Positions 1 through 64,000 of a stretch of 64,000 nucleotides of DNA are shown here, piece after piece. The DNA lies in NCBI GenBank assembly GCA_035541135.1, contig DATKNW010000043.1, forward strand, positions 17,755-81,754. The letters run 5' to 3'. The stretch's first letter is position 1; each line of letters begins with the position of its first letter. Position numbers and translations under genes: made by a program. The DNA is from Verrucomicrobiia bacterium. GTDB lineage: Bacteria; Verrucomicrobiota; Verrucomicrobiia; Palsa-1439. Under the pieces are notes generated by a model. It was not told where the DNA came from. It worked only from the letters and a program-made list of their open reading frames with translations, and made no database searches.

Positions 1-627
1 CCCGCAGCACGCCCCCGCGGTCGGCCGCCGTCAACAGCTCGGCGTCTTCCGGGTTGACTGCCAGCGTCATCGAGCTTTTCGCCCCGGTGTTCCCCTGGGG
101 ATTTGTCTCGGCCTGGTTGACAAACAGCACAAGAACGTTCTGAAGAACCAGTCGCGTGGTCTCTTGATGGGTCGTCGGCTCCGAGTACGTCGCCAGAATG
201 TCGACGTGGTCGCCAGGCTTGACGGCGCCACCGGCAGCGCCGACTTCGCTGGCGCCGATCGAGATGGCCCGCATGCCTGCGGGGATGTCATACGAGATGC
301 TCGGGGTCTGCCCGGGTGGCAAAAGATCTGACGAACGAATCTGCTCCTTGGCCTTGAGGCGAACAAGCGTGATGCGCCCTTCCACATCCTTGCGGTCCTG
401 CACGGCTTCCGGGGTCAAAAGATCTTTGGGATAGGAAATCAATGTGACCATGTCATCGGTGACCTTGGTGCGCGCCGGAATGTCGTCGCGCGCAACGACA
501 ATCGGAACCCAGTTCTCCCTGGCCTGTTTTTTCAGGTTGCTTTCGTACCGATAGACCCCGTAGACCGCGATCAATCCTAGGATCATCGCCGCCAGAATAA
601 AACCGCCCGCACCTGGTTTCTTAGCCA
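1..627 (-). CDS. cpaB: Flp pilus assembly protein CpaB/RcpC. Only the N-terminal ~209 aa are in the window; the gene runs off the left edge.
   Basis: Reverse-strand translation from the ATG at 627 gives MAKKPGAGGFILAAMILGLIAVYGVYRY..., an N-terminal TM anchor followed by a SAF-like domain typical of CpaB. It lies downstream of an Flp pilin gene. The gene is absent from the ORF track because it is truncated by the window edge. Confidence 0.75.
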
Positions 628-1047
628 TACTGAGTCCTCCTTGTTCGACTTTTTTGAGCTAAGGCAAGCAAATGCTGTGCCTTCAATGTGTAAAATGCAA
701 TATCAAAATTGAGAAAATCAGGGAACGGTGGCGCATTCGCGACCCGATAACCGCTAGAAAGCGTGATGATCGGCCTTCGCCGCCAAGCCAGTATAATACT
801 GGGCTGGGAGCAAGATCTCTCATGAGCCGTACGCCTACGAACCTGTTTGTGTTTGAGAATTGCATCAGCCTCACGTTTGTGGAGTTTCTGTGAAATTCGT
901 ATGATCTTGCCTCAACACTGCTGTTGATCTCTCGGTTCTCTCAGCCATCAACCGGTAACGGAAATGCGACCACGCATCCGAGACCGGCCACTCATCCACC
1001 ATCGGATCCGCGTGGCACGCCTGCACGCGGTTGGGAAGAAATCATAG

Positions 1048-1081
1048 GGGGGTGAAGAGGTCTTACCCGCTTCACCCCCCG
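1048..1081 (-). terminator. Intrinsic terminator hairpin downstream of the flp pilin gene.
   Basis: Perfect 11-bp GC-rich inverted repeat, GGGGGGTGAAG ... CTTCACCCCCC, with a 12-nt loop. It sits 26 bp after the flp stop on the minus strand and is followed by a T-containing tract. This is the usual arrangement for an abundant pilin transcript. Confidence 0.6.
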
Positions 1082-1106
1082 ACTTGGACACTTCTAAACC
1101 GCCAAG

Positions 1107-1280
1107 TTACGGCAAGTTCTGATTCACGCTCGACAGCGTGTTATTGATGTGGGTGCCGAGACCCTTCAGCACCAACACGGCCACGACGGCGATCAACGCC
1201 AGAATCAACGCATATTCCACCAGGCTCTGCGCCTTGCGCGACTTCAGGCTCGCATACAGTTTTCGGAGAGTTTTCTTCAT
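1107..1280 (-). CDS. flp: Flp/Fap family type IVb prepilin.
   Basis: The product MKKTLRKLYASLKSRKAQSLVEYALILALIAVVAVLVLKG... contains the Flp motif (xxLVEYALIxALIAVV) and is 57 aa long. AAGGAGG lies 6 nt upstream of the ATG at 1280, so the upstream M codon at 1298 would include the RBS. The gene is in a tad-locus context with cpaB. Confidence 0.8.
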   Translation of the reverse strand: MKKTLRKLYASLKSRKAQSLVEYALILALIAVVAVLVLKGLGTHINNTLSSVNQNLP

Positions 1281-1353
1281 CACATTCACCTCCTTCATCT
1301 GGTTTCCTTCATATCTTCTGACCCGACGGACTTGTTTCGTGACGACTCAACCG

Positions 1354-1369
1354 AGCAGCATATGTGCCA
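1354..1369 (-). promoter_or_regulatory. Candidate sigma-54 (-24/-12) promoter for flp.
   Basis: The minus strand reads TGGCACatatgcTGCT. GG and GC are spaced exactly as in the consensus TGGCACG-N4-TTGCW, with one mismatch in the -12 box. It lies about 75 bp upstream of the flp ATG and is followed by an AT-rich stretch (1380-1450) that could hold an IHF or enhancer region. A sigma-54 EBP gene is present in the window. Confidence 0.4.
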
Positions 1370-1571
1370 CCAGTTCATTTCTACGTACCGCACGCGAAGT
1401 GTCTGTGTAGTAAATTATGATAATATGCTTATAATAAACTTGTTAAGATACACACTATTGCAGTGACTTTAGATGGATGAATTCGCCACGATTTTCTCAC
1501 GATTCCCATAGTTGACCAATGTTATGGACATGTCGTGATAAAGTGTCCAGTTTCTGAACACTTTCTTATCA

Positions 1572-3155
1572 TCAATGCAACTCGTACAGTGTCATTCCTG
1601 ACTCCACCACCAAGCTCGCCCCACGTACATCAAAGAAATGCCCAAAAATGTCCGGTGACAGGCCCGGCGGTACGGCTAGAAGCGCGTGTTGGCCATCGGC
1701 CGCTCCGAAATCGCTTTGGAAAGTTGTCTTCCAGTGATATCCGACCCAGGTCTTCCTCCCGAGATCATCCGCGGACGAAGCGTCCGAGAACAGAAGAACG
1801 TTCCGATACTCCGGCAAGTGGTATTCGAACTGGCGAAATCCCCAATAGAAGCTTTCGACGCCGTGACAGATGACGACGTTGGCGGGCGCCCATTTACGTC
1901 GAATCGCTTGGAAGCACGCAGATAGATCAGCGTCATGCCTCCGTATTTCCACGCCCGTCAGGGGCATACCCGCCAGCAGTCGCTCCGCCCAGACGGGCTG
2001 GAGGACAAATATGATCGAGTTGATCGCCACGACGAACCCAAGCACGCCGCAATGGGTCCAGCCTCGACGGACGCGGAGCAAACCCGACAGGCGGCCTGAG
2101 TGCCGAACGAGGCCGAGAGCGGCGAAGATGGCAACAGCCGGAAAGAAATTGAGCGCGTACCCGGGCATCGTCACATACATGAGCAGCCAGAACAACACCA
2201 TCGGGGCGATCCACAGCGCGAGCAGGTGGAACTGAAGTCTGTGCGCTCGACGAAGATGGTCCTTGGCCGTCGGCTTCTCGAAGACGCTCCACAGGATGAA
2301 CTCGATTACAAAAATGAGCGCCGCGGCCAACAGCCCCACCCAGGTGGCTGCGCTGAGATTGCCGATATTCGTCCAGAACGCTTTCAGCCCTCCTCCGCCC
2401 CAGACAGTTTGGTGGGCATCAAACTGGTTCTTGAGCCGAAGCAAGTGAATGTAGGAGGCGAAACCGCCCGCCGACCTCATGGTGGGTATGAACCAGAACA
2501 GTGAAAAACTAACTGTCAATGCAATCGCGCAGAGCAACTTCCACCCGCGCTGTTGCTCGGCCCGCCACAGGACATACAGACCCAACGGAATCAGGCAGGG
2601 TGCGGTTTGTTGGCGAACGCCCGCGACCGCCGCGAGCAGAGCGGCCAGCAGCACCGTTTGAAACCAGGTCACTCTTTGCCGGATGGCTCGCCAGCCGAGA
2701 AGCACGAAGCTTGTGACTAGGGCGCTGTCCACGATTGTTGTCAACGCGACTTCACTGTGGAACCAGCACAACGGGCTGGTGAGCAGAATCAGTCCGGTGG
2801 CCCATCCGCATTCGCGGCCAAACATCGAGGTCGCCAGCAGATAGCCCGCCGCCACCAACCACGCCCCCGCAATCACACTCAGCCAGACCAGCGCAGCGTG
2901 CGGTTCGCCAACCACGAGATTTACCAGGCGGCCCAGCACCACGTACAAATAGAAACCGGGAGGTTGCGGTTGGCCGTCGCGAAGATCGTACTCGCCAAGC
3001 GCCAGGGCAAACTGGGCGCTGTCCCAGTGGTAGGCGAGCTGACTGCGAAATGGGATTCGCACGGCAAGGGCGACCACGAGGACGAGCGCGACTGCCGCCC
3101 CGTCCCATCTTGTCCACCGGCCTACGTCCGTTTGATTCTCGTGACCGTCAATCAT
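1572..3155 (-). CDS. Polytopic membrane glycosyltransferase, GT-C fold (GT39/PMT_2 / ArnT-like), paralog A.
   Basis: About 527 aa, multi-TM N-terminal region, and a YHWDSAQF loop motif shared with the next gene. The start is chosen at the MIDGHENQ Met rather than at the upstream alternative start. Confidence 0.55.
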   Translation of the reverse strand: MIDGHENQTDVGRWTRWDGAAVALVLVVALAVRIPFRSQLAYHWDSAQFALALGEYDLRDGQPQPPGFYLYVVLGRLVNLVVGEPHAALVWLSVIAGAWLVAAGYLLATSMFGRECGWATGLILLTSPLCWFHSEVALTTIVDSALVTSFVLLGWRAIRQRVTWFQTVLLAALLAAVAGVRQQTAPCLIPLGLYVLWRAEQQRGWKLLCAIALTVSFSLFWFIPTMRSAGGFASYIHLLRLKNQFDAHQTVWGGGGLKAFWTNIGNLSAATWVGLLAAALIFVIEFILWSVFEKPTAKDHLRRAHRLQFHLLALWIAPMVLFWLLMYVTMPGYALNFFPAVAIFAALGLVRHSGRLSGLLRVRRGWTHCGVLGFVVAINSIIFVLQPVWAERLLAGMPLTGVEIRRHDADLSACFQAIRRKWAPANVVICHGVESFYWGFRQFEYHLPEYRNVLLFSDASSADDLGRKTWVGYHWKTTFQSDFGAADGQHALLAVPPGLSPDIFGHFFDVRGASLVVESGMTLYELH

Positions 3156-3237
3156 TGTTGCGCGACCTCGGCGGCCTTCGGTGGCATCTGAGTTTCTTCT
3201 CACGTGCCAGGCAATTCGCCGCGAATCTCGCCGCTCG

Positions 3238-4821
3238 TCACCCCGATGGTTTCATGTCCTGCGCTGGAAGAAGATACAGGTTTCCGGTTATGCGTGATAC
3301 CGCTCTCATGCTGGCGAGCGACAGGTATGGGGCGAAGATTTCGACGCTTTCGCCGGGCGGCACGAACAAGACCACGCCCGTTTTGTTCTGCAGATCGGGC
3401 TTGTCCACGAACCCAAGGCGGCCATCACGGACGCGCCAGATCGGTTTGCCCGGCGGATGCAGCGCGGTTGAATCCAGCACGAGTTGGTACTGCTCGTACT
3501 CCGGCAGGCAGACCTGGAAATGGCGCAAACCCCACAGGTAATATTCTTCGGAAAAACAGATCACCACGTCCTTTGGCGAAAATCTCTGCCGAACGTCCGC
3601 GACGATCCCGGACAACTGCGAGTCGTGCCGGGCAATCTCCGCCGAGGTTCGCGCCATGCCGAAGAAGACCCGGTCCCACAGCGCCGGCCAGGCCAGAAAT
3701 GAAATCACATTCACGGCGCCAATGGCCACGATCAGGAGCGAACGGTATCGGGCGTTCTTCAGAGTGGCAATCACGATTGCCGTCAGCAGAAACAACGCTG
3801 GCAGATAACCCAGCACGTAACCCGGTTGTTTCGTAAACCCAATCACGGTCCCGAAGATCACCATGGGCACAACCCATGCCGCCAGCACCGCCAGCGCGAG
3901 GGCGTGTTGACTGTTCCACAGTCGCTTCTGTTCGGTCGTCATTCGCGCCGCGCGGTACAGAAGCGCCGCGATCCATATCACCGCGGCCAGCATCAGACCG
4001 TTCAGGCAATAACCCGTGGTGTTCGCCACATTCTGCAGGAGCGCATCCCAGCCGCCACCCCAGAGAGTCGAGGAGGCGTTGACGAACGCGTGGCGCCGCA
4101 CGATCGTGAGATAGGCTCCCCACCCGCCCGAGACCCGCAGCATCGGCACGAACCACGCCAGTCCCAACCCAACGGCTGTAACGGCGGCCACCGCCAGCTT
4201 GGCGAGTCGTGCCCGTTGGAACTGCCAGAACGCGAACGCGACCAGCGGCACGAGCTCCGGCACGCTCTGCTGTCGAACGCCCCCCAGCAGCGCCAACAAC
4301 GCCCCGATTGCCACGGCGTCCCACCACGTGCCCCCGCGTTGCACGGCCAGCCACAATTCGAGCACGATGGCACAGACAAGGAAACTGTCTACGACGTACG
4401 TCAGGGCCACGCAACTGTGAAACCACACTTGCGGACTCGTCAACCCCATCACGGCAGCCGCCGCGCCCGCTCGGCGACCTGCCATCACGGTTCCCAGCAG
4501 ATAGAGCACCGCGGATAGTGCGCTGCCGAATACGATGCTGATCCACACCAGGCTGGCGTGCGGGTCGCCAATCCAGTTGTTCACGAGTCGCCCCAACAGG
4601 ACATAGAGGAAATAGCCCGGCGCGTGCGGCTGACTCAGACGAATATCAAATTGACGGATCGCCAGGACGAACTGCGCGCTGTCCCAGTGATACACGAGCC
4701 GGCTGCGGAACGGGACGCGCATCGCCACCGCCACAACAAACAACAGGAAGGCAACGACTCCGTCCCGCATCTGGAGTTGCTGGCCGGCACCGCGACCGCC
4801 GGCCTCAACGTGAGCGCTCAC
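3238..4821 (-). CDS. Polytopic membrane glycosyltransferase, GT-C fold (GT39/PMT_2-like), paralog B.
   Basis: Clear paralog of 1572..3155: RVPFRSRLVYHWDSAQF aligns with RIPFRSQLAYHWDSAQF. The GTG start at 4821 overlaps the upstream gene's stop (GTGA), which suggests translational coupling. Confidence 0.55.
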   Translation of the reverse strand: MSAHVEAGGRGAGQQLQMRDGVVAFLLFVVAVAMRVPFRSRLVYHWDSAQFVLAIRQFDIRLSQPHAPGYFLYVLLGRLVNNWIGDPHASLVWISIVFGSALSAVLYLLGTVMAGRRAGAAAAVMGLTSPQVWFHSCVALTYVVDSFLVCAIVLELWLAVQRGGTWWDAVAIGALLALLGGVRQQSVPELVPLVAFAFWQFQRARLAKLAVAAVTAVGLGLAWFVPMLRVSGGWGAYLTIVRRHAFVNASSTLWGGGWDALLQNVANTTGYCLNGLMLAAVIWIAALLYRAARMTTEQKRLWNSQHALALAVLAAWVVPMVIFGTVIGFTKQPGYVLGYLPALFLLTAIVIATLKNARYRSLLIVAIGAVNVISFLAWPALWDRVFFGMARTSAEIARHDSQLSGIVADVRQRFSPKDVVICFSEEYYLWGLRHFQVCLPEYEQYQLVLDSTALHPPGKPIWRVRDGRLGFVDKPDLQNKTGVVLFVPPGESVEIFAPYLSLASMRAVSRITGNLYLLPAQDMKPSG

Positions 4822-6332
4822 AATCCCTCCTTCGGCCGATACACGTAGTAGAAGTCATCGGATTTGCTGAACGGTTCGGGCACCACGTACCGAGCATCCA
4901 GGTGGTATCGCTTGCGCATCGGGATCAGCCACCGCGGCGGGAACGCCCACACGGGCCGGCGAGAATCGTCGAGAGGAGTCTTGGATATGATGGCAGCGAG
5001 CTCGCCCTGTTCGATTCTGCGCAACAAGTCCGTATCGTCGAATCTGCCAATGCGTTGCATGTGGGCGAACAAACTCGTGTCGATCATGTACGGTGTCCGG
5101 CCGGATCGCACGGCCAGGTACGGCTCCTCGGAGAGCACCGGTCCATCAAGCTTGCCGACGTATGTTGCCAGTTCCTTCCAGGACGTATTGTCACGCGACG
5201 ACAGGAGAATTCGCCAGCCTTGCTCGAATGAAAGCGCGACCGAGAGCCCCAGTGCCGTTGCGAGCCACCAGATATGCGCCCGCCGCACAACGTCGTTCGG
5301 TGAATACGCCAACAGGTCGTCCGTCAACACTCCGGCGAGGACGCACCCGGCGGCAAATGGCTCCAGATAATGGTTGGTCCACGTGCCGTAGATTCGCGAG
5401 CGCGCGAACGCCAGCCCGAGGCTGACAACAAAGTATCGCTTCCAAAGCCCGACACCGGGGAATCGGGCCGGGGCCGCACAAGCGATCGTCGCCCCGAAGA
5501 ACACGACGGCTCCCATCGTCAACGCGGTCAGCAACAACGACCATGTCCACCACCACGACGGGGCTTCCGCCAGACTGTAAAACACATTCAACGCAAACCG
5601 GCCGTTCGTCGCGTGCTGCGCTGCGATCGCCACCGCTGCCAGCACCGCGCCCCACGTCGTTGCCGCGGCGATGGCCCGCCCGAGGCGTCTCCGGAGGATT
5701 TCTTCGAGCGAAATCACGACCAACGGGGCGAAGACGGTGTGTTTGTACATCGTCCCCACGATCAGTAGCGCGACAGACCCTGCGAGATGGATCGGCGCCC
5801 GACCGCGCTGATACACCCACAATGCCGCCAGCGAGAAGAATAATGCCGCGGCATCCGGCCGAAACGAGTTCGCCCATTCCTGTCCCAACTCGCTGGCCCC
5901 CCACAGCAACGTGGCCAGCAGCGCCGCCCGTCGGGAACAACCCACCTGTCGCGCCAACAGGAATATTGCAACGCCGATTCCAACCCAAAACGGGTAGACG
6001 CTCCATCGTGCCGCCACAATCATTTCCAGCCAGGTTCGGGCCGGTCGGGCCACCCAGGCTGATGACCAGTAAAACAACGGCATGTAGGCGGTGATCGCGT
6101 AGGGTGGCCGCGTGTAGTCCAGATAGAGCGGCCCGCCGTTGTGCAGGCGACTCACGGCAAACAGAGATTCGCTCTCGGTCGGGGAATTCTCCCCGTCAAA
6201 CCCGATTCGTCCGATCAGCAGCCCTTGCCGCAGCGCGGTCAACACGACCAACACGGCCAGAAGAATCCCGATCCACTTCCGTATGCCGGCTGCCGAAAGC
6301 GTTCCGCGCGCGCGTTCCACGGACTGCCGCAT
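4818..6332 (-). CDS. Polytopic membrane protein, putative GT-C glycosyltransferase of unassigned family.
   Basis: 504-aa ORF with more than 10 predicted TM segments and uniform codon usage. It is the second gene of a four-gene minus-strand membrane-protein operon. Confidence 0.45.
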   Translation of the reverse strand: MRQSVERARGTLSAAGIRKWIGILLAVLVVLTALRQGLLIGRIGFDGENSPTESESLFAVSRLHNGGPLYLDYTRPPYAITAYMPLFYWSSAWVARPARTWLEMIVAARWSVYPFWVGIGVAIFLLARQVGCSRRAALLATLLWGASELGQEWANSFRPDAAALFFSLAALWVYQRGRAPIHLAGSVALLIVGTMYKHTVFAPLVVISLEEILRRRLGRAIAAATTWGAVLAAVAIAAQHATNGRFALNVFYSLAEAPSWWWTWSLLLTALTMGAVVFFGATIACAAPARFPGVGLWKRYFVVSLGLAFARSRIYGTWTNHYLEPFAAGCVLAGVLTDDLLAYSPNDVVRRAHIWWLATALGLSVALSFEQGWRILLSSRDNTSWKELATYVGKLDGPVLSEEPYLAVRSGRTPYMIDTSLFAHMQRIGRFDDTDLLRRIEQGELAAIISKTPLDDSRRPVWAFPPRWLIPMRKRYHLDARYVVPEPFSKSDDFYYVYRPKEGL

Positions 6333-6365
6333 AACACAGCCGCCGCATCAAATGCGACACCAGAA

Positions 6366-7598
6366 TTACGGGTTCCGCTCGCGGACGAGGAAGAAGCAGA
6401 ATCCGATCAGCCCGTAGAGGGGCAGGTAATTCAGCAGGATCATCAGAAGGGGAGATCCGCCCCAGAACGATTTGTCCCATGGACCTTCAGAATTCGTCGC
6501 GATGAGGAGCGCGGAGAATACGAGCAGGCGCCGCCAGGAAGACGATGCCGCGAGCCGGGCCGCGGCCAGTCCAACCGGGAAGATCAACTGGACGAAGTAG
6601 TACGCGCACCCGTAGACCGTGAGGGTCGCCGCGCACAAGAGGGAAAACTGCAGGTCTTCATCGCCGTCCGTTGTAACGCAAAACAAATACGCCGCCGCGA
6701 CCGCCGCCAACCCGATGCTGCTGCCGGTCATCCACAATCCCCGGCCCGGCTCAACCGACGCGGTTCCACTGCGCAACGCCTGCGCCAAATTGATGACGAA
6801 CGACGACAGGGTGAAGTTGAACGTGTGGCCGACCGCCCACCAGCGGATGATGGGAGGAGCGACCTCGTAGAAGTCGGCCCACAGGCCGGGCCCGGTCACG
6901 AGCACGATCGCGCCGGCGCCCAACGCCAGCGCGGCGGCGGTGCGCAGACGTTTCCACATCGGGCGTTTGCTGCGCCAAATGAACCACGGCAAGAACGCCA
7001 GCGGATACATCTTCACCAGTCCCGCCAAGAGCACGAGCCAGCAGGCCCGGTCTTCCTTGCCGGCCTTGTGCCAAGCATACGCCGCCAGCAACGCCGCCGT
7101 CAGCGTCAGGTTCTCGGGGGAAAACGCAAAGTGCCACAACACGGGCGACGAGGACACGAACCCGGCGCAGAGGAACCACCAACCTCGTTCGCTGAGCTGG
7201 CCCTTCAGCAGATGCCTTGTCAGCCACAGGACCGCCACGAGGCTGACGGCTTCGATGGCCACCCGCAGCCAGAAGGCCGGTCGCTGCGCCAGCATGGCCA
7301 TCGGCACCCACAACCACAGCGATACCGGCGTGCTCGTCGCCACCTCCGGGCGCAGAAACACGGGCTTCTCTGTTCCCGCCGTCGCGGGAGTTCGGTAGGG
7401 ATTCTGGCCTTCCCACAGCAGCCGGCTCGTAATGTAGTAATGATCGAAGTCCGGCGCGAACGCGCGCGACGGCAACATCTCGACGATCCAGACGACGTGG
7501 ATCAACGCGATCACCGCCGCGCCCACAGCCAGCACGGGAGCCAGCACGGGACTGCGCCACATTCGATCCGGTCCGATCATTCTTCGCGGCCCATGCAA
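6366..7598 (-). CDS. GT87/DUF2029-like membrane mannosyltransferase-type protein.
   Basis: About 410 aa, multi-TM, with a KMYPLAFLPWF motif characteristic of the DUF2029/GT87 family (PimE-like polyprenol-phosphate-mannose dependent transferases). It is the first gene of the minus-strand operon. Confidence 0.55.
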   Translation of the reverse strand: MHGPRRMIGPDRMWRSPVLAPVLAVGAAVIALIHVVWIVEMLPSRAFAPDFDHYYITSRLLWEGQNPYRTPATAGTEKPVFLRPEVATSTPVSLWLWVPMAMLAQRPAFWLRVAIEAVSLVAVLWLTRHLLKGQLSERGWWFLCAGFVSSSPVLWHFAFSPENLTLTAALLAAYAWHKAGKEDRACWLVLLAGLVKMYPLAFLPWFIWRSKRPMWKRLRTAAALALGAGAIVLVTGPGLWADFYEVAPPIIRWWAVGHTFNFTLSSFVINLAQALRSGTASVEPGRGLWMTGSSIGLAAVAAAYLFCVTTDGDEDLQFSLLCAATLTVYGCAYYFVQLIFPVGLAAARLAASSSWRRLLVFSALLIATNSEGPWDKSFWGGSPLLMILLNYLPLYGLIGFCFFLVRERNP

Positions 7599-7982
7599 AA
7601 TCTAATAACAGGGCACCCGGACAACTCCAAGCGGAAATCTCCCGGACCTCCGGGCCGGCCCCATCGAAGTGCGAGACCGGGGCGCCCACCGCTCCCCCCT
7701 GCCGTCCCCACCGGCCCCCGCGCTGGCGTCCCTGCTCCGACAGGAGTCGCGAGTCCCTCTCGGACTTGCGGTCGTTTGCCCCGTCGTCCCATCAACCATC
7801 CGCCATCGACCATCTCCAGCCCGTCCCCTCATTCCTCTTGCCCATCCCGCCACCGCGACGCATTCCCTCCGGTGTAGCAACGTCTCTGCGAGACGTTCAG
7901 CTTTCCGCCTTTGTCCCACTCGTGCTTTCCTGTGTGCACTTCGGCGTTGAACATTCGGTCACGGCTCCGTAATCTGCCGCTG

Positions 7983-9533
7983 ATGGCGGCAAACGGAAAC
8001 GGTCCCGACTCACAGCCGCGCGTGCAGACGGACTCCGACGCGGAATCCTCCGGCGGCATCCTGCCGTGGGTGATGCCGACGTTGACGCAATGGCTCTGGC
8101 TGGTGATCCTGCTGATTCTGCTGGCCAATCCCTGGCGCACCATGATGGCCGCGAGCGACGGCGACACCTGCATGCACTGGCGCGTCGGCGAATACATGCT
8201 CGAAACCGGCCGCCTGATCCGTGCCGACGTGTTTTCCCACACCCGCTACGGCGCCCCGATCATCTCCAAGGAGTGGCTGTCGGAAATCATCTTTGCCCTG
8301 GCGGGCCGCGTGTGGGGATTGTACGGCCTGTGCGTCGTGACCGCGCTGTTGATCGCCACGACGTTCGCCCTGCTGCATCGCCAACTGGTGCGCGAGAGCG
8401 GGAACCACGCCGTCGCGATCTTTGTGGCGTTCCTCGCTGCGTGGGCGGCCTGTGCGCACTGGATGGCGCGTCCGCATGCGTTCAGTTTCCTCCTGGCGGT
8501 GTTGTGGGTCGACGCCCTGCGTCGCTTCGAGCGCGGCGAATCGGCCCGGCGCCTGCTCGTCACGCTCGGCGCGTTGACGCTGCTGTGGGTCAACCTGCAC
8601 GGCGGCTACCTGGCCGGGTTCATCACGCTGGGGATTTACTGGATGGGCGCGCTGATCGAGCTGCCGCTGGCCCGCGCCGACCAGAACCGATCCAGCGCCG
8701 TCCGCCGCAAGCTGGCGGTGCTGACCGGCGCGATCGCATTGTGCGGTGTCGTCTCGCTGCTGAACCCGAGCGGGTATCAGCTCCACCTTCACAACCTTCA
8801 TTTTCTCCGTTCCTCGTACCTGACCAACTGGCTGGCGGAATACGCCTCGTCCGATTTTCATGCGTTTGACTCGCACGGATTTCTTGCCTGGCTGGCGTTG
8901 ACGTTTTTGACGCTGGCCCTGGCGCGGCCACGGCTGTCGCCGGCGTCAGCATTGCTGCTGATCGTGTGGACGTATTTTGGACTGTACGCCGTGCGGAACA
9001 TTCCGCTGACGGTTGTCTTCGTGGCGCCGATCCTGGCGACAGCACTGGCCGATGCCGCGCCGGCGTGGGCGCGACGATTGTCCGACCGCATGCGTGAGAC
9101 CGATGAAATGTCGCGGGCCTGGCCACTGGTGGGCGCCGTGGCCATCGTCGCCGTCGTGGCATTCCCCCGGCCGACCGAGATGCCGGCGAAGAAATGGCCC
9201 GTCGACGCCGTTGCCTACATCCACCAGCATCCCGATCGGTTCACGGGGAATATGTTCAACAACTACGTGTGGGGCGGCTACCTGCTCTACGCCCTGCCCG
9301 AGCACCGCGTGTTCGTGGATGGCCGCACCGATTTCTACGGCGAATCCCTGATCCGCCAGTACGACGACACGTCGCTCCTGCACACGAACTGGCAGCAACC
9401 CCTCGCGCAGTACCACGTGGATTGGACGCTCATGCCCGTCGATCACCCCTTGAATCTCGCCCTCGCCTTGCTCCCGGGCTGGCATTGCGTCTATTCCAAT
9501 GAGGTGGCCGCCGTGTTTTGCCGACGACCGTGA
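7983..9533 (+). CDS. Tandem paralog 1 of an unclassified ~520-aa polytopic membrane protein family with GT-C-like architecture.
   Basis: Architecture is about 11 TM segments followed by a ~120-aa C-terminal soluble domain. The first loop carries SDGDTCMHW...FSHT...EWLSE, conserved in all five copies. The start is ambiguous between 7911, 7983 and 8073; 7983 matches the N-terminal length of the other paralogs. Confidence 0.6.
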   Translation: MAANGNGPDSQPRVQTDSDAESSGGILPWVMPTLTQWLWLVILLILLANPWRTMMAASDGDTCMHWRVGEYMLETGRLIRADVFSHTRYGAPIISKEWLSEIIFALAGRVWGLYGLCVVTALLIATTFALLHRQLVRESGNHAVAIFVAFLAAWAACAHWMARPHAFSFLLAVLWVDALRRFERGESARRLLVTLGALTLLWVNLHGGYLAGFITLGIYWMGALIELPLARADQNRSSAVRRKLAVLTGAIALCGVVSLLNPSGYQLHLHNLHFLRSSYLTNWLAEYASSDFHAFDSHGFLAWLALTFLTLALARPRLSPASALLLIVWTYFGLYAVRNIPLTVVFVAPILATALADAAPAWARRLSDRMRETDEMSRAWPLVGAVAIVAVVAFPRPTEMPAKKWPVDAVAYIHQHPDRFTGNMFNNYVWGGYLLYALPEHRVFVDGRTDFYGESLIRQYDDTSLLHTNWQQPLAQYHVDWTLMPVDHPLNLALALLPGWHCVYSNEVAAVFCRRP

Positions 9534-11077
9534 ATGCCGTTTCGCCCAACGCCGCCGCGCGGTCGACCAACTCTCCGCGCGCCCCGCTCCCTTCGCTCAG
9601 CGCCATGCTCTGGGTGATCCTGTTCCTCGGGCTGAGCTTCACCAGCGCCCGTGTCGTGATCGTCAGCGGCGACAGCGATCCGTCGCTGCATCGCCGGCTC
9701 GGCGAGTGGATGATCCAGCACCGGGCGATTGTCGGAGAGGACAACCTGCTTCACACATACCACGGCTCGGCTTCAACAATGGAATGGCTCAGCGAAGTCA
9801 TCATGGCCGCGCTTGGCAACTGGCTCGGCTGGAACGGTGTCGTGCTGCTGGCTGCGGCCCTCATCGCCACCTGTTTTTGGCTGCTGCACCGGCAACTGCT
9901 CGGCGAAGGCAGCGACCCGGTAACGGCGACCATTCTCGTGCTCGTGGCCATGCTCACCTGCTCGATGCACTGGCTGGCGCGACCGCTGTTGTTTACGCAC
10001 CTGATGACAGTCGTGTTCGCCTGGCAACTGCGCTGGTTTCAACGCGGCCGCGTCACGTCGCGACGGTTGTTCACGCTCCTTCCACCGTTGATGGCGCTGT
10101 GGGTGAATCTGCATGGCGGATTTCTCATGGGTCTGATCCTGATCGCCATGTACGCCGTCGGCGAAGTCGTTGATTCGTGGTCTCATCGCTCCTCGGTCGA
10201 ACGATTCAAACCGCTGGCCGCGCTGTTCGTGATCTGTTGCGCGGCGACCCTGGTCAACCCGGTCGGCTGGAGATTGCCGTGGGAGATTATGAGCTTTCTG
10301 AGGACCCCCGAACTGTCGACGCTGACCACGGAATTCCTGTCTCCGAATTTTCACACGGTGGGCATGCACGGCTTTCTGCTGCTCTTGTTGCTTCTGGCGG
10401 TCGGCTTGATTGTGATTCGCCCAAAAGCGACGGCGACCGACGTTGTCCTGATCGGCGGATGGGGTTATCTCGCGCTGCTCTCGGCACGAAATGTGCCCAT
10501 CTTCGCGCTCGTGGTGACACCGATACTCGGTCAGTGGTTTGCGGAATTCACGCGGGACGGTCAGGACCGTCTTTGGGTCCGCCGATACCGTGAATGGACG
10601 GAGAGAATGCCTGTCGCATCGCGGAGAATCGATGTCGCCATCATGCTCGCAACGATCATCGCCGCGCTGGCGGTCATGGCCAAGCCAGCGCTCGCCGGCG
10701 GCGCTCCGCTCATCGCCACCGATTATCCGTCCACCCGTTATCCCATGGCGGTCGTCGATTACCTTCGCGCGCACCCCGACGCGGTCCACGGTGAAATGTT
10801 CAACTACTTCCTCTGGGGCGGCTACATCGAATTCGCTCTTCCGTCGCGAAAACCGTTTATAGACAGCCGTCAGAATTGCTATGGCATCGATGTGTTCCAC
10901 GAATTTCGCACCGCCGACCAACCGAAGCCGGGATGGGAAGCCGTGTTCGCAAAGTATCATGTCGGCTGGACGATCCTGCCGGTGCAACATCCGCTCAATC
11001 GCATCCTGGAGCTCAGCCCCGGATGGACCCGCGTGTACTCGGACCGGCTAACGCTCGTATTCTCGCGTGTGTCATGA
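9518..11077 (+). CDS. Tandem paralog 2 of the same membrane protein family.
   Basis: The loop reads SGDSDPSLHRRLGEWM...EWLSE and the C-terminus reads ...SPGWTRVYSDRLTLVFSRVS. The probable TTG start at 9518 overlaps paralog 1 by 16 nt. Confidence 0.6.
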   Translation: MPTTVNAVSPNAAARSTNSPRAPLPSLSAMLWVILFLGLSFTSARVVIVSGDSDPSLHRRLGEWMIQHRAIVGEDNLLHTYHGSASTMEWLSEVIMAALGNWLGWNGVVLLAAALIATCFWLLHRQLLGEGSDPVTATILVLVAMLTCSMHWLARPLLFTHLMTVVFAWQLRWFQRGRVTSRRLFTLLPPLMALWVNLHGGFLMGLILIAMYAVGEVVDSWSHRSSVERFKPLAALFVICCAATLVNPVGWRLPWEIMSFLRTPELSTLTTEFLSPNFHTVGMHGFLLLLLLLAVGLIVIRPKATATDVVLIGGWGYLALLSARNVPIFALVVTPILGQWFAEFTRDGQDRLWVRRYREWTERMPVASRRIDVAIMLATIIAALAVMAKPALAGGAPLIATDYPSTRYPMAVVDYLRAHPDAVHGEMFNYFLWGGYIEFALPSRKPFIDSRQNCYGIDVFHEFRTADQPKPGWEAVFAKYHVGWTILPVQHPLNRILELSPGWTRVYSDRLTLVFSRVS

Positions 11078-12636
11078 TCGACGCCACCCGCCATGAGTTG
11101 CCCGCCGAGCCACATCGCTGGTGGCTGCCATCGCTGAGCCAGTTCATCTGGGTCGTACTGTTTCTCAGCATCATGCTGACGGACTGGCGACAGACGCTCA
11201 TCAACGCGGATGGCGACCCGTGCTGGCATTGGCGGCTCGGCCAGTGGATGATCGAGCATCGCGCCATTATTCGCAGCGATGTGTTCTCCCACACGCAGCC
11301 CGGCGCCCTGATCGTCACGAAGGAGTGGCTGAGCGAGGTGATCTTCGCCGCTGCGGGAAATGCTCTGGGCTGGAACGGCGTTGTGCTTGTCGCCGCCGTG
11401 TTGATTGCCACGACGCTGGCGCTCTTGCACCGCCAACTGGTGGCTGAGGGAAACGATATCGTCGCATCCACGTTCGCCGTCCTGCTGGCCGGCGTGGCCT
11501 GCATGGTTCACTGGCTGGCGCGACCGCATTTGTTCACGCTGCTGCTCGTGGTCATCTTCGCCTGGCAATTGCGATGGTACGACCGCGGTCGAATCAGCGC
11601 GCGCCAATTGTGGATCCGTCTCGTGCCGCTGACGGCGTTGTGGGCCAATCTTCACGGGGGTTTTCTCACGGCTTTTGTGCTGATTGACATTCACTTCGTC
11701 GGCAACTACCTGCGCATCAAAAACACCGACGCTCCGGCCCGAGCGGCGGTGCGCAACAAATTGATCGTGCTCGCCGCTCTTGCCGTCGCCTGCGCGCTGG
11801 CGACGCTGCTGAATCCAAACGGCTGGAAGCTGCACCGGTATCTCATCAGTTTTCTGTCGGTGGCGAACCGATCGCGTTTCACGAGCGAGTGGAGTTCCGC
11901 CAATTTCCACTTCAGCGGACTGCGCGGCTTTGAATGGCAACTGTTGCTTTTGGGATTTTTGCTGATCGTGGTGAGGCGGCCATGGGCGGCCACCGATCTT
12001 CTGCTTGTGGGGGTTTGGCTGTGGTCGGCACTGTACGCGATGCGCAACGTGCCCATCTTCGCGCTGATCGTGACGCCGGCTTTCGCCGAGCATTTGTCGG
12101 CGGCGTTTCGGGAAGCCCGCAACACGATGTGGGGGCGCCGGCTCTGGGAGCTTTCAGAGGACGTGAGCGCGGTGAACCGAGCCTCGGGCGGCGGCGGTCT
12201 GATTGCCGCGGTCATGATCGTGATGATTATCGTCGTGGCCAGGCCGGTGATTGCGAATGGCGCGCCGTTGCTCGAAACGCGGATTTCGTCGCGTCGATTC
12301 CCGTGCGAGAGCGTTGATTATCTGCGCGCGCACCCGCAGATCGTGCACGGCGGAATGTTCAACGAGGACGGCTGGGGCGGATACTTTCTGCTTTATTTGC
12401 CGGAACGGAAGGTCTTCATCGACGGACGCGACGATTTTTATCCCGAGGCATTCTTGCAGGAGTTTACGGAGGTCTCTCACCTGCGGCCCGCTTGGGAAAC
12501 CGTGCTGGCAAAGTATCGCGTCGGCTGGACGATCCTGCCGGCGCAGCATCCGCTCAATCGAATCATGGAACTCAGCCCCGGCTGGACCCGCGTGTACTCC
12601 GACCGGTTGACGCTTATATTCTCGCGCGTGTCATGA
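11074..12636 (+). CDS. Tandem paralog 3 of the same membrane protein family.
   Basis: The ATG at 11074 overlaps the stop of paralog 2 (ATGA). The N-terminus MIDATRHELPAEPHRWWLPSLSQ is nearly identical to the start of paralog 4. The loop reads NADGDPCWHW. Confidence 0.7.
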   Translation: MIDATRHELPAEPHRWWLPSLSQFIWVVLFLSIMLTDWRQTLINADGDPCWHWRLGQWMIEHRAIIRSDVFSHTQPGALIVTKEWLSEVIFAAAGNALGWNGVVLVAAVLIATTLALLHRQLVAEGNDIVASTFAVLLAGVACMVHWLARPHLFTLLLVVIFAWQLRWYDRGRISARQLWIRLVPLTALWANLHGGFLTAFVLIDIHFVGNYLRIKNTDAPARAAVRNKLIVLAALAVACALATLLNPNGWKLHRYLISFLSVANRSRFTSEWSSANFHFSGLRGFEWQLLLLGFLLIVVRRPWAATDLLLVGVWLWSALYAMRNVPIFALIVTPAFAEHLSAAFREARNTMWGRRLWELSEDVSAVNRASGGGGLIAAVMIVMIIVVARPVIANGAPLLETRISSRRFPCESVDYLRAHPQIVHGGMFNEDGWGGYFLLYLPERKVFIDGRDDFYPEAFLQEFTEVSHLRPAWETVLAKYRVGWTILPAQHPLNRIMELSPGWTRVYSDRLTLIFSRVS

Positions 12637-14195
12637 GCGACGCCATCCAGCACGAACCGTCCGCCGAACCGCGTCGATGGTGGCTGCCATCGGTCAGCAC
12701 GATGATCTGGTTGGTGTTCTTCCTCGCGATCATCTTCTCGCCGAACCGCGCGATGCTGGTGGCTTCCGATAGCGACCCGTGCTGGCACTGGCAACAGGGC
12801 AACTGGATGCTCGAGCACCACGCCGTGCTGCGGACCGAAATATTCTCCCACACGCGACCCGGCGCGCCGCTGGTGGATCTGTGGTGGCTGAGCGAGATCG
12901 TGACCGCCGTTGCCGGCAATCTGCTCGGGTGGAACGGCATTGTGCTCGTGACCGCGGCGCTATGCGCCACATCGGTGTGGCTGCTGCACCGGCAACTGCT
13001 AGCCGAGGAGAACGAAATCGTGTTGTCCACCGTGCTTACGCTTCTCGCCGCGAGCGCGTGCGCGATTCATTGGCTGGCCCGGCCGCACCTGGCCACGATC
13101 CTCCTCTTCATCGCGTTTGCCGGGCAATTGCGATGGTTCGCGCGGGGACGGACGACGGCGGGCAAATTGATGGTCTTGCTGCCTGTATTAACGGCGCTCT
13201 GGGCCAATTTGCATGGCGCGTTCGTGTTTGCGTTCGTGTTGATTGGCGTCTACTGGCTCGGCGCGGTTGTAAGTTGGATGATCGCGCCACAGGACCGACG
13301 GCCCGGATTCCGTCATCAAGTGGCTCTTCTAACCGGGCTGGGGTTGGCTTGCCTTCTGGCTTCGTTAGTCAGTCCGAACGGCTGGCGACTCCCTCTGCAG
13401 GTTTTTCATTATACGAGAAGCCCGTTGCTGATGGGTCTGGCCGTGGAATATCTCCCACCCAATTTTCATGATCCGGGAAATCTGCCGCTGCTTCTGATTT
13501 TCGCGTTGGTGCTCTCAGTGCTGGCGGTCGCGTGGCCGCGGCTGACCGCGACAGATGGTCTGTTGTTGGTTGTCTGGGCGGTGCTGGCGCTGCGGATGGC
13601 GCGGAACGGGCCGCTGTTTGCGCTCGCGGCCACGCCGATTCTTGCGGAGCATTGGAACGCGTATCTGCGCGCGGCCTCACCGTCTCGCGCGATGCAACGG
13701 TACCGGGCGCTGTCGGCGGGTCTGACGTCGGCCAATCGGATGGCGGGGGCTCGCGGACTGCCGGCGCTGGCGGTGCTGGCTATCGCGTTGGTCATGGCCA
13801 AGCCGCAACTTCTCGGCGGCCGGCCCCTGTTGGCCACCGAACTTCCTCCGCAACGGTTTCCCGTTGCCGCCGTCGAATTCCTCCACCGCTCGCCGGACGC
13901 GGTCCATGGCGAGATGTTCAACGAATACACGTGGGGCGGCTATCTCATCTGGGCGTTGCCGGAGCGGAAGGTGTTTATTCATCCCAACCTCGATGTTTAT
14001 GGAGAAGGGTTGGTGAGGGAGTTCGTCGAGGTGAACGAGGCGACAAATGATTGGGAAGGCATCCTGAAGAAATACAACGTCGGTTGGACGATCCTTCCGA
14101 CGGACCACCGCTTGAGTCGTCTTCTGGCGAAGCGCGCGGACTGGAAACTCGTGTACGCCGATTCCGTCGCGGCGATTTACGGGAGGACGCCATGA
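12633..14195 (+). CDS. Tandem paralog 4 of the same membrane protein family.
   Basis: The ATG at 12633 overlaps the stop of paralog 3 (ATGA). The N-terminus is MSDAIQHEPSAEPRRWWLPSVST and the loop reads SDSDPCWHW. Confidence 0.7.
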   Translation: MSDAIQHEPSAEPRRWWLPSVSTMIWLVFFLAIIFSPNRAMLVASDSDPCWHWQQGNWMLEHHAVLRTEIFSHTRPGAPLVDLWWLSEIVTAVAGNLLGWNGIVLVTAALCATSVWLLHRQLLAEENEIVLSTVLTLLAASACAIHWLARPHLATILLFIAFAGQLRWFARGRTTAGKLMVLLPVLTALWANLHGAFVFAFVLIGVYWLGAVVSWMIAPQDRRPGFRHQVALLTGLGLACLLASLVSPNGWRLPLQVFHYTRSPLLMGLAVEYLPPNFHDPGNLPLLLIFALVLSVLAVAWPRLTATDGLLLVVWAVLALRMARNGPLFALAATPILAEHWNAYLRAASPSRAMQRYRALSAGLTSANRMAGARGLPALAVLAIALVMAKPQLLGGRPLLATELPPQRFPVAAVEFLHRSPDAVHGEMFNEYTWGGYLIWALPERKVFIHPNLDVYGEGLVREFVEVNEATNDWEGILKKYNVGWTILPTDHRLSRLLAKRADWKLVYADSVAAIYGRTP

Positions 14196-15724
14196 ACCCG
14201 CGTTATCGCTGGCTGCCAACCATCGGACTGTCACTGTGGCTCGTCTTTGTCTTGGGCCTGACACTCTCGCCCTGGCGGTTGGTGATGATCAATGCCGATG
14301 GCGATACGTGCCTGCACCGGCAGATCGGCAACTGGATGATTCAGCATCGGGCGATTATGCGGGCGGACCCGTTTTCCCACACGCACGCCAGCGCACCGAT
14401 TGTGACGATGGAATGGCTGAGCGAATTGGCGTTCGCCATCGCGGGCAATGCACTCGGTTGGAACGGCGTTACGCTGCTGTCAGCGATGATGATCGCTGCG
14501 AGCCTGTGGATCCTGCAACGCCAGATGCTCTCCGAAGGATCAGATGTGATTGTGGCGACGGCACTGGCACTGTTGGCTGGCGACGCCTGCTCGATGCACT
14601 GGCTGGCGCGTCCACACGTGGTCTCATTCGTGTTCCTGGCCTGGTTCGGCTGGCAGTTGCATGCCTTCGAGCGTGGCGCGATCAGCCCGCGACAATTATT
14701 GGTGCGGCTGATTCCGCTGACGGTGTTGTGGGTCAACCTGCACGCCGGATTCCTCACCGGACTCATGCTGATCGGCGTCTGTTTTGCGGGGGCGGCGGTC
14801 GGGCTTTTCGTCGACGCTGACGAACACCGGGCCGCGGCTCGGCGCAACATGCAAACGCTGGCGCTGGCAGGGTTCGGTTGCTGCCTGGCCTCGCTGGCCA
14901 ACCCGAACGGCTGGGGATTGTACCGTTATCTGGGGAACTTTTTTCAACACTCCTCCCTCGTCGGCTTCATCAGCGAGTTTCGCTCACCGAGTTTTCATTC
15001 TCCGAGCACGAATGGATTTACGTTGCTGCTGGCCGCACTGGCTCTGACGCTCATCGTGGCGCGCCCCCGCCTCCGGCCCACGGAACTTCTGCTCATCGGC
15101 TGGAGCGGCTTTCTCGCCCTGCGCTGGGTCCGCAACATCCCGCTGTTTGCGATTGTGGTGACACCGATCATGGGCCGGCACCTGTCGGCGGCGTTACCAG
15201 AACTACGGGGTCGATGGGCCGAGCGCTATCGGAGAATCTGCGACGATCTTGGCCGGCTGAACCGGGCCGCCGATGGCCGCTGGCTGGCCGGCGTGGCGCT
15301 GGTTGCGCTCGTTGTCGCCTTCGCCAAACCGCATCTCGTCGGCGGGGCGCCCCTGGTCGAGACCGATCTGCTGACCAACCGGTTTCCCGTGGCGGCGGTG
15401 AATTTCGTTCGGCAGAATCCCGGCGCGGTGTCGCGGGAAATGTTCAACGATTACGGCTGGGGCGGCTACCTCGACCTCGCCCTGCCCGAGCACAAGGTCT
15501 TTGTGGACGGGCGTAACGATTTCTTCGGATTGGCCGTGATCCAGGACTTCGACGACGTCAACAAGGTGCGGCCCGACTGGGATGCTGTCTTGCGGAAGCA
15601 TCAGGTCGGCTGGACGATTCTGCCGCAGGCGCATCCGCTGAACGCGCTGCTGTCGCTGGAGACGAACTGGACCCTCGCCTATGCCGATGACGTGGCCGTC
15701 ATCTACACCCGCAAACTGGAGTGA
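14192..15724 (+). CDS. Tandem paralog 5 of the same membrane protein family.
   Basis: The ATG at 14192 overlaps the stop of paralog 4 (ATGA) and is preceded by GGGAGG. The loop reads NADGDTCLHR...MEWLSE. Confidence 0.7.
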   Translation: MNPRYRWLPTIGLSLWLVFVLGLTLSPWRLVMINADGDTCLHRQIGNWMIQHRAIMRADPFSHTHASAPIVTMEWLSELAFAIAGNALGWNGVTLLSAMMIAASLWILQRQMLSEGSDVIVATALALLAGDACSMHWLARPHVVSFVFLAWFGWQLHAFERGAISPRQLLVRLIPLTVLWVNLHAGFLTGLMLIGVCFAGAAVGLFVDADEHRAAARRNMQTLALAGFGCCLASLANPNGWGLYRYLGNFFQHSSLVGFISEFRSPSFHSPSTNGFTLLLAALALTLIVARPRLRPTELLLIGWSGFLALRWVRNIPLFAIVVTPIMGRHLSAALPELRGRWAERYRRICDDLGRLNRAADGRWLAGVALVALVVAFAKPHLVGGAPLVETDLLTNRFPVAAVNFVRQNPGAVSREMFNDYGWGGYLDLALPEHKVFVDGRNDFFGLAVIQDFDDVNKVRPDWDAVLRKHQVGWTILPQAHPLNALLSLETNWTLAYADDVAVIYTRKLE

Positions 15725-15731
15725 GCGAACG

Positions 15732-17129
15732 TCAGCGGACGAAATCGGGATCGATGTCGTACTTCTTGAGCTTGGCGTAGAGCGTGGTCCGGCTGATCTG
15801 GAGGATTTCCGCGGTGCGCTTGATGTTGCCACCGTATTGGCGAAGCGCGTTCACGAGGATTTGCTTTTCGGGTTCGCCCAGTTGATCCGACAATGCCGAC
15901 GAAGCGGTCGCGGCTGCGGGTTTGGCTTCCGTGATTCGTCGGGGTAGGTCGGGGCTGTCGATCAGCGATGACTTGGCCAGCACGACGGCCTGCAGGACGA
16001 CGTTTTCGAGCTCGCGGACATTGCCCGGCCAGTTGTATCCGCACAGGACGCTGATCGAATTGTCGCTGAACCCGTGCAGATCCTTGCCGTTCTGCCGCGC
16101 GAACCGCCGCAGAAACTCCATCGCGAGCAGCGGGACGTCCTCGGGGCGCTCTCGCAACGGCGGCAGGTCGATCTGCACCACGTTCAGACGGTGATACAAA
16201 TCGTCGCGGAACGATCCATCGGTGACCACGGCTTCCAAGGGCCGATTCGTCGCCGCAATGATGCGGACGTCGATCGAGATCGGTTTGGAACCACCCACCC
16301 GCTCGAACGTCCGCGTTTGCAAAACGCGCAGCAATTTCGCCTGGACATTGAGGTTGATGTTCGCAACCTCATCCAGGAAGAGCGTCCCGGTGTTGGCACG
16401 CTCGAACCGGCCGACATGCCGATCCACCGCGCCGGTAAATGCGCCACGCTCGTGCCCAAACAATTCGCTTTCCAAAAGTTCGCGGGCCAACGCGCTGCAA
16501 TCCAGGGTGACGAATGGTTTGCCGTGTCGACCGCTGGCCTCGTGTATGGCGCGGGCGACCAGTTCCTTGCCCGTGCCCGTCTCGCCGTGGATCAGCACAT
16601 TCGCGCTGCTATCGGCGATCGTTTGGATCAGCTCGAAAATCTCCCGCATCTGGCTGTTCTGGCTGATGATCCCGTAGAAGCCCTGCACCGATACCCCCAG
16701 CATTCCTCTTCCCCGGGCATCCGCCCCCGCTGTTCCCCTCACGAGCGTCCCCATCTCCATCACCGCCTGGCCCACCCGCTCCCGCAACCTCCCGAGCGCG
16801 GCCGCGTCCGTCCCCTTCTCCAAATAGTCATACACCCCCAACTTCGTTGCCCGCACCGCCTGCTCCACCGTCGCCCGCCCCGTGTGCACGATCAACGCCG
16901 CCTCGCCGTGTACCTGCCGCATCTGCTCCAACAACGCCACCCCATCCACCCCGGGCATATTATTGATATCCGCGATGACCACGTTCACATTCCGCGCGTC
17001 CAACAACAACATCGCGTCCTCCACCGTGTTCGCCGAAAACACTTCGAAATCATCCCGCATCAACAGCTCCGACAACCTCAGCGTCCACGGTACCTCGTGG
17101 TCAACCACCAGAATTTTCGCCCTTGCCAT
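15732..17129 (-). CDS. Sigma-54-dependent Fis-family response regulator (NtrC-type enhancer-binding protein).
   Basis: Three domains are recognisable. The N-terminus is a receiver domain (VVIADINNMPGVDG). The centre is an AAA+ sigma-54 activation domain containing GETGTGKE, the GAFTGA loop and the DVRIIAATN arginine-finger region. The C-terminus is a Fis-type HTH (RTAEILQISRTTLYAKLKKY). No adjacent histidine kinase was found. Confidence 0.9.
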   Translation of the reverse strand: MARAKILVVDHEVPWTLRLSELLMRDDFEVFSANTVEDAMLLLDARNVNVVIADINNMPGVDGVALLEQMRQVHGEAALIVHTGRATVEQAVRATKLGVYDYLEKGTDAAALGRLRERVGQAVMEMGTLVRGTAGADARGRGMLGVSVQGFYGIISQNSQMREIFELIQTIADSSANVLIHGETGTGKELVARAIHEASGRHGKPFVTLDCSALARELLESELFGHERGAFTGAVDRHVGRFERANTGTLFLDEVANINLNVQAKLLRVLQTRTFERVGGSKPISIDVRIIAATNRPLEAVVTDGSFRDDLYHRLNVVQIDLPPLRERPEDVPLLAMEFLRRFARQNGKDLHGFSDNSISVLCGYNWPGNVRELENVVLQAVVLAKSSLIDSPDLPRRITEAKPAAATASSALSDQLGEPEKQILVNALRQYGGNIKRTAEILQISRTTLYAKLKKYDIDPDFVR

Positions 17130-17431
17130 GTCCAGTCCTCACTCCCGACATGTAAACGGCCAAGACACACACTGTCTGTTCAATCTGGGTGACATGTACA
17201 CCTTCTCTCCATCTTTAAGCAACTCCCGAGCCAGAAAAAAGTTGCCAACTTCCTTTCCGCAATATCGGGTGAACATGTCAAACTAACCACCAAAATCAAA
17301 TTCTGTCTAGCCCGCTCGATCAGGCAACCATGGCCCTTTTAACATGCCAAACCACTCTGCTGTACATGTCAGAATTGCCTCCACCACCATAGCAAACGGG
17401 GGTTTCGCCCGATTGCCTCTTCCCCGCCCGC

Positions 17432-17713
17432 TCACAAGAACCCCATCTGATAATCCTCGACCACCAAGTCCCGCGATTCCTCAATCAAGTCCTCCACTTT
17501 CGACAACACCTGATTCGCAAACCGCCGATCATTGCTCACCACCGCTACCGCCAACACCCCGCTCTGCCACTGATCATTGTCTCCTACCTCCGCCACCGAC
17601 ACGTTGAACTCCTTGCGAATACGGTCCTTAAGACTCCTCAACACCATCCGCTTCGCCTTCAAACTGTCCGCGCCCGGTACGCTGATTTCAACCTGTAGAA
17701 TTCCCACAACCAT
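17432..17713 (-). CDS. DUF503 family protein.
   Basis: 93-aa product MVVGILQVEISVPGADSLKAKRMVLRSLKDRIRKEFNVSVAEVGD..., matching the conserved small cytoplasmic DUF503/YlxP-like fold. It lies directly upstream of the regulator on the same strand. Confidence 0.65.
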   Translation of the reverse strand: MVVGILQVEISVPGADSLKAKRMVLRSLKDRIRKEFNVSVAEVGDNDQWQSGVLAVAVVSNDRRFANQVLSKVEDLIEESRDLVVEDYQMGFL

Positions 17714-17934
17714 GTCGCCCTCCGCGTCAGTCTTCGATCACATCTCCCTCTTATACTGGTAATTACAGCGGCCAGTCAAACCCGCTGAATACCGACGGAG
17801 GTGCCAGCTACAACTGCCGCCCGCGCACCATCGCCTCTTCGCCGAGAACGACCTGCGCCGCGGAGCCGCAACGGAGCTGTTCCGTGGGCATTCTCGGTTG
17901 TTCGCCGAACAGCTTTGTGGTTGAATTTGATCAC

Positions 17935-20136
17935 ATGAGCATCAGCCGGACAACTTTGGTCGCAACGGCTGCCGCCATATTTGCGGTGACCACATGGGTG
18001 TGGTGGCCAAGCGTTCACGGCGAGTTCTTGAGCAACGACGACAAGCTGGCTCTGCAGCAATCGTTTCGCTTAAACGGGCTGACGTGGGCGGCGGTGAAGT
18101 GGGAGCTGAGATACACGGTCGACTACTATCAACCGGTGACAAGACTGTCCCACGTGGTCGACTACCAACTCTTCGGGAAAAACCCGCTCGGACACCATTT
18201 GATGAGCGTCACGGTACATTCTCTCAACGCCCTGCTCGTGTTCGGATTCCTCTGGACGCTTTTGTCGGCTACTTCGCTGTCCGCCAACGAACGGTTCGCC
18301 CTGGCTTTGGGAACGGCCATTGTGTTCGCCGTCCATCCCTTGCAGACAGAGTCCGTCGCGTGGCTGGCAGGCCGGACGCAACTCCTCTGTACAACCCTCG
18401 GACTTGCCTGCCTCTGGGTCTACGCAAAAGGTGGAAAACAATGGCTGGTGTTCGTGTTGTTCCTTCTGGCCATGATGAGCAAACCCATGGCGGTGTCGTT
18501 GCCGTTTATCATGTTGGCCATCGATTACTATCCACTGCAGCGCTACCAGCGGCTCGGTTGGGGCCGGTTGCTCTGGGAGAAGGCGCCGCTGCTTGCGGTC
18601 ACGGTCGTGGCGGGCCTGGCCACCATATTCACCAAGTCCCAGGAAGGCCAGGTCGCAAACCTGGCGGCCATTCCGGTGTTCGGCCGTCTGCGCGTCACAT
18701 TCATCAGTCTTTCGTTTTATCCATTGAAACTGGTCTGGCCGTCCCATCTGTCGCCCGACTATCCGGTGGCTTGGAGCCTGTCGCTGGCTCCAGGCTTGGT
18801 GGTGGCGTCGGTGATCCTCGCCGTCGCGATCACGGTGGCGGCCGTCATGGAACGCCGACGCTGGCCGATGCTCGCCGCCTGCTGGGGAAGCTACCTGGCG
18901 CTGGTCCTTCCTGTTTCCGGGTTGGTGGCCACAACCACTCAACCGATCCTGGCCACGCGCTACGCTTACGTGGCCATGGTGCCGGTTCTTCTTGCCGTCG
19001 GCGCGGTGGTAATATGCGTCTGGCGCCGCTCCAAGACGATGACACATCTGGCGCTCGCAGCCCTGTTCGCAGCTCAACTATGCGCTTTCGGGGCCGGCGC
19101 CCGCCACCTGATCCCCCATTGGCGCACCGACGAAGCCAGGAGGCGGGCCTGCGTGGCGGAGTTCCCGGATGCGGACGTGATCCTCCAAGACTTCGCGATG
19201 GTGGCGCTGGGCGAGGGGGACCCCGATAGCGCCCTCAAATACGCCCAGCGCGATGTCGAGGTCGCGCCGAAAACGTACCAGTCTCATGGCGCCCTGGCCC
19301 TTGTACTGGCCCGTCTGGGGCGGGCCGACGAGGCCATCGCGCAGGCCCGGGAAGCGTGCCGATTAAACCCCCATCCCGGCGCGGGCGAGGTCAATATCGG
19401 AACGATCTTGATGGACCTCGGCAGGCTGCCCGAAGCCGCCTACCACTTCCAGCAGGCGATCCGGATCCAGCCCAACACGCCCACCGCTCATTACAACCTC
19501 GGATGCTGTCTTTACAGTGTCGGCCGGCTGCGGGAAGCCGCCAGCGAGTTCGAGGCCGAACTGAAGATCAACCCCGATTTCGCCGAAGCGCACGATGGAC
19601 TGGCCGGCGTGCTGTTTGCTCTCGGCGATACACAAAATGCCATTGCCCAGTGCCGGCAGGCGCTGAAGCTCAATCCAAATCTCGTCGAGGCCCGCTACAA
19701 TCTGGGACTCGCCCTGGCGCGAACGGGCCGGCTGCCCGAGGCGACGAAAGAGTGGGAAGACGTCGTCCTATCCAAACCAGATAACGCCGACGCGCGCGTC
19801 TGCCTCGCCGAGGCCTTCGAACAGCAGGACAAGGTCACCGACGCCACCCGCGAGTACAAGCTGGCGTTGGAGACCGACCCCCATTGCGCCGAAGCACGCA
19901 GCCGGCTTGGCGCCATCTATCAGCGCGCGGGAAAATTGCCCGACGCCGTCGCCCAATACAAACTGGCGTTGCAGATCAACCCCGCCGATGCCGAGACCCA
20001 TTTCAATCTCGCCCTCGCCCTGGAAAAACTCGGTCGCATCCCCGAGGCGCTCCAAGAATACGAGCAGGTCGTCAGGCTCCGTCCCGATTCAGCCCCGGCC
20101 AAAGACGCCCTGGCCCGATTGCAGCCAGGCCGATAA
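17935..20136 (+). CDS. TMTC-like (GT105 / DUF1736) polytopic membrane protein with a C-terminal TPR array.
   Basis: The first loop has WPSVHGEFLSNDD, and the signature VHPLQTESVAWLAGR is present. About 11 TM segments are followed by about 9 TPR repeats. This is the same family as the seven other TMTC-like genes in the window. Confidence 0.7.
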   Translation: MSISRTTLVATAAAIFAVTTWVWWPSVHGEFLSNDDKLALQQSFRLNGLTWAAVKWELRYTVDYYQPVTRLSHVVDYQLFGKNPLGHHLMSVTVHSLNALLVFGFLWTLLSATSLSANERFALALGTAIVFAVHPLQTESVAWLAGRTQLLCTTLGLACLWVYAKGGKQWLVFVLFLLAMMSKPMAVSLPFIMLAIDYYPLQRYQRLGWGRLLWEKAPLLAVTVVAGLATIFTKSQEGQVANLAAIPVFGRLRVTFISLSFYPLKLVWPSHLSPDYPVAWSLSLAPGLVVASVILAVAITVAAVMERRRWPMLAACWGSYLALVLPVSGLVATTTQPILATRYAYVAMVPVLLAVGAVVICVWRRSKTMTHLALAALFAAQLCAFGAGARHLIPHWRTDEARRRACVAEFPDADVILQDFAMVALGEGDPDSALKYAQRDVEVAPKTYQSHGALALVLARLGRADEAIAQAREACRLNPHPGAGEVNIGTILMDLGRLPEAAYHFQQAIRIQPNTPTAHYNLGCCLYSVGRLREAASEFEAELKINPDFAEAHDGLAGVLFALGDTQNAIAQCRQALKLNPNLVEARYNLGLALARTGRLPEATKEWEDVVLSKPDNADARVCLAEAFEQQDKVTDATREYKLALETDPHCAEARSRLGAIYQRAGKLPDAVAQYKLALQINPADAETHFNLALALEKLGRIPEALQEYEQVVRLRPDSAPAKDALARLQPGR

Positions 20137-20379
20137 TTCCTATCCCCTGCTGTAGCTGCGAGCGGCAGCCGCGGACCTCGCCCATCGGTCTCCTCGGCCC
20201 GTGGGCGCGAAATCAGCGCGGCGATCACCGCGCCGTTTCTCTTTTTCTTCATCAGCAACTTTGCCGTACGGCTCTTCGGGCTGAACTTGGCCAGCGAACC
20301 GCACGCACTGGCTCGTGGCCGAAGCCCGGGCGTGAAGCGGCAAGCTTCCGAACTGCTCCGATAGCAAACCGCGGGCAAA

Positions 20380-22365
20380 TTACTTGGGCCCTGTGAGAAC
20401 GACGTTCCTGTCGCGATTGTTGCGCGCGGCGAATTTCAGCAGCGTCGCGCTGTAGGACGGGAAGACGCAGGTCATGTTCGCCGTGGCATTGGTGATATCC
20501 GGCTCCCGAACAATCGAGGTGAGGTTGGCGGCGGAAACCTGATAGACCGCGGCCGTCGGCTGCGGCGCGTAACCGGTGAGCTGCAGTTGTCCCCAATAAT
20601 CGTTGCTCGGGTTCTTGTTCACCACGATGACCGAGAGCGCGCGGCTGGCCGGATCGGTCGCGGCGTAAGCGGTCAGTAAATTCGGATCATTCGCGTTGGC
20701 GAAGACGGACATCGACGGGAAGTGACCTCCCCTGCCGTCATAGTTCCGATACAGCTTGAACACTTGGTAGGTCGGGCTGTTGGCCGCCGGCGATGTCCAA
20801 TACGTCCCCACGTACAGATCCTGGACTCCGAAAATTCCCAGCACGTCCGCCAGCGCGAGCGCGCCGGGCAGCGTGGTATCCGTTCCCCAGTTGTATTCGG
20901 TGATCGCCAGCTTCAAGCCCGGGCAATGTTGCGCGATCAACGTCTGAAAGCGCGGGATGAGGTTCGGCTCGCCCCGGTTCGGCTGGGTCTGCGTCACGGC
21001 GGTATTGGTGCCCATCCAGCCTTCGTTGGTGTAGGTCGCGTCCCACAGTTCGCGCGTGGAGCGCAGTTGCCGCGCCGGATCAATTCCGCCGTTGGACGAA
21101 TCGGGATAATAATGGATGTCGAGCACGTCGAGCAGGCGCTGCCCCGTTCGCAACTGGTTCGTGCGCACCATATCGAGGAACCACGGCAGAAAATCCTCGC
21201 CGCCGTGCGCCGCCTTGTCGCCGGGGCCGGCCTGGCTGTTCCAGTAAAACCACCACGAGCAGCTCACCGGGCCAAAAATCTCCGATGACGGCGACACGGC
21301 GCGGACCATCGTCGCGTAATTGGTGAACACATTCCACATTTCGTCGTAGCCCATGTTGGCCGGGTGCCAATCGCGGTGGGTGCTCATCCAGATATCCATT
21401 TCGTTGTCGAGCGCCAGGTACGGAAGGGCCACGGAATTGGACGCGAAGCTGCGCAGCCATTGCGCCTGCAGTGCCACGCTATTGGTCGTGCCCGAGTCGA
21501 GCGGATCGTTGACGATATTCTGGCCGTTCGTGCTTACGCCGTTGCCCGCATCGGCTTTGTACGGATCAACGGCCTGCTGCGGACCGTACTTGGCTACGGA
21601 AAAACTCACCGAGGTGGCATCCTTCGCGATCAGCGGCAGCGTCGGAATGCTCAGCAACGTCGCGGCGCCGGCAGCGGCGTTATCGCGGATGAACTGAATC
21701 GGACTGAACGGATAATCGCCATTGCCGGTGATACCGGCCCCGTCCACGAAATACCAATCGTTGCCGGAGCCGCTGGCATTGCGAACCCAGTTGTACGTTG
21801 AGACCCGATTGCCGCCCCAGCGATGAATGCTCGCCCCGATGTCGTGCACGTAGTTCGTGGACGGTGCCCATGCTATTCCGTAGATCAGCGGGCTGATTGC
21901 GTGATTGCTCGCCAACACACTTACCTGAATCACATGGTTCGAAAAGCCGAACGTTCCCGACGTATCCGGCGAGATGGCGACCCCGCCCAGATTTGCTAGC
22001 CCATTGCAGTAAAGGGTGTACCGGCCGCCGTTGATAAAGTTGCTCGTGAATCCCAATGCCACTCGCGACCGATTCGGATCGTACGCGGCGCGAACAGGAG
22101 TGATGCGAGATGAATAGTTCGTATCGTTTTGACTCTGCAACGCGTAATTCGATGCCTTGCTTGCCGACGCGCTCGCCAGACCGGAGTCGAAACAAGCAAT
22201 CACCGACGCCGCTCCACCGGCCTGAACAACAGTGAGATGAGACGGGACCGCGAAGTTTTGGGCGAGCGTCCTCTGATCGACGTGTTGCGTTGACTGTGCT
22301 GTCGATATTGCCGCGTCCACCAGCAGTGCCGCGAGCGTCAGAGCCACACCACTCAGATGTTTCAT
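20380..22365 (-). CDS. Secreted clan GH-A glycoside hydrolase, GH44-like (candidate endo-glucanase/xyloglucanase).
   Basis: Signal peptide MKHLSGVALTLAALLVDAAISTAQ, preceded by a GAGGGAG RBS. An LALDNEMDIW motif (NEP-type acid/base, here NEM) and a later AITEYNWG motif (candidate nucleophile) were seen; an RWGGN motif is also present. Family assignment is from memory of GH44 motifs. Confidence 0.55.
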   Translation of the reverse strand: MKHLSGVALTLAALLVDAAISTAQSTQHVDQRTLAQNFAVPSHLTVVQAGGAASVIACFDSGLASASASKASNYALQSQNDTNYSSRITPVRAAYDPNRSRVALGFTSNFINGGRYTLYCNGLANLGGVAISPDTSGTFGFSNHVIQVSVLASNHAISPLIYGIAWAPSTNYVHDIGASIHRWGGNRVSTYNWVRNASGSGNDWYFVDGAGITGNGDYPFSPIQFIRDNAAAGAATLLSIPTLPLIAKDATSVSFSVAKYGPQQAVDPYKADAGNGVSTNGQNIVNDPLDSGTTNSVALQAQWLRSFASNSVALPYLALDNEMDIWMSTHRDWHPANMGYDEMWNVFTNYATMVRAVSPSSEIFGPVSCSWWFYWNSQAGPGDKAAHGGEDFLPWFLDMVRTNQLRTGQRLLDVLDIHYYPDSSNGGIDPARQLRSTRELWDATYTNEGWMGTNTAVTQTQPNRGEPNLIPRFQTLIAQHCPGLKLAITEYNWGTDTTLPGALALADVLGIFGVQDLYVGTYWTSPAANSPTYQVFKLYRNYDGRGGHFPSMSVFANANDPNLLTAYAATDPASRALSVIVVNKNPSNDYWGQLQLTGYAPQPTAAVYQVSAANLTSIVREPDITNATANMTCVFPSYSATLLKFAARNNRDRNVVLTGPK

Positions 22366-22414
22366 GTGCAGAACTCCCTCGGTTATCACGCCCTGCAATC
22401 GTTTGCGGCCCGGG

Positions 22415-24505
22415 TCAACCCCGTCTGAGTTTGCCCTGTAATCGAATGTCGCGCGAGGAACTCCCAACAAGAATGGCGAACTCACCCGGCTCGGCTACCC
22501 AAGCTCGACGCGCGGGATCATAAAACGCAAACGAACTTTCGTCGAGCGAAATGGACACACGCTGTTTCTCGCCGGGCTTGAGAAAAATCTTGCGGAAGCC
22601 CTTTAGCTCCTTGTTCGGTCGGCCCAGCCGCGGGTGCGCATCGTGGACATAAAGCTGCGCGACCTCACCACCCTCGTGTTCACCCGTATTGACAACATCA
22701 AACTCGGCGAGGCTCTGGCTCAACCGCAAGTTCGAATACTCGAAGCGCGTGTAGGAAAGCCCGTGTCCGAACGGAAACAGCGGTTCGATATTCTTCGTGT
22801 CGAACCAACGATACCCAACGAGCAGCCCCTCCTCGTAACGCACGGTGCCGTTAGTTCCGGGATAGGCATTAAGCGCGTGCGCCGGCGAATCCGCGAGCCG
22901 TTTCGGAAACGTGCAGGGCAGCTTGCCGGAGGGATTGACGTCGCCAAAGAGAATCCGCGCCAGCGCGTTGCCCGCTTCCATTCCGCCGTACCATCCGAGC
23001 AACACCGACGGCACACGCTCCAGCCACGGGCCCATTTCGACCGGCGAGCCGCCAATAAGAATGACCACGGTTCGCGGGTTCGCCTCTACAATGCGTTGGA
23101 TCAACTCGTCCTGATCGTAAGGTAACCTCATGTCGAGACGGTCGGTTTCTTCGGCCTCGAAATTTCTGTCGTGGTTCAATCCGCCGACAAAGATCACCGC
23201 GTCCGCCGCCTTCGCCGCCAGCACCGCGCGCTCGATCGCGTCGTCGCCGGCCTCGCTTCCATAGCCGACGGAATACGTGACATTTGTCACGTCTCCCACA
23301 CGCCGCAAAATCCCTTCCAACGGAGTGATTTCGTGGAAGGCTTTGACCCGGGAGCTGCCACCGCCGTTCGCATCCCGCCGCGTCGCATTCTCGCCAATGA
23401 CAGCGAGTGATTTGATCCCGGCCGGGTCGAGCGGGAGCGCGCCGCCATCGTTCTTGAGCAGGACCATCGCCTCCTCCGCGACGCGCTGGGCGGTGGCCTG
23501 GTGTTCCGGCGTGTTGATCGAGCCGGCCCGCCGGCCCTCGAGCTGGCCCGTGCCGATCATCACCCGCAGATTGCGCCGCACCTTGTCATCAAGCACCGAC
23601 ATCGCGATGTTGCCGCGTTGCGCTTCTTCGTGGAACGGTCGCGCCAGATAATACTCGTCATAGAGCTTGTTGGTGCCCATTTCGAGATCGAGCCCGTTCA
23701 GCGCCGCCTCGCGCGTGTCGTGCGTGGCGTCCCAATCGGACATCACGAGGCCCTGAAACCTCCACTCGCCCTTGAGAATCCTGTTCAGCAGATAATCGTT
23801 ATGGCTGCAGAACTGTCCACGAAACTTGTTGTACGCGCCCATGACGGTCCAGACGCCGGCTTCCTGCACGGCCGCCTGGAACGCAGGCAGATAAATCTCC
23901 CGCAGTGCCCGCTCATCCATCTCGACGTTGATCGTCAGGCGCTCCCACTCCTGGTTGTTGGCGGCAAAATGTTTGACGCACGACGCGACACCGCGCGACT
24001 GCTCCCCGCGAATGTAAGCGACCGCCAGACGCGACGTGAGGAACGGATCCTCACCGAAATATTCGAAGTTCCGCCCGCACAACGGCGTGCGCATGATGTT
24101 CACGCCCGGCCCGAGCATGATATCTTTCCCGCGGGCCAGTGCTTCGTCGCCGATGACCGCGCCCTCGGCCTCGGCAAGTTCGGGATTCCATGTCGCCGCC
24201 AAGGCGATCCCCGCAGGCATTGCCGTGACGAAATCATCCGTGAGCCCGCGCACCTGCCACGTGTCGCGACTCACTTCTTCGCGGACGCCGTGGGGCCCAT
24301 CGGAGAGGTGGCGTTTTGGAATGCCCAAACGGGGAACTCCCGCCACGGTGAACTTCGAATCCCCATGCACCAACGCGATCTTTTCCTCCAGCGTCAGCCG
24401 CGACAGAAGATCGTCGACCCGTTTCTCGACGGGTTGCGTCGCATCCTCGTACACGGGTGAACCTCCGCGCGACGCCGCCCGATTGCTCTTGCCCCGCGCC
24501 GTCAT
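22415..24505 (-). CDS. Glycoside hydrolase family 3 beta-glucosidase (BglX-like).
   Basis: N-terminal GH3 domain with LTLEEKIALVHGDSKF...GIPKRHLSDGPHGVRE. The KHFAANNQE region and SDW aspartate-nucleophile region are present, as is the C-terminal FnIII-like domain. Start chosen at the in-frame ATG (MTARGK...); the ORF-track start is a TTG. Confidence 0.85.
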   Translation of the reverse strand: MTARGKSNRAASRGGSPVYEDATQPVEKRVDDLLSRLTLEEKIALVHGDSKFTVAGVPRLGIPKRHLSDGPHGVREEVSRDTWQVRGLTDDFVTAMPAGIALAATWNPELAEAEGAVIGDEALARGKDIMLGPGVNIMRTPLCGRNFEYFGEDPFLTSRLAVAYIRGEQSRGVASCVKHFAANNQEWERLTINVEMDERALREIYLPAFQAAVQEAGVWTVMGAYNKFRGQFCSHNDYLLNRILKGEWRFQGLVMSDWDATHDTREAALNGLDLEMGTNKLYDEYYLARPFHEEAQRGNIAMSVLDDKVRRNLRVMIGTGQLEGRRAGSINTPEHQATAQRVAEEAMVLLKNDGGALPLDPAGIKSLAVIGENATRRDANGGGSSRVKAFHEITPLEGILRRVGDVTNVTYSVGYGSEAGDDAIERAVLAAKAADAVIFVGGLNHDRNFEAEETDRLDMRLPYDQDELIQRIVEANPRTVVILIGGSPVEMGPWLERVPSVLLGWYGGMEAGNALARILFGDVNPSGKLPCTFPKRLADSPAHALNAYPGTNGTVRYEEGLLVGYRWFDTKNIEPLFPFGHGLSYTRFEYSNLRLSQSLAEFDVVNTGEHEGGEVAQLYVHDAHPRLGRPNKELKGFRKIFLKPGEKQRVSISLDESSFAFYDPARRAWVAEPGEFAILVGSSSRDIRLQGKLRRG

Positions 24506-24615
24506 CCTCGACCGACGGCCACCAACACCGCCGCGACCATTCGTCCAACGTAACCCCAATGTTTCATCTATGCAGACTCATAAGCCAACCGGCAACGCGA
24601 TACGAACCAATTCTG

Positions 24616-27003
24616 TCAACCGAGCGTGGCGACGACTTTTGTGCCGTCCTGGATGCGTTCGATGGGAACGAAGTTGCCCGCGGTCTTCCGGCCATCGACT
24701 ACGAGCGCGGCCACGCCCCGGCTCACTCCGTTCGGATTCCGCACCTCGACCTTCAGCTTCTTGCCGCGGAACATGCGCGCCATCGTGAACCCCGGCCACG
24801 ATCTCGGAATGCACGGGTCGATGCGCAGGCCGTCGATTTCCGGCCGCACGCCGAGAATCCATTGCAGCGCCGCGTGATGACTCCACGACGCGGTGCCGGA
24901 CAGCCACGGGACCCGCGACTTGCCGGCGTTGCGGTTGCAGGTGGCGTACGTCGTCTGGCAATGAACGTACGGTTCGATCTCGCGAACTTCGGCGCGCGTG
25001 TTGTACGCGGCCGGCATGAAGGCCCGGTAATACTCGTATGCTCGGTCGCCGTTGCCGAGCAGACATTCGGCGATGACCGCCCAGCCTTGCGTGTGGCAAA
25101 AGATGCCGGCGTTTTCCTTGATGCCGTGATTGTAAATGACGCCACCCATGACGGTCGGTGGCGTATGGGTGAACGGCGGCGCGCTGAGCATGATGCCGAA
25201 CGGCGTGGCGAGTTCGCGGTGGAGCGCATCCATCGCGCTGCGACCCTGCGCGGGCGACGCGGCGCCCGACATGACGGCCCAGACCTGTGTGTTGATGTAG
25301 ACGCGGCCTTCCGTCTCGGCCTTCGAGCCGTATCGGTGACCGTCGTCGCCGATGGCCCAGAGAAACCACTCGCCATCCCATGCGGCGCGCTGGATGTCCC
25401 GATCGAGCTTTGTCTGCTCGGCGCGCGCCCACGCGGCTTCGTCCGGTAAATCGAGCCGGTCGGCGATTTGCGCGTACGTGACCAGGCCATGGCGGACCTG
25501 GAACGCCACCATCACCGACTCACCGTTGTAGCCCATCTTGACGCAGTCGTTCCAATCCGCGTGGAGGCCGCACGGCAGACCGTTCTTGCCGGAGCGCTCA
25601 AGGTTGAACTCCAACGCGCGGCGCAGGTGGCCGAGCACGGTGGCTTCACCCCGGTCGGCGAACGGCAGCACCTTCTTGTAGAACTCGATGTCGCCAGTCT
25701 CCGCGACGTAATCCGGCACCGCGTTAAAGAACCATTGGCAATCGTCGGAACGAAATTCCTCTGGCTTGGGGGCCGTCATCTGGCCGGGCTTGTGGCGGAA
25801 CGGCTGGACGACCGGCATCGCGCCGCCGTTGGAGACCTGGCCGGTCAGCATGAGTTCGAGCCGGTCGCGGATCCGGTCTTTCAGCAGCGGCATCGCGCCG
25901 AGAAAATCCTGCACGGTGTCGCGGAAGCCGAGCCCATCGCGCTCGCCGTTGTAGATGAGCGAGGCGTGGCGCGACCACGCGTAGGTGATCAGCGCGTTGT
26001 ACGCGCCCCAGACGTTGGCCATCGAGTCAAACTCGGCATCGGGCGTTTTGACGGCGACGCCATCGAGCAGACCATGCCAATGGACTTTGAGCTTCTGCAA
26101 CTCGGCCTCGCAACGTTCCGGCGTGCCGAACTCCCGTCGCGCGGCGTACCCGTGGGACTCCGGTGTCCCGAGGCCGAGCATGGCGATGAGTTCGCGTGTC
26201 TCGCCGGGGGCGAGCGCGATTTCGACCTGCAGTGTGCCGATGGCGTTTTCGCCTTCGGCGAGGAAATTCGAGCATTGGCCATCACGGACCACCTGCGGGT
26301 TGGCGTAGGTATTGTAGATCGTGCCAAAGAAACGTTCGCGGACCGTTTCGTAACCGGCCAGCGGCGCACCGACGAGCGTCATCCACAGCCGGTGACAGCC
26401 CATGAGATTCTCCGGATCGAACGGAATGTACGGATGCACCGCGACGCCCAGCATGTCCTGCTCGACGGTCGCCTTGGCGATGAATTGCGCGTACTGGAGA
26501 TTGCTCAGGTCGTTCGGCATGTGCCACGGGCTGGCCATTTCGCAGTAGGTGAACACGGCCAGCGCGCGCTGATGCTTCGATTGGTTCGTGATCCGCAGCC
26601 GCCAATACTCAAACGCCTGATCGAGCGGCACGAAGTAGGTGCTCTCGGTCACGATGCCCGAGTACCGCGACGTGATGATGGTGTACGCCGTGCCATGCCG
26701 GCATGCGCTCTTGAATTTCGTCAGCGGTTTGCCGACCGGCTGCCACGACGCCGACCAGTAGTCACCGGTTTGCTGGTCGCGCAGATAGAAATACCGGCCC
26801 GGTTGATCCATCGGGACGGAGTTGGAACGCATCCGCAGAAATCGGTTGGAGAGTGCGCTCTTGTAAAACGAGTAGCCGCCGGCGTTGTTGGTAATGATCG
26901 CGCCGTAATCCAGCGAGCCGAGATAATTGCTCCACGGCCGCGGCGTGTCCGGGCGTGTAATGACGTACTCTTTGGCCTTGTCGTCGAAGCGGCCGAATTG
27001 CAT
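24616..27003 (-). CDS. GH94 cellobiose/cellodextrin phosphorylase.
   Basis: From the internal ATG the product reads MQFGRFDDKAKEYVITRPDTPRPWSNYLGSLDYGAIITNNAGGYSFYKSALSNRFLRMR. This matches the canonical N-terminus of cellobiose phosphorylases (MxFGxFDDxxREYVITTPxTPxPWINYLGS...). The length is about 796 aa. Confidence 0.85.
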   Translation of the reverse strand: MQFGRFDDKAKEYVITRPDTPRPWSNYLGSLDYGAIITNNAGGYSFYKSALSNRFLRMRSNSVPMDQPGRYFYLRDQQTGDYWSASWQPVGKPLTKFKSACRHGTAYTIITSRYSGIVTESTYFVPLDQAFEYWRLRITNQSKHQRALAVFTYCEMASPWHMPNDLSNLQYAQFIAKATVEQDMLGVAVHPYIPFDPENLMGCHRLWMTLVGAPLAGYETVRERFFGTIYNTYANPQVVRDGQCSNFLAEGENAIGTLQVEIALAPGETRELIAMLGLGTPESHGYAARREFGTPERCEAELQKLKVHWHGLLDGVAVKTPDAEFDSMANVWGAYNALITYAWSRHASLIYNGERDGLGFRDTVQDFLGAMPLLKDRIRDRLELMLTGQVSNGGAMPVVQPFRHKPGQMTAPKPEEFRSDDCQWFFNAVPDYVAETGDIEFYKKVLPFADRGEATVLGHLRRALEFNLERSGKNGLPCGLHADWNDCVKMGYNGESVMVAFQVRHGLVTYAQIADRLDLPDEAAWARAEQTKLDRDIQRAAWDGEWFLWAIGDDGHRYGSKAETEGRVYINTQVWAVMSGAASPAQGRSAMDALHRELATPFGIMLSAPPFTHTPPTVMGGVIYNHGIKENAGIFCHTQGWAVIAECLLGNGDRAYEYYRAFMPAAYNTRAEVREIEPYVHCQTTYATCNRNAGKSRVPWLSGTASWSHHAALQWILGVRPEIDGLRIDPCIPRSWPGFTMARMFRGKKLKVEVRNPNGVSRGVAALVVDGRKTAGNFVPIERIQDGTKVVATLG

Positions 27004-27005
27004 GG

Positions 27006-29531
27006 TCAGAACGTCAACTCCACCTTCGCGCCGTGGTAACGCTTCGCGCCACCGGACGGCGGCGTGGACGAGATGCCCACGGGGTGGGCCCTGGAAACCA
27101 GAACGATCTTGAACGTCCGCTGCCGGAGCATGCCGGGGAATGAGCCTTCGCGTCGCCCGATGGTAAGCGTCTTCGTCGCGTCGTTCCACTGGATCGGAAT
27201 GCGCGCGCACGCGCCCCGCTCGTACCCGTACGTCAGGCCATCGTCCTCGTACAATGTGAACGCGCCGTCCGCGCCCGCGTACACGTACAGCGTGATTGGG
27301 TCGGCGGGTTTCTCCCCGGTGTACTGCAGTTCCGGGCCGAACGGGATGATTGAGCCGGCTCGGACATATAACGGCATCGAATCATACGGCGCCGGCGCAT
27401 CGATCGTTCGTCCGCCGGCCATCGCGGCGCCGGTCCAGAAATTATACCACGTAGTCTTCCCGGGCAGGTACACCGGGCGCCGACGCGCTTTGTATTTGGT
27501 GACAGGCGCGACCAGCAGCGCCGGACCGAACATGTATTGATCCACGATCTTCCGTGCGCTGGCGTCCTGGGGAAAATCCATGACCAACGGACGCATGATG
27601 GTGCCGTCCTCATGTGTGACCGCGCCGGCCAGGGAATAAATGTACGGCAACAAGTGGTAGCGCAATCGGTCGAATTTCAAGATCGTCTCGTACGCCTTGC
27701 CGAACGTCCACGGCTCGCGTGGACGCAGTTCGCCGTGCAACCGCAACAGCGGAACGAACGTGCCGAACTGAAACCATCGCGCGTTGAGCTCCGCCCATTC
27801 CTCGGCGTCCTCCGGCGTCTGCTCCTGGGCGGAGAATCGGGATTGCATCGTGTAGCCGCCGATGTCCATCGACCAGTACGGCACGCCCGAAACGCTGAAT
27901 CCGAGCCCGGCGGGAATCTGCTTGGCGAAGGCCGTCCACGTGGAGGTGATGTCTCCCGACCATGTCGCCGTCGCGTAGCGCTGAATGCCGGCGAAGCCGG
28001 ACCGCGTGAGAATGAAGATGCGCTGGTTCGGCGCGGCGCGGCGCTGGCCTTCGTAGACCCCCTGGCTGTTCAGCAGCGAGTAGGCATTGAACATGCGCGA
28101 TCCCGTGCCCATCGCCGTGGGATGCATATGGGTTCGGTGCCCTTCGATCGTTTGCGGCGATGGCGTGAGTTCCGGTTCGGTGGCGTCCATCCACCAGGCA
28201 TCGACTCCCTTGCGGAACAACGCCTTGTTGATTTGTGCCCAGAAAAGCTTGCGCGCCTCGGCGCTGAACGCGTCGTAGGCCGTGTACGGATAGCCGACCC
28301 AGTCGCGGAGATCCTCGCGCAGACTGGGCTGATAGAGGAACCCGGCCTTCTGCATCGCTTCAAAGTTGGCCGTGCCGGGGTAATATTTCCCCCAGACCGA
28401 GATCATCAGCCGCGCATGTCGGCGGTGAATGGCCCGAATCCACCCATCGGGATCGGGGAAGCGCTCGGGATCGAATTGGTGCGATCCCCACGAATCCTTC
28501 GGCCAGTACAGCCAATCCTGCACGATATTATCGAAGGGCATGCGCCGCCGGCGAAACTCGTCAACCACCTCAAGGCTCTGCGACGAAGTCTCGTAACGTT
28601 GCCGTGATTGCCAGAGACCAAACGTCCATATCGGCAGCAGCGTCGCCTTCCCCGTGAGGCGACGATAGCCGGCGATGACCTTGTCCAGTTCCGGCCCGTA
28701 CACGAAATAGTAATCGACGCCCTCCCCCACCTCCGACCAGAGCGACGTGCAATCGTCGGGCGCCGGCGTCTTCCATCGCAACTGCATCGTCGTGGCTTGT
28801 TCCCCGCCGGCTTCGACCTTCAAGCTGTAGTGCCGATTGGCTTCAAGGTGGACCTTGACCTGATCGTAATCGGCCAGCCAGCTCTGCCGCCAGTGATCGA
28901 TCAACAGCCGGCCATCCAGCCAGAGCTTGATCCCGCCGTTGGAATAGGTCTGGAGCTGGTACTCGCCCGTCACGGGCGGCACAAGCGCGCTGGGCCCGTC
29001 GCGCAGACACTCGGGTGGGATCGGTTCGAACGGGCGCAGGTCACCGAATCGCGTGAGAGATGTGTTGTCCCAGAGAATGCCATAGCCCCGACTCGACACG
29101 AGGAATGGTACGACAACGTTTGCATTCCGCTGCCATAAATCGATGTCGTAGCCTTTGATATCCAGTATCCCCAACTGCAGTTGCCCGAGCCCGTACAGCG
29201 ATTCGTCCGCGTTGGCTTCCCATCGCTGTTGGACGTGAAAGGTCCGTTCGCCCTGCACCTTCGCCGCGATGATCTTCCGTCCGTGGGGTCGTTCGGCGAG
29301 AATCGTGCCGCCGTCAGCATCGAGGAATGTGACGGCGCCCGATTTCAAGTCCACGCGCACTTCCAGTTTTGCCGTCCGCAACACCGCTTCACGAGACGTG
29401 CGCTCGACGGTGGACCGCGGCTTCGTGCGCCGCGGCAGGACGACCAGACTGGACCGTGAGAAAAATGATCGGCTGTTCGCGCAGGCAACACGAATTACGT
29501 TCGGTGCCAGCGCTTCGATTTTGAGGATTTT
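27006..29531 (-). CDS. GH31 alpha-xylosidase / alpha-glucosidase (YicI-like).
   Basis: GH31 catalytic region KGVDAWWMDATEPE (nucleophile region, DxxxxDxxE pattern as in YicI) and RSGFAGIQRYATATWSGDITSTW (acid/base region). The N-terminal start is uncertain; candidates are 29531, 29687 and 29741. Confidence 0.75.
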   Translation of the reverse strand, partial: KILKIEALAPNVIRVACANSRSFFSRSSLVVLPRRTKPRSTVERTSREAVLRTAKLEVRVDLKSGAVTFLDADGGTILAERPHGRKIIAAKVQGERTFHVQQRWEANADESLYGLGQLQLGILDIKGYDIDLWQRNANVVVPFLVSSRGYGILWDNTSLTRFGDLRPFEPIPPECLRDGPSALVPPVTGEYQLQTYSNGGIKLWLDGRLLIDHWRQSWLADYDQVKVHLEANRHYSLKVEAGGEQATTMQLRWKTPAPDDCTSLWSEVGEGVDYYFVYGPELDKVIAGYRRLTGKATLLPIWTFGLWQSRQRYETSSQSLEVVDEFRRRRMPFDNIVQDWLYWPKDSWGSHQFDPERFPDPDGWIRAIHRRHARLMISVWGKYYPGTANFEAMQKAGFLYQPSLREDLRDWVGYPYTAYDAFSAEARKLFWAQINKALFRKGVDAWWMDATEPELTPSPQTIEGHRTHMHPTAMGTGSRMFNAYSLLNSQGVYEGQRRAAPNQRIFILTRSGFAGIQRYATATWSGDITSTWTAFAKQIPAGLGFSVSGVPYWSMDIGGYTMQSRFSAQEQTPEDAEEWAELNARWFQFGTFVPLLRLHGELRPREPWTFGKAYETILKFDRLRYHLLPYIYSLAGAVTHEDGTIMRPLVMDFPQDASARKIVDQYMFGPALLVAPVTKYKARRRPVYLPGKTTWYNFWTGAAMAGGRTIDAPAPYDSMPLYVRAGSIIPFGPELQYTGEKPADPITLYVYAGADGAFTLYEDDGLTYGYERGACARIPIQWNDATKTLTIGRREGSFPGMLRQRTFKIVLVSRAHPVGISSTPPSGGAKRYHGAKVELTF

Positions 29532-29611
29532 GCCTCCCGCGGTCAGGATCATAAATACACTCTTACCCGGTGCGCCCCCCAGCGGCAAGACAAAGTCGCT
29601 CGCGAGACCTG

Positions 29612-31735
29612 TCAGGGCCGCCAGTTGACCGTTTGATTCTTCTGGATGGGAATTTCCTGTGTGCGGCTGCCGTAACGTAACCGGCATGGCTGACCAGCCA
29701 GCGAGCGGATCGTTGCCTCGACCAATTTCCCGTTCTTCCATTGCAGTCCTACCTCGAATCCACCGCGCGCCCGCAAGCCGGTGACGCGGCCCGTCGGCCA
29801 CGCGGCCGGTAGCGCGGGCAGGAGGTTGATTTCGCCCTCGTGACTTTGCAGGAGCATCTCGGCGATGCCGGCGGTGATCCCGAAATTGCCATCCATCTGC
29901 ATCGGCGGATGCAGACCGAGCAGGTTCGGGCACGTGTTGCGATCGGCGAACAGTTGCTGGAGCATCTGGTGCGCGCTCTCCGCGTCGTGCAGACGCGCGA
30001 AGAGTGCCGTACGCCAGGCGAACGACCATTCGCGCACGTCGCTGCTGGGATCGATGCCCCGCGCGTCGAGCGAGACTCTCGCCGCCTTCGCCAGTTCCGG
30101 CGTCCTAGCGACGCTGATCTGGTGGCCGGGATAAACGGCGAACAGATGCGATGTATGCCGGTGATGGTCATGCGGATCGTCGCGGTCGATCATCCATTCC
30201 TGCAACTGTCCCCAGCGGCCGACCTGCGGGCCGAGGAGCTTGTCACGGAGCGTGGAGATTTTGTCACGGTATTCGCTGTCGACATTGAGAACGTTTGCAG
30301 CTTCAATATAACTGGAAAACAAGTCCCAGACAATCTCTTGATTATAGGTGACTCCATCTTCATCCGGGCCGTGCTCCGGCGACCAACCGTTCGGAACTAC
30401 CTGCCGGCCATCGGGTAATGACTTCAGATGATCCTCCCAGTATTCGACGGTCTCTTTCATGACTGGATATGCGATCTCGCGGAGGTACTTCTGGTCGCGG
30501 CCAAACGCGAAGTGCTCCCAAAAATGCTGGCAATACCACGCGTTGGCCGTCTTGTCCCATTTCCAGCCCATGCCGCCGGTGATGTTGTGGGACGTGCGGA
30601 TGGCAAATCCGCGTTTCGCGTCGCTCACCTGGCGCCAGGCCGGCAACTGGCTGCGCACCAGATCGAGGAACGGCTCGTGGCATTCGGCCAGATTGGCCAC
30701 CTCGGCGGGCCAGTAGTTCATCTCGACATTGATGTTCGAATGGTAATCGCAATGCCACGGCGGCGTGTTGCTGTCGTTCCACAACCCTTGCAGGTTCGCC
30801 GGCAGCCCGCCCGGCCGCGAACAGGAGATTAAGAGGTATCTCCCGTACTGAAACATCAGCGTCGCCAGGCCGGCGTCGGGTTGCTGTTTCCGTTTGTCCG
30901 TCGGCAGCGAATCGTCGGAGGGGCCGAGATCGAGCGATACGCGGTTGAACAGCGCCTGAAAATCTTTCACGTGTTCGCTCTTCAGCTCGTCGTAGCTCTT
31001 GGTCGGGAACACCAGTGGCCGCAGTTCGCCGCGGTAGCCCCCGGCGTAGTCCATCGCGTAGTCCGTGCTCGCGGCCAGCAACACCACGACCTCGTCGCAG
31101 CCCTTCAACCGTCCACCATCCGCCGTGCCGCCCCGCGCCAGCACGCGCGCCCGCGCCTCGTATTTCATCCCGTTGCTGAGCGTGCCGCGGAAGGACAACG
31201 TCGACCCCTCCACCGCCGTCGGTTCGCCGTGCGCGCCCGTCAACTCGATGCGGCCCGTGATCGCGCCGGGTTTGTCGGCGGTCCAGCGGACCACGATGAC
31301 CTGCGCCGGGTGGCTGGCAAACGCTTCGCGCACGTGCCGCACGCCGTTCAGGGTGAACTCGGTGCGAGCCGTGGCCGTGGCCAGATCAAGTTGGCGGCGG
31401 TAGTTCTGCGGGACCGAGGCCGTCCCCGCCGAATTCGTGCCAGGATCGAGACTGAGGAACAAGTCGCCCAACGCCTGGTACGCGCCCATCGTGTCGAAAT
31501 CGCCGCTGGGATTCTCATCGCCCGTCCACAGGCTGTCTTCGTTGAACTGGATGCGCTCGCGCTCGACGCCGCCAAACACGACTCCGCCGAGCCGGCCATT
31601 GCCGATGGGCAACGCTTCGTTCATGGCGCTCTTGGCCGGCTGCTGATACCAGAGAACCAGCCCGCTATTGGCGTCCGCAAACGCCATAAACGCTCCGATC
31701 CCGCTTAGCAATGAACTCAGCAATACCATCTTCAT
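29612..31735 (-). CDS. GH95 alpha-L-fucosidase.
   Basis: Signal peptide [20 protein letters not shown] followed by [45 protein letters not shown], the canonical GH95 N-terminal signature. The size of about 707 aa fits. Confidence 0.85.
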
Positions 31736-32639
31736 AACCCCTCTCGCCGCCACCACTTCCGCAAACAAAACCGGCGCTTTGGCTGCAGAAAGCCGGGAAT
31801 CCGGACCTCGGCGGCCCTTCGGGGCCCGACACATCTTTCAGTGGCCCGGGGGCTGATTTGTCGTCGGTGGTACCCGGTGTTTGATCGCGGATATAGACAA
31901 CTTCTTCTCCCTGGTTGCTCAGTTTGACGTCGCCCAAATCGATAAACGAAGGCCCGACCTTCATAATGAGCCGGCCATCCTGAATCTTCAGGGTGACCCT
32001 CGCTGTGGCCGAGTTGTCCTTCGTCAGCAACACTTTCGCGTCGAACGACACTGCTCCGTTGCCGCTCAGCGTGTTTGACTCCGAATCGTTTACCTCATGG
32101 AAGTCGTCCTCGGTCCGGGTCCAGCGAATGTGATCGGCGGTGATCTGCAGTTTCTCGGTCTTCGGTTTCTCGGTGAAAATCCACGAGCCGATGAAATCGC
32201 CGGGTATTTTGGCTGATGCCGGCTGCTGTGCCGGCTCATCGCTGGCGGGCGTCGCGTTGTTTCCAAAGATAATCGAAATACTTCTGGCCGTTCGTTGCGG
32301 GGTTTCCCCGGCCGAACCCGCGTTCGCGCCCAAGGTCGCATTGGATGTCGCGCATGTCACGCTGACGGCCCTGCCAACCCGAAGATCCGCCGCGGTTGCG
32401 GATTTGTCATCCATCGTGATGACGGTCTCTTTCGAAAAAACGATGGATACGTCTTGAGCTTGCCCGCTCTTTTCGGTAACGGAAAGCACAAGGGTGCCAT
32501 TGCCCGTCCTGGCTTTGATCACCCCCGTTACCACAACCTGGGCGGGAGGCTTGGCTTGCGCGGGTTGCTGGCATATGGCCGGTTCCGTGGTTGCGACCGC
32601 AAACGCAGCCATCCAGATGATTGTTGCCGCTGTCCTCAT
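31665..32639 (-). CDS. Secreted hypothetical protein.
   Basis: 324-aa ORF with an N-terminal signal peptide ([25 protein letters not shown]) and no recognisable domain. Its 3' end overlaps the GH95 start by about 70 nt in another frame, so either the overlap is real or the C-terminal extent is wrong. Confidence 0.35.
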
Positions 32640-32921
32640 GGTGCTACGTCCTTTCCCGGTTTGTTCTCGGCTCCGCCTCGAAACAGATCGAGGGATCGAT
32701 GGGTCGATCGTGACCCCTGCTGCGGGGCGAATTGCAGGGGAGTATTGGCTGTGGAAGTGGCCGAGGTCAAGAGTTTGCCGACGGGCGTGACGGTGGGTTC
32801 AGGACGCGGTTGGCCGCCACAATTTCGGAGCCGGCCGGCGCTTCTTAAATCTTCTCATTTATCCGAATCTGTGGCAGGAATTCCGTGTGGAGCGCCGCAC
32901 CATTTTTTCCGGAGGCGTTTT

Positions 32922-34404
32922 GAAGACCGTTCTCACGAGTTTCGCCTGTATTCTTGCCATGGGTTTCTGCGCCGGCCTCGCCGCGCAGGAGCCGAACTCT
33001 CATGAGCCCCGCTCCGGACAATCAATGCCCGCGGCGGGTCCGACTTCGAGCTTCACCGATCAGCAGATTACTGAGACCTGGGGTTGGATCCTCGCCCACG
33101 AGAAGGGAATCGCCGGAATCGAGATCAGCCAGGCCGAACTCCCCGTGTTCATGAAAGGCGTGGCCGCCGGGTTCCGGGGGCAATCCGTCTCCTATGACCT
33201 GGAGAAGATCTATCCCGACGTCGAACGGCTCGCCAGGGCGCGGCGGGAAAAGCTCGTGCGCGCGATCACGCAGAAAAATGAGGCTCAAGCGCAGGCGTTT
33301 TTCGCCGAGCTGGACAAGAACACCAACGTCGTCAGGTTGGCCGGCGGCATCCGCGGCGAGATTGTCAAACCCGGCGAGGGACCGTACCCCAAACCGGAGC
33401 AAACCGTGACCGTGCATTACGTCGCCCGGTTGATCGACGGCACCGAGTTCCTGGAGTGGGGGCCGGTTGATATTGTGCTGGTGGTCAACAAGAGCCTCCC
33501 GTTCGGCAGCTTTCCGTTCCCCACATGGTTTGACGTGCTGCGGCGAATCAACAAGGGAGGCACGATCAGGTTCTACGTTCCGCCCCCGCTCCCCGAAGCC
33601 GACGTGGCCCGAGCCGGCATCCCGCCGGGATCGACCATGATTTTCGAGGTTGAATTGCTGGATCTCAAGGATACTTCCGAGGAAAATCTCGAGCTCAGCC
33701 GGGTCCCGCCGGCCCCCGAAGTCGGACCGTCTCCGCCGTCGGGTTACTCTGAACTACAGGTCCTCGAGACGTGGGGCTGGAACGTTGCCCATGAGACGCA
33801 TGTCGCCAACCTGGGATTTGGTGAAGCCGAACTGTCCATGCTCATGACGGGCGTGGTGGCTGGCGTCAAAGGCCAGCCCCCTCCCTGCGACCTGCAAAAA
33901 ATCTACCCGGACGTTGAACGATTCGTCAGCGAGCGCCGCGAACAAGCCCGTCTCGCCTTCCAACAGAAACAAATCGCCGCAACCCAGTCGTTCTTCGCGG
34001 AACTGAAGAAGAACACGAATGTCGTCAAATTGGCCAGCGGCCTCTGTTACGAGCTGCTCAAGCCCGGCCGCGGGCCCTACCCGAAGATCGGAAGCACCGT
34101 GAGGATCAACTACGTCGGCCGGCTGCTCAACGGCACCGTCTTTGATCGCGCCGAGGACGATGAAGAGGCTCGCATTCCGATCCGCGATGATCCTCCGCAG
34201 TGGGTCATTCCCGGATGGACCGAGGGCTTACAAAAGGTCAACACGGGTGGCAAGATCAGGCTGTATGTTCCCTACTGGCTGGGCTATGGCGAGCACGCCA
34301 ACCACAACGTCCCTCCGTACTCGACCATGATCTTTGACATCGACGTGCTCGAGATCATGGACACCCCGCCTGCCGGGTCCGCTCCCGATGCGGGGAACAA
34401 GTGA
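32922..34404 (+). CDS. Periplasmic FKBP-type peptidyl-prolyl cis-trans isomerase with two tandem FkpA/Mip-like modules.
   Basis: Signal peptide, then two repeats of an N-terminal dimerisation-type helix joined to an FKBP domain. The FKBP signatures are TVHYVARLIDGTEF...GGTIRFYVPPPL and VRINYVGRLLNGTVFD...VIPGWTEGLQKVNTGGKIRLYVPYWLGYGE. GGAGG lies 4 nt upstream of the TTG at 32922; the alternative GTG at 32887 is possible. Confidence 0.8.
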
Positions 34405-34461
34405 GCCTTGATTGTTGGCCGTCGCCATCACCGGCCGCCGCGCGGGCGCGCGGCAAAACCG

Positions 34462-35703
34462 TCATTTGGCAGGTTCTTCATCCTTGGCGGTTGCGGTTTG
34501 AGCCGGTGCCTCGCCACTAAACCCCGCGACCAGCTCCGCCAGTCGCTGCCGATCCTCGGGCAGTAGCAACGTGGTGGTCTCGAAGTATTGGCGGGCCGCC
34601 GGAAAATCCGTGCGCATCCAGTTATCGAGCACTTTCCGCAACGCGTCGGACCGCAATTTCTCGTCGTTGACGGCCTCGACCCAACTTAGCGCCACGTCCG
34701 TCTCGAGAAAATCCATGCTGGCCACGGCGGCCACCCCTTCGTCAAAGTCCGGGTCCCGTTTGGCGTCGTTCAACCAGTTGGCTGCGGCTCCCGCGTCGGT
34801 CCTCACCCATTTCTGCAATGCCTGGCTCAGCATCGACGCGCGATCGCCTCCCGCAGGCATCTGCGCCAGAAACTGGGTCAGGGCCCCGGGATCCGCCTCG
34901 GCCCAGCCACCGACGACTCCATGCAACGCTTCGTTTCTCGTGTCCGGGTCCGTGATGGCACTGGCGGCGGCCGCCGCCTGGTCCGGCTGGAGCGTGGCCC
35001 ACTTGGAATACGCCTCCCCGAGCCAAAACGACCGATCGCTGCTATCGCCGCCGGCGGCAAATTGCACCGCGGTCTGGAAATGCCCCGCCTCGCACAGGGC
35101 GTCGATCAACGTGGAACCGTATCCGACGGATCCGCCCGGCTCCTGTTCAACGATGAGTTTCGCCACACGCACCGCATCCTCGGGATGCGCGGCAACGGCG
35201 CTGCCAAATACCGTCGTCATCGCCGCGCTCCGGTCGCATTGCTCCGGCAGTGTCAGCGCCCAATTCGCCGCCGCTTGTGGCTGGGTTCGGGCCCAGCCCC
35301 GCAACACGGCCTGGACAAGGCCGTTCCGCACGACAAGGTTCTTCTCGGCCTGGGCCTGAGCCATTGCCCGGCGGGGATCCGTCGTGGCCAGTTTCTCCAG
35401 CATCGCCGCCATCGTCGTGTTACGCTCGGTGGTGCCCGGTTGGGACGTCAACTGCTGCCATCTTCTTCCGTCCCACCCCGACGAGCTTTCCGCCACGACT
35501 GAATCCATCTGAAATCCGGGATCGGAGGCGACGGGCGGAGAGTGATCCGATCGCTCCGTCAGGACTGGTCCCGAATTGGGAGTCGGCGGAGCAACGGAAA
35601 GCCGGCCGGCGATAAAACCGAGTGCCCCGAATACAAGCGCAGCGCCGATACCCAGCGCGATTTTCCCGCTCGACCGAGCGGAAGCGGTCGAATCCTTATC
35701 CAT
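34462..35703 (-). CDS. Membrane-anchored hypothetical protein with a helical-repeat extracytoplasmic domain.
   Basis: Short N-terminal cytoplasmic tail, one TM segment (IALGIGAALVFGALGFIAG), then about 370 aa rich in A/L/W with repeating WxxA helices that look HEAT- or TPR-like. No catalytic motif was recognised. Confidence 0.45.
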   Translation of the reverse strand: MDKDSTASARSSGKIALGIGAALVFGALGFIAGRLSVAPPTPNSGPVLTERSDHSPPVASDPGFQMDSVVAESSSGWDGRRWQQLTSQPGTTERNTTMAAMLEKLATTDPRRAMAQAQAEKNLVVRNGLVQAVLRGWARTQPQAAANWALTLPEQCDRSAAMTTVFGSAVAAHPEDAVRVAKLIVEQEPGGSVGYGSTLIDALCEAGHFQTAVQFAAGGDSSDRSFWLGEAYSKWATLQPDQAAAAASAITDPDTRNEALHGVVGGWAEADPGALTQFLAQMPAGGDRASMLSQALQKWVRTDAGAAANWLNDAKRDPDFDEGVAAVASMDFLETDVALSWVEAVNDEKLRSDALRKVLDNWMRTDFPAARQYFETTTLLLPEDRQRLAELVAGFSGEAPAQTATAKDEEPAK

Positions 35704-35815
35704 GATACGAAAGCACTCCCCCCAATGCGACCGAATCCTAGCAGAAAGGACGGGGACTTGACAACTCAGTTGCCAGGTCCCCATCAACTTTGCGAATCGC
35801 GTTGCCGAGCGACAA

Positions 35816-36651
35816 CTACTGCTGCATCGTGCAATTGACGAGCTTGCAGTTCGCCACGCGATCCACCTGCCGGTTGCTGTAGCTATGGCACGTGGTCAGC
35901 GTCATCGCGGCGGTGTTGCCGTTGGAGTTGAACCCGCGCGCGCTGTTGCCGGCCGTGTTGTTGTGAGAGGTGCAACTCGTGTACGAATGCAGCACGTTGT
36001 TGGCGGGCGACTCCGCGGCTCCCATCTTGAAGCCGTCTCCATTGCCCGTCTTCCCCTGGGCAGACCCCATGCTGTAACACAGGCAGCCGCTGACGGCAAT
36101 CGGGCTGTCGGCGCCATAAAAGTCGAACCCGTCGTCGGAGTTCTGGTACGCCGTGCAATTGACGAATTGATTCCCCGCGCCCGTGCCGTTCTTGGCGGAA
36201 TATCCATCGGCGTTTCCACCCGAACTGTCGGCGTTGTTATAGGACGTGCATCCCGATAACACGTTGTTCTGCGCCGCCTTGGCCGAAATCTCAAAACCGG
36301 AATTGTGATTTGCGCTGGCGATGCAGGATGTGATCTTGCAGCCGGAGCCGAGGATCATGAAACCATGGTTCGCTCCGCTGACCGTGAGACTCTTCAGGGT
36401 GACTCCGCTGCCGCTCGATGCCACGGCGAATCCGTCCGATGTGCTGGACGTGAAGTTAAACGTCGCCGGTCCCGCGACGGTCACGCCGCTGGGCACGGTG
36501 ATCTTGCCGCTGACGCTGTAGGTGCCGGAACACTGGACGGTCGTTCCCGATGCGGCGTTTTGGATTGTGCTCCTGATATCGGCTCTTGCCACCGAACCGA
36601 TCAGCAAGATGGCCGACGTCGCCAGACTCACATATTTGCACTTGAGTGACA
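35816..36651 (-). CDS. Secreted right-handed parallel beta-helix repeat protein (pectate-lyase-fold), paralog 1.
   Basis: Signal peptide MSLKCKYVSLATSAILLIGSVARA. The mature protein is rich in G/S/T/N, with periodic N..GDGF / NADG / GDGFKMG turns and a conserved C-terminus ...CHSYSN...NC.LVNCTMQQ shared with the two paralogs. AAGGAG lies upstream. Confidence 0.6.
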
Positions 36652-37004
36652 TAACGAACATCTCCTTCCGGGTTTGTTGTTTGATCCCTGTCCCCTTGAC
36701 AGAAAAAAGAGGTGCTGAGGCGCGTTCCGCGGATGGTCTGATCTCCTTCCCAATATGGAACCTCGCTCTCAATGAAAGCTCGATAACGGGGGCTTCCTCC
36801 TAGCAGTTCCTGGGCGGGAAGTCAATCACCATGATTATTCTGCACCATTGCTTGAAAAACGCGCACGCGACCCCGAAGGAACCGGAGCCGCCGGCCAGGC
36901 CGGTCCCGTTCCGGGCGCAGACCATTCTCCGCTTGACGCCGGAGTCGCGAGAAGGAGTACTTACGGGCGATGCGGGAACACTCGACGAGGACTCCGGCCC
37001 CACG

Positions 37005-38669
37005 ATGAAGAATGCGTGGAAATCATCTGTCCCAAGCGGGGCGTTGCTCATCTTGATCACGGTGACGGCGTACTGGCCCGCGCTTTCCGGGAGATTCAAC
37101 TGGGATGACGACTGGTGGACGACAAGGATCTACGGATTGCTGGTCGGTTTCTCGGGTTTGCGGTCGATCTGGCTCGATCCGACCGCGATGCAGCAGTATT
37201 ACCCGCTCACGGGTACCAGCTTCTGCGTCGACTACCACCTCTGGGGCTTCCGGCCGCTGCCGTATCATCTTGAGAATGTTCTTCTGCACGCCGCCTCCGC
37301 CATCCTGCTCTGGCGCTTGTTGCGGCGACTGCAAGTGCCGGGCGCGTGGCTGGCAGGCGCCATCTTCGCCGTTCACCCGGTCGCGGTCGAATCGGTGGCT
37401 TGGATCACCGAGCGCAAGAACGTGCTCTCGCTTGTTTTCTACCTGGGCGCGCTGCTCGCCTACGGACGGTTCAGCTTCTTTTGGAAGGCCGAGAACAACC
37501 CGGCGGCCGGCGCTCCGCAACGCTGGTCCACGTATGCCTGGGCTCTTGTTCTCTTTGTCGCCGCGTTACTGGCCAAAGCCACGGCGTTTTCGCTGCCGGC
37601 GGTGATTCTGCTGATCGGCTGGTGGAAGCGCGGACGCATCCGGTGGAGGCCGGATGTCTTGCCGACCGCGCCATTCTTTGCAGCGGCCATCGGCTTCGGC
37701 TCGATAACCACCTGGTTGGAGAAGAACCATGTCGGAGCGAATGGCCCGGACTGGGTCCTTTCCTTTCCCGAGCGTTGCCTGGTTGCGGGGCGAGTCTTGT
37801 GGTTCTACTCCGGCAAGCTGCTCTGGCCCGCGAAACTCTGCTTCATTTACCCGCGCTGGCCGGTCGACCCCGGCTCCTGGTGGCAATGGTCATATCCGGT
37901 AAGTGCGGTTGGCGTCCTGACCGCACTTTGGTTGGCGCGGAAGCGGATCGGCCGCGGACCGGTGACGGCAGCGCTCTTTTTCGTCGGGACGCTCTTTCCG
38001 GTGCTCGGGTTCATGAACGGGTACTTCATGCGGTTTTCTTTCGTGTGGGATCACCTGGTTTATGTCTCCATGCTGGGGCTCATTGCCCTGGTGGCGGCGC
38101 TGGTGGCATGGACAGCCGAACGTCTCCGTGCCAAACCGGTTTTGGTTGCGCTCTCCGCCGCCCTGGTGCCGCTGCTCGCGTTCCTGACGTGGCGGGAATG
38201 CGGGAAATACGCCGATGTGGAAACGCTCTGGCGCGATACGTTGGCGAAAAACCCGGCCTGCTGGATGGCGCACTACAACCTGGGACAAATGTTGCAGATC
38301 TCGGGCAACACGGCCGAGGCGAAAGAGCATTATGAGCAGGCGTTGTATTTCAAGCCGGACTGCGACGAGGCCCTGAACAATCTGGCCTGGCTGCTGGGAA
38401 CGCTCCCGCCTGCGCAAGGCGGCGATCCCACCCGCGCCCTGACCCTGGCCCGACGCGCCTGCGAACTGACCAGCAATCGCGACCCGGATTCCCTGCCGGA
38501 TTCCCTCGACACGTTGGCCGTCGCGTACGCGGCCAACGGCCGGTTCGACGACGCCATCGCCACGACCCAGCAAGCCATCGCATTGGCGCGCGCGGGCGGA
38601 CAGGCAGAGTTGATCCGAAAAATGGAAAGCCGGCTGACGTTATATCGTCGCGGACTCGCCTACCACTGA
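37005..38669 (+). CDS. TMTC-like (GT105/DUF1736) membrane protein with C-terminal TPR repeats.
   Basis: First loop YWPALSGRFNWDDDWW, signature VHPVAVESVAWITERKNVLSLVFY, and a C-terminal TPR module ending ...LAVAYAANGRFDDAIATTQQAIALARAGGQ. Confidence 0.7.
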   Translation: MKNAWKSSVPSGALLILITVTAYWPALSGRFNWDDDWWTTRIYGLLVGFSGLRSIWLDPTAMQQYYPLTGTSFCVDYHLWGFRPLPYHLENVLLHAASAILLWRLLRRLQVPGAWLAGAIFAVHPVAVESVAWITERKNVLSLVFYLGALLAYGRFSFFWKAENNPAAGAPQRWSTYAWALVLFVAALLAKATAFSLPAVILLIGWWKRGRIRWRPDVLPTAPFFAAAIGFGSITTWLEKNHVGANGPDWVLSFPERCLVAGRVLWFYSGKLLWPAKLCFIYPRWPVDPGSWWQWSYPVSAVGVLTALWLARKRIGRGPVTAALFFVGTLFPVLGFMNGYFMRFSFVWDHLVYVSMLGLIALVAALVAWTAERLRAKPVLVALSAALVPLLAFLTWRECGKYADVETLWRDTLAKNPACWMAHYNLGQMLQISGNTAEAKEHYEQALYFKPDCDEALNNLAWLLGTLPPAQGGDPTRALTLARRACELTSNRDPDSLPDSLDTLAVAYAANGRFDDAIATTQQAIALARAGGQAELIRKMESRLTLYRRGLAYH

Positions 38670-38673
38670 AGCC

Positions 38674-40299
38674 ATGAGCCGAAGACAAACAGCTCCGCAC
38701 TCGGCGTCATCCAGCGGCGCTCCCCTGACAACGGTTCCGGTCGGATCGCACAACCATTGGGCGGCTGCTGGCGTCTGCCTGTTTCTCGTGGGCGCCATTT
38801 TCGTGGGGTTCGGCCAGACGCTCCGGTATGGATTCGTCGACTACGACGACGACGGATATGTGTACAAAAACCCGCACGTCATTCACGGCCTGGATTTGAA
38901 AGGAGTCGCGTGGGCGTTTACCCATAGCGTCATGGCCAATTGGCATCCACTGACCGTGATGTCGCACATGCTGGATTGCCAGGTCTATGGCCTCAACGCC
39001 GGCGGACACCATCTCACCAATCTCCTCCTCCATGCGGCTACCGCTGTTCTGTTGTTTCTGGTTTTGCGCCGGATGACACAGGTCCTGTGGCCCAGCGCGT
39101 TCGTGGCGGCGGTATTTGCCATCCATCCGTTGCGGGTGGAATCGGTGGCGTGGATCGCGGAACGCAAGGATGTGTTGAGCGGGCTGTTCTTCGTGCTGAC
39201 GCTCGGGGCTTATGTCCGCTACGTCTGTGCACCGCCGTCATGGGGCCGCTATCTGACGGTGGTCTTCCTTTTCACGCTTGGGCTGATGTCCAAACCGATG
39301 CTGGTGACCGTGCCGTTCGTGTTGTTGTTGCTGGACTACTGGCCGCTGAACCGGCGCGGCGCGACCAATCGCCTTTCGACATGGTGGAGGCTCCTTGTCG
39401 AGAAGATCCCGCTCTTCGCATGCTCATTTGCTCTATGCCTGGTGACATTTCTGGTTCAGCGAAAGGACACCGGGATTCCTTTCCCCCTGAGAATCAGCAA
39501 TGCTCTCGTATCGTATGTCGCCTATTGCGGACAGATGTTTTGGCCCGTGCATCTGGCCGTCTTGTATCCTTATCCAATCAACGGCTTGCCGACCGGGAGA
39601 GTCGTCCTGGCATCCGTGTTGTTGATTGTCGTCTCGCTGGGCGCGTTGTTCTGGAGGCGAAGCCGTCCATACTTCTTGATGGGCTGGCTGTGGTATCTGG
39701 GGATGTTGGCACCGGCAATCGGGGTGGTGGCACAGGCCGGAGCCCAGTCGCGCGCGGACCGTTACACCTATCTGCCGCAAATTGGTCTGTACATTCTTGT
39801 GACCTGGATGGCGGTTGAGCTGACCGCCTCGTGGCGAAGTCGCCGCTGGGTGTTGGGCACCAGTGCATTGGTCGTTCTGGCGGTCTTGATTGCTTGTGCC
39901 AGAGTGCAAACCGCCTACTGGCGCGATAGCCGATCGTTGTGGACCCACGCACTGGCCTGTACCACGGACAACAGCATCGCCGAAAATAACCTGGCCTGGA
40001 TCCTGGGGACACTCCCGCCAACCGAAGGCGGCGATCCTGTTCGTGCCATAACCCTGGCTCGACATGCGTGCGAGTTGACCGGCAACAGTGACGCGGACTC
40101 GCTCGACACACTGGCTGTCGCCTACGCGGCCAACGGCCGGTTCGACGACGCCGCCGAAACGACGCAAAAGGCCATTGCGTTGGCACGCGCGGACGGACAG
40201 ACAGCGCTGGCCGAAAAAATGGAGGCCCGGCTGGAGTTGTATCGCGGCCGGAATGCCTACCGCCCGCCCGCCGACGCAACGACGCAGGGCAACCCGTGA
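38674..40299 (+). CDS. TMTC-like membrane protein with C-terminal TPR repeats.
   Basis: YGFVDYDDDGYV, IHPLRVESVAWIAERKDVLSGLFF, and a C-terminal module nearly identical to the previous gene (LAVAYAANGRFDDAAETTQKAIALARADGQ). Confidence 0.7.
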   Translation: MSRRQTAPHSASSSGAPLTTVPVGSHNHWAAAGVCLFLVGAIFVGFGQTLRYGFVDYDDDGYVYKNPHVIHGLDLKGVAWAFTHSVMANWHPLTVMSHMLDCQVYGLNAGGHHLTNLLLHAATAVLLFLVLRRMTQVLWPSAFVAAVFAIHPLRVESVAWIAERKDVLSGLFFVLTLGAYVRYVCAPPSWGRYLTVVFLFTLGLMSKPMLVTVPFVLLLLDYWPLNRRGATNRLSTWWRLLVEKIPLFACSFALCLVTFLVQRKDTGIPFPLRISNALVSYVAYCGQMFWPVHLAVLYPYPINGLPTGRVVLASVLLIVVSLGALFWRRSRPYFLMGWLWYLGMLAPAIGVVAQAGAQSRADRYTYLPQIGLYILVTWMAVELTASWRSRRWVLGTSALVVLAVLIACARVQTAYWRDSRSLWTHALACTTDNSIAENNLAWILGTLPPTEGGDPVRAITLARHACELTGNSDADSLDTLAVAYAANGRFDDAAETTQKAIALARADGQTALAEKMEARLELYRGRNAYRPPADATTQGNP

Positions 40300-40319
40300 G
40301 ATGGAAGATTGGCGGGACG

Positions 40320-42176
40320 CTAGGGAAGCGGCACCGGTTTCGGAGGCGATTCCTTCCGCTGACGTTGCTGCAGATCTTCCAGGAGTTGTCGGCCCCCTTC
40401 CAAATCCGGCTTCAGGCGCAAGGCGGTCTCCACGTGCTCGATCGCCTCGGGTAATCGCTCCGGCACCCTGGACAATGCCACGCCCAGGTTCCAGTGGGCC
40501 TCGGCGTAATCCGGCCGGATGCGCAAGGCCGTTTCGATGTGGGTGATGGCCTCGGGCAACCGCCCGGGAACATCGATCAGCAGGTCCCCAAAATTGTTCT
40601 GTGTCTCCGCGCAATCCGGATCGTAGCGGAGCGCTGCCTCGAAATGCTCGATCGCCTCCGCCGTCCGACCGGGAATCCCGCCCAGAACCACCGCCAGGTT
40701 GCTGTGGGCTTCGGCATAATCCGGTTTGTACCGCAACGCCGTCTCAAACTGCTCAATCGCGTCCGGAGTTCGACCGGGAATATTGGCCAGGATGCAGCCC
40801 AGATTGCCGTGCCCCTCGGCAAAATCGGGCCGGTACCGAAGCGTTGTCTCCCACTCGTCGATCACTTCCTGCTGGCGGCCGGGAACACCGTTCAGGGCGT
40901 CTCCCAGATTGTAGTGAGCGATCCAGCTTGTCGGGTTGTGCGCCAGGGCGTCCCGATACAGCGTCTCCGCATCCCGAAAGATCCGACTGTGCCGCCACGT
41001 CAGCGCTCCCAGTATCGCCAGCAAACTCACCGCGAACACCGGCGCCGCTCGACGCGCGGCCCCTGGGAGTTTCTCCGCGAGCGAAGCCGCGCTCGCCGCA
41101 AACAGCACGATGATTCCCAAACAGGCCAGGTACTGCTGGTGGTCCCCGACCGGAGAAAACACGAACCAAACCACGTTGAAAAAGCCCGCCACCGGAAAGA
41201 GCGTTCCCGCAAAGATCAGCACCGCCGCCAGCGGGCCCGGGCTTCGCCGCGCCGCCCACGCCAACGCCGCCAGGGCAACGAGCACGGCGAGCGGGAATGC
41301 ATATTGCCAGGCTGCGCCGGGATCCACGGTCCACCGCGGGTAGATGAAGGTCAGGTTGACCGGCCACATCAGCTTGCCCAGATAAAACCAGAACGCGCGT
41401 CCCGCCACCAATCCGCGCTCGAGCCACGACAACGAGAAATCCCCGGGATGCGCCGCACAGCTTCGCCGTTCCAACCACGCGACCGGCAGGACGGCGGTCA
41501 CGCCCATCACAAACCATGGGAGCAACGGCCGCACGTCGTGGTTCCATTCGATCCGTCCCCGTTTCCACCAGATGATCACCAGCAACACCGCCGGCAGGGT
41601 GATCACCAGCGACTTGCTCAGCATCGCCAGGACAAACAATCCCAGCGCACCGGCATAGTCTCCCCGGTTGCGCTTCTCATCAAAGCGCAGGTAAACCAAA
41701 ACCGAAGCCAGGCCGAAGAAGACGGAAAGCGTGTTCTTTTGTTCCGAGATCCACGCCACCGATTCAACACAGACGGGATGAAGCGCATAGATGAAACCGG
41801 CCAGCCACGCCCCGGGCAACGCCAACCGACGCACGATCGCCACGAGAAGACAGGCCGATCCGGCGTGCAGCAGCACATTCGTCAGGTGATACCCCAGCAC
41901 GGCCTCACCCCACAACCGGTATTCCAGCCAGAACGCGGTGTGCAGAATCGGGTAATACTGGTGTGTCGCCCCGATCTTCGACCAAATCCGCCACAGACCG
42001 GCCAGCGACCGCAACGCCGGCGCGGTCACATGTTCCGTGTCGTCCGTGACGAAACCGCCGTGGAGGCACGGTTGGTAGGCCAGCACCGTCGCGCCGAATA
42101 ACAGCAACCCCAGCCCGATTTGTTTCAGGCGGCCCGTCTTAGAATTCGTCGCAGCGATGGATTGCCGCTCGTGCAT
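40320..42176 (-). CDS. TMTC-like membrane protein with C-terminal TPR repeats.
   Basis: YQPCLHGGFVTDDTEHV, LHPVCVESVAWISEQKNTLSVFFG, and a long C-terminal TPR array. Confidence 0.7.
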   Translation of the reverse strand: MHERQSIAATNSKTGRLKQIGLGLLLFGATVLAYQPCLHGGFVTDDTEHVTAPALRSLAGLWRIWSKIGATHQYYPILHTAFWLEYRLWGEAVLGYHLTNVLLHAGSACLLVAIVRRLALPGAWLAGFIYALHPVCVESVAWISEQKNTLSVFFGLASVLVYLRFDEKRNRGDYAGALGLFVLAMLSKSLVITLPAVLLVIIWWKRGRIEWNHDVRPLLPWFVMGVTAVLPVAWLERRSCAAHPGDFSLSWLERGLVAGRAFWFYLGKLMWPVNLTFIYPRWTVDPGAAWQYAFPLAVLVALAALAWAARRSPGPLAAVLIFAGTLFPVAGFFNVVWFVFSPVGDHQQYLACLGIIVLFAASAASLAEKLPGAARRAAPVFAVSLLAILGALTWRHSRIFRDAETLYRDALAHNPTSWIAHYNLGDALNGVPGRQQEVIDEWETTLRYRPDFAEGHGNLGCILANIPGRTPDAIEQFETALRYKPDYAEAHSNLAVVLGGIPGRTAEAIEHFEAALRYDPDCAETQNNFGDLLIDVPGRLPEAITHIETALRIRPDYAEAHWNLGVALSRVPERLPEAIEHVETALRLKPDLEGGRQLLEDLQQRQRKESPPKPVPLP

Positions 42177-42283
42177 CTGCTGAAGATTCCATGATACCAA
42201 CTCGCCTCCCCCGGCGAAACAATCGTTTCTCCGTCTCGCGCGCCGCCGCGACGGAACGAGGCGCGACACCGGGGTGGATCCGT

Positions 42284-42326
42284 ATCGAAAAAAACGGGGA
42301 CCCGGCCACCGGGCTGCCGGGTCCCC
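42284..42326 (-). terminator. Intrinsic terminator shared by the beta-helix paralogs (copy A).
   Basis: Perfect 11-bp stem GGGGACCCGGC / GCCGGGTCCCC with a 9-nt loop, followed on the minus strand by TTTTTTT. It lies about 50 bp downstream of the stop of beta-helix gene 42378..43193. Confidence 0.7.
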
Positions 42327-42377
42327 GAAACCTCCGCGCATCCACTACGGCGGCGCGGAACCACGCAACGCACGACG

Positions 42378-43193
42378 CTACTGCTGCATCGTGCAGTTGC
42401 TCAGCACGCAATTGCCAAGGACGTCCTTGTTCTTGTTGCTGTAGCTGTGGCAGGACGTGAGCTTGATCGCGGCGGTGTTGTGGTTCGTGTCGAATCCGCG
42501 CGCGGTCGAGCCGGCCGTGTTGTTGTGGGCCGTGCAACTGCTGTATGTATGCGCCACGTTGTACTGGCCGCCCATCTTGAACCCATCGCCATTGCCCTGC
42601 GCTCCATTGTAACTGCCGTTGCTGTACGCCTGGCAGCCGCTGACGGTCACTGGAGCGGTCGCCTCGTAGAAATCGAAGCCGTCGTCCGAGTTGTTGTACG
42701 AAATGCAACTCGAGAACGAAATGCCCGACCCGGATGCACTCTTGACGCCGAACCCATCGGCATTGCCGCCGCCGGGATCCGCATTGCCATAGGCGGTGCA
42801 GCCCGAGATCGTGGCGCTGCTCGCCCCGTCACAGTTGATGGCCGTGTCGTGGTTCCCCGTCGCCGTGCAGTTGACGACCTTGCAGCCGGACGCGTAAATA
42901 TTGGCGGCACGATTGGCCCCCTTGATCGTGAGGCTTTGCAGTGTCGCGTTGGCTCCCTTCATGGTGAAACCGTCGCGCGTGGAGTCGTTGAAGGTGAACG
43001 TCGCCGGCCCCTTGACCGTTACCCCGGCCGGCACCTTCATGGGACTGACTGTATACGAGCCGGAACATTGCACCGTGGTTCCGGACGTGGCATTTTGAAT
43101 CGTGTCGCGAATATCGGCTCGGGTCACTGAGACCCCCAACACGGCGACAGACGCGATTACACCCAGGCACATCTGAACTTTTCCGATCTTCAT
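42378..43193 (-). CDS. Secreted right-handed parallel beta-helix repeat protein, paralog 2.
   Basis: Signal peptide MKIGKVQMCLGVIASVAVLGVSVTRA. It shares the repeat architecture of 35816..36651 and the ...NCTMQQ C-terminus. Confidence 0.6.
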   Translation of the reverse strand: MKIGKVQMCLGVIASVAVLGVSVTRADIRDTIQNATSGTTVQCSGSYTVSPMKVPAGVTVKGPATFTFNDSTRDGFTMKGANATLQSLTIKGANRAANIYASGCKVVNCTATGNHDTAINCDGASSATISGCTAYGNADPGGGNADGFGVKSASGSGISFSSCISYNNSDDGFDFYEATAPVTVSGCQAYSNGSYNGAQGNGDGFKMGGQYNVAHTYSSCTAHNNTAGSTARGFDTNHNTAAIKLTSCHSYSNKNKDVLGNCVLSNCTMQQ

Positions 43194-43329
43194 ATCGTCT
43201 CTTCCGTCCTGTTCGTTCCTGTCATTATCATTGGTTTCAGCCCCGCCACGATCGACAGGAAGCACATGACGGGAATGGTCGCTTTTCGCATCGGAACTTC
43301 TCGCACCCGCTGATGCGAAGCGAACGGCT

Positions 43330-43371
43330 GCGATAAACTCGGGGACCCGGCAACCGAGCTGCCGGGCCCCC
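43330..43371 (-). terminator. Intrinsic terminator shared by the beta-helix paralogs (copy B).
   Basis: Homologous to copy A with a 10/11 stem (GGGGACCCGGC / GCCGGGCCCCC). It lies about 55 bp downstream of the stop of gene 43427..44233. Confidence 0.5.
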
Positions 43372-43426
43372 GATACTTCCATGCACTAGTTACGGCCGCG
43401 TGGATTCACCACGCCATGCGCCGTCG

Positions 43427-44233
43427 TTATTGCTGCATCGTGCAGTTGCTCAACGTGCAATTACCCAGCACGTCCTTGTTCTTGTTGCTATAGCTATGGC
43501 AAGAAGAAAGCGCGATCTTCGCGGTATTGTGGTTCGTGTCGAACCCGCGCGCGGTCGAGCCGGCCGTGTTGTTGTGGGCCGTGCAACTGGTGTACTTATG
43601 GGCCTGATTGTAGCTGCCGCCCATCTTGAACCCGTCGCCATTGCCCGTCTTCCCGTTGTAACTGCCGTTGCTGTACGCCTGGCAGCTGCTGACCGTGACC
43701 ACGCCGTTGGCTCCGTAGAAATCAAAGCCGTCGTCGGAGTCGCTATACGCAATGCAACCCGAGAACGAGATCCCCGAGCCGCAGCCATCCTTGACGCCGA
43801 AGCCGTCGGCGTTTCCACCCGAGCTGTCCGCGTTGTCGTACGAGGTGCAGCTCGAGACCGTGCAACTGCTCGCGCCATCGAGATCGATGCCGGTGTCGTG
43901 GTTCCCGGTCGTTGTCAACGACGTGAACTTGCAGCTGGATCCCTTGCAGTACACACCATGTTTCGCCGCTTTGATCGTCAAGCTTTGAAGCGTGACACTG
44001 CTGCCACTGATCGAGAATCCGTCGTTGCTGCTGCTATTGAAGTTGAATGTGGCCGGACCCTTCACCGTCACGCCGGACGGCACAACAATCTTGCTCACGG
44101 TGTATGAGCCAGAACATTGGACGGTGGTTCCCGACTTCGCATTCTGGATCGTGTCGCGAATGTCGGCCTTCGCCACGGAACAAAGCAACAAGGCGGACAT
44201 CGCCACAGCTACATATTTACAGCTCGATGACAT
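43427..44233 (-). CDS. Secreted right-handed parallel beta-helix repeat protein, paralog 3.
   Basis: Signal peptide MSSSCKYVAVAMSALLLCSVAKA with AGGAGA upstream. It is closest to paralog 2 and ends ...NCTLSNCTMQQ. Confidence 0.6.
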   Translation of the reverse strand: MSSSCKYVAVAMSALLLCSVAKADIRDTIQNAKSGTTVQCSGSYTVSKIVVPSGVTVKGPATFNFNSSSNDGFSISGSSVTLQSLTIKAAKHGVYCKGSSCKFTSLTTTGNHDTGIDLDGASSCTVSSCTSYDNADSSGGNADGFGVKDGCGSGISFSGCIAYSDSDDGFDFYGANGVVTVSSCQAYSNGSYNGKTGNGDGFKMGGSYNQAHKYTSCTAHNNTAGSTARGFDTNHNTAKIALSSCHSYSNKNKDVLGNCTLSNCTMQQ

Positions 44234-44796
44234 AGTCCTATCTCCTCTTACTGTTTGTGTTTGGTTGTTTTTCACCCTGCCTCCCTCAGCAGGGGAAAGG
44301 CTGGAGCGAGGCTGGCGCCGCGCTGAAAAAAGTTGTGCGAGCTGGAATGATATTCTCGGGGAACCCGCGGCGGGGCTGAGAAAAAGCCGTGGCAGGACGT
44401 TAATGCCCGACTGATGGGGAATGTCGAGTAACGTGTACGTGGTCCCTTACAGGACCCCACTGGACACTTACATCCCACTTCTCCCGCTCGTGAAAAAGCC
44501 TCGTCGGAAAACGCTTGCAGATTGAGAGAACCACGGCGCAAAGTCAACGCGGGTAGTGTATCATTTTGAATCGGCATCGGCCAAAGCTACGACTTATTCC
44601 TTGTCTCAAACGTGGTCTATCGAGCCCGCTTCCATCGCGGGCGTGCCGCGCGGATTTTTAGCTGGACAATCCTGAACCTCTGCTGCAGTGAGCCGCGAAC
44701 CAACCCAACGCATCTCGGTTGAAATTTTCATGATCGATCAACCGGTGGATTCACGGAGGAAACACTCCCCGCATTCTCCGCCGGCAACTGCTGCCA

Positions 44797-46791
44797 TCAA
44801 GGCTTGGGCGGATTCGCCGCGTTGATGGACTCGTCATACGCGCGTCCGGCGCGATACAATTGGAGCCGACCCGCGATCTTTGCCGCCAATTGCGGCTGCC
44901 CGCCCGAACGCGCAAGCTCCACGCCTTTTTGCGCAACTCGGACAGCCTCATCGAACCGGCCGGCAGCGGCATAGGCGGCCGCGAGCGTGTCGAAATACGC
45001 CGGTTCGGTCTCCCCGGTAAGTTCACAAGCCCGCTTGGCAAGGGTCACAGCCCGAGCCGGGTTGCCACCTTCGGCTGATGGAACTGTCGCCAGCAGCCAG
45101 GCCAGGTTATTGTATGCATCCGTGTCGTCGGGCTTGATCTGGATCGCCCGTTCATAGTGACGGATCGCCTCCCCGATCTTCCCCGACTGCCACAAAGCAA
45201 CCGCCAAATTGTTGTGCGCGTCAACGTAGTCGGGGTCCAGCCGCACTGCTTGTTCGTAATGGGCAATTGCCTCGTCCAGCCGGCCCATCCGCCACAGGGC
45301 CAGCCCCAGATTGTAATGGGCCTCGGGGTAATCGGGCCTCGCCTGAAGCGCCTGCTCATATTGACCGATTGCCTCCCGGGTCCTGTCGGCTCGTTCCAGG
45401 GCGAGCCCCAAATTGTAGTGTGCCTCGGGATAATCCGGCTTGATCTGCAACGCTTGTTGGAGATGCGCAATGGCTTCTTCGACCCGGCCCGCTTGTCCCA
45501 GGGCGCCTCCGAGGTTATTGTGCGCCAACCAATTGTCGCGGGTCACCTGCAAGGTGTGGCCAAACAACGTCTCGGTGCTTCTCCAATACCCAACCTGTAC
45601 CCTGGACAACACGGCGCAGGCCGCCAACACCGCGACTACCCCGAACCACATGGTCGCCCTCAAGCTCCCGCGCTCGATCCTGCCGTATGGCAGGCTCCAA
45701 CACATCATCACAAGCAGCCCAACCATGGGAAGATACGTGTAGCGGTCCGCCATCGATTGTCCGCCAACCTGCACCAACCCAATGACCGGCACCAGCATTC
45801 CCAAATACCAGAACCAACCCGTCACAAGCCACGGCTCCCGACGCGACCGCCAAATCACCACGGTGGTTGCCGCTGCCAGCGCGAGCCCGGCCCCGATCAC
45901 GGCGGCTGCAGACCGCTCGGGGCGGAACGGGTAAAACACAGCCTGGTCCAACGGCCAGAACGTTTTGGCCACATACCGCACGTACGCGAGCAGGGCGTTT
46001 GCCGCCCGCGTTTCGAAGGGCAGCTTCGTCAGGGACACCACCGCTCCACCGCCTCGTTGCGCCCAAACGGTTATCGCGCACGAGACGGCAGCCAGCGCGA
46101 AAAACGGCAGCTTCTCGGTCACCAATCGGTTGACTGGCACGGTTGGTCTCTTGTCGACAGCTCCCTTCGCCCAGCGTGTTCGCCCCAGCGGCCAATAATC
46201 CAGAAGCAACAACACGCACGGCAACGTGACCACCATCGGCTTGGCCAGCAGTCCCAAGCCATACAGTCCCATGGTAAGCCCGTATCGGGCGGGTGTGGGC
46301 CGATCAACGTAGCGGATGTATGCATACACGGTCAGCATCCCAAAGCATGTGCTGAGTACGTCCTTGCGTTCCGCCACCCAGGCGACCGATTCCACATGCA
46401 GCGGATGCAGCGCAAACAGGGCCGCCACACACGCGCTCCGCCATGGCGCGCCCGTCATGCGCAGCCATACGGCAAACAGCAACAGCGTGTTGGCCGCGTG
46501 CAGCAGCACGTTCACCAGATGAAACCCGCCGGCCCACGTCCCAAACATCTCGCGATCCAGCATCAACGAGACCCAGGTTAACGGATGCCAGTTCGCCGCC
46601 TGGCGCGAGGTGAATGCCCACATCAGGTTCTGCGGCGTCAATCCTCCCTGGACCCGTACGCTCTCGGTCACGTACCTGTCGTCGTCGTACCGGACGAAGC
46701 CGGCATGGAGGACCGGCCAGTAGACGACCGCGATGGCTGCCGCCAGACAGAGACCGATGAGCCGATTCCGCTGCTGGGAGGTTGACGTCAT
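44797..46791 (-). CDS. TMTC-like membrane protein with C-terminal TPR repeats.
   Basis: VYWPVLHAGFVRYDDDRYV and LHPLHVESVAWVAERKDVLSTCFG. This is the last gene of a four-gene minus-strand TMTC array. Confidence 0.7.
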   Translation of the reverse strand: MTSTSQQRNRLIGLCLAAAIAVVYWPVLHAGFVRYDDDRYVTESVRVQGGLTPQNLMWAFTSRQAANWHPLTWVSLMLDREMFGTWAGGFHLVNVLLHAANTLLLFAVWLRMTGAPWRSACVAALFALHPLHVESVAWVAERKDVLSTCFGMLTVYAYIRYVDRPTPARYGLTMGLYGLGLLAKPMVVTLPCVLLLLDYWPLGRTRWAKGAVDKRPTVPVNRLVTEKLPFFALAAVSCAITVWAQRGGGAVVSLTKLPFETRAANALLAYVRYVAKTFWPLDQAVFYPFRPERSAAAVIGAGLALAAATTVVIWRSRREPWLVTGWFWYLGMLVPVIGLVQVGGQSMADRYTYLPMVGLLVMMCWSLPYGRIERGSLRATMWFGVVAVLAACAVLSRVQVGYWRSTETLFGHTLQVTRDNWLAHNNLGGALGQAGRVEEAIAHLQQALQIKPDYPEAHYNLGLALERADRTREAIGQYEQALQARPDYPEAHYNLGLALWRMGRLDEAIAHYEQAVRLDPDYVDAHNNLAVALWQSGKIGEAIRHYERAIQIKPDDTDAYNNLAWLLATVPSAEGGNPARAVTLAKRACELTGETEPAYFDTLAAAYAAAGRFDEAVRVAQKGVELARSGGQPQLAAKIAGRLQLYRAGRAYDESINAANPPKP

Positions 46792-46818
46792 CTCAGTGAA
46801 TCACCATGCTTCCTTCCC

Positions 46819-48897
46819 TCAATGGTTCGGGGAGTCACCTGCTGCTCCCGTTTCGCGGTCGGCGTGTCCATCCCGGTAGAATTGAAGCCGTGCCTCGATT
46901 TTTTCGGCAAGCCCCGGCTGTCCGGCAGCGCGGGCAAGCTCGACCGCCTTCTGCGCCGCGGCGACAGCGTCTTCAAATTGGCCGGTGGCAGCGTAGGCCT
47001 GCGCCAGTGTATCGACAAAAGCGGGTGACTGATAGCCCGTCAGTTCGCAGGCATGCCGCGCCAGTGACACGGCGCGAACCGGGTCGCCACCTTGCGCCGG
47101 TGGGAGTGTCGCCTGGAGCCGGGCGAGGTTATGGCACGCCGTGGGATAGTCCGGATTGATGCGCACGGCCTGTTCCAAATGCCGCATCGCCTCCTGCGCA
47201 TTGCCGGCGTGCATCAAGGCGATGCCGAGATTATTGTGGGCCTCGGCAAGACCGGGGTTGAGTTGCAGCGCCCGCTCCCAATGCGGAATCGCTGCCGGCA
47301 CGTGGCCCGTCTGTGCCAGCGCCTCGGCCAGATGATCGTGCGTTTCCGCCGAGTCGGGATCAATTTGTAGCGCCCGCTCGTAATTGCGGATGGCGTCTTC
47401 GAGGTTGCCGGCCCGCGCCCAGGCAAGTCCCAGGTTATAGTATGCTTCGGCATAACCCGGGTTGACCTGCACCGCCTGCTCGATGTGCGCAATCCCCTCC
47501 TCCACTCGCCCCGCCCGCACCAACATGATGCCGAGGTTGTTGTGCGCCTGCGGATCGTCGGGCTTGATTCGCAGCACCCGCTCGAACTGGGTCTCGGCTT
47601 CCGCGCTCCGACCTGTGTTCTGCAACAGGATCCCCAGATTGTTGCGCGCAATCCACGCGCTCGGATTCCTTGCCAGCGTATCGCGCCAGAGGGTCTCGAC
47701 GTCCCGGAATGTGCCTGCATGGCTCCAGGTCAACACCCCGGCCAGTGCCAGCACGACCAGTCCCGCCACCATGCCAACCCGTTCACCCAATCGTCCTGTT
47801 CGCCCGTAGATTTTTGCCCCCGCGGCCGACACCAACGCAATGAAGCCCGCACTGGCCAAGTACTGAAAGTGATCCGCCACAAATGAGTAGCGGAAATAAT
47901 ACACGTTGAATATCCCCAGCACCGGCAGCAGCGCTGTCGCGAAGTAGCCCAATCCGAAAATGCCCGCGCGGGCCCAGCCCCGCTCCCGGCGCCACCACAG
48001 AATGACGGCGACGCCCAGCACCCCGGCCAGTGGCAGCCACGACCAGAGCGAGTTTGCCGCCGCCCATCGTGGGTATACGAACGTCAGTTGCTCGGGCCAC
48101 ACCAATCTCCCCGCGTAAAACCAAAGCGCTTTGCCGGCAATCACCAGCCGATCCGCTGCGGTCAGGGACCAGTCCGCCGTGCCCTCGCGTACGATCTGCC
48201 CGTGCTGCTCGACGATGGCTGTGACCGACAGCAGCAGTGCAAACGCGAAAAACGGCGCCACCCGAACCGCGTCCACCCGCCGCAGGTGTCGCCGGTTCCA
48301 CCACACGCACAGCAACATCGACAACGGCAACACGACCGTCGACGGTTTGCTGAGCATGGCGGCCAGACCTGACAGGACTGCCAGCCAGTACCAAGGACGT
48401 TTTCCGTCGGCGTCAAACCGGAGAAAGAACAGCAGCGCCAGGAAAAAGAAGATGCCCGATTGCGTGTTCTTCAGCTCGGTGACCCAGGCCACCGATTCCA
48501 CGTTGACCGGGTGCAGCACCCAGAGTCCGGCGGCAAACCACGCCGCCGGCACCCGCAGCCGGCGCAGAAGCAAATAGACCAGGAAACCATTAATCGCATG
48601 GAGCGCGACGTTGACCATGTGATACGGCATCGGACTCAGTCCCCACAACCGCCGCTCCACCCAGAAAGTCGTCAGCGTCAGCGGATAGTACCGGGACACG
48701 GACAGGGACGACCAGATCATCCGCAGCCCGTGCGGCGCGGTCATCGCGGGATTCTGAGTCAGATGGTCGTCATCGTCCCAGATGAAGCCCGCCTGCCACA
48801 CGGGCTGGTAGGCTGCGAAGGCGAGCACCACGAGCGCCACAGCCACAAGCCACGTGCGATGGGGCGACTGCTCCCTGTCTGCCGGGGTCGACACCAT
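46819..48897 (-). CDS. TMTC-like membrane protein with C-terminal TPR repeats.
   Basis: YQPVWQAGFIWDDDDHL and LHPVNVESVAWVTELKNTQSGIFFF. The ATG overlaps the upstream gene's stop (ATGA) and GGGAGGAAG lies upstream. Confidence 0.7.
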   Translation of the reverse strand: MVSTPADREQSPHRTWLVAVALVVLAFAAYQPVWQAGFIWDDDDHLTQNPAMTAPHGLRMIWSSLSVSRYYPLTLTTFWVERRLWGLSPMPYHMVNVALHAINGFLVYLLLRRLRVPAAWFAAGLWVLHPVNVESVAWVTELKNTQSGIFFFLALLFFLRFDADGKRPWYWLAVLSGLAAMLSKPSTVVLPLSMLLCVWWNRRHLRRVDAVRVAPFFAFALLLSVTAIVEQHGQIVREGTADWSLTAADRLVIAGKALWFYAGRLVWPEQLTFVYPRWAAANSLWSWLPLAGVLGVAVILWWRRERGWARAGIFGLGYFATALLPVLGIFNVYYFRYSFVADHFQYLASAGFIALVSAAGAKIYGRTGRLGERVGMVAGLVVLALAGVLTWSHAGTFRDVETLWRDTLARNPSAWIARNNLGILLQNTGRSAEAETQFERVLRIKPDDPQAHNNLGIMLVRAGRVEEGIAHIEQAVQVNPGYAEAYYNLGLAWARAGNLEDAIRNYERALQIDPDSAETHDHLAEALAQTGHVPAAIPHWERALQLNPGLAEAHNNLGIALMHAGNAQEAMRHLEQAVRINPDYPTACHNLARLQATLPPAQGGDPVRAVSLARHACELTGYQSPAFVDTLAQAYAATGQFEDAVAAAQKAVELARAAGQPGLAEKIEARLQFYRDGHADRETGAAGDSPNH

Positions 48898-50957
48898 CAC
48901 TTCCTCCCTGAAATCTGCGAGCTGTTTGCACCAGTCTCACGGTAGACGCGTCCGTCACGATAAAGCTGCAACCGGGTCTCGATCTTCTCCGTCAACTGCG
49001 GCTGTCCGTCGGCGCGGGCGACTTCCTCGGCCTTTTCCCCGGTGACAATCGCTTCCTTGAATCGGCCGGCCGCCGCGTAGGCGACTGCGAGTGTATCGAG
49101 ATAGGACGGTTCCCGATTCGTGCTGAGTTCACAGGCTCGCTCGGCCAGGGTCACCGCTTGAGCCGGGTCGCCCGTCTCCGCCGCGAGGTGCGTCGCCAGC
49201 ACCCAGGCCAGATTGTTGCATGCCTCGGCGTAGTCGGGCTTCGTCTGTAGCGCCTGCTCCCAATGCCCGATTGCCTGCCGGGTCCGGCCTTCTTGCCACA
49301 GCACCAGCGCCAGATTGTTGTGGGCCTCGGCAAAATCGGGGTCGATGAGCACCGCCCGTTCCCAATGCGCGATCGCCTCGGGCACACGATTCGCGTGCGC
49401 CAGAGTGTTCGCCAGGTTGTTGTGCGCCTCGGCGCAATCCGGCTTGATTTGCAGGGCCCGCTCGTAGTCGGCGATCGCCTCCGGCGTTTCCCCCATCTGC
49501 GACAGGGCCAATGCCAGATTGTTATAGGCCTCGGCGTACTCGGGTTTGAAGCGCAGGGCCAGCCTGTACTGGGCGATCTCCTCCTGCGTTTTGCCCGCGT
49601 GTCCCAGGGCAAGCCCCAGATTGTAATGTGTCTCGGCATAATCCGGTTTGATCCGCAGGGCCTCCTCGTAGTGCTGCATTGCTTCCTGCACCTGACCCGA
49701 CTGCCACAGGCCCAGCCCGAGATTGTTGTGGGCCACCCAGCAGCGCGGGTTCTTCGCCAGCGTGTCCCGCCAGAGCATTTCATCGCTCTGGTAAACACCG
49801 CTTCGTTGCCAGGCGGCAGTTCCCAGCGCGGCCACAACCGCCGCGCTCGCCAACGGCGCAACAAATCGTCTCCGCTCGCCCAACCGACTGCCAACCTTCT
49901 CCCCCGCGGCGACCACCAAAGCAATGACGCCGATGATCGAGTAGTATTGCCAGTGATCGGCCACCAATGAGAACCGGTAAAAACCCTGATCGATGAACCC
50001 CAACACGGGAAACAGCGTCGCCAGGAAATACCCCGATGCGAACAGGCAGGGCCGTCCCCACGTTTGCCGTTTCCACCAGAACAGCGCCAGACCGCCGACC
50101 AGAATCGCGCCGGGTACGTAGGAAACAAGTCGGGACGGATCGATCTCCCACTTCGGATAGATCATCGTCAGGTTCACCGGCAGGATCGTCTTGTACAGGT
50201 AGAACCACGGTACCCAACCCGCCCCGGCCAACCGAACCAGGAATCCGGCCCCTCGGGCGGCGGACCGTTCCATCGCCCGATTGTACTGAAACCACACCGT
50301 CACCAATCCCAAGGCCAGCGAGAGGATAAAAAACGGGATGGTATACAGGAGGTCCTGCCACCGCACTCGTCCGCGCCGCCACCACGCGCATCCCAACAAC
50401 ACCACCGGCAACATGACCACGGCGCTCTTGCTGAGCGCGGCCAGGACGAATGCGATCAGCGACAGTCCGTACCATCTCCAGCGGTTGTCGTCGTCAAATC
50501 GGAGATACAGAAGGATCGCCACGACGTAGAACAACATCGAGAGCGTATTCTTCTGTTCGCTGATCCAGGCGACGCTGGCCACGTTCACCGGATGGACGGC
50601 AAACACCAGTGCCGCCACAAATGCTCCCGGAGTTTTCAGGCGCCGCAAGATCATCCATATCAGGACGGCGTCGACGGCGTGCAGCAACACGTTGACCACG
50701 TGGTACCCGATGGGATTGCCACCCCAGAGCCGCCACTCCAGCCACCACAGGCTCCACGTCATCGGGTAATAATCCGCCGCGTCGGTCGTGCACCAGAACC
50801 GGTACAGTCCGTCGCTGGTTTTGATCAGCCGATTGGTCGTGATGAAATCGTAATCGTCGAACAGAAACCCGCCGCGCATGGCCGGGATGTAAACCGCCAT
50901 TGTCAATGCCATGATCAAAAGCGCGCCCGCGCCCAGCGATTTCCACGCGGTCTTCAT
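48897..50957 (-). CDS. TMTC-like membrane protein with C-terminal TPR repeats.
   Basis: VYIPAMRGGFLFDDYDFI and VHPVNVASVAWISEQKNTLSMLFY. Confidence 0.7.
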   Translation of the reverse strand: MKTAWKSLGAGALLIMALTMAVYIPAMRGGFLFDDYDFITTNRLIKTSDGLYRFWCTTDAADYYPMTWSLWWLEWRLWGGNPIGYHVVNVLLHAVDAVLIWMILRRLKTPGAFVAALVFAVHPVNVASVAWISEQKNTLSMLFYVVAILLYLRFDDDNRWRWYGLSLIAFVLAALSKSAVVMLPVVLLGCAWWRRGRVRWQDLLYTIPFFILSLALGLVTVWFQYNRAMERSAARGAGFLVRLAGAGWVPWFYLYKTILPVNLTMIYPKWEIDPSRLVSYVPGAILVGGLALFWWKRQTWGRPCLFASGYFLATLFPVLGFIDQGFYRFSLVADHWQYYSIIGVIALVVAAGEKVGSRLGERRRFVAPLASAAVVAALGTAAWQRSGVYQSDEMLWRDTLAKNPRCWVAHNNLGLGLWQSGQVQEAMQHYEEALRIKPDYAETHYNLGLALGHAGKTQEEIAQYRLALRFKPEYAEAYNNLALALSQMGETPEAIADYERALQIKPDCAEAHNNLANTLAHANRVPEAIAHWERAVLIDPDFAEAHNNLALVLWQEGRTRQAIGHWEQALQTKPDYAEACNNLAWVLATHLAAETGDPAQAVTLAERACELSTNREPSYLDTLAVAYAAAGRFKEAIVTGEKAEEVARADGQPQLTEKIETRLQLYRDGRVYRETGANSSQISGRK

Positions 50958-50972
50958 CGTGTTTCCCGCCGT

Positions 50973-52661
50973 CTACCGCGACGGCTGCAGCCGCGCCAGC
51001 TCATTTCGCGCCTCGACGTAGTCGGGTTCGATTTGGAGCGCCTCCTGGAAATGCCCGATCGCCTCCTGATTCCGTCCCGCTTGCTCCAACGCGACTCCCC
51101 AATTGTACTGGGCGTCGGCGAAATCGGGCTTGAGCCGCACCGCCTCCTCCAACTGCTTGATTCCTTCGTCGGTCCGGCCCGTCTGCACCAGAACGCCTCC
51201 CAGGTTGCTGTGCATCGTGGCGGAGTCCGGTTTGAGCCGCACCGCCTCCTTGAGATGGGCGATGGCTTCTTCGACCCGTCCCACTTCGAATAATGAATTG
51301 CCCAGGTTGTTGTGCGCCTGCGCATAGTCGGGGTCGAGCTTCAGGGCTCGCTCGTAACAGTCAATCGCCTCCTTGATCTCGCCCTTTTGTGCGAGAGCTT
51401 CCCCGAGATTGAAGTGCGCCACGGACGCGCCCGGATTTCTTGTCACGTTGTCCCACCAGAACGTCTCATTGGTTGCATACACGCATGTGCGTTTCCACGT
51501 CGCCGCGCCCAGCGTCAGGAACACAGCCGCCCCCACCAGCACTTCAGCCCATCGGCGTCTTTCGCCCAGGCGGCGGCAAATCCCCTCGCCAGCAGCAACG
51601 ACCAGCGCAATGATTCCGATGATGGAATAGTACTGCCAGTGGTCGGCCACCGCCGAGTATTCATAGAAGCCTTGATCGAAGAACCCGAGCACCGGGAAGA
51701 GCATGGCCACGAAACAACCAAACCCGAACAGCAGCGGTCGTCCCCAGCTCTCGCGTTTCCACCAGAAGACAACAAAGCACGCGATCCAGAGCACGCCCGG
51801 CACGTAGCAGATCCATCGGGAGGCGTCGATGTGCCATTTGGGATAGATCAGCATCAGGTTCAGTGGCACGAGCGTTTTGCCAAAGTAAAACCATGGAGCC
51901 CACCCGGCGGCCGCCAGACGAACCGCAACCCTCCTGTTCGTGATCGCCTCCTCCAAGACCTGATGGTACTGGAACCAAACGGTTGCCAATCCCAGGACGA
52001 GAGAAAGCAGGAAGAATGGCGCGCACCGCAGGAGATCTTTCCACCGTATCCGATGGCGCATCCACCAGACGCATCCCAGCAGCACCACCGGAAGCATCAC
52101 CGCCGCGCTCTTGCTGAGCAATGCGAGGAGGAAAGCCATCAGCGACAGACCGTACCAAGGCCACCGGTCTGATTCATCGAATTTCAGATACAGCAGGACC
52201 GCCACCGCGGAAAACATCATCGACAGCGTGTTCTTCTGTTCGCTGATCCAGGCGACGGTGGCGACGTTGACTGGATGAATCGCAAACGCCAGCGCCGCCA
52301 ACCATGCCCCCGAAATCTTCAGGCGCCGCAAGATCATCCACACCAGGACGGCGTTGGCCGCGTGCAGTAAGATGTTGACCACGTGGTAGCCCGTGGCGTT
52401 GGAGCCCCAAGCCCGCCACTCCAGCCACCATAGACTCCACGTCAGCGGATAATAATCCGGAGCTTCCGTCGTCAGCCAGAACCGGTGGAGTCCATCATGA
52501 GCTTTCATCATCGGGTTGTCCGTGATGAACAGAGCGTCATCCCAGATAAACCCGCCGCGCATGGCCGGGATGTAGACCACCATGGTCAACACAACAATCA
52601 AAACCGCGCCGGTGCCCACTGACTTCCACGCGCTTCTCGGTGTGTCCTTCGATCCCTTCAT
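50973..52661 (-). CDS. TMTC-like membrane protein with a shorter C-terminal TPR region.
   Basis: VYIPAMRGGFIWDDALFI and IHPVNVATVAWISEQKNTLSMMFS. This is the first gene of the four-gene minus-strand array and is 77% identical in its N-terminal region to 48897..50957. Confidence 0.7.
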   Translation of the reverse strand: MKGSKDTPRSAWKSVGTGAVLIVVLTMVVYIPAMRGGFIWDDALFITDNPMMKAHDGLHRFWLTTEAPDYYPLTWSLWWLEWRAWGSNATGYHVVNILLHAANAVLVWMILRRLKISGAWLAALAFAIHPVNVATVAWISEQKNTLSMMFSAVAVLLYLKFDESDRWPWYGLSLMAFLLALLSKSAAVMLPVVLLGCVWWMRHRIRWKDLLRCAPFFLLSLVLGLATVWFQYHQVLEEAITNRRVAVRLAAAGWAPWFYFGKTLVPLNLMLIYPKWHIDASRWICYVPGVLWIACFVVFWWKRESWGRPLLFGFGCFVAMLFPVLGFFDQGFYEYSAVADHWQYYSIIGIIALVVAAGEGICRRLGERRRWAEVLVGAAVFLTLGAATWKRTCVYATNETFWWDNVTRNPGASVAHFNLGEALAQKGEIKEAIDCYERALKLDPDYAQAHNNLGNSLFEVGRVEEAIAHLKEAVRLKPDSATMHSNLGGVLVQTGRTDEGIKQLEEAVRLKPDFADAQYNWGVALEQAGRNQEAIGHFQEALQIEPDYVEARNELARLQPSR

Positions 52662-52841
52662 CGCGCGCTGCGTTGTCTACTCCCCGGTCGAACTTCAAGT
52701 CAAGCGTGGAGGGCCGCCGTGGATGCCGGGCCGCCTCGCTGATACTCGAAGACGGAGGTCATGTGATGCTGGCGTGGCCGAAACAAGGGGCCGCTTCTCC
52801 CATCCGTCCCCCTTCCGGACCAGGCCACCCCGGTCTGAAGT

Positions 52842-52918
52842 TGGCGCTCCCGGGGCGATTCGAACGCCCGACCTGCGGTTTAGGAAACCGACGCTCTATC
52901 CATCTGAGCTACGGGAGC
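52842..52918 (-). tRNA. tRNA-Arg (anticodon CCT).
   Basis: The reverse complement folds as a cloverleaf. The acceptor stem is GCTCCCG/CGGGAGC, the D-stem GCTC/GAGC, the anticodon stem TCGGT/ACCGC with loop TTCCTAA (anticodon CCT), the T-arm GGGCG-TTCGAAT-CGCCC, the discriminator G, and CCA is encoded. Confidence 0.8.
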
Positions 52919-53054
52919 GCAACGACTTGCGTCAGCATGATTATCAGCCGCCGTAGGATTCACGGTAACTTTACTGTCCAGAACGGCAATGGCAAGACGC
53001 TTCTGGTCGGGAGAAAGCCGGGGCGCCGAATGGCCGTTGCCGCGCCGGGACGCG

Positions 53055-55139
53055 TCACTTCGTTTTCAATTCCAGAATCGTGAGGGAATACGGCGGGAAT
53101 TCACGCGTAAAGTCCGTGCTCAGGCCGCCGGCCGTTTCGTCGGCGGGCACGATCCTCGTCGGCTCTTGCAGGCTGTTCGTGTCGTCGGGACTGTCGGCCT
53201 TCAACACGACGGCTGTGCCGTTGGCGTCCACCGAACCGACGCCGCTGATCCGGATTCTCACGGGCTGCGTCGCGCCGGATTCGTTCACGACCTTCAGATA
53301 AACGATCCCACTCCTGCTGTCGCGCGTAGCGTCGAAAAAGATCTCGCGGATCTGTTGCGCGGGCGGACGCGGACCTTGCGGCACACCGTTGCGCGTGCGC
53401 ACGGGCGGCTGCCACTCGCGCGTCGGAATGTCCTGCGAATCCGTGGCCAGGATCTCGTCGCCGTGGTGCGCACTGAACATTTTCTGCGCGTAATACGCCG
53501 GCGAGCCGTAGCTGCTTAATGCGTCGTAGCCGATCAAATCCGTCTTCCATTGCATCGAGGTGTTGGGGTCATGCCGCGGGTCGGCAGGTTCGCTCACGTT
53601 GACGAACAGCGGCGCGTAGCAGGACATGAGGACAATGTCGGAATAGCGTTCCATACCGGTCATCCACGCGGCGTCGCCGAGCGCCCCGGCCATGTTCGGC
53701 GTCGGCGAGCCGACGCGCGTCGCCCATTCGCCGACGAAAATCTTCGTTTTGTTCGTGCGCGAGTATCGGTCGTAATCCAGCGCGTGCGCCTGCATTTCCT
53801 CCTGCGAGCGATAGTAATGTTCATCGAGCAAATCCGACACGCGCGATTTCACCTTCGTCGTCGCGATGATCTGCAGGTTCGGATACTTCGCCTTGATGGC
53901 GTCGTAAAATTGCGCAAATCGGCCGTCGTAGCTGCCGCTGCGATCAAACCAGTCTTCGTTTCCAATCTCGACGTAATTCAATTCGAACGGCTCGGGGTGT
54001 CCGTCCTTCGCGCGGCGCGCGCCCCATTTGGTGTTCGGGCCGCCGGTCACGTATTCGATCTCGTCGAGCGCATCCTGAACGTAAGGCTCCAGCCCGGGAC
54101 CGGCGGCCACGTAATCGCGTCGGAGTGCGTAGCCCGCGAAGACCGCCAGCACCGGCTGCATGCGCAGGTCCTCACACCAGTCCAGAAATTCCAGCAGCCC
54201 GAACCCGTCAGTGGACCAATAATTCCATGGACTGCGATGGCCGGGGCGCTGGGAAATATCGCCGACGGTTTCCTTCCAATTGAAGCGTTCGTTGAAGTAA
54301 TCACCCTCGACGTAATTGCCGCCGGGAAAGCGCAGGAACCCGGGCTGCATGTCCGCCAGCAGCCGCATCAGGTCGGAACGACTTCCATTCGGACGATTGT
54401 GGTACGTCGGCGGAAACAGCGACACCTGCTGGAACCACACCGTGCCGTGCCGGCTGAAAAGCCCGCCGGGGTTGGTCGTCGTGATGGTCAGTTTGTTGTC
54501 CTTCGAAACGGGGACGTCGCCGGTCGTCAATGTCACTTCATATTTCTGCCATTTGCCGGAGATTCTGGGAATCGTCGCGCTGGCGCATGCGGTTTTACCG
54601 TCAGCGCTCTCCAACGAAACAATGAGCGGTCCGGAGAAGCTCCGTCCGCGCGCATAGAACGAAGCGCGATACGTCGTGTTCGGACGAACGGGAATCCCCC
54701 AATAACCGCCATTGGCGAAACCGACCGGTGAATTCTTCGACGCTTTGCTTGTGTCCAGCTTCAAGCTCACGTTCAATGCGGAATTCAGCGGCTGCTTCGT
54801 GTCGATGGACATTGGCGCCTCGCCGATCGAGGTCCAGTAGACCGCATTGGTCGGATTGGCCTTGAACGTGCGATTGCGAATCAGTTCGCCGTACAGCCCG
54901 CCCTCATACGAGAAATTGATCTCCTCGGTCATCAGGCCGTACAGCATCGGACTGACCTTGCCGGTGACTTTGCCGGCGTCAATTTGCAGCGTGGCGACCG
55001 CCGCCGCGGAGTTTGTTTCCAAAGGGGCAGTGACCGGCGCATTTGTTTCGGAGAGGGAATTTGTTACCTGCGCCGTCGCGATGTTCGCGAGGGCCAACGC
55101 AAGGGCGAACAACGCGTATTTCCCTGGCTTCATATTCAT
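53055..55139 (-). CDS. Secreted GH51 alpha-L-arabinofuranosidase with an N-terminal carbohydrate-binding-like domain.
   Basis: Signal peptide MNMKPGKYALFALALALANIATAQ. The C-terminal half carries GH51 catalytic-domain motifs: LRFPGGNYVEGDYFNERFNWKETVG, EIGNEDWF (acid/base) and the GEWA region (nucleophile). Confidence 0.8.
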   Translation of the reverse strand: MNMKPGKYALFALALALANIATAQVTNSLSETNAPVTAPLETNSAAAVATLQIDAGKVTGKVSPMLYGLMTEEINFSYEGGLYGELIRNRTFKANPTNAVYWTSIGEAPMSIDTKQPLNSALNVSLKLDTSKASKNSPVGFANGGYWGIPVRPNTTYRASFYARGRSFSGPLIVSLESADGKTACASATIPRISGKWQKYEVTLTTGDVPVSKDNKLTITTTNPGGLFSRHGTVWFQQVSLFPPTYHNRPNGSRSDLMRLLADMQPGFLRFPGGNYVEGDYFNERFNWKETVGDISQRPGHRSPWNYWSTDGFGLLEFLDWCEDLRMQPVLAVFAGYALRRDYVAAGPGLEPYVQDALDEIEYVTGGPNTKWGARRAKDGHPEPFELNYVEIGNEDWFDRSGSYDGRFAQFYDAIKAKYPNLQIIATTKVKSRVSDLLDEHYYRSQEEMQAHALDYDRYSRTNKTKIFVGEWATRVGSPTPNMAGALGDAAWMTGMERYSDIVLMSCYAPLFVNVSEPADPRHDPNTSMQWKTDLIGYDALSSYGSPAYYAQKMFSAHHGDEILATDSQDIPTREWQPPVRTRNGVPQGPRPPAQQIREIFFDATRDSRSGIVYLKVVNESGATQPVRIRISGVGSVDANGTAVVLKADSPDDTNSLQEPTRIVPADETAGGLSTDFTREFPPYSLTILELKTK

Positions 55140-55218
55140 AATCAAGCCCGCCGAGTCATTTGGCTATCGCGTTCTCCTTCGTCCCGAAATGAGCGAACGA
55201 TCAACCCCGACGCTTTCG

Positions 55219-56769
55219 CTATTGGATTTCGAGAACCACGACGGATTTCGACGGCAGTGTCACTGTCAGCACGTTGTCCTTGAGTTCAAAGGTGGAGAAC
55301 GCCTTGGGTATCACGGCATTTGGCGCATCGAAGGTGTTATGCGCATCCATCGCCGACGCGGTGAGCACTCGGCCCGTCACCGTCCTGGCGGCCGCGCCGG
55401 CCAGTTTCACCCTGACGTTGCCATCCAGTTGCGGGTTGAGATTGACCAGTGAGAGATGGATGCGCCCATCTTTGTCGCGCGAAGCCGTCGCGTCCACCCC
55501 GGGCACGGAATTGCCGCCCAGTTTGTACTCCGGCGCGGCAATGTCCACCGGCAGCCACGTCGCGTCTTGGTGGACCTTGTACATCTCGAAGGCGTGATAG
55601 GTCGGCGTGACGATCATCTTCTCCTTGTCGGTCAGGACCATCGACTGCAACACGTTCACCATCTGGGCGATGTTCGCCATCCTCACGCGGTCGCAATGCC
55701 GGTGGAAGAGGTCGAAGTTCAACGCGGCGACGATGGCGTCGCGCAAGGTGTTTTGCTGGTAGAGAAAACCGGGATTCTCGCCGGGATCGACATCGTACCA
55801 GTCGCCCCATTCGTCCACGATCAGCGCGATTTCCTTGTGCGGATCATAGCGATCCATGATCGCCGAGTGCCGGGCGATGATTTCTTCCATCTTCAGCGTT
55901 TGCCACAACGTGTCGTGCCACTCCTGCTCCGTAAATCCGGTGGCCATGCCTTTCTGGCTCCACTTGCCCGATGGGAGGGTATAATAATGCAACGACAGGC
56001 CGTTCATCTGCCGGCCCACCATCGACATCAGCACCTCGGTCCACTTGGTGTCGTCACCACCCGGACCGCAGGCGATGCGTTCGATGCGTGTATCGGGGTC
56101 GACTTTCACGAACGTGTTGTAGCGCCGGTAATTGTCCGCGTAAAACTCCGGCCGCATATTGCCGCCGCAGCCCCAGTTCTCATTTCCGATCGCGAAATAC
56201 GGCAGCTTCCACGGCTTGTCCTGTCCGTTCTCGCGCCGCAGGTCGGCCAGCGTCGTATGCGCCGCAGAGGTGATGTATTCGACCCAGTCCCGCATCTCCT
56301 CGGGCGTGCCACTGCCGAGGTTGCCGCAGATGTAGGGGTCGCAGCCGAGTTGGTCGCACAAATCCATGAACTCGTGCGTCCCAAACTCGTTGCTTTCCGG
56401 CACCCAGCCCCAATGGGTATTCATCCTCCGCGGCCGGTCCTGGCGCGGCCCGATGCCGTCGCGCCAGTGATACTCGTCGGCAAAACAACCTCCCGGCCAT
56501 CGCAGCACGGGAATATTCAGCCGCTTCAGCGCCGCCACGACGTCGTTGCGAATGCCGCGCGTGTTCGGGATCGGGGAACCTTCGCCGACCCAGATTCCTT
56601 CGTAGATGCCGCGTCCCAGATGCTCGGCGAATTGCCCGTAGATGTTGCGGTCGATCCTGCTGCCGGGCTGGTCGGCGTGAATGGTGAGTTCGACTTTCAT
56701 GGGTGCCGGCAGTGAATCCTGTGCCAGAGCGCTTCCCACTATCCCCGTCGCGAGCAGAAAAGCAATCAT
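55219..56769 (-). CDS. abfA: GH51 alpha-L-arabinofuranosidase (AbfA-type).
   Basis: [24 protein letters not shown]...[19 protein letters not shown]...[12 protein letters not shown]...VDEWGDW is the classic AbfA signature, with a short signal peptide ([16 protein letters not shown]). Confidence 0.85.
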
Positions 56770-56906
56770 GATCGTATTATTCCGGTTCCGCCACGCCCCT
56801 GCAACCATTTCCCGGACGGCCTATACCCACGGCTTGTCGCCGCGGCTTGAGTGGCGTAATGTCGACAGCGGACCGCGTTACGGGCGGTCGTGATAGGAGA
56901 AACATT

Positions 56907-58682
56907 ATGGCACAGAATATCGCGCAGAGATTCTTCGTCCGCCTGCTGGCAACCATCGGCGCCGTGGTCCTCCTTGGCGCCGTCCTCGGCGCAGCCTGTG
57001 TCCTCGTTGTGAAACGCTCGGTCCCCACGAAAGTGATTCTCGAAGTCGACCTGGAAAAGCGCCTCGCGGAATACACTCCGGACGATCCCGTGGCGCGGAT
57101 CGTCGCCGGCCGCGCGCCGACGATCCTCAACCTCGTCGAAGCCCTCCAGCGCGGCTCGACCGACAAGCGCGTGGTCGGCCTGATCGCGCGCGTCGGCGAA
57201 GCCGGTCTGCCGCTGGCCGACATCCAGGAAATCCGCGATGCCGTCGTTGCGTTCCGCCACAGCGGCAAACCCGCCATCGCCTACGCCGAGACGTTTGGCG
57301 AAGAGAGCAGGGCCAACGGGTCGTACTACCTTGCCACCGCCTTCGACAGGATTTACCTCCAGCCGTCCGGCGACGTGGGCCTGTCCGGTCTGATGGCCGA
57401 GACGCCGTTTCTCCGTGGGACGCTCGACAAACTCGGGCTCGTCCCGCGCATGGACCATCGGTCCGAGTACAAGAACGCGATGAACGAGTTGACCGAGAAA
57501 AAGTACACGCCGGCCCACAGGGAGGCGACCGAGGCGTTCGTGAAATCGGCGTTTGACCAGCTCGTCGCGGGCATCGCCTCGGCCCGCAAAATGTCCACGA
57601 ACGACGTGCGGGCATTGATCGATCGTGGCCCGTTTCTCGCCGATGAGGCTCTCGACGCCAAACTCGTCGACAAACTCGGCTACCGCGACGCGGCGTACGA
57701 TGACATCAAGAAGCAGGCCGGTCCGCACACGAAATTTCTCTACCTCTCGAAGTACCTCGACCGGGCCGGCTCGCCCTACGACGAAGGCGACACTGTCGCG
57801 CTGATCTACGGCGTCGGCGACATCCATCGCGGCAAAAGCGGCTACAGTCCGCTTTTCCAGGATGTCTCGATGGGAGCCGACAGCGTGGCCGCCGCCTTCC
57901 GCGCCGCGGCGGAGGACAAGGACGTGAAAGCGATTCTGTTTCGGATCGATAGCGGCGGCGGCTCGTACGTCGCGTCGGATACGATCTGGCGGGAAACGGT
58001 CCGCGCCAGGAAAGCCGGCAAACCCATCATCGTGTCGATGGGCGGAGTCGCCGGGTCCGGCGGCTACTTCATTGCAATGTCGGCCGACAAAATCGTCGCG
58101 CAGCCGGCGACGCTGACCGGCTCCATTGGTGTGTTCGCGGGCAAATTCCTCACGACGAATTTCTGGGACAAACTCGGTATCTCGTGGGACGAGGTCCACA
58201 CCAGTTCCAACGCCATGGTGTTCACCGGTCTGCAGGATTACACGCCCGAGCAATGGACGCGCTTCGAGGGCTGGCTCGACCGCATCTACGACGATTTCAC
58301 CACCAAGGTCGCCGCCGGCCGCAAGCTTCCCAAGGACAAGGTCCTCGAAATCGCCAAGGGCCGCATCTGGATCGGCGAGGACGCCAAGGCGCTCGGGTTG
58401 GTGGACGAGCTCGGCGGATTCCCCGTAGCGCTGAAGCTCGTGCGCGAAGCGGCGAAGCTGCCGCTCGATGCGAAGATCAAACTGAAACTGTTCCCACGGC
58501 CCCAATCGCCGATCGAACGATTACTCGGGAGAGGCTCGGATAGCAGCGAATCGGCCGGCGACGAAACCCTCGCCCGCACGCTGGAACTGATTCAGCCCTT
58601 CGCCCGCGCCGCGCGCCAGCTTGGCCTGGCTGCCGAGTCCGACATGCTGCGGATGCCGGATGTGAACATGGATGGGCCGTGA
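56907..58682 (+). CDS. sppA: Signal peptide peptidase SppA (protease IV, 67K type).
   Basis: Two tandem ClpP/crotonase-fold halves. The second carries the catalytic region IDSGGGSYVASDTIW...KPIIVSMGGVAGSGGYFIAMSADKIVAQPATLTGSIGVF. An N-terminal TM anchor is present. Confidence 0.85.
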   Translation: MAQNIAQRFFVRLLATIGAVVLLGAVLGAACVLVVKRSVPTKVILEVDLEKRLAEYTPDDPVARIVAGRAPTILNLVEALQRGSTDKRVVGLIARVGEAGLPLADIQEIRDAVVAFRHSGKPAIAYAETFGEESRANGSYYLATAFDRIYLQPSGDVGLSGLMAETPFLRGTLDKLGLVPRMDHRSEYKNAMNELTEKKYTPAHREATEAFVKSAFDQLVAGIASARKMSTNDVRALIDRGPFLADEALDAKLVDKLGYRDAAYDDIKKQAGPHTKFLYLSKYLDRAGSPYDEGDTVALIYGVGDIHRGKSGYSPLFQDVSMGADSVAAAFRAAAEDKDVKAILFRIDSGGGSYVASDTIWRETVRARKAGKPIIVSMGGVAGSGGYFIAMSADKIVAQPATLTGSIGVFAGKFLTTNFWDKLGISWDEVHTSSNAMVFTGLQDYTPEQWTRFEGWLDRIYDDFTTKVAAGRKLPKDKVLEIAKGRIWIGEDAKALGLVDELGGFPVALKLVREAAKLPLDAKIKLKLFPRPQSPIERLLGRGSDSSESAGDETLARTLELIQPFARAARQLGLAAESDMLRMPDVNMDGP

Positions 58683-58749
58683 CGTGTGGCGCGCACCTGC
58701 GGATCGGCAAAGTTGTTGCGGACCGTGGCTTCGCCGCAAATTCAAACTG

Positions 58750-59907
58750 CTAATCTTTTCGCGTGCGACCGAGCGGGACGGTTAGTTTGAACACGGTGCC
58801 ATTGTCGTTCGTTCCTCCCGCCCAAGCTGTCCCATAAAAACTGCCGTCGCTACCCTGGACAAGTCCTCCGTACGGCAGGCTGCCGTCGGTACCGCCGCCA
58901 AACTCGTGCAGCGTGGTCAGGGTGCCGGCGGGCGTAATCTTGAACGCGGTTCCGAGGCCGGATGAGCCGCCATAGGACGTCGTTCCGTAGAAATTGCCGT
59001 CGGTTCCTCGCACCAGCGCGGCCTCCGGGGTGGCGCCGTCAGAGCCGCCCGTGAAGCGATAGAGCGTCTTCAATTTACCTGCGGGAGAAATCTTAAATAC
59101 GCTGCCATTACTGTTCGTTCCCCCTGAAGAAGTTGTCCCGTAGAAATGGCCGTCACGGCCTTTGACAAGCGCGGCAAACGGGTTGCCGCCGTCAGCGTCG
59201 TTGCTGAAGCTATACAGGCTGGTCATCTTGCCCGTCGTCGTGATTTTGAACACCGTGCCCCAGCCGCCGTTCGCACCACCGACTTCGGTTGTTCCGTAGA
59301 GACAGGTGTTGTTCTGTGGAGCAAGGCCCGCGTACGGCTGCGAGCCTTTACTGTCAAAGCCAAACATGTGGAGGGTGGTCAACGTGCCGGCTGGCGTGAT
59401 CATGAAGACGGTGCCGAGATCATTGGTCCCGCCCTCAATGGTCACACCGTAGAAATCGCCGCCCTTGCCTTGTACGAGCTTTCCCCTGGGAAGATTGCCG
59501 TCGGTGCCGCTGAAGCTATGCGATGTGGTCAGCGCGCCGCTCGATGTGACTTTGAACACAGTACCGTATCCGCCATTCGCCCCGCCACTACTGGTCACGC
59601 CATAGAAACAGCCGTCAGTGCCTTCGAGCAGCGATGAAGAGGGATAACCGCCGTCGGCGCCTCCGCTAAAATGATAGAGTGTGGTCAGAGTACCGCTGGA
59701 GCTAATCTGGAATATCGTACCGTATCCGCCCTCGGGATCCCCGTCTGCGGTTGTCCCGTAAAAATAACCGTCGCTGCCCTGGACAAGTCCCCATGCCGGG
59801 TTGTGGCCGTCGTTACCTCCGCTAAACAGGTGGAGGGTTGTCAGTGTCTGCCCGTTGGCTCGGTTGGGCACGCATACCAGAACTGAGGCGGCAATTACGA
59901 CGAGCAT
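58750..59907 (-). CDS. Secreted tandem-repeat protein with about 8 repeats of ~47 aa, resembling the Gloeobacter/Verrucomicrobia (GloVer) choice-of-anchor repeat.
   Basis: Signal peptide [20 protein letters not shown] followed by repeats of the form TLTTL[HY]xF.GG.DG..P.a.LvqG.DG.FYGTT..GG..g.GTVFKIT..G. The protein has a very high G/T/S content. Confidence 0.6.
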
Positions 59908-60040
59908 TCGGAGGAGTCTCACGGCGCTTTCCCAGCTTCTCCGCAAGCCAGTAAATAACAATTCTGCAGGGAAGTCGAGGGAATTCGGTTGTCGCCGAGA
60001 AACGCGCGGGATAGATTTGCATCGAATTCCAGAAAGGATG

Positions 60041-60628
60041 GTCGCCATGGCGTTCACACTGCAAATCGGAGACAAGGCGCCGGATTTCAAACTGCCGGCG
60101 ACGGACGGCAAAACCTATCGGCTGGCGGATTTCGCGGACGCGAAAGTCCTCGTTGTTTTCTTCACGTGCAACCACTGCCCGTATGTGACCGGGTCGGACG
60201 AGGTTACGCGCAAGACGGCGGAGAAATTCACCGCGCAGGGCGTAAAGTTCGTCGGCATCAATTCCAACAGCAAGAACACGTATCACGAGGACGATTTCCC
60301 GCACATGGTAAGCCGGATGGAGGAGAAGAAGTTCCCGTGGTTGTACCTGTATGACGAATCGCAGGACGTGGCGCGGGCGTATGGGGCATTGCGGACGCCG
60401 CATTTCTACGTGTTCAACCAGGCCCGCAAACTGGTCTACACCGGCCGCGGCGTGGACAGCCCGCGCGACACGAGCCGGATGACCATCAACGACCTGGAGA
60501 ACGCGTTGCGCGATCATCTGGCGGGCAAGCCCGTATCGAAGCCTCTGACCAATCCCATCGGTTGCAACGTGAAGTGGGACGGCAAAGACGCCCATTGGAT
60601 GCCCGCCGAGGCCTGCGATCTGGTTTGA
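60041..60628 (+). CDS. Thioredoxin-fold protein (AhpC/TSA / thiol-disulfide oxidoreductase-like).
   Basis: [33 protein letters not shown] has the AhpC/TSA-like CxxC-type motif CNHCP. AAAGGA lies 3 nt before the ATG. Confidence 0.7.
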
Positions 60629-60631
60629 CCG

Positions 60632-61636
60632 ATGCAGGTCCTCATTATCGGCGGGACGGGGCTGATCAGCCGCGGCATCGTCAAGCAACTGCTCACACGC
60701 GGCGCGGAGGTCACCGTGTTCAACCGCGCCCAGCGCGAGGACACGCTCCCGCCTGAAGTGAAACGCATCCGCGGCGATCGCAATCACTTCAACGAATACG
60801 AGCAGACCATGCTGGCGACGCGCTTCGACGTGGTCATCGATATGGTCTGCTTCGGTCCCGAGCAGGCGGCCGGCGCGGTCGGCGCATTTGGCGGACGTTG
60901 TCAGCAGTTCATCTTCTGTTCTACCGTCTGCACGTACGGCGTGAAAGTGCCGCCGGGCGTGTTGATCGATGAATCGTTCCCGCAAGAACCGATCAGCGAA
61001 TACGGACGGAACAAGGTGGCTTGCGAAAAGATTCTTCGTCGGGCCCATGATGATCGTCGCTTCCAGCTAACCATCATCCGTCCCAGCCACACGTACGGTC
61101 CCGGCGCGCCGCTGATCGACAACCTCGAACCCGACGCCGTCGCCTGGGACCGCATCGAGCGCGGCCAGCCCGTGCTGTGCGCGGGCGACGGACTGGGCTT
61201 ATGGCAATCCACGCACCGGGACGACGTTGGCAAACTTTTCGCCTACGCGGCGCTCAACCCCAGAGCCTATGGCCAGGAATACAACGCCACGCGCGATGAG
61301 ATTGTCACGTGGCGCGATTACTATCGGCATGTCGCCGCCGCACTGGGCAAACCGGCCCGGCTCATATTCATGCCCGCCGCGTGGATCGTGGGGCACGACC
61401 CGCAACGGTTCAACCTCCTCCACGAGATCACGCAGTTCCACGGCGCGTATGATTCTTCCAAGGCCCGCCGCGACGTGCCGGAGTTCCGGTGCGAGATCGA
61501 TCTCACGCGCGGCGCCGCCGGGACGTTCGCTGATATTCGCCGCCGCAACGTCTGGCGGGACAGCCGTGCTGATTCGCTCTATCAAGGGATGATCGACGAG
61601 GCGCTCGCGACCGGCGTTGAACCGGTTCCTGCATAG
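60632..61636 (+). CDS. NAD-dependent epimerase/dehydratase (extended SDR family).
   Basis: N-terminal Rossmann motif MQVLIIGGTGLISRGIVKQLL. The length of 334 aa fits. The gene starts 4 nt after the preceding gene, so the two are probably co-transcribed. Confidence 0.75.
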   Translation: MQVLIIGGTGLISRGIVKQLLTRGAEVTVFNRAQREDTLPPEVKRIRGDRNHFNEYEQTMLATRFDVVIDMVCFGPEQAAGAVGAFGGRCQQFIFCSTVCTYGVKVPPGVLIDESFPQEPISEYGRNKVACEKILRRAHDDRRFQLTIIRPSHTYGPGAPLIDNLEPDAVAWDRIERGQPVLCAGDGLGLWQSTHRDDVGKLFAYAALNPRAYGQEYNATRDEIVTWRDYYRHVAAALGKPARLIFMPAAWIVGHDPQRFNLLHEITQFHGAYDSSKARRDVPEFRCEIDLTRGAAGTFADIRRRNVWRDSRADSLYQGMIDEALATGVEPVPA

Positions 61637-61661
61637 AAGCTGGGCGGCAACCCGGTTTCGA

Positions 61662-62387
61662 TCAGAAACCGCGCTTCTTCAACTCGAGCAAGCACCGCAA
61701 GTCCAGATCGTCGGGACTGATCGCGCGCGGATGGAAATAGAACTCGTGAAAGCCGGGGCCGAGCTTTTCGATGGCGCGCGCCACTTCTTCGGCCTGCATG
61801 CAAAACGTCCGCCCGAGCCCCCATAACGTGTCGGTGCATCGATACGGGCAGTGTTTCCGCCACGAACTCATCCACAGCCAATCGGCGGGTACGACCCAAA
61901 GCGCGTCGCGGTTGGGCGAGAAGAACCGGGGTTTCCCGAGCCGCAGCCAGCCATTGAACGACGATCCGAGAACTTCGATGAGTGTTTGATACACAACGGG
62001 ATGTGCATGGAGGTGGTGGTGTGAGTTTACGAATGCGCACGGCACTCCCGACTCGCGAACCAGATCCCATTGCGCCCGAACCTCGTCGCGCATAAACTGC
62101 CGCGCTTGACGCGACGAGCCGATGGCCCAACCCGCCCGCTTGTAGGAATTGCCCCATGGCCACGTCGCGCGCGTGACGGGTTGCGAATTGTCGAGGTGCA
62201 AATGCCAGCCCATGGGCAAGTCGGGATGGTCGCGCGCCATGCGCACGGCGTCGGCACTGCCCGGCTGGCCGACCATCAAACTGACCCCGTGCAGCACGCC
62301 GTGGAGATGAGCCTCGATGATGGCGCCGTTGGCCTCCGCGCTCATCCCAAAATCATCGGCGATAAACAGCACTTGCTTGTTGGTCAT
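61662..62387 (-). CDS. ChbG/YdjC/HpnK-family carbohydrate deacetylase.
   Basis: The N-terminus VLFIADDFGMSAEANGAIIEAH matches the YdjC-family metal-binding start (I[TN]ADDFG[LM]S). The length is 241 aa. Confidence 0.65.
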   Translation of the reverse strand: MTNKQVLFIADDFGMSAEANGAIIEAHLHGVLHGVSLMVGQPGSADAVRMARDHPDLPMGWHLHLDNSQPVTRATWPWGNSYKRAGWAIGSSRQARQFMRDEVRAQWDLVRESGVPCAFVNSHHHLHAHPVVYQTLIEVLGSSFNGWLRLGKPRFFSPNRDALWVVPADWLWMSSWRKHCPYRCTDTLWGLGRTFCMQAEEVARAIEKLGPGFHEFYFHPRAISPDDLDLRCLLELKKRGF

Positions 62388-62508
62388 GTTCGACGTGGAT
62401 GTTGCTGTGCCGCAGATTCTGCCTCAAGGGACGTGGCGAGGCAATTCCCGATCGCGGTAACGGCGCGATCCGGAGACTGGCGTCGAACGACAGTTTTGTC
62501 GGGCGCTC

Positions 62509-62922
62509 CTACAGATGTGCCCGCATCTTGTCGTAAATCAGTCGCGCCAGGTCGCGGTTGGCGGTGGTGTCGAATGTGCCGACGCGTATTCGGATCTCAG
62601 TAACGGTGTCGGATTGACGGGCGAGCTGAATGATAATGCGCTGGTCCTTCGCGTTGTAGGCGTTCACCACTCCCCCGGTCGCGTCCTTGACGGTTTTGTC
62701 TCGAATCAGGCGGAATTGCAGGTCCTGCATTGATGCGAGGGCGGCGTTCCACGCCCGATCCACGCTGACCTCCTGGGTGACGTGGAGTTCATTGCCCACA
62801 TAGGAAACGGCCCCGGCCGCCCCGGCGGCCCCGACCGCTCCCACCACAAGCAGGGCGCATCCCTGCCCGACCACCATGCTTGCCAAAAGTACGGCGATTC
62901 CAATCCACTTGGTCGTTCTCAC
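62509..62922 (-). CDS. DUF3568 family lipoprotein.
   Basis: Lipobox ...VVGQGC followed by a ~110-aa domain matching DUF3568-type small lipoproteins (ALASMQDLQFRLIRDKT...TEIRIRVGTF). Confidence 0.55.
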   Translation of the reverse strand: MRTTKWIGIAVLLASMVVGQGCALLVVGAVGAAGAAGAVSYVGNELHVTQEVSVDRAWNAALASMQDLQFRLIRDKTVKDATGGVVNAYNAKDQRIIIQLARQSDTVTEIRIRVGTFDTTANRDLARLIYDKMRAHL

Positions 62923-63147
62923 GCTTCGACCTCCTTGGCCCGGAAACTAGACGATTTGAAAAACGCCGTCAACACACTTTGCCAAGCGTGCCAAAGTGTC
63001 GCTTGGCTTCGTTTTGCCGGACGCTTTTTCCGTGGTTACGAAATGGCAGGAAAACCCGACGTTGGCTATTGCGATGCCGAGCGGGTTGCATTTCGCGTCG
63101 TTCGCGACTACTAGTTCCTACAGCAGCTTTGCCGGAGGATTCGTATT

Positions 63148-64000
63148 GTGGACCTGAGCGTCCTGACGTTGTCTCGGTTTCAGTTCGCGCTGACAATAAT
63201 GTTCCACTATCTGTTCCCGCCGTTGTCGATCGGGCTCGGCGGCATTCTGGTCATCATGGAGGCGATGTACCTGGGAACGGGACGGCTGGAGTATGAGGCG
63301 ATGGCGAAATTCTGGACGAAGATTTTCGCGGTCAACTTCGCCATGGGGGTCGCGTCCGGCATCGTGATGGAATTCCAGTTCGGCACGAATTGGGCGACCT
63401 ACTCGCGGTACGTCGGCGACGTGTTCGGCTCGGCGCTGGCGGCGGAAGGCATCTTTGCGTTCTTTCTCGAATCGGGGTTTCTGGCGGTGCTGGTTTTCGG
63501 TTGGGACAGGGTCTCGCCGCGGATGCACTTTTTCTCGACGTGCATGGTCGCGCTGGGGGCGTTCTTCTCCTCGATCTGGATCGTCATCGCCAACTCGTGG
63601 CAGCAAACGCCGGCCGGTTTTCACATTGTGGGAGAAGGGCTCGGCGCGCGAGCGGAGATCACGGATTTCTGGGCGATGGTGTTCAGCCCGTCGAGCATGC
63701 ACCGCCTGGCGCACACGGTGATCGGCGCGTACATCCTCGCGGCATTTTTCGTGATGAGCATCACGGCCTACTACATTCTGAAGGGACGACACCTCGATTT
63801 CGCGAAGAAAAGTTTCACGATCGCGCTGGTCGTGGGCGCGGTGACATCGCTGGCCGAGCCGATTTCCGGCGACTTGCAGGGAAAGAAAATCGCCCAGACA
63901 CAGCCGGCGAAACTTGCGGCGATGGAAGCGGTGTTCCATACCCGCGACGGCCCGACGCCGCTGTATCTGTTTGGCCTGCCCGATCCGAAGGAGCAACAGG
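63148..64000 (+). CDS. cydA: Cytochrome bd ubiquinol oxidase subunit I. Only the N-terminal ~284 aa are in the window; the gene continues past the right edge.
   Basis: GTG start preceded by GGAGGAT. The product [31 protein letters not shown]...[19 protein letters not shown] matches the conserved CydA N-terminus, including the heme-b558 region. It is absent from the ORF track because it lacks a stop within the window. Confidence 0.8.

Follow-up and report, generated by a model that had tools for sequence, protein, structure and literature searches.

Beside the flp pilin gene of a Verrucomicrobiia bacterium lies an island of nine membrane-protein genes that we read as a periplasmic, polyprenyl-phosphate-sugar-dependent glycosylation pathway, whose target is probably the Flp pilin or some other protein of the Tad pilus. 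We assign this reading a probability of roughly 50%. Demonstrated here are fold and family of the nine proteins, a conserved polar signature in the family of five of them, and a conserved genomic linkage; we infer which donor the island enzymes use, what they modify and in what sequence they act. Within the analysed stretch of 64,000 nucleotides (the window), the island spans positions 1572-15724 and consists of four minus-strand and five plus-strand genes for polytopic membrane proteins, each with 5 to 8 strongly hydrophobic segments (9/9 proteins); no other convincing coding content was found. Long alternative-frame open reading frames (ORFs), such as 6141-7877 on the plus strand, were rejected as low-complexity, R/P/Q-rich antisense artefacts of a region with 62% GC. 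Pfam matches, family-level Pfam matches or predicted folds identify all nine proteins as GT-C type, which bears out the proposal of a first-pass annotation made from the letters of the DNA.

The minus-strand operon, composed of A1 (1572-3203, 543 aa), A2 (3238-4821, 527 aa), A3 (4818-6332, 504 aa) and A4 (6366-7598, 410 aa), diverges at a 384-bp intergenic region (7599-7982) from the plus-strand array of paralogs B1 (7983-9533), B2 (9530-11077), B3 (11074-12636), B4 (12633-14195) and B5 (14192-15724), in which adjacent genes share 4-nt overlaps (ATGA/GTGA). This arrangement agrees with the first-pass description, but not with its heading of a convergent island: only B5 and the neighboring activator gene are convergent, with 7 bp between them. 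As had also been noted, Pfam and NCBIfam searches of the island found no flippase, polymerase, ligase or nucleotide-sugar gene, nor a GT2 or GtrA gene. Neither a GtrB-like GT2 nor a GtrA-like flippase was present among the scanned ORFs of the 64-kb window, and no donor synthase or flippase was found in it; an ORF of the epimerase/dehydratase family (60632-61636) was the only sugar-nucleotide-type gene found there. Outside the island, the window encodes eight further membrane proteins with TPR repeats (17884-20136 and 36831-52661), five of which match PMT_2. GT-C genes are plentiful in this genome in general, and the island is not their sole concentration.

Within the A operon, A4 is a GT87 (PimE-type) glycosyltransferase, as had been supposed: it matched Pfam GT87 (PF09594) with an E value of 2.1e-17 and 64.1 bits (cut-off, 25) over positions 4-231 of the 237-position model. 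A1 and A2 are paralogs (37% identity) that had been described as GT39/PMT-like proteins sharing the loop motif YHWDSAQF. The shared motif was confirmed, and its Y58 and D61 are invariant in all 14 family members; the GT39 label had to be dropped, since neither protein matched PMT (PF02366) or a MIR domain in Pfam at E≤0.1. The family profile also matched no Pmt chain in the PDB. A1 itself scored below the cut-off for PMT_2 (PF13231; E 3.9e-4, 21.1 versus 26.1 bits), as did A2 for the TMEM260-like model (PF11028; 18.1 versus 24.2 bits). Within the family, 10 of the 14 members matched the TMEM260-like model (best E, 1.5e-10) and nine matched PMT_2 (best E, 1.3e-9) at a threshold of E≤0.01, and a homologue from Geomobilimonas exceeded both cut-offs. 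Judged by sequence, A1 and A2 are GT-C candidates of a PMT_2/TMEM260-like family and not true GT39 enzymes. A3 belongs to a small, lineage-restricted family of 19 homologues, 18 of which have no Pfam domain, and its score against DUF2079 stayed under the cut-off. Its AlphaFold2 model (pLDDT 85.7) gave 24 Foldseek matches at E≤1e-3, all of them GT-C enzymes, the best being ALG12, ALG9, AglB, STT3, ArnT, AftA, PglB, Pmt4 and PimE (E 1e-6 to 1e-3).

The B proteins share 34 to 51% identity. Their family is very large, comprising 5,642 clusters at E≤1e-30, and the homologues are labeled "hypothetical protein" in RefSeq. None of the five matched Pfam at E≤0.1, NCBIfam searches gave nothing above noise (15 bits, with the cut-off at 450), and the family had no sequence-level match among PDB chains. 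Searches of distant family representatives against Pfam recovered nothing except the TPR repeats of one fusion protein (P0241). The fold was revealed by an AlphaFold2 model of B2 (pLDDT 88.5, pTM 0.89), for which all 11 Foldseek matches at E<0.05 were GT-C enzymes (DPY19, STT3, AglB, AftD, ArnT and Pmt), with E values of 2.5e-7 to 6e-3 for the first five. B1 and B3 to B5 were assigned to GT-C because they are 34 to 51% identical paralogs of the modeled B2. Across 117 proteins from about six phyla, H54, R151, N193, H195 and R320 are invariant, D48 and E268 are each kept in 116, and D50 is also conserved. D48 immediately follows the first transmembrane helix of the B2 model (residues 23-46). The set agrees with what is expected of GT-C enzymes, namely an acidic residue where the first extracytoplasmic loop begins and basic residues that could bind the phosphate of the donor. 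In proteobacterial members with about 25% identity, D48 and H54 are each retained in five of six proteins and the other signature residues in all six. With this conserved polar signature, the B family looks catalytic.

The island lies between flp and an NtrC-type regulator gene, in agreement with the first-pass annotation. The flp gene (1107-1298, minus strand) encodes a 63-aa prepilin that matched Pfam Flp_Fap with 34.5 bits (cut-off, 32.2), and its predicted mature form is QSLVEYALILALIAVVAVLVLKGLGTHINNTLSSVNQNLP. Beyond it, the 5′ part of cpaB/rcpC (Flp pilus assembly; 1-628, minus strand) runs off the left end of the window; it matched the RcpC-domain protein of the syntenic locus L005 with 244 bits (phmmer), a locus at which secretin, cpaE, cpaF and tadB genes follow further downstream. 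Orthologues of flp occupy the same position in six relatives (L001, L004, L005, L008, L009 and L010). A comparison of the Flp tails pointed to no modification site: neither a conserved sequon (N-X-S/T) nor a Ser/Thr kept in every tail was seen. A sigma-54-type -24/-12 promoter element, TGGCACATATGCTGC (1355-1369, minus strand), lies 71 nt ahead of the start codon of flp and differs at one position from TGGCAC-N5-TTGC (-24 GG/-12 GC). The same element occurs 71 to 96 nt upstream of flp in five of six relatives (L001, L004, L005, L008 and L009). As controls, 39 regions preceding B genes in other phyla were scanned, and none contained such a site with at most one mismatch. Neither a sigma-70-like site nor a good sigma-54 site was detected in the spacer from which the two operons diverge. 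The regulator (15732-17129, minus strand) has the Pfam domains Response_reg, Sigma54_activat and HTH_8; its position is shared by L001, L004, L005, L008, L010, L013 and L015, and in L009 it is some 3 kb more distant from the array. It had been called an orphan. The conserved promoter upstream of flp, itself a prediction, instead makes it the likely activator of flp.

The first-pass annotation had suggested comparing genomes for co-occurrence of the island with the tad locus. Among the verrucomicrobial relatives the island lies between flp and the activator gene in every case, whatever its gene content, which varies between two and five B genes, zero and three GT87 genes, and one or two PMT-like genes. 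B1 is the conserved orthogroup (55 to 87% identity between genomes), whereas B2 to B5, GT87 and A3 vary; B3 and B4 differ in presence, B4 is duplicated in L015, and B5 is the most divergent orthogroup (51 to 56%). Neither homologous islands consistently away from pilus genes in relatives nor structures pointing to something other than glycosyltransferases were found. Co-occurrence with tad was borne out, more strongly than had been expected. In Acidobacteriota, tad genes lie within 10 kb of B in 24 of 33 loci, and flp directly follows B in about 13; where the distance was measured, the B stop codon precedes flp by 0 to 12 bp, with cpaB-cpaC-cpaE-cpaF behind it. Geobacter-type genomes show tad/flp linkage in four of five loci, with a tight operon in Geomobilimonas/Geobacter (tadG-cpaE-cpaF-tadB-tadC-DUF192-TMEM260-like-PTPS_related-B-MTase-X-GT2). 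Further linked arrangements are B-GT2-flp-flp-cpaB in Desulfobacterales and flp-flp-GT2-MTase-GtrA-B on a plasmid of Phyllobacterium zundukense (L086), and the family is also tad/flp-linked in an anammox planctomycete. In Chloroflexota, B genes are near tad genes in only 2 of 27 loci; their neighbors there are GT87, PMT_2, PTPS_related and UbiA genes, a context that looks like envelope-glycan synthesis. Because the other 25 chloroflexotal loci and three of four proteobacterial GT2-MTase-GtrA-B cassettes lie away from pilus genes, the B family as a whole is not pilin-specific. The hypothesis that the island glycosylates pilin or surface proteins is partly supported: the GT-C identity of its genes, the lack of donor-synthesis and export genes among them and the flp/tad linkage held, and Flp is a candidate acceptor.

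Gene neighborhoods in other genomes also bear on the sugar donor. On four proteobacterial plasmids (L086, L088, L089 and L091), B is preceded by a GT2 gene, a SAM methyltransferase gene and gtrA, so that a GtrB-like GT2 and GtrA are encoded together with the GT-C protein; two further loci (L019 and L040) show this set in part. The GT2 of L086 matched the structure of the GtrB polyprenyl-phosphate glucosyltransferase (5EKP) with an E value of 2.4e-81 and also matched ArnC, and loci of the Geobacter type, of Desulfobacterales and of Obscuribacterales likewise have a DPM1/ArnC-like GT2 gene directly adjoining B. As predicted from their gene content, the GT2-GtrA-B cassettes are instances of the three-component periplasmic glycosylation scheme (PMC11127046), in which a GtrA flippase, a GtrB polyprenyl-phosphate sugar synthase and a serotype-specific GT-C enzyme cooperate. 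They differ from it by the extra methyltransferase, and Gtr systems are known to act on polysaccharides, O-antigens among them. By contrast, the island in the window lacks GtrA and GtrB and has the GT-C component multiplied ninefold, by proteins that in the case of B match no Pfam or NCBIfam model. From this genomic context, we infer that B proteins use a polyprenyl-phosphate-linked sugar donor.

The proposed pathway would be a glycan-assembly line on the periplasmic face, formed by GT-C enzymes only. Single sugars would be drawn from polyprenyl-phosphate-sugar donors, for whose synthesis and flipping other parts of the genome would provide the genes. The short C-terminal tail of Flp would be exposed to the periplasm while the prepilin resides in the inner membrane, and flp itself would be transcribed from the sigma-54 promoter, probably via the adjacent NtrC-type activator. 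The first sugar would be added by a conserved enzyme, B1 and/or the PMT_2/TMEM260-like A1/A2; B2 to B5, GT87 and A3, which vary between genomes, would then extend or branch the glycan, and gene gain and loss between genomes would diversify it. Glycosylation has been reported for Flp1 of A. actinomycetemcomitans (PMC6182317). It is not a general property of Flp pilins, since the cryo-EM map of the Caulobacter Tad pilus is devoid of glycan density (PMC10710030).

One of the nearest parallels is TfpW of group IV P. aeruginosa, a GT-C enzyme encoded beside pilA that glycosylates pilin from a lipid-linked donor (10.1101/2020.04.19.049825). TfpW is likewise polytopic, and both its loop 1 and a domain at its C terminus are periplasmic; this pilin arabinosyltransferase modifies pilin before assembly, depends on separate genes for its polyprenyl-phosphate-linked monosaccharide and requires a GtrA-like protein (10.1101/2020.04.19.049825). 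The parallel with the B family is one of proposed function and of gene context. TfpW is a single multifunctional enzyme acting on a type IVa pilin, whereas up to nine GT-C proteins would here serve a 40-residue Flp (type IVc). The combination of a PMT-like GT-C with GT87 recalls protein O-mannosylation and lipoglycan mannosylation in actinobacteria by Pmt (GT39) with PimE and other GT87 enzymes, all of which use polyprenyl-phosphate-mannose on the outward side of the membrane; A4 itself is a genuine GT87 member by Pfam, and PimE structures match A3. However, A1/A2 fall short of the PMT model, no MIR domain was detected in them, and the host is a diderm with a pathway tied to a pilus locus. Structurally, B2 comes closest to the STT3/AglB/PglB oligosaccharyltransferases and the C-mannosyltransferase DPY19 (query-normalised TM-score 0.47-0.58, E 2.5e-7 to 3.5e-5), in which a C-terminal periplasmic/lumenal domain likewise follows the GT-C core, but the sequence identity is just 10 to 13%. 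The FNxxxWGGY motif of the B family bears at best a vague likeness to the WWDYG of oligosaccharyltransferases. In archaea, type IV pilins and archaellins are N-glycosylated by AglB, and archaeal pili are the presumed origin of the Tad system.

A rather doubtful, though substantive, alternative is that the island builds or decorates a non-protein envelope glycoconjugate, such as an LPS/O-antigen-like polymer, a lipoglycan or an exopolysaccharide, through periplasmic additions of the classical three-component kind. The neighborhood of flp would then reflect co-regulated adhesion or inherited synteny, and the latter could indeed explain adjacency within Verrucomicrobia alone. Polysaccharides are the targets of canonical Gtr-type systems (PMC11127046), and GT87 is a family of lipoglycan mannosyltransferases whose classical role is lipoglycan elongation, with PimE among the structural matches of A3. 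The tad-free chloroflexotal clusters, the three of four proteobacterial cassettes without flp neighbors and the many other GT-C genes of the genome point the same way. What this explanation accommodates poorly is the spacing in Acidobacteriota, where only 0 to 12 bp separate the B stop codon from flp and a role in the pilus is hard to avoid, together with the embedding of B in the Geobacter tad operon and the gene orders of Desulfobacterales and Phyllobacterium, which amount to four differing flp/tad arrangements in four phyla.

We consider it unlikely that the island serves general periplasmic protein O-glycosylation, comparable to that by actinobacterial Pmt with GT87 or eukaryotic PMT/TMTC, with Flp as at most one target. 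The PMT_2/TMEM260-like nature of A1/A2 would fit, as would the protein-modifying enzymes (DPY19, STT3 and AglB) heading the structural matches of B2, the TPR repeats fused to P0241 and the eight membrane proteins with TPR repeats, five of them matching PMT_2, that are encoded elsewhere in the 64 kb and also speak against the pilin reading. Yet a general system does not need a tie to flp in several phyla, and the window's B proteins have only a periplasmic domain of about 110 residues, with no TPR or other protein-recognition module. The tight placement at tad loci and the lack of a match to any curated enzyme family could finally suggest that B proteins are non-catalytic accessory membrane parts of the Tad machine, with a GT-C-like fold as no more than a relic; this is highly improbable given a polar signature kept over about six phyla, in which an Asp occupies the position after the first transmembrane helix that is canonical for GT-C enzymes, the repeated pairing with GtrB-like GT2 and GtrA, and the many family members far from any tad gene.

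Under the pilin-glycosylation reading, the B family may supply the sugar-adding enzyme that has so far been missing for Flp/Tad pili. More tentatively, we propose that its members are unrecognised, dedicated Flp/Tad-pilin glycosyltransferases, a "TfpW of Tad pili" spanning Acidobacteriota, Desulfobacterota, Verrucomicrobiota, Planctomycetota and some Proteobacteria, which in Verrucomicrobia build a strain-variable, multi-sugar periplasmic glycan. If so, B1 and the variable B2 to B5, GT87, A3 and PMT-like proteins would assemble a glycan on a 40-residue pilin in the periplasm only, with no en-bloc oligosaccharyltransferase involved, and the diversification of the pilus glycan would plausibly be driven by pilus-targeting phages or adhesion specificity.

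The interval from 1572 to 15724 contains nine long open reading frames (ORFs) and, according to the ORF analysis, no other credible coding. Four genes are located on the minus strand (A1, 1572-3203, 543 aa; A2, 3238-4821, 527 aa; A3, 4818-6332, 504 aa; A4, 6366-7598, 410 aa), with 34 nt separating A1 from A2, a 4-nt overlap of A2 and A3, and 33 nt between A3 and A4. The plus-strand paralogs B1 to B5 likely start at positions 7983, 9530, 11074, 12633, and 14192, and each start overlaps the preceding stop codon by 4 nt (ATGA or GTGA), which suggests translational coupling among the B genes. The two operons diverge from a spacer of 384 bp (7599-7982), as the first-pass annotation had stated (about 380 bp); its description of the island as convergent was incorrect, as the sole converging pair consists of B5 and the activator gene, which are 7 bp apart. 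Long ORFs in other frames, e.g., 6141-7877 (plus strand) and 9773-10990 (minus strand), were rejected as artefacts of GC-rich DNA, since their low-complexity, R/P/Q-rich translations are typical of a region with 62% GC. A direct repeat of 248 nt (10927-11174 and 12486-12733; 81% identity) covers the B2/B3 and B3/B4 junctions, and the gene bodies are less conserved (60 to 76%), suggesting unit duplication across the junctions or gene conversion. This repeat was also responsible for spurious shared "N-terminal extensions" in the raw B ORFs. The island is preceded by a pilin gene, flp (1107-1298; its product scores above the cut-off for Pfam Flp_Fap), and, beyond it, by the 5′ part of cpaB/rcpC (1-628), both on the same (minus) strand as A1 to A4, and a response-regulator/sigma-54 activator gene (15732-17129) is located to its right.

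All nine products are polytopic (5 to 8 strong hydrophobic segments each), and their proposed identity as GT-C-type proteins was confirmed by Pfam for one protein, by fold for two families, and by family-level Pfam matches for the fourth group. A4 clearly belongs to GT87 (64 bits versus a cut-off of 25). A1 and A2 do have the motif YHWDSAQF in common, as had been noted, and scored slightly under the cut-offs of the PMT_2 and TMEM260-like models. When 14 members of their family from five genome groups were aligned, the Tyr and Asp of this motif proved invariant; the TMEM260-like model was matched by 10 of the 14 (best E value, 1.5e-10) and PMT_2 by 9 (best E value, 1.3e-9). The family profile did not match any PDB entry. 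As neither the true PMT/GT39 model nor a MIR domain was detected by Pfam in A1/A2, the original designation "GT39-like" is too specific. The family of A3 is small and lineage restricted (18 of the 19 homologues lack a Pfam domain), and the AlphaFold2 model of A3 (pLDDT 85.7) matched the folds of ALG12, ALG9, AglB, STT3, ArnT, AftA, PglB, Pmt4, and PimE in Foldseek.

Searches of B1 to B5 against Pfam and NCBIfam were negative, and a profile of the paralogs returned only chance kinase matches (E value of about 1) from PDB sequences. The AlphaFold2 model of B2 was confident (pLDDT 88.5, pTM 0.89), and its significant Foldseek matches were all GT-C enzymes (DPY19 C-mannosyltransferase, STT3, AglB, AftD, ArnT, and Pmt). 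When 1.84 billion cluster representatives were searched with a profile, 29,515 proteins were retrieved at an E value of ≤1e-3 and 5,642 at ≤1e-30. Nine of 10 distant representatives were devoid of Pfam domains, the tenth being fused to C-terminal TPR repeats, and members from cultured bacteria are annotated as "hypothetical protein" in RefSeq. Thus, for want of a Pfam or NCBIfam model, a GT-C family of thousands of clusters is invisible to annotation. Among 117 full-length members (Verrucomicrobiota, Acidobacteriota, Chloroflexota, Desulfobacterota, Planctomycetota, and Melainabacteria), H54, G58, W86, R151, P152, W191, N193, H195, P244, R320, Y432, and W499 were invariant, and D48 and E268 were each conserved in 116; proteobacterial members (about 25% identity) retained most of the polar residues. 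D48 (motif S-A-D-G-D-P) directly follows the first transmembrane helix of the B2 model, the position at which the catalytic Asp/Glu of GT-C enzymes stands. Judged by sequence, the Arg/His/Asn set may represent what a phosphate-binding donor site would need, and the family looks catalytic in its conserved signature. A second motif, F-N-x-x-x-W-G-G-Y (B2 residues 424 to 432; window positions ~10799-10825), is found in the periplasmic domain about 35 residues past the last transmembrane helix and includes the near-invariant W429 (112/117) besides Y432; in position and composition, we take it to recall loosely the WWDYG acceptor-binding motif of STT3/PglB.

The occurrence of B genes beyond the window was surveyed in one genome per GTDB species, and the 79 loci returned were searched by phmmer/hmmsearch and with a pilin regular expression. 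The suggested co-occurrence with tad was observed in Verrucomicrobia, Acidobacteriota, and Geobacter-type genomes but not in most Chloroflexota loci or in three of four proteobacterial cassettes. At least two kinds of tad gene were present inside the 10-kb flank in 24 of the 33 acidobacterial loci; in about 13, one or two flp genes directly follow B on the same strand (0 to 12 bp from the B stop codon where measured), and the order then continues cpaB-cpaC-cpaE-cpaF. Geobacter-type genomes displayed tad-linked B in 4/5 loci. The operon of the cultured organism Geomobilimonas luticola reads tadG-cpaE-cpaF-tadB-tadC-DUF192, followed by a TMEM260/PMT_2 GT-C gene, a PTPS_related membrane protein, B, a SAM methyltransferase, a 673-aa protein of unknown function, and a GT2. 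The DUF192, PTPS_related (PF10131), and 673-aa (no Pfam domain) proteins are encoded between or around the GT-C genes of this tad operon (6296-14287 of that locus), and several further loci likewise have DUF192 homologues close to tad genes. A Desulfobacterales metagenome-assembled genome has the order B-GT2-flp-flp-cpaB-secretin and an anammox planctomycete cpaE-cpaF ... B-PMT-like; whatever the arrangement, linkage of B to flp/tad recurs, often with a PMT_2/TMEM260-like partner. By a rough estimate that assumes a genome of several Mb and a tad locus spanning about 10 kb, approximately 1% of random genes would fall no more than 10 kb away from that locus; therefore, the association in Acidobacteriota and Desulfobacterota is far beyond chance. 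Only 2 of 27 Chloroflexota loci were tad linked, B there being accompanied by GT87, PMT_2, PTPS_related, and UbiA prenyltransferase genes, and the association is a property of B subfamilies, not of the whole family. One such cluster (Anaerolineae UTCFX1, L054, 11239-15922) includes, besides B, a UbiA-family prenyltransferase of 462 aa together with PTPS_related and PMT_2 proteins and may represent a polyprenyl-phosphoribose-type donor pathway, as for arabinofuranose.

Further B homologues were identified in five Proteobacteria by tblastn of plasmid records. Four of the five genes are preceded by GT2, class I SAM methyltransferase, and GtrA genes (L086, Phyllobacterium zundukense, NZ_CP104971.1; L088; L089; L091). 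The P. zundukense GT2 matched the polyprenyl-phosphate glucosyltransferase GtrB (5EKP) over its full length (E value, 2.4e-81) and also ArnC. An embedded methyltransferase is unusual for Gtr systems; one also directly follows B in G. luticola (L019). A three-component scheme of synthase, flippase, and GT-C enzyme is described for periplasmic glycan modification (PMC11127046), and the proteobacterial cassette is such a scheme with B as the GT-C component. The P. zundukense cassette starts 229 bp past the second of two "Flp family type IVb pilin" genes. The other three have no pilin neighbor, and that of Sulfuricystis pSTJ1 carries two B copies beside the conjugative genes traG/traH/traF. As for phage-borne seroconversion cassettes, a search of 50,697 phage records yielded no B homologue. 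ArnC, GtrB, and DPMS were the best matches of the smaller GT2 from the Geobacter operon, and relatives of this GT2 adjoin B in Obscuribacterales and other loci. The island itself encodes no donor genes, in line with the first reading: GtrB, GtrA, and UbiA-type proteins were absent among the scanned ORFs of the window, so the donors must be supplied by other parts of the genome.

In Verrucomicrobial relatives, the frame of flp, A-type genes, divergent B array, and activator is kept, and its contents vary. The smallest island (L005) has a single PMT-like gene, two B genes, and an ORF of 121 aa, with a full tad operon next to it; others contain 3 to 5 B, 0 to 3 GT87, 1 or 2 PMT-like, and 0 or 1 A3 genes. 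Orthogroup analysis placed B1 always first in the array (55 to 87% conserved), and B2 to B5 form separate old orthogroups gained and lost between genomes (B3 is absent from L001 and L009, B4 is absent from L007, and L015 has two copies of B4); minimal loci possess B1 and one undifferentiated copy. We also considered whether B2 to B5 are nearer than B1 to acidobacterial or Geobacter B proteins, and they are not; all five are equidistant (27 to 34%), and the duplication thus took place within Verrucomicrobia. One island (L004, 6291-8429) carries an insertion at its divergent point, which encodes a 712-aa protein containing a spermine/spermidine-synthase-like domain.

A sigma-54 -24/-12 element, TGGCACATATGCTGC, was detected 71 nt upstream of flp (1355-1369, minus strand), and five of six relatives have a matching element (0 to 2 mismatches) 72 to 96 nt upstream of flp. 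Sites with ≤1 mismatch were absent from all 39 control regions, which lie upstream of B genes in other phyla. Across the window, the pattern shows no enrichment (72 sites versus 79 expected), and the weight of the flp-proximal site therefore comes solely from where it lies and from its conservation. As these relatives also keep the NtrC-type activator at the far edge of the island, we infer that, contrary to its earlier description as an orphan, it probably activates flp. Two further sites with one mismatch each lie on the minus strand, one (668-682) some 40 nt ahead of the start of cpaB and the other (17219-17233) some 90 nt ahead of the activator gene, and possibly the latter could serve autoregulation. 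No convincing sigma-54 or sigma-70 promoter was found in the divergent spacer.

Directly beyond the activator, a 750-aa protein (17884-20136) combines a polytopic N-terminal half, which has no Pfam match of its own, with about seven C-terminal TPR repeats. This half is homologous to proteins of a second GT-C-type cluster (35816-52661) comprising seven TMTC-like membrane proteins with C-terminal TPR repeats (36831-38669 and 38674-40299; on the minus strand, 40320-42341, 44797-46791, 46819-48900, 48897-50957, and 50973-52661), five of which match PMT_2, three above the cut-off. Pel9A-like beta-helix proteins are interleaved (35816-36772, 42378-43382, and 43427-44275). A plant-polysaccharide degradation block (GH44, GH3, GH94, GH31, and GH95) and two alpha-L-arabinofuranosidases (20380-31834 and 53055-56808) are ordinary for soil or peat Verrucomicrobia.

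We estimate a probability of roughly 85% that the island proteins are polyprenyl-phosphate-sugar-dependent glycosyltransferases. A role of B as a noncatalytic Tad accessory would fit its placement at tad loci but is very improbable, given the conserved polar signature and the GtrB/GtrA partners. Acting at the periplasmic face, the enzymes would take sugars one at a time from polyprenyl-phosphate donors and pass them to the Flp pilin tail, or to another Tad protein, before this acceptor leaves the inner membrane. Priming of the glycan would fall to a conserved enzyme (B1 and/or A1/A2) and its extension to the variable enzymes (B2 to B5, GT87, and A3), and accessory GT-C variation would diversify the pilus surface. 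In Pseudomonas aeruginosa, TfpW modifies pilin residing in the inner membrane (10.1101/2020.04.19.049825), and pilin glycosylation blocks pilus-specific phages (10.1101/150227). Flp1 of Aggregatibacter actinomycetemcomitans has been reported to be glycosylated, in a passage that does not name the enzyme (PMC6182317).

Whether the Flp or Tad pilus is the acceptor is, in our estimation, an even bet. Several points count against pilin: the non-tad contexts of B in Chloroflexota and Proteobacteria, the classical lipoglycan role of GT87, the general richness of this genome in GT-C genes, and the lack of a conserved modification-site residue in Flp tails. In addition, the Caulobacter Tad pilus showed no glycan density (PMC10710030). 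N-glycosylation was rejected as a general feature; the window Flp has an NNT sequon, but L005, L008, and the majority of the remaining Flp tails lack it. Decoration of envelope glycans by an island merely adjacent to, or coregulated with, tad is a possible but less favored explanation, to be set against the recurrent tad linkage in Acidobacteriota and Desulfobacterota. A general protein O-glycosylation system appears unlikely.

In working principle, the island is like Gtr-type three-component systems and TfpW-type pilin glycosylation, but the synthase and flippase of a complete Gtr locus are missing. Its enzyme mix (PMT-like plus GT87) resembles actinobacterial mannosylation, and the presence-or-absence variation of the Verrucomicrobial arrays resembles that of O-antigen seroconversion loci. 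The island is not a member of GT39, and B belongs to none of the curated families tested. Literature searches on Flp/Tad glycosylation and GT-C enzymes did not turn up any tad-linked GT-C enzyme, and no dedicated Flp glycosyltransferase was described in the open-access full texts searched. Although such enzymology is familiar, three elements are new: an unannotated GT-C family of very large size, the systematic association of this family with Flp/Tad pili, and the expansion, in one lineage, of only the GT-C component into a nine-gene, strain-variable array; specialists' surprise should be moderate only. The Verrucomicrobial arrays would be unusual in that an entire glycan pathway would consist of periplasmic-face GT-C enzymes alone. 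Few adhesion organelles are as widespread as Tad/Flp pili, and the placement of B at flp/tad offers a possible answer to the question of whether and how the tiny Flp pilins are modified. Together with the GtrB-GtrA cassettes, it provides a genetic and biochemical hypothesis testable in cultured Geomobilimonas and Phyllobacterium, and the vague, long-standing question of whether Flp pili are glycosylated, and by what, thus becomes specific.

Follow-up and report, generated by a model that had tools for sequence, protein, structure and literature searches.

A five-gene array of predicted GT-C membrane proteins belongs to a family linked to Tad/Flp pilus loci

Many bacteria rely on Tad/Flp pili for adhesion, biofilm formation and surface sensing. 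Suspicions that the Flp pilin is modified go back about two decades, and we know of no enzyme assigned to this modification. In other systems, AglB glycosylates archaeal pilins and archaellins, and tandem mycobacterial Emb and Aft arabinosyltransferases, which form homo- and hetero-oligomers, build arabinan. For Aggregatibacter, glycosylation of the Flp pilin has been suggested, with no known enzyme (PMC12307814). TfpW, encoded in the P. aeruginosa group IV pilin loci, is a GT-C-type D-arabinofuranosyl transferase that puts a lipid-carrier-linked sugar on Ser/Thr residues of a type IVa pilin (bioRxiv 10.1101/2020.04.19.049825). Pilus glycans are also relevant to phage resistance, which glycosylated type IV pili confer in Pseudomonas (bioRxiv 10.1101/150227). 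A literature search for GT-C enzymes linked to Tad pili found no paper.

Here we analyze a 64,000-nucleotide stretch of DNA from a Verrucomicrobiia bacterium (GCA_035541135.1 DATKNW010000043.1:17755-81754), referred to as the window. It contains five genes that encode paralogous integral-membrane proteins of modeled GT-C fold, for which glycosyltransferase activity is predicted.

The five-gene array and its history

The five genes lie head to tail on the + strand, between 7983 and 15724, and two of their junctions are spanned by copies of a DNA repeat.

7983 (ATG)..9533, + strand: paralog 1 (P1), 516 aa, orthogroup G1, the most divergent copy
9530 (GTG) or 9518 (TTG)..11077, + strand: paralog 2 (P2), 515 or 519 aa, orthogroup G2
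11074..12636, + strand: paralog 3 (P3), 520 aa, orthogroup G3, the protein used for the AlphaFold model
12633..14195, + strand: paralog 4 (P4), 520 aa, orthogroup G4
14192..15724, + strand: paralog 5 (P5), 510 aa, orthogroup G5
10927..11174, + strand: junction-spanning repeat, copy 1 (P2 end and P3 start)
12486..12733, + strand: junction-spanning repeat, copy 2 (P3 end and P4 start)

The ORFs and a full-length alignment bear out an initial sequence-only reading of the window, which had proposed five tandem paralogs of ~520 aa on one strand; the proteins (510-520 aa) share 35-51% pairwise identity, with a mean column identity of 59%. P3 is 100% identical to the NCBI entry "hypothetical protein VMV72_11420" from a Verrucomicrobiae MAG, and P1 scores 622 bits against the family HMM. 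The P1 ORF opens at TTG 7911, and an independent gene call (Logan contig) gives a 516-aa protein starting at ATG 7983. A base-by-base check confirmed the ATGA stop/start overlaps reported at 11074, 12633 and 14192. The 16-nt overlap reported between P1 and P2 is obtained with the TTG start at 9518, whereas the in-frame GTG at 9530 gives a 4-nt GTGA overlap like those at the other three junctions; the P2 start was placed at one of these two codons because one gene caller's choice, a later Met, falls downstream of a conserved LPSLS motif.

The array is old. In the orthogroup tree the five copies fall into five orthogroups, G1-G5, and their gene order is conserved in related genomes, which rules out a recent amplification of the array. 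Copies have been lost via recombination at the repeated gene junctions. The two copies of the 248-nt repeat are 81% identical, while other intra-array repeat families reach 60-76%, and in related arrays the same leader sequence moves along with the junction. Because this repeat spans two junctions, P2 and P3 have near-identical C-termini and P3 and P4 near-identical N-termini. The sequence-only reading had assigned both likenesses to P3 and P4; this is correct for the N-termini, but the shared C-termini (SPGWTRVYSDRLTL[VI]FSRVS) belong to P2 and P3. Its suggestion of recent duplication or gene conversion likewise applies as recent exchange within the junction segments only, and not to the array as a whole. 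A search for acceptor-specificity residues found group-specific positions among the paralogs at 12 of ~520 sites, six of these 12 being in the C-terminal domain, a number too small to be interpreted.

Fold, topology and conserved residues

The family comprises ~28,800 representative clusters at 50% identity and, as the sequence-only reading had held, is unclassified: Pfam and NCBIfam contain no family match for the five paralogs, none of which scored above the gathering score of the PMT, PMT_2, TMEM260, GT87, DUF2079 or YfhO profiles. Pfam/NCBIfam scans of 90 diverse and ten distant members found no family, and no named GT-C Pfam family recurred among the 90 (YfhO, 2/90 at E = 5.7). When PDB sequences were searched by HMMER, profiles built from 5 and from 117 sequences returned noise only. 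Thus, no sequence-level relationship to any characterized GT-C family was detectable by Pfam, NCBIfam, PDB or hhalign comparison. An hhalign comparison with the family of the neighboring TMEM260-like GT-C genes was not significant (E = 0.2). The same alignment pairs D48 with an invariant loop-1 Asp of the TMEM260-like proteins.

The AlphaFold model of P3 (pLDDT 90.9, pTM 0.90), compared with the PDB by Foldseek, gave 19 matches at E ≤ 1e-3, all 19 of them GT-C enzymes (best, DPY19 at 3e-8), and the similarity to solved GT-C enzymes extends across the transmembrane core. Further structural neighbors are AftA, AftD, AftB, ArnT, ALG12 and ALG9. The model supports the GT-C-like fold proposed earlier, and also the proposed architecture of a cytoplasmic N-terminus, ~11 TM helices and a soluble C-terminal domain. 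Helices were counted from the model because crude hydropathy segmentation was too noisy. Topology is supported by K/R-rich loops on the predicted cytoplasmic side, which favor an N-in orientation, and by conservation that is concentrated in the periplasmic loops, the cytoplasmic loops being almost unconserved. In the model the last helix is followed by a periplasmic α/β domain of ~125 aa of the STT3/AglB type, which has the STT3 central-core fold and whose closest structural matches are the peptide-binding domains of the protein-glycosylating STT3/AglB and DPY19.

The D-x-D that the sequence-only reading placed in the first extracytoplasmic loop lies just past TM1 (helix 21-35), 11-13 residues on, and is conserved family-wide (D46 in 112/117 and D48 in 103/117 sequences). 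The conserved residues that face the periplasm are D46-x-D48, H52, D69 and E84 in loop 1, H146, R150 and H152 in loop 2 (HWLARPH), and N192, H194, E272 and R324 beyond; each of the key acidic, His and Arg positions is retained by 103-117 of the 117 diverse members compared, and Arg150 and Arg324 on the periplasmic face are invariant. The reported loop-1 motifs, [SA]D[GS]D[PT]C.H...G.WM followed by FSHT and EWLSE, are present, except that P2 reads LLHT and P4 WWLSE. W-W-L-P, the N-terminal motif that the sequence-only reading gave for the five proteins, is not universal: across the family only its Pro is kept (P19, 113/117 sequences).

The C-terminal domain raises the question of a closer tie to oligosaccharyltransferases. 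The family might consist of divergent STT3/AglB-type enzymes, of archaeal origin along with Tad, which would move a preassembled lipid-diphosphate-linked glycan to Asn residues of Flp pilins. An archaeal derivation of Tad pili, as proposed in PMC10710030, would fit such a history. Some 40 residues past the last TM helix, where STT3 has WWDYG, the conserved family motif is [WF]-G-[GD]-Y (W434 in 97/117, G435 in 109, G436 in 96, with D in 16, and Y437 in 109), so that 16/117 members read W-G-D-Y, and P5 gives a weak match to TIGR04154 archaeo_STT3 (E = 0.004; 15.5 bits against a cut-off of 450). WWDYG as such is absent, however, and the likeness is one of position, from which equivalence is presumed. 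Pfam STT3 (PF02516) matched neither the five paralogs nor the 90 members at E ≤ 10, the profile searches of the PDB likewise gave no STT3/PglB/AglB sequence, loop 2 lacks the second acidic D/E-x-D motif, the modeled TM helices number 11 rather than 13, and no archaeal members occur among the 80 best genome loci. Moreover, N-x-S/T sequons are not conserved among Verrucomicrobial Flp pilins and are depleted in the tails of Flp pilins encoded next to family genes (17/55, against 28 ± 3.1 in shuffles); because of this depletion, N-glycosylation at sequons was rejected as the main reading. We regard an STT3/AglB-type oligosaccharyltransferase acting on Asn residues as highly improbable.

Linkage to Tad/Flp pilus loci

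The genes that surround the array point to a pilus context.

2..658, - strand: rcpC/cpaB (Tad pilus alignment protein), cut by the window edge; Pfam RcpC 84 bits plus SAF domain, phmmer E = 1e-17
1107..1298, - strand: flp (Tad) pilin gene; Pfam Flp_Fap 34.5 bits against a gathering score of 32.2
1354..1369, - strand: sigma-54-type -24/-12 element (TGGCACATATGCTGCT) upstream of flp, one mismatch to consensus
1572..3203, - strand: TMEM260-like/PMT_2-like paralog of the 3238-4821 protein, 527-543 aa; weak Pfam PMT_2 match
3238..4821, - strand: TMEM260-like/PMT_2-like GT-C protein, 527 aa; weak Pfam match, present in 12 loci
4818..6332, - strand: membrane protein, possible GT-C, 504 aa; weak DUF2079-like match (21.5 bits, below cut-off)
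6366..7598, - strand: GT87-family GT-C glycosyltransferase, divergent from the array; Pfam GT87 E = 2e-17, 64 bits
15732..17129, - strand: sigma-54-dependent response regulator of the NtrC/PilR type, converging on P5; Pfam matches to Response_reg, Sigma54_activat and HTH_8

The predicted mature pilin of the window flp is QSLVEYALILALIAVVAVLVLKGLGTHINNTLSSVNQNLP, and a 57-aa version of this Flp is on record as Flp_Fap. Some 6.5 kb separate the array from flp, which is on the other strand, and the rest of the tad operon falls past the window edge. A matching sigma-54-type site occurs at the same distance from flp in one relative (L005) and is missing at most Flp genes of other phyla; the element in the window is tentative because such sites are no commoner window-wide than expected by chance. 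The response regulator is conserved beside the array in 12 Verrucomicrobial sources, window counted, and the GT87 gene in 14 loci, while homologs of the 4818-6332 protein occur in 5. The two TMEM260-like proteins match one another with E = 5e-101 to 5e-102, depending on the query, and in the Tad operons of two loci (L020 and L026), homologs of the 3238-4821 protein score above the TMEM260-like and PMT_2 cut-offs. Together, the five paralogs and four genes on the divergent strand make nine candidate GT-C genes. The Tad/Flp context had been absent from the sequence-only reading.

Across the family, 82 sources were compared (81 fetched loci and the window). Tad genes were found in 47/82 and Flp-like ORFs in 35, counts that are not independent since the 80 genome loci were those that best matched two peptide patterns, with Acidobacteriota predominating among them; 35/82 loci had no Tad gene within 10 kb, many of these being on short contigs. 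In 26 sources a family gene has a Flp ORF no more than 600 nt away, and in the Tad/Flp loci the family gene often stands directly upstream of flp. The neighbors identified by Pfam are TadZ, TadA, TadB/C, RcpC, secretin and TadE/G, and the linkage recurs in or beside the tad operons of unrelated lineages in five phyla, Acidobacteriota, Desulfobacterota, Chloroflexota, Planctomycetota and Verrucomicrobiota. When members at ~30% identity were picked arbitrarily, 3/4 were in tad operons; one of these three carries fused TPR repeats at the TadD position, and one sampled member lies in a different sugar-modification cluster, not in tad. TMEM260-like/PMT_2 GT-C genes co-occur with the family in the same operons across phyla, and in 8 loci a small GT2 gene adjoins the family gene; in other systems, polyprenyl-phosphate sugars are made by small GT2 enzymes of similar type. 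We class the family as an accessory component of Tad/Flp (type IVc) pilus loci.

Such an accessory need not be an enzyme. PIG-U and GAB1 are non-catalytic GT-C-fold subunits of the GPI transamidase, and the family proteins could by analogy have kept the fold as inner-membrane structural or assembly factors of Tad, serving, for example, as anchor or pilin chaperone, or partnering the secretin pilotin. The conserved position beside core tad genes and the TadD-like TPR domain fused to one member at the TadD position would suit this role. By contrast, the loop-1 D-x-D and several His, Glu and Arg residues on the periplasmic side hardly vary among members down to ~27% identity, as is typical of an active site, and other GT-C and GT2 genes occur in the same operons. 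To our knowledge, the well-studied tad systems of Aggregatibacter, Caulobacter and Pseudomonas assemble pili without such a protein. We consider a purely structural role quite improbable.

A proposed role and its relation to known systems

With flp and rcpC in the window and Tad linkage across the family, there is therefore a concrete candidate acceptor, and we lean towards the view that the GT-C paralogs are Tad-linked periplasmic transferases that act on the Flp tail or another Tad pilus component. Their most likely function would be polyprenyl-phosphate-sugar-dependent periplasmic glycosylation of the Ser/Thr-rich Flp tail (Ser + Thr = 28% of Flp tails) or of such a component. Cytoplasmic enzymes would load a sugar onto polyprenyl phosphate, the lipid-linked sugar would be flipped to the periplasmic face, and the array enzymes, with the four neighboring candidate GT-C proteins (GT87, the TMEM260-like pair and the DUF2079-like protein), would transfer sugars there to the C-terminal tail of the Flp pilin or to another Tad component. 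The invariant periplasmic Arg150 and Arg324 and the small GT2 gene adjoining the family gene in 8 loci would be indirect pointers to such a lipid-linked donor. The five translationally coupled paralogs might differ in the sugar or linkage that each adds or in the site that each modifies, and they may work as hetero-oligomers. A precedent for a GT-C enzyme that glycosylates a pilin encoded beside it is TfpW (bioRxiv 10.1101/2020.04.19.049825).

One alternative concerns the acceptor. A 40-residue pilin has few sites for nine candidate GT-C enzymes, and active GT-C enzymes with a non-pilin acceptor could instead make a periplasmic or surface glycan (an adhesive polysaccharide, lipoglycan or other envelope glycoconjugate) co-regulated with Tad pili for attachment, in the manner of the tandem mycobacterial Emb and Aft enzymes and their arabinan. 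The GT87 family is known from mycobacterial lipoglycan synthesis and is represented in the window cluster; AftA, AftD, AftB, ArnT, ALG12 and ALG9, the structural neighbors, use glycan or lipid acceptors, and some family members are found outside Tad loci, in sugar-modification clusters. However, the family gene sits right beside flp genes in the 26 loci noted above, one member carries the TPR fusion at the TadD position, and the C-terminal domain best resembles peptide-binding domains. Polysaccharide export genes (Wzx/Wzy, ABC transporter, OPX) are also lacking among the conserved neighbors, and we consider a glycan acceptor rather unlikely.

Returning to the pilus component as acceptor, a more specific and tentative possibility is that this STT3/AglB-like GT-C family is the missing Flp-pilin glycosyltransferase, maybe archaeal along with Tad, and that in Verrucomicrobiae it expanded into a fixed array of five genes, whose products, with the four other candidate GT-C proteins, would build a complex pilus glycan wholly in the periplasm. 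This unnamed GT-C family, tied to tad operons across phyla, is a concrete and testable candidate for the Flp-modifying enzyme. If the proposal is true, the protein-glycosylating GT-C enzymes gain a new family, and thousands of "hypothetical proteins" from Acidobacteriota, Verrucomicrobiota, Chloroflexota, Desulfobacterota and Planctomycetota gain a function; the structural tie to STT3/AglB bears on the evolution of oligosaccharyltransferases and of the archaea-derived Tad system.

Among known systems, STT3/AglB/PglB (GT66) proteins resemble the family in the D-x-D of the first extracytoplasmic loop and in the aromatic-Gly-(Gly/Asp)-Tyr found where STT3 has WWDYG (a presumed equivalence), but OST subunits have 590-970 aa compared with ~520 aa here. 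The C-mannosyltransferase DPY19 (GT98) and the protein O-mannosyltransferases PMT/TMTC/TMEM260 differ in that the family has no Pfam Dpy19, PMT, PMT_2 or TMEM260 match; TMTCs bear C-terminal TPR repeats, as do some family members, and TMEM260-like genes are operon partners of the family. The Emb/Aft enzymes share tandem paralogous GT-C genes in one operon (EmbC-EmbA-EmbB), periplasmic C-terminal domains and, for AftA, AftD and AftB, structural proximity. However, Emb proteins are much larger (~1,100 aa), and the Emb/Aft enzymes act on arabinan chains, have no link to pili and belong to Pfam families, none of which the Tad-linked family matches. The closest functional analogue of the proposed role would be TfpW: it too is polytopic, its loop 1 and its large C-terminal domain are periplasmic, and its gene stands beside the pilin gene. 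The acceptors of TfpW are type IVa pilins that include a globular domain, whereas the Flp pilins here have 40-60 aa, and TfpW is a single gene where the array has five.

The five-gene array and its history

An ORF scan found five consecutive + strand ORFs within 7911-15724, encoding the GT-C-like membrane proteins P1 to P5:

7983-9533, +, P1
9530-11077, +, P2
11074-12636, +, P3
12633-14195, +, P4
14192-15724, +, P5

The proteins align end to end (mean column identity 59%, 82 invariant columns) with pairwise identities of 35-51%, establishing that the five tandem paralogs described in the sequence-only reading are real; the loop-1 motif described there is found in all five copies of the alignment. 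The P1 start is most likely ATG 7983, giving 516 aa, because an independent gene call in another assembly has this same length. ATGA overlaps are located at 11074 (P2/P3), 12633 (P3/P4) and 14192 (P4/P5). The 16-nt overlap earlier assigned to the P1/P2 junction holds with the mechanical ORF start, TTG 9518, but not with the alternative in-frame GTG 9530, which creates a GTGA overlap matching the other three junctions. These 4-nt overlaps suggest coupled translation of the five genes and hence similar protein amounts, which would suit sequential action or hetero-oligomers. Pmt1-Pmt2 and EmbA-EmbB are known hetero-oligomers.

A neighbour-joining tree of 49 family proteins placed the Verrucomicrobial copies in five clades that correspond to array positions 1 to 5 (orthogroups G1-G5), with single-copy Verrucomicrobial genes as sister to G1. 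Gene order is conserved among the window and the fetched loci L003 and L016, which harbor five copies each, while L001, L005, L006, L007 and L009 contain four, lacking either G3 or G4, and L011 and L013 contain two. Because P3 orthologues are 64-80% identical, compared to 35-51% between paralogues, the array is old and stable rather than recently amplified. A recent duplication, proposed earlier from the ends of P3 and P4, does not hold for the array as a whole. In related assemblies, some array copies are split into two ORFs (L004 6294-8493; L008 8303-10001 and 11290-13093), and are either frameshifted pseudogenes or assembly errors. Alignment positions that are fixed within each orthogroup but vary across at least three groups number only 12, and six lie in the C-terminal domain.

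Gene conversion, also proposed earlier, finds support in junction segments but not for the array as a whole. A 248-nt DNA repeat spans two junctions (10927-11174 and 12486-12733) with 81% identity, compared to 60-76% for the other repeat families of the array. In L001 and L006, which are without G4, the G5 gene has the 'MTDAT...PPRRWWLP' leader otherwise found in G3 and G4, the expected product of unequal recombination between repeated junctions. As for the near-identical termini ascribed to P3 and P4, the N-terminus is indeed common to both, but the C-terminus, SPGWTRVYSDRLTL[VI]FSRVS, is shared by P2 and P3.

Fold and periplasmic conservation of the family

The family is huge: at a clustering level of 50% identity, a P1-P5 profile matched 28,826 cluster representatives with E <= 1e-3 and 5,155 with E <= 1e-30. 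It is without a Pfam or NCBIfam model. Pfam and NCBIfam searches with P1-P5 (E <= 1) gave no match except noise-level ones, 90 diverse members revealed no recurring Pfam family (E <= 10) and the only NCBIfam matches of ten distant members were to the TPR repeats of a fused form, in agreement with the original description of the family as unclassified. Profile searches of PDB sequences with the family found nothing. The source names seen for members are all 'hypothetical protein', save that forms with fused TPR repeats appear as 'tetratricopeptide repeat protein' or 'Flp pilus assembly protein TadD'.

P3 was modelled from an alignment of 45 sequences (pLDDT 90.9, pTM 0.90). In the model, TM1 (residues 21-35) leads into a first periplasmic loop that is long and includes two short helices. 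Ten further TM helices come next, the last being TM11 (375-393), which is preceded by a cytoplasmic amphipathic helix at 352-370 and followed by an alpha/beta domain (394-520). A Foldseek search of the PDB returned 19 matches at E <= 1e-3, all 19 of them GT-C enzymes, in the order DPY19 (3e-8), STT3, AftA, AglB, ArnT and ALG12; non-GT-C folds reached only E > 0.4 and probability < 0.1. Structural comparison of P3 gave values of 16.7 with STT3B (431 residues aligned), 16.5 with DPY19, 15.2 with ArnT, 14.6 with AglB, 13.8 with PglB, 13.1 with ALG12, 13.0 with AftD and 12.5 with Pmt4. As 3vu0, the crystal structure of the isolated AglB C-terminal domain, was among the structural matches, residues 394-520 were modelled separately (pLDDT 92.8) and a second structure search was run. 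The matches of the whole model and of the C-terminal domain place P3, as modelled, in the GT-C branch with an STT3-type C-terminal domain; structure prediction thereby confirms the GT-C assignment made from sequence.

The predicted cytoplasmic loops are K/R-rich. Across 35 aligned orthologues and paralogues, almost no columns conserved in all five groups fall within the cytoplasmic loops, while such columns make up 56% of periplasmic loop 2, 22% of loop 1 and ~30% of the periplasmic ends of TM5 and TM10. Sixteen residues are retained across 117 diverse members with identities down to 26%.

Residues retained among 117 family members
D46, 112/117; D48, 103/117; H52, 115/117; D69, 106/117
E84, 106/117; H146, 108/117; R150, 116/117; H152, 111/117
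W190, 117/117; N192, 116/117; H194, 115/117; E272, 116/117
R324, 117/117; Y437, 109/117; D450, 108/117; W504, 117/117

In the model all sixteen are on the periplasmic side, the pattern of an extracytoplasmic active site, in agreement with the extracytoplasmic placement of the D-x-D motif proposed initially. A non-catalytic role of the proteins we consider improbable.

Tad pilus genes near the family and in the window

We clustered the ORFs neighbouring family genes at 79 loci from GTDB species genomes and identified them by Pfam. The commonest neighbours were Tad pilus genes: TadZ/CpaE (37 loci), TadB/TadC (35 and 31), TadA/CpaF (34), RcpC/CpaB (31), the secretin RcpA/CpaC (31) and TadE/G-like pseudopilins (10). 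Of 82 sources, made up of the window and 81 fetched loci, 47 contain at least one Tad component and 35 a Flp-like pilin ORF, which lies within 600 nt of a family gene in 26; roughly 40% of members are located away from tad loci. Usually the family gene comes first, followed by one to three flp copies and then by rcpC, the secretin gene, tadZ, tadA, tadB and tadC. The linkage is found in five phyla: Acidobacteriota (many loci), Desulfobacterota (Geobacter/Geomobilimonas L026 and L030, including the cultured Geomobilimonas luticola JCM 17780 and Geobacter sp. AOG1; Desulfobacterales L039), Chloroflexota (L028, L031), Planctomycetota (an anammox member, L020) and Verrucomicrobiota (L011, L012, L055). 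In an independent check of four arbitrary representatives at ~30% identity, three were inside tad operons, one of them the 917-aa TPR fusion described below, and the fourth was in a different sugar-modification cluster. That the acceptor is another glycan appears unlikely.

In the Acidobacteriota locus L086, a 917-aa family member with C-terminal TPR repeats (P0239, 10001-12754) follows tadC and a DUF192 gene, in the usual place of TadD, and is annotated as 'Flp pilus assembly protein TadD' in one source. In several phyla, tad operons repeatedly have a small DUF192 (COG1430) gene between tadC and the GT-C genes (L026 6326-6727; L086 9557-9931; L089 7008-7439), with homologues at 10 loci by phmmer. 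In Geobacter, the family gene shares an operon with genes for a PTPS_related membrane protein, a methyltransferase and a small GT2 enzyme. At 8 loci a homologue of this GT2 gene adjoins the family gene. In three-component glycosylation systems, polyprenyl-phosphate sugars are made by small GT2 enzymes of this type. The Geobacter-type tad operon of Geomobilimonas luticola (L026 8265-9983, 12296-14317) carries extra genes, encoding PTPS_related (PF10131), a 673-aa protein without Pfam match, a class I methyltransferase and a small GT2, and this set looks like a larger pilus-linked modification module.

In the window, the genes left of the array are on the - strand, divergent from it, and a regulator gene is directly downstream:

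2-658, -, rcpC, cut by the window edge (84 bits)
1107-1298, -, flp pilin (Pfam Flp_Fap 34.5 bits, above gathering score)
1354-1369, sigma-54-type element TGGCACATATGCTGCT upstream of flp
1572-3203 and 3238-4821, -, TMEM260-like/PMT_2-like GT-C paralog pair
4818-6332, -, DUF2079-like membrane protein (weak Pfam match)
6366-7598, -, GT87 glycosyltransferase (E = 2e-17)
15732-17129, -, NtrC/PilR-type sigma-54 response regulator

Homologues of the paralog pair are inside tad operons of Geobacter, an anammox bacterium and L089. In the relative L011, the secretin gene and tadZ come next on this strand, and the remainder of the window's tad operon is probably just outside the window. The response regulator is conserved beside the array in 12 Verrucomicrobial sources including the window, and the sigma-54-type element is kept at the same spacing in the closest relative with flp in range. 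A promoter reading of this element is tentative, because sigma-54-type matches are no commoner window-wide than in shuffled sequence. One-mismatch elements are also present at 667-682 (-), upstream of rcpC, and 17218-17233 (-), upstream of the response regulator.

Several related Verrucomicrobiae carry, immediately 5' of the array and in the same orientation, a gene for a membrane protein of 712-728 aa with a fused spermidine-synthase-like domain (L001 4703-6889; L003 4784-6922; L016 ~4562-6886); it is not in the window, where the GT87-P1 gap is 385 nt. Eight more window genes encode an N-terminal polytopic membrane domain with C-terminal TPR repeats:

17884-20136, 36831-38669 and 38674-40299, +
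40320-42341, 44797-46791, 46819-48900, 48897-50957 and 50973-52661, -

The eight are homologous to one another (E = 4e-19 to 5e-64); the membrane domain matches PMT_2 in five, three of which pass the gathering score. These eight TPR fusions and about nine genes at 1572-15724 make the 64-kb window very rich in GT-C candidates.

A glycoside hydrolase block (20380-31834 and 53055-56808, both -) encodes GH44, GH3, GH94 (cellobiose-phosphorylase-like), GH31 with PA14, GH95 and two GH51-like alpha-L-arabinofuranosidases, and suggests a plant-polysaccharide-degrading lifestyle. Three right-handed beta-helix (Pel9A-like) proteins are encoded at 35816-36772, 42378-43382 and 43427-44275 (all -); an identical 16-mer, TGTAACTGCCGTTGCT, at 42608 and 43657, common to two of these genes, points to local duplication.

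Proposed role and known systems

Taken together, linkage to Tad/Flp loci and an STT3-type C-terminal domain move these proteins from unclassified GT-C paralogs to a specific, testable hypothesis: gene neighbourhoods and models make Tad-pilus-directed glycosylation by the family somewhat probable. The donor used by the enzymes at the periplasmic face would be a polyprenyl-phosphate-linked sugar, and the acceptor either the C-terminal tail that the Flp pilin exposes or some other component of the pilus. Among 55 Flp candidates encoded beside family genes, the tails contain 20.5% Ser, 7.8% Thr and 12.3% Asn. N-x-S/T sequons are depleted in them (17/55 compared to 28 +/- 3.1 in shuffles), which argues for O-linked over sequon-directed N-linked modification. 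That the proteins are true N-oligosaccharyltransferases is very improbable.

The structures nearest to P3 are the protein-glycosylating GT-C enzymes STT3/AglB/PglB and DPY19. Four tested features separate the family from GT66: it belongs to another sequence family, it has neither WWDYG nor the acidic motif of loop 2, and its helix number is different. A [WF]-G-[GD]-Y motif, conserved in the family ~40 residues past the last TM helix and in the W-G-D-Y form in 16 of 117 members, sits where WWDYG would be in STT3-type enzymes and could be its remnant.

In the published work, of which our coverage is incomplete, we found no GT-C enzyme tied to Tad pili. The Caulobacter Tad pilus shows no modification (PMC10710030, which also summarises the case for an archaeal origin of Tad systems), and Flp glycosylation has been suggested in Aggregatibacter, as cited in the introduction of PMC12307814. 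The nearest functional analogue of the role proposed here is TfpW, a GT-C-type enzyme encoded beside a type IVa pilin gene, which arabinosylates the pilin (bioRxiv 10.1101/2020.04.19.049825).

Follow-up and report, generated by a model that had tools for sequence, protein, structure and literature searches.

Why do eight relatives of the eukaryotic TMTC proteins (T1–T8) lie beside three small secreted pectate-lyase-like proteins (B1–B3) in a soil Verrucomicrobium, and are the two kinds of protein enzyme and substrate? Eukaryotic TMTC1-4 (CAZy GT105) are protein O-mannosyltransferases of the ER for cadherin-type domains. A first-pass annotation of the window, the whole stretch of 64,000 nucleotides that was analysed, had proposed an enzyme and substrate arrangement. 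The T–B linkage and the TMTC homology speak for it; however, the B proteins appear to be lyases and the predicted TMTC metal ligands are replaced in T, so mannose is not established. The reading tentatively favoured here, which we rate as somewhat short of probable, is a Verrucomicrobiota-specific, periplasm-facing module of protein maturation and O-glycosylation with the B lyases as its preferred clients.

All eleven open reading frames behind that proposal (11/11) are present. T1 (17884–20136, plus strand; Met start likely at 17935) is an outlier paralog outside the main cluster, with 25–29% identity to the other T proteins, a TMTC-like GT-C membrane domain (TMTC HMM, E 9e-14) and TPR matches corresponding to about 9 repeats. 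D (32887–34404, plus strand) encodes a tandem FKBP-type prolyl isomerase, predicted to be periplasmic, with a signal peptide and FKBP_N/FKBP_C occurring twice (Pfam FKBP_C, E 1e-30; FKBP_N). C (34462–35787, minus strand; start likely at 35703) is directly downstream of B1; a TM anchor at its N-terminus is joined through a disordered linker to a HEAT-like α-solenoid with invariant Trp residues. B1 (35816–36772, minus strand; about 278 aa, start near 36652; identical to P0023) is divergent from T2 (36831–38669, plus strand; start likely at 37005), and 4 nt downstream of T2 begins T3 (38674–40299, plus strand), whose C-terminal TPR/cap module is short. T4 (40320–42341, minus strand; about 6 TPRs) is downstream of B2 (42378–43382, minus strand; 271 aa, start 43193; P0003), and B3 (43427–44275, minus strand; 268 aa, start 44233) is 100% identical to P0001. 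T8 (50973–52661; 5 TPRs; 60% identical to T7) is the first gene of a minus-strand run comprising T7 (48897–50957), T6 (46819–48900) and T5 (44797–46791), the last being the paralog chosen for modelling, with 11 predicted TM helices, 5 TPRs and a cap. The co-directional genes are separated by short spacers of 15, -4 (or -1) and 27 nt, which makes an operon plausible; translational coupling of all four, as previously annotated, narrows to the T7/T6 junction, the only one at which a start overlaps a stop codon.

B1–B3 are paralogs (54–73% identical) with Sec-type signal peptides ending in AxA-D, as had been annotated. Pfam models of the right-handed parallel β-helix match them (for B1, Beta_helix and Pel9A-like), and the B-family profile matches Pel9A (PDB 1RU4) with an E-value of 2e-32 and the rhamnogalacturonan lyase BT4170 (PDB 5OLQ) with an E-value of 6e-15. 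The family shows no variation at the calcium-site residues Asp143, Asp167, Asp168 and Asp171 or at the catalytic Lys203 (numbered as in P0001), and judged from sequence the three proteins are minimal PL9 lyases of about 270 aa. This invariant active site makes them more than Ser/Thr/Asn-rich acceptor candidates. The "very rich" composition ascribed to them (20–26% Ser+Thr and 5–8 N-x-S/T sequons per protein) is in part a family trait: Ser+Thr is moderately raised (21.7% in the B family against 16.3% in generic PL9 domains), whereas sequon density is generic (1.8 per 100 aa against 2.0 in generic PL9 catalytic domains). Since sequons are also irrelevant to O-mannosylation, the hint drawn from them falls away.

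The co-distribution of β-helix and TMTC-like genes, set beforehand as the refuting test, holds: T-type genes lie within 10 kb of a close B homolog in 15 of 21 other, independent Verrucomicrobiota loci and near generic PL9 genes in 0 of 59, a weak control because those 59 loci are mostly from other phyla. T2 orthologs (about 65% identical) adjoin B genes in L002, L004, L006 and L012, and T4 orthologs (59–71% identical) directly follow B in L002 and L011 and lie upstream in L006, in the order T-T-B. Two further partners, C and D, had been overlooked. C is Verrucomicrobiota-specific and adjoins B in 16 of the 21 loci; a 4-nt overlap between the C stop and the T start occurs at four independent loci, those named being L002 (with its duplicate L003), L005, L008, L017 and L020. 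A D homolog occurs in 14 of the 21, in the orders B-C-D-T and B-C-T-D. The B family is restricted to Verrucomicrobiota and embedded in a B-C-D-T neighbourhood.

Because B retains an intact lyase active site, the T–B link could join enzyme and glycan instead of enzyme and protein substrate. T would then be a periplasmic GT-C protein building or decorating an envelope or extracellular uronate glycan, with the TPR arrays and C scaffolding the polymer, and B, as its dedicated lyase, would trim, release or clear it, paralleling AlgL, PelA, PgaB and RbmB. T would resemble in this the ArnT, Emb and Aft enzymes, whose targets are lipids and polysaccharides. A periplasmic lyase or hydrolase paired with a TPR scaffold is the rule in synthase-dependent exopolysaccharide systems (PMC8829089, PMC9384988, PMC9734138, PMC12993940), and the invariant calcium site and catalytic lysine of B fit this account. 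Furthermore, the Y-x6-P-x7-P motif, invariant in predicted periplasmic loop 4 of the T family, resembles a proline motif, connected with the control of chain length, that occurs in both EmbC and TfpW, the Pseudomonas aeruginosa pilin O-arabinofuranosyl transferase (bioRxiv 10.1101/2020.04.19.049825). However, the conserved neighbourhood contains no polysaccharide synthase, flippase, Wza/porin, outer-membrane export or sugar-nucleotide pathway gene, the conserved isomerase D suggests a protein client, and the closest sequence relatives of T, the TMTC proteins, act on proteins (PMC7801869). Such a glycan-processing partnership is considered doubtful, though a serious candidate.

An absence of any direct biochemical link is still less probable. 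The B proteins would then be ordinary secreted pectate or rhamnogalacturonan lyases, part of a repertoire for plant-cell-wall degradation encoded around the cluster, T a generally expanded envelope family, and their proximity inherited synteny or co-regulation in one lineage. Plant-polysaccharide enzymes do abound in the window (GH44, GH3, GH94, GH31, GH95 and two GH51), PL9 is a pectin-lyase family, and all linked loci fall within one phylum. In addition, the T family is very large (at least 8000 matches, against 251 for B) and forms tandem arrays elsewhere without any B gene. Against this, the linkage survives where B identity has fallen to about 50%, in genomes of both Opitutia and Verrucomicrobiae type, in some neighbourhoods without glycoside hydrolases, and through at least three gene orders, with B and T mostly 0.1–4 kb apart on the same strand. 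The B family is also a distinct minimal clade of 270 aa, compared with a generic PL9 median of 654 aa; T genes are absent from both Opitutaceae/Opitutus loci of the generic PL9 control set; and the C–T overlap, together with B–C adjacency, argues for co-translation of a functional unit.

The T proteins are paralogous far beyond chance (25–60% pairwise identity; BLASTP E 5e-25 to 0), and each consists of an N-terminal polytopic domain followed by a C-terminal TPR array, matched in all eight and marginally in T3 (E 7e-5). Their resemblance to TMTC is confirmed over the whole N-terminal domain (hhalign 99.9%, E 2e-36, 375 columns), and a T-family HMM matches the human and fly TMTC N-domains with E-values of 1e-32 to 2e-44; at the sequence level they are true homologs of TMTC1-4, with a GT-C fold and TPRs. 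PMT_2 also passes the Pfam cutoff for T4, T7 (E 4e-11) and T8 (E 4e-8). The first-loop F...DD is invariant in all eight paralogs and in 36 family members. The HP[LV].VESVAW signature, reported for every paralog, is exact in six of eight, T7 carrying VASVAW and T8 VATVAW. It had been placed in the DUF1736 region, which in TMTC is the TM7–TM8 loop (PMC7801869); the motif instead aligns with TMTC HPIHTEAVAG..GRAD in the TM3/EL2 region, and none of the eight N-domains gives a match to Pfam DUF1736 (PF08409) at a threshold as loose as E<=10. At the positions of the metal ligands predicted for TMTC, T has K[P/S/A] in place of KE and YP in place of DW; the His/Lys of motif M2 (SHKSYRP) are absent in the T–TMTC alignment, and the phosphate-binding Arg of ERxxY is His in five of eight. 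Neither mannose nor a TMTC-identical mechanism is thereby established, and mechanism and donor may differ. In a further reading, T proteins have lost catalysis and serve, as TPR-bearing scaffolds or chaperones in the membrane, to tether B and other exported proteins or to deliver them. It would accord with these losses but is very improbable, because the DD, the M4 lysine, the M7 tyrosine and some 20 further positions are invariant among 36 diverse members, as is typical where an active site is being maintained, because the ligands of TMTC were assigned by modelling instead of experiment (PMC7801869), and because three paralogs pass the PMT_2 cutoff.

In the favoured maturation and O-glycosylation module, T1–T8 would be GT-C proteins of the inner membrane, spanning it with 11 helices; both the TPR array and the first loop, which carries the catalytic DD, would face the periplasm. 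Using a polyprenyl-phosphate-linked sugar, they would glycosylate exported proteins on Ser/Thr. After Sec export, B1–B3 would fold with D as helper; the anchored, HEAT-like C and the TPR arrays would keep them at the membrane until they had been O-glycosylated and were released. Free B would then cleave a polysaccharide containing uronate, by calcium-dependent β-elimination. Individual T paralogs, of which there are many and which differ mainly in TPR number, may have distinct acceptor or donor specificities. This reading is preferred because of the B–T linkage in close-B loci compared with generic PL9 loci, the adjacency of C to B with the C stop overlapping the T start in some loci, the linkage of D as a catalyst of protein folding and not a glycan enzyme, the status of B as the sole soluble exported protein of the module, its raised Ser+Thr, and a conserved set without synthase or outer-membrane export genes. 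Several observations weigh against it. A complete PL9 active site is needless for a mere acceptor and fits action on a T-built or T-modified glycan equally well; the T genes adjoining B-C elsewhere form their own clade with no member among T1–T8, and C in this window has no T gene after it; the T family far exceeds B and includes the B-free arrays, so that most T proteins must have other acceptors; and besides the weak control, where flanking sequence suffices, L018 and L021 contain B-C-D without T and L009 contains B alone.

In comparison with known systems, TMTC1-4 have the same order of 11 TM helices and a TPR array as T, and the common motifs are the loop-1 DD, loop-1 Y-x-P-L-T, HP..(T/V)E.VA..(G/E)R.(D/N), the M4 Lys and (E/D)(R/H)xxY. 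Apart from the ligand, M2 and DUF1736 differences, T proteins differ in their massively expanded tandem arrays and in their linkage to the lyase B, the anchor C and the isomerase D; being bacterial, they would use a bacterial polyprenyl-phosphate sugar. A characterised bacterial TMTC-type enzyme was described in no paper found in the literature searched, as the first-pass annotation had held, and the recurrence of the B–T pairing with C and D in related genomes could provide a candidate bacterial model for TMTC-type target choice. The PMT family (GT39; yeast Pmt1/2/4 and actinobacterial Pmt) O-mannosylates exported proteins, among them secreted enzymes that degrade glycans, with polyprenyl-phosphate-mannose as donor. 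Its sequence similarity to T is marginal, and it carries a luminal MIR β-trefoil inserted in a loop instead of a C-terminal TPR array.

Dickeya Pel9A and BT4170 have, like B, a Ca-1 Asp triad with equal +24/+28 spacing, their catalytic Lys lying one coil further, whereas B differs from generic PL9 in its minimal mature core of about 245 residues, 12–14 Cys and conserved C-terminal L-x-N-C-T-M-Q. In AlgL/AlgK, PelA/PelB, PgaB/PgaA and RbmB, the gene of a glycan-cleaving enzyme similarly stands beside that of a TPR-bearing envelope protein, but the TPRs there belong to an outer-membrane porin, while in T they are fused to a GT-C transferase, and the B-C-D-T set is conserved without synthase or export genes. 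TfpW differs from T in being a single gene instead of a paralog array and in acting on a type IV pilin instead of a β-helix enzyme. By its described features it is otherwise similar, being a bacterial GT-C protein with 11 predicted TM helices, a periplasmic-loop DDx, a proline-rich Y-x6-P...P in periplasmic loop 4 and a periplasmic C-terminal TPR, and its gene immediately adjoins that of its protein substrate, as T stands beside B.

Genes for small secreted beta-helix proteins (B) and for TMTC-like membrane proteins with TPR arrays (T) occur together in most of the loci with a close B homolog, and two further genes, C and D, recur with them. The B family comprises 251 matches, found in Verrucomicrobiota only, and the comparison covers 22 loci whose B homolog is close (identity of 47% or more), 21 of them non-redundant, together with 59 generic PL9 loci. 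By a test set beforehand, the co-distribution of beta-helix and TMTC-like genes is borne out: 15 of the 21 loci have a T-type N-domain no farther than 10 kb from B, against none of the 59 generic PL9 loci, a control that is weak because most of these loci belong to other phyla (two are from Opitutaceae/Opitutus). In the 15 linked loci, the T genes are mostly situated 0.1–4 kb from B on the same strand, and three of the six B loci devoid of T are contigs ending within ~1 kb. Furthermore, the linkage is realized in several gene orders and extends to neighbourhoods that lack glycoside hydrolases, both of which speak against simple inherited synteny.

The set conserved over the 21 loci consists of B, C, D, and T only, the other called neighbours being unrelated and variable. 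C (34462–35787, minus strand) is a membrane-anchored protein with a generic HEAT-like fold, no Pfam match, and homologs that are all named 'hypothetical'; in related genomes it appears to be translationally coupled to T. D (32887–34404, plus strand) is a tandem FKBP prolyl isomerase with a signal peptide, present in 14 of the 21 B loci in the orders B-C-D(-)-T or B-C-T-D(-). In the window, D and the divergent T2-T3 pair lie to either side of B1 and C, and T4 follows B3-B2. In a neighbour-joining tree, the T genes placed after B-C in other genomes form their own clade without any member of T1–T8, so the canonical B-C-adjacent T clade is not represented in the window; orthologs of T2 and T4 adjoin B genes in four loci of other genomes (L002, L006, L011, and L012). 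The spacer between T5 and B3 (44276–44796; 520–560 nt) contains no convincing ORF, a 101-aa ORF there having a GC3 of only 0.54; at L002, the gene caller put a 101-aa ORF between two B genes.

All eleven ORFs of the first-pass annotation are present with the coordinates it claimed, and its eight TMTC-like proteins are indeed paralogs (25–60% pairwise identity, E from 5e-25 to 0): T1 (17884–20136), T2 (36831–38669), and T3 (38674–40299) on the plus strand, and T4 (40320–42341), T5 (44797–46791), T6 (46819–48900), T7 (48897–50957), and T8 (50973–52661) on the minus strand. The four genes T8-T7-T6-T5, described as one translationally coupled operon, run in one direction, separated by 15, -4, and 27 nt, so that an operon is plausible, but a true overlap exists at one junction only; T2 and T3 are 4 nt apart. 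In each protein, a TPR array follows an N-terminal domain of ~400 aa rich in hydrophobic helices. TPR matches are found in all eight, ranging from a mere remnant array in T3 to approximately nine repeats in T1. The AlphaFold (AF2) model of T5 (pLDDT 89.8, pTM 0.85) possesses 11 long hydrophobic membrane helices, with TPR helices from residue ~406, and the predicted sidedness would place the TPR arrays in the periplasm. The TPR arrays of T2, T3, T5, T6, and T7 end in a conserved C-terminal module of ~110 aa (NNLAWLLAT.P.A.GGDP.RAV.LA.RACELTG...DTLA.AYAA.GRF.DA......A..LA...Q..L...I..RL.LY), e.g. at 40000–40299 and 44797–45130, which is missing from T1, T4, and T8; after its membrane domain, T3 consists of almost nothing else.

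The T family has at least 8000 matches, mostly in Verrucomicrobiota, and tandem paralog arrays are common in it. Its members are named 'tetratricopeptide repeat protein' at NCBI and sometimes 'protein O-mannosyl-transferase' at JGI. On a 586-kb contig of another Verrucomicrobiota genome (L082, 10001–20331), four T-type genes are grouped with genes of glycogen metabolism (GH57, GalT-like, and glycogen synthase) and a separate PMT_2-only protein, with no B, C, or D gene within 10 kb of the four.

The T proteins have the GT-C membrane fold with an acidic loop-1 motif, as in PMT, ArnT, STT3, and ALG. The F...DD motif of the first loop, already pointed out in the first-pass annotation, shows no variation among the eight paralogs or among 36 family members, where it corresponds to D36 and D37 (T5 numbering) of motif M1. 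For the TMTC profile comparisons, the alignment of eukaryotic TMTC (GT105) N-domains was rebuilt from the supplement of PMC7801869. With hhalign, the whole N-terminal membrane domain is aligned over 375 columns with 99.9% probability (E 2e-36). The T-family HMM gives E 1e-32 to 2e-44 for the human and fly TMTCs and no match to an ArnT fragment, and the TMTC HMM matches T1–T8 at E 9e-14 to 6e-22. These three comparisons therefore justify the label 'TMTC-like' over the full domain. Pfam and NCBIfam scans of the T N-domains gave only PMT_2, exceeding the cutoff for T4, T7, and T8, and noise, so the assignment of a DUF1736 domain is rejected. PF08409 (DUF1736) has no match in any of the eight N-domains at E<=10 and is absent from the precomputed Pfam lists of 120 T homologs; human TMTCs match it at E<1e-30. 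The corresponding region, which is the TM7-TM8 loop of TMTC (PMC7801869), is still aligned by hhalign but divergent, and the HP..VESVAW motif once taken as its signature aligns instead to HPIHTEAVAG..GRAD of TMTC in TM3/EL2.

Differences exist at the predicted ligand sites of TMTC, whose published assignments rest on modelling (PMC7801869). The metal-ligand Glu of KE(T/Q)xxT (M4) is not kept in T, where an invariant Lys is followed by P, S, or A, and the metal-ligand Asp of DW (M5) is replaced by an invariant YP. In motif M2 (SHKSYRP, loop 1) the His-Lys pair is missing and retention is confined to [YW][YH]P[LV]T. Motif M7 (ERxxY) reads (D/T)RYxY in T1, T3, and T5 and DHxxY in the other five, with an invariant Tyr, so that the phosphate-binding Arg is retained in T1, T3, and T5 only. 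In profile alignment, these replacements mark the T proteins as a separate bacterial branch within the TMTC clade and not as TMTC orthologs. A phmmer search of the T7 N-domain against PDB sequences gave no match, and a solved TMTC structure was found neither by sequence search nor among the top structural matches.

The B proteins (B1, 35816–36772; B2, 42378–43382; B3, 43427–44275; all on the minus strand) are paralogous (54–73% identical) and secreted, as had been proposed, and carry Sec signal peptides. They contain 12–14 cysteines, 20–26% Ser+Thr, and 5–8 sequons. Pfam matches Beta_helix and Pel9A-like_beta_helix, the latter above the cutoff in B2 and B3 and just under it in B1 (23.8 vs 25.2). 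The NCBIfam equivalogs PelN and PelX give weak matches far under their cutoffs; thus B and those enzymes are not orthologous. For a 17-member B profile, the match to the PL9 pectate lyase Pel9A (1RU4) has E 2e-32, and that to BT4170 (5OLQ), a PL9 rhamnogalacturonan lyase, has E 6e-15. Among the 17 members there is no variation in the motifs NADGF, NSDDGxD, and GNGxGxKMG, nor in the residues D143, D167/D168, D171, and K203 (numbered on P0001, a B3-identical homolog), which align to NADGF, NSDDGFD, and GNGxGFK of Pel9A. B thereby retains the PL9 Ca-1 aspartate triad on coils 5–6 and catalytic Lys on coil 7, with the +24/+28 Asp spacing described for PL9 enzymes (Asp202/226/230 in PpPel9a). Aligned calcium-site aspartates, catalytic Lys, and spacing point to B as PL9 lyases of minimal size whose active site is apparently intact: they are ~270 aa long, and the median of generic PL9 proteins is 654 aa. 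Their sequon richness, first regarded as special, is that of generic PL9 domains (1.8 vs 2.0 per 100 aa, with Asn content also alike), and since the densities agree, an N-glycosylation reading of the sequons is discarded as uninformative. Their Ser/Thr richness is real but only moderately raised (Ser+Thr 21.7% vs 16.3% in generic PL9).

Signal peptides are present, and the predicted membrane topology would likewise turn all four components, B, C, D, and T, towards the periplasm. The reading we prefer, tentatively and at less than even confidence, is that the module serves client maturation. D would assist the folding of the secreted lyase B, C and the TPR arrays would hold B, and T-type transferases would O-glycosylate it with a polyprenyl-phosphate sugar as donor; no polyprenyl-phosphate-mannose synthase gene was found among the window ORFs scanned. 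We infer T acting on B as enzyme on substrate because TMTC, PMT, and TfpW act on proteins, because TfpW is encoded beside its substrate gene pilA (bioRxiv 10.1101/2020.04.19.049825), because the protein foldase D is present, and because the conserved set has no polysaccharide synthase or export genes. The stronger form, a dedicated bacterial TMTC-type protein O-glycosylation pathway with a folded beta-helix client (the PL9 lyase), a HEAT-like membrane adaptor, and a private periplasmic FKBP foldase, is doubtful. If true, it would provide the first bacterial model of how the TMTC family recognizes beta-strand-rich folded domains via TPR arrays, and the eight T paralogs would stand for a diversification of acceptor or donor specificity.

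The main alternative, by analogy with AlgL/AlgK, PgaB/PgaA, and RbmB, is that B acts as the lyase for a glycan built or modified by T. Both the Y-x6-P-x7-P motif of the T family and the preserved active site of B fit such a role, but the absence of synthase and export genes speaks for client maturation, and we consider this reading unlikely. Slightly less probable still is that B proteins are ordinary pectin lyases merely lying beside an expanded envelope family. The window does carry plant-polysaccharide genes on both sides of the T/B cluster, namely GH44, GH3, GH94, GH31 (with a PA14 domain), and GH95 (20380–31834, minus strand), a combination consistent with xyloglucan or cellodextrin breakdown, and two GH51 arabinofuranosidase genes (53055–56808, minus strand); the varied gene orders and hydrolase-free neighbourhoods of other B-T loci weigh against it. 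Were it right, the value of the cluster would be that of a well-annotated case of paralog expansion. That the T proteins are scaffolds without catalysis is highly improbable: the loss of TMTC ligand residues speaks for it, the invariant first-loop aspartates against it.

The surroundings of the cluster, in a window of ~62% G+C, contain further membrane-protein arrays. Five tandem polytopic paralogs (7911–9533, 9518–11077, ~11080–12636, ~12640–14195, and ~14190–15724; plus strand, 7911–15724) are 35–51% identical, have no Pfam match, and have in common a conserved acidic motif in the first loop ([AG]D[GS]D, then W/H); a further expanded GT-C-like family may thus lie beside the T cluster. Four consecutive polytopic genes lie on the minus strand at 1572–7598 (1572–3203, 3238–4821, 4818–6332, and 6366–7598), of which the first two are 38% identical with sub-threshold PMT_2 (E 4e-4) and TMEM260-like (E 2e-3) matches. 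TMEM260 is the third eukaryotic O-mannosyltransferase family, and with these matches the window may hold ~17 GT-C-like genes. Strong AT skew (up to +/-0.2) at 2001–14000 and 36001–42000 follows the coding strand of the membrane-protein arrays in sign, probably through the T-rich Leu/Phe codons of polytopic proteins. Between the five-gene array and T1, a sigma-54-dependent response regulator (receiver, AAA+, and Fis-type HTH; 15732–17129, minus strand) could regulate either that array or the T set. The sole Rfam match in the window is a tRNA gene (52845–52918, minus strand), which precedes the T8-T5 run and lies ~180 nt ahead of the start of T8; the Rfam, promoter, and terminator scans gave nothing else relevant to the cluster, promoter-like sites being no commoner than in shuffled sequence. 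Downstream, an NAD-dependent sugar epimerase/dehydratase (60632–61636), a YdjC-like carbohydrate deacetylase (61662–62387), and a DUF3568 lipoprotein-like gene (62509–62922) offer possible sugar-modifying functions, as candidates only with regard to the T/B cluster.

TMTC1–4 are disease-linked human O-mannosyltransferases. Their bacterial homologs are abundant, yield high-confidence models, and are genetically tied to one small soluble partner; they would allow acceptor recognition, donor identity, and the TPR role of the TMTC type to be tested at E. coli scale. The finding thus gives a concrete, testable bacterial entry to TMTC-type acceptor recognition. Simultaneously, the B-C-D-T module represents lineage-wide, uncharacterised envelope or secretion biology of abundant soil and peat Verrucomicrobiota, and defines a minimal PL9 lyase clade for PL9 enzymology. 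PL9 lyases are well known, and the T family is known only through uncharacterised TMTC/PMT-like annotations; literature searches returned no paper on a conserved B-C-D-T module or on a characterised bacterial TMTC-type enzyme.

Searches for characterised bacterial TMTC-like/GT105 enzymes or Verrucomicrobial O-glycosylation found only the analogue TfpW. Like the T proteins, TfpW-type pilin glycosyltransferases combine a GT-C domain with TPRs, periplasmic in TfpW and predicted to be so in T, and are encoded next to a partner gene, a likeness of architecture and of gene placement; the TfpW gene adjoins that of its pilin substrate, whereas the T genes adjoin that of a PL9 protein. In the synthase-dependent exopolysaccharide systems (Alg, Pel, Pga, and Bcs), an inner-membrane synthase and a TPR-linked porin are encoded with a periplasmic lyase or hydrolase. 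Neither a GT2 synthase nor a TPR-linked outer-membrane porin is present in the set conserved over the 21 loci, and membership of B-C-D-T in these systems is rejected on that ground.
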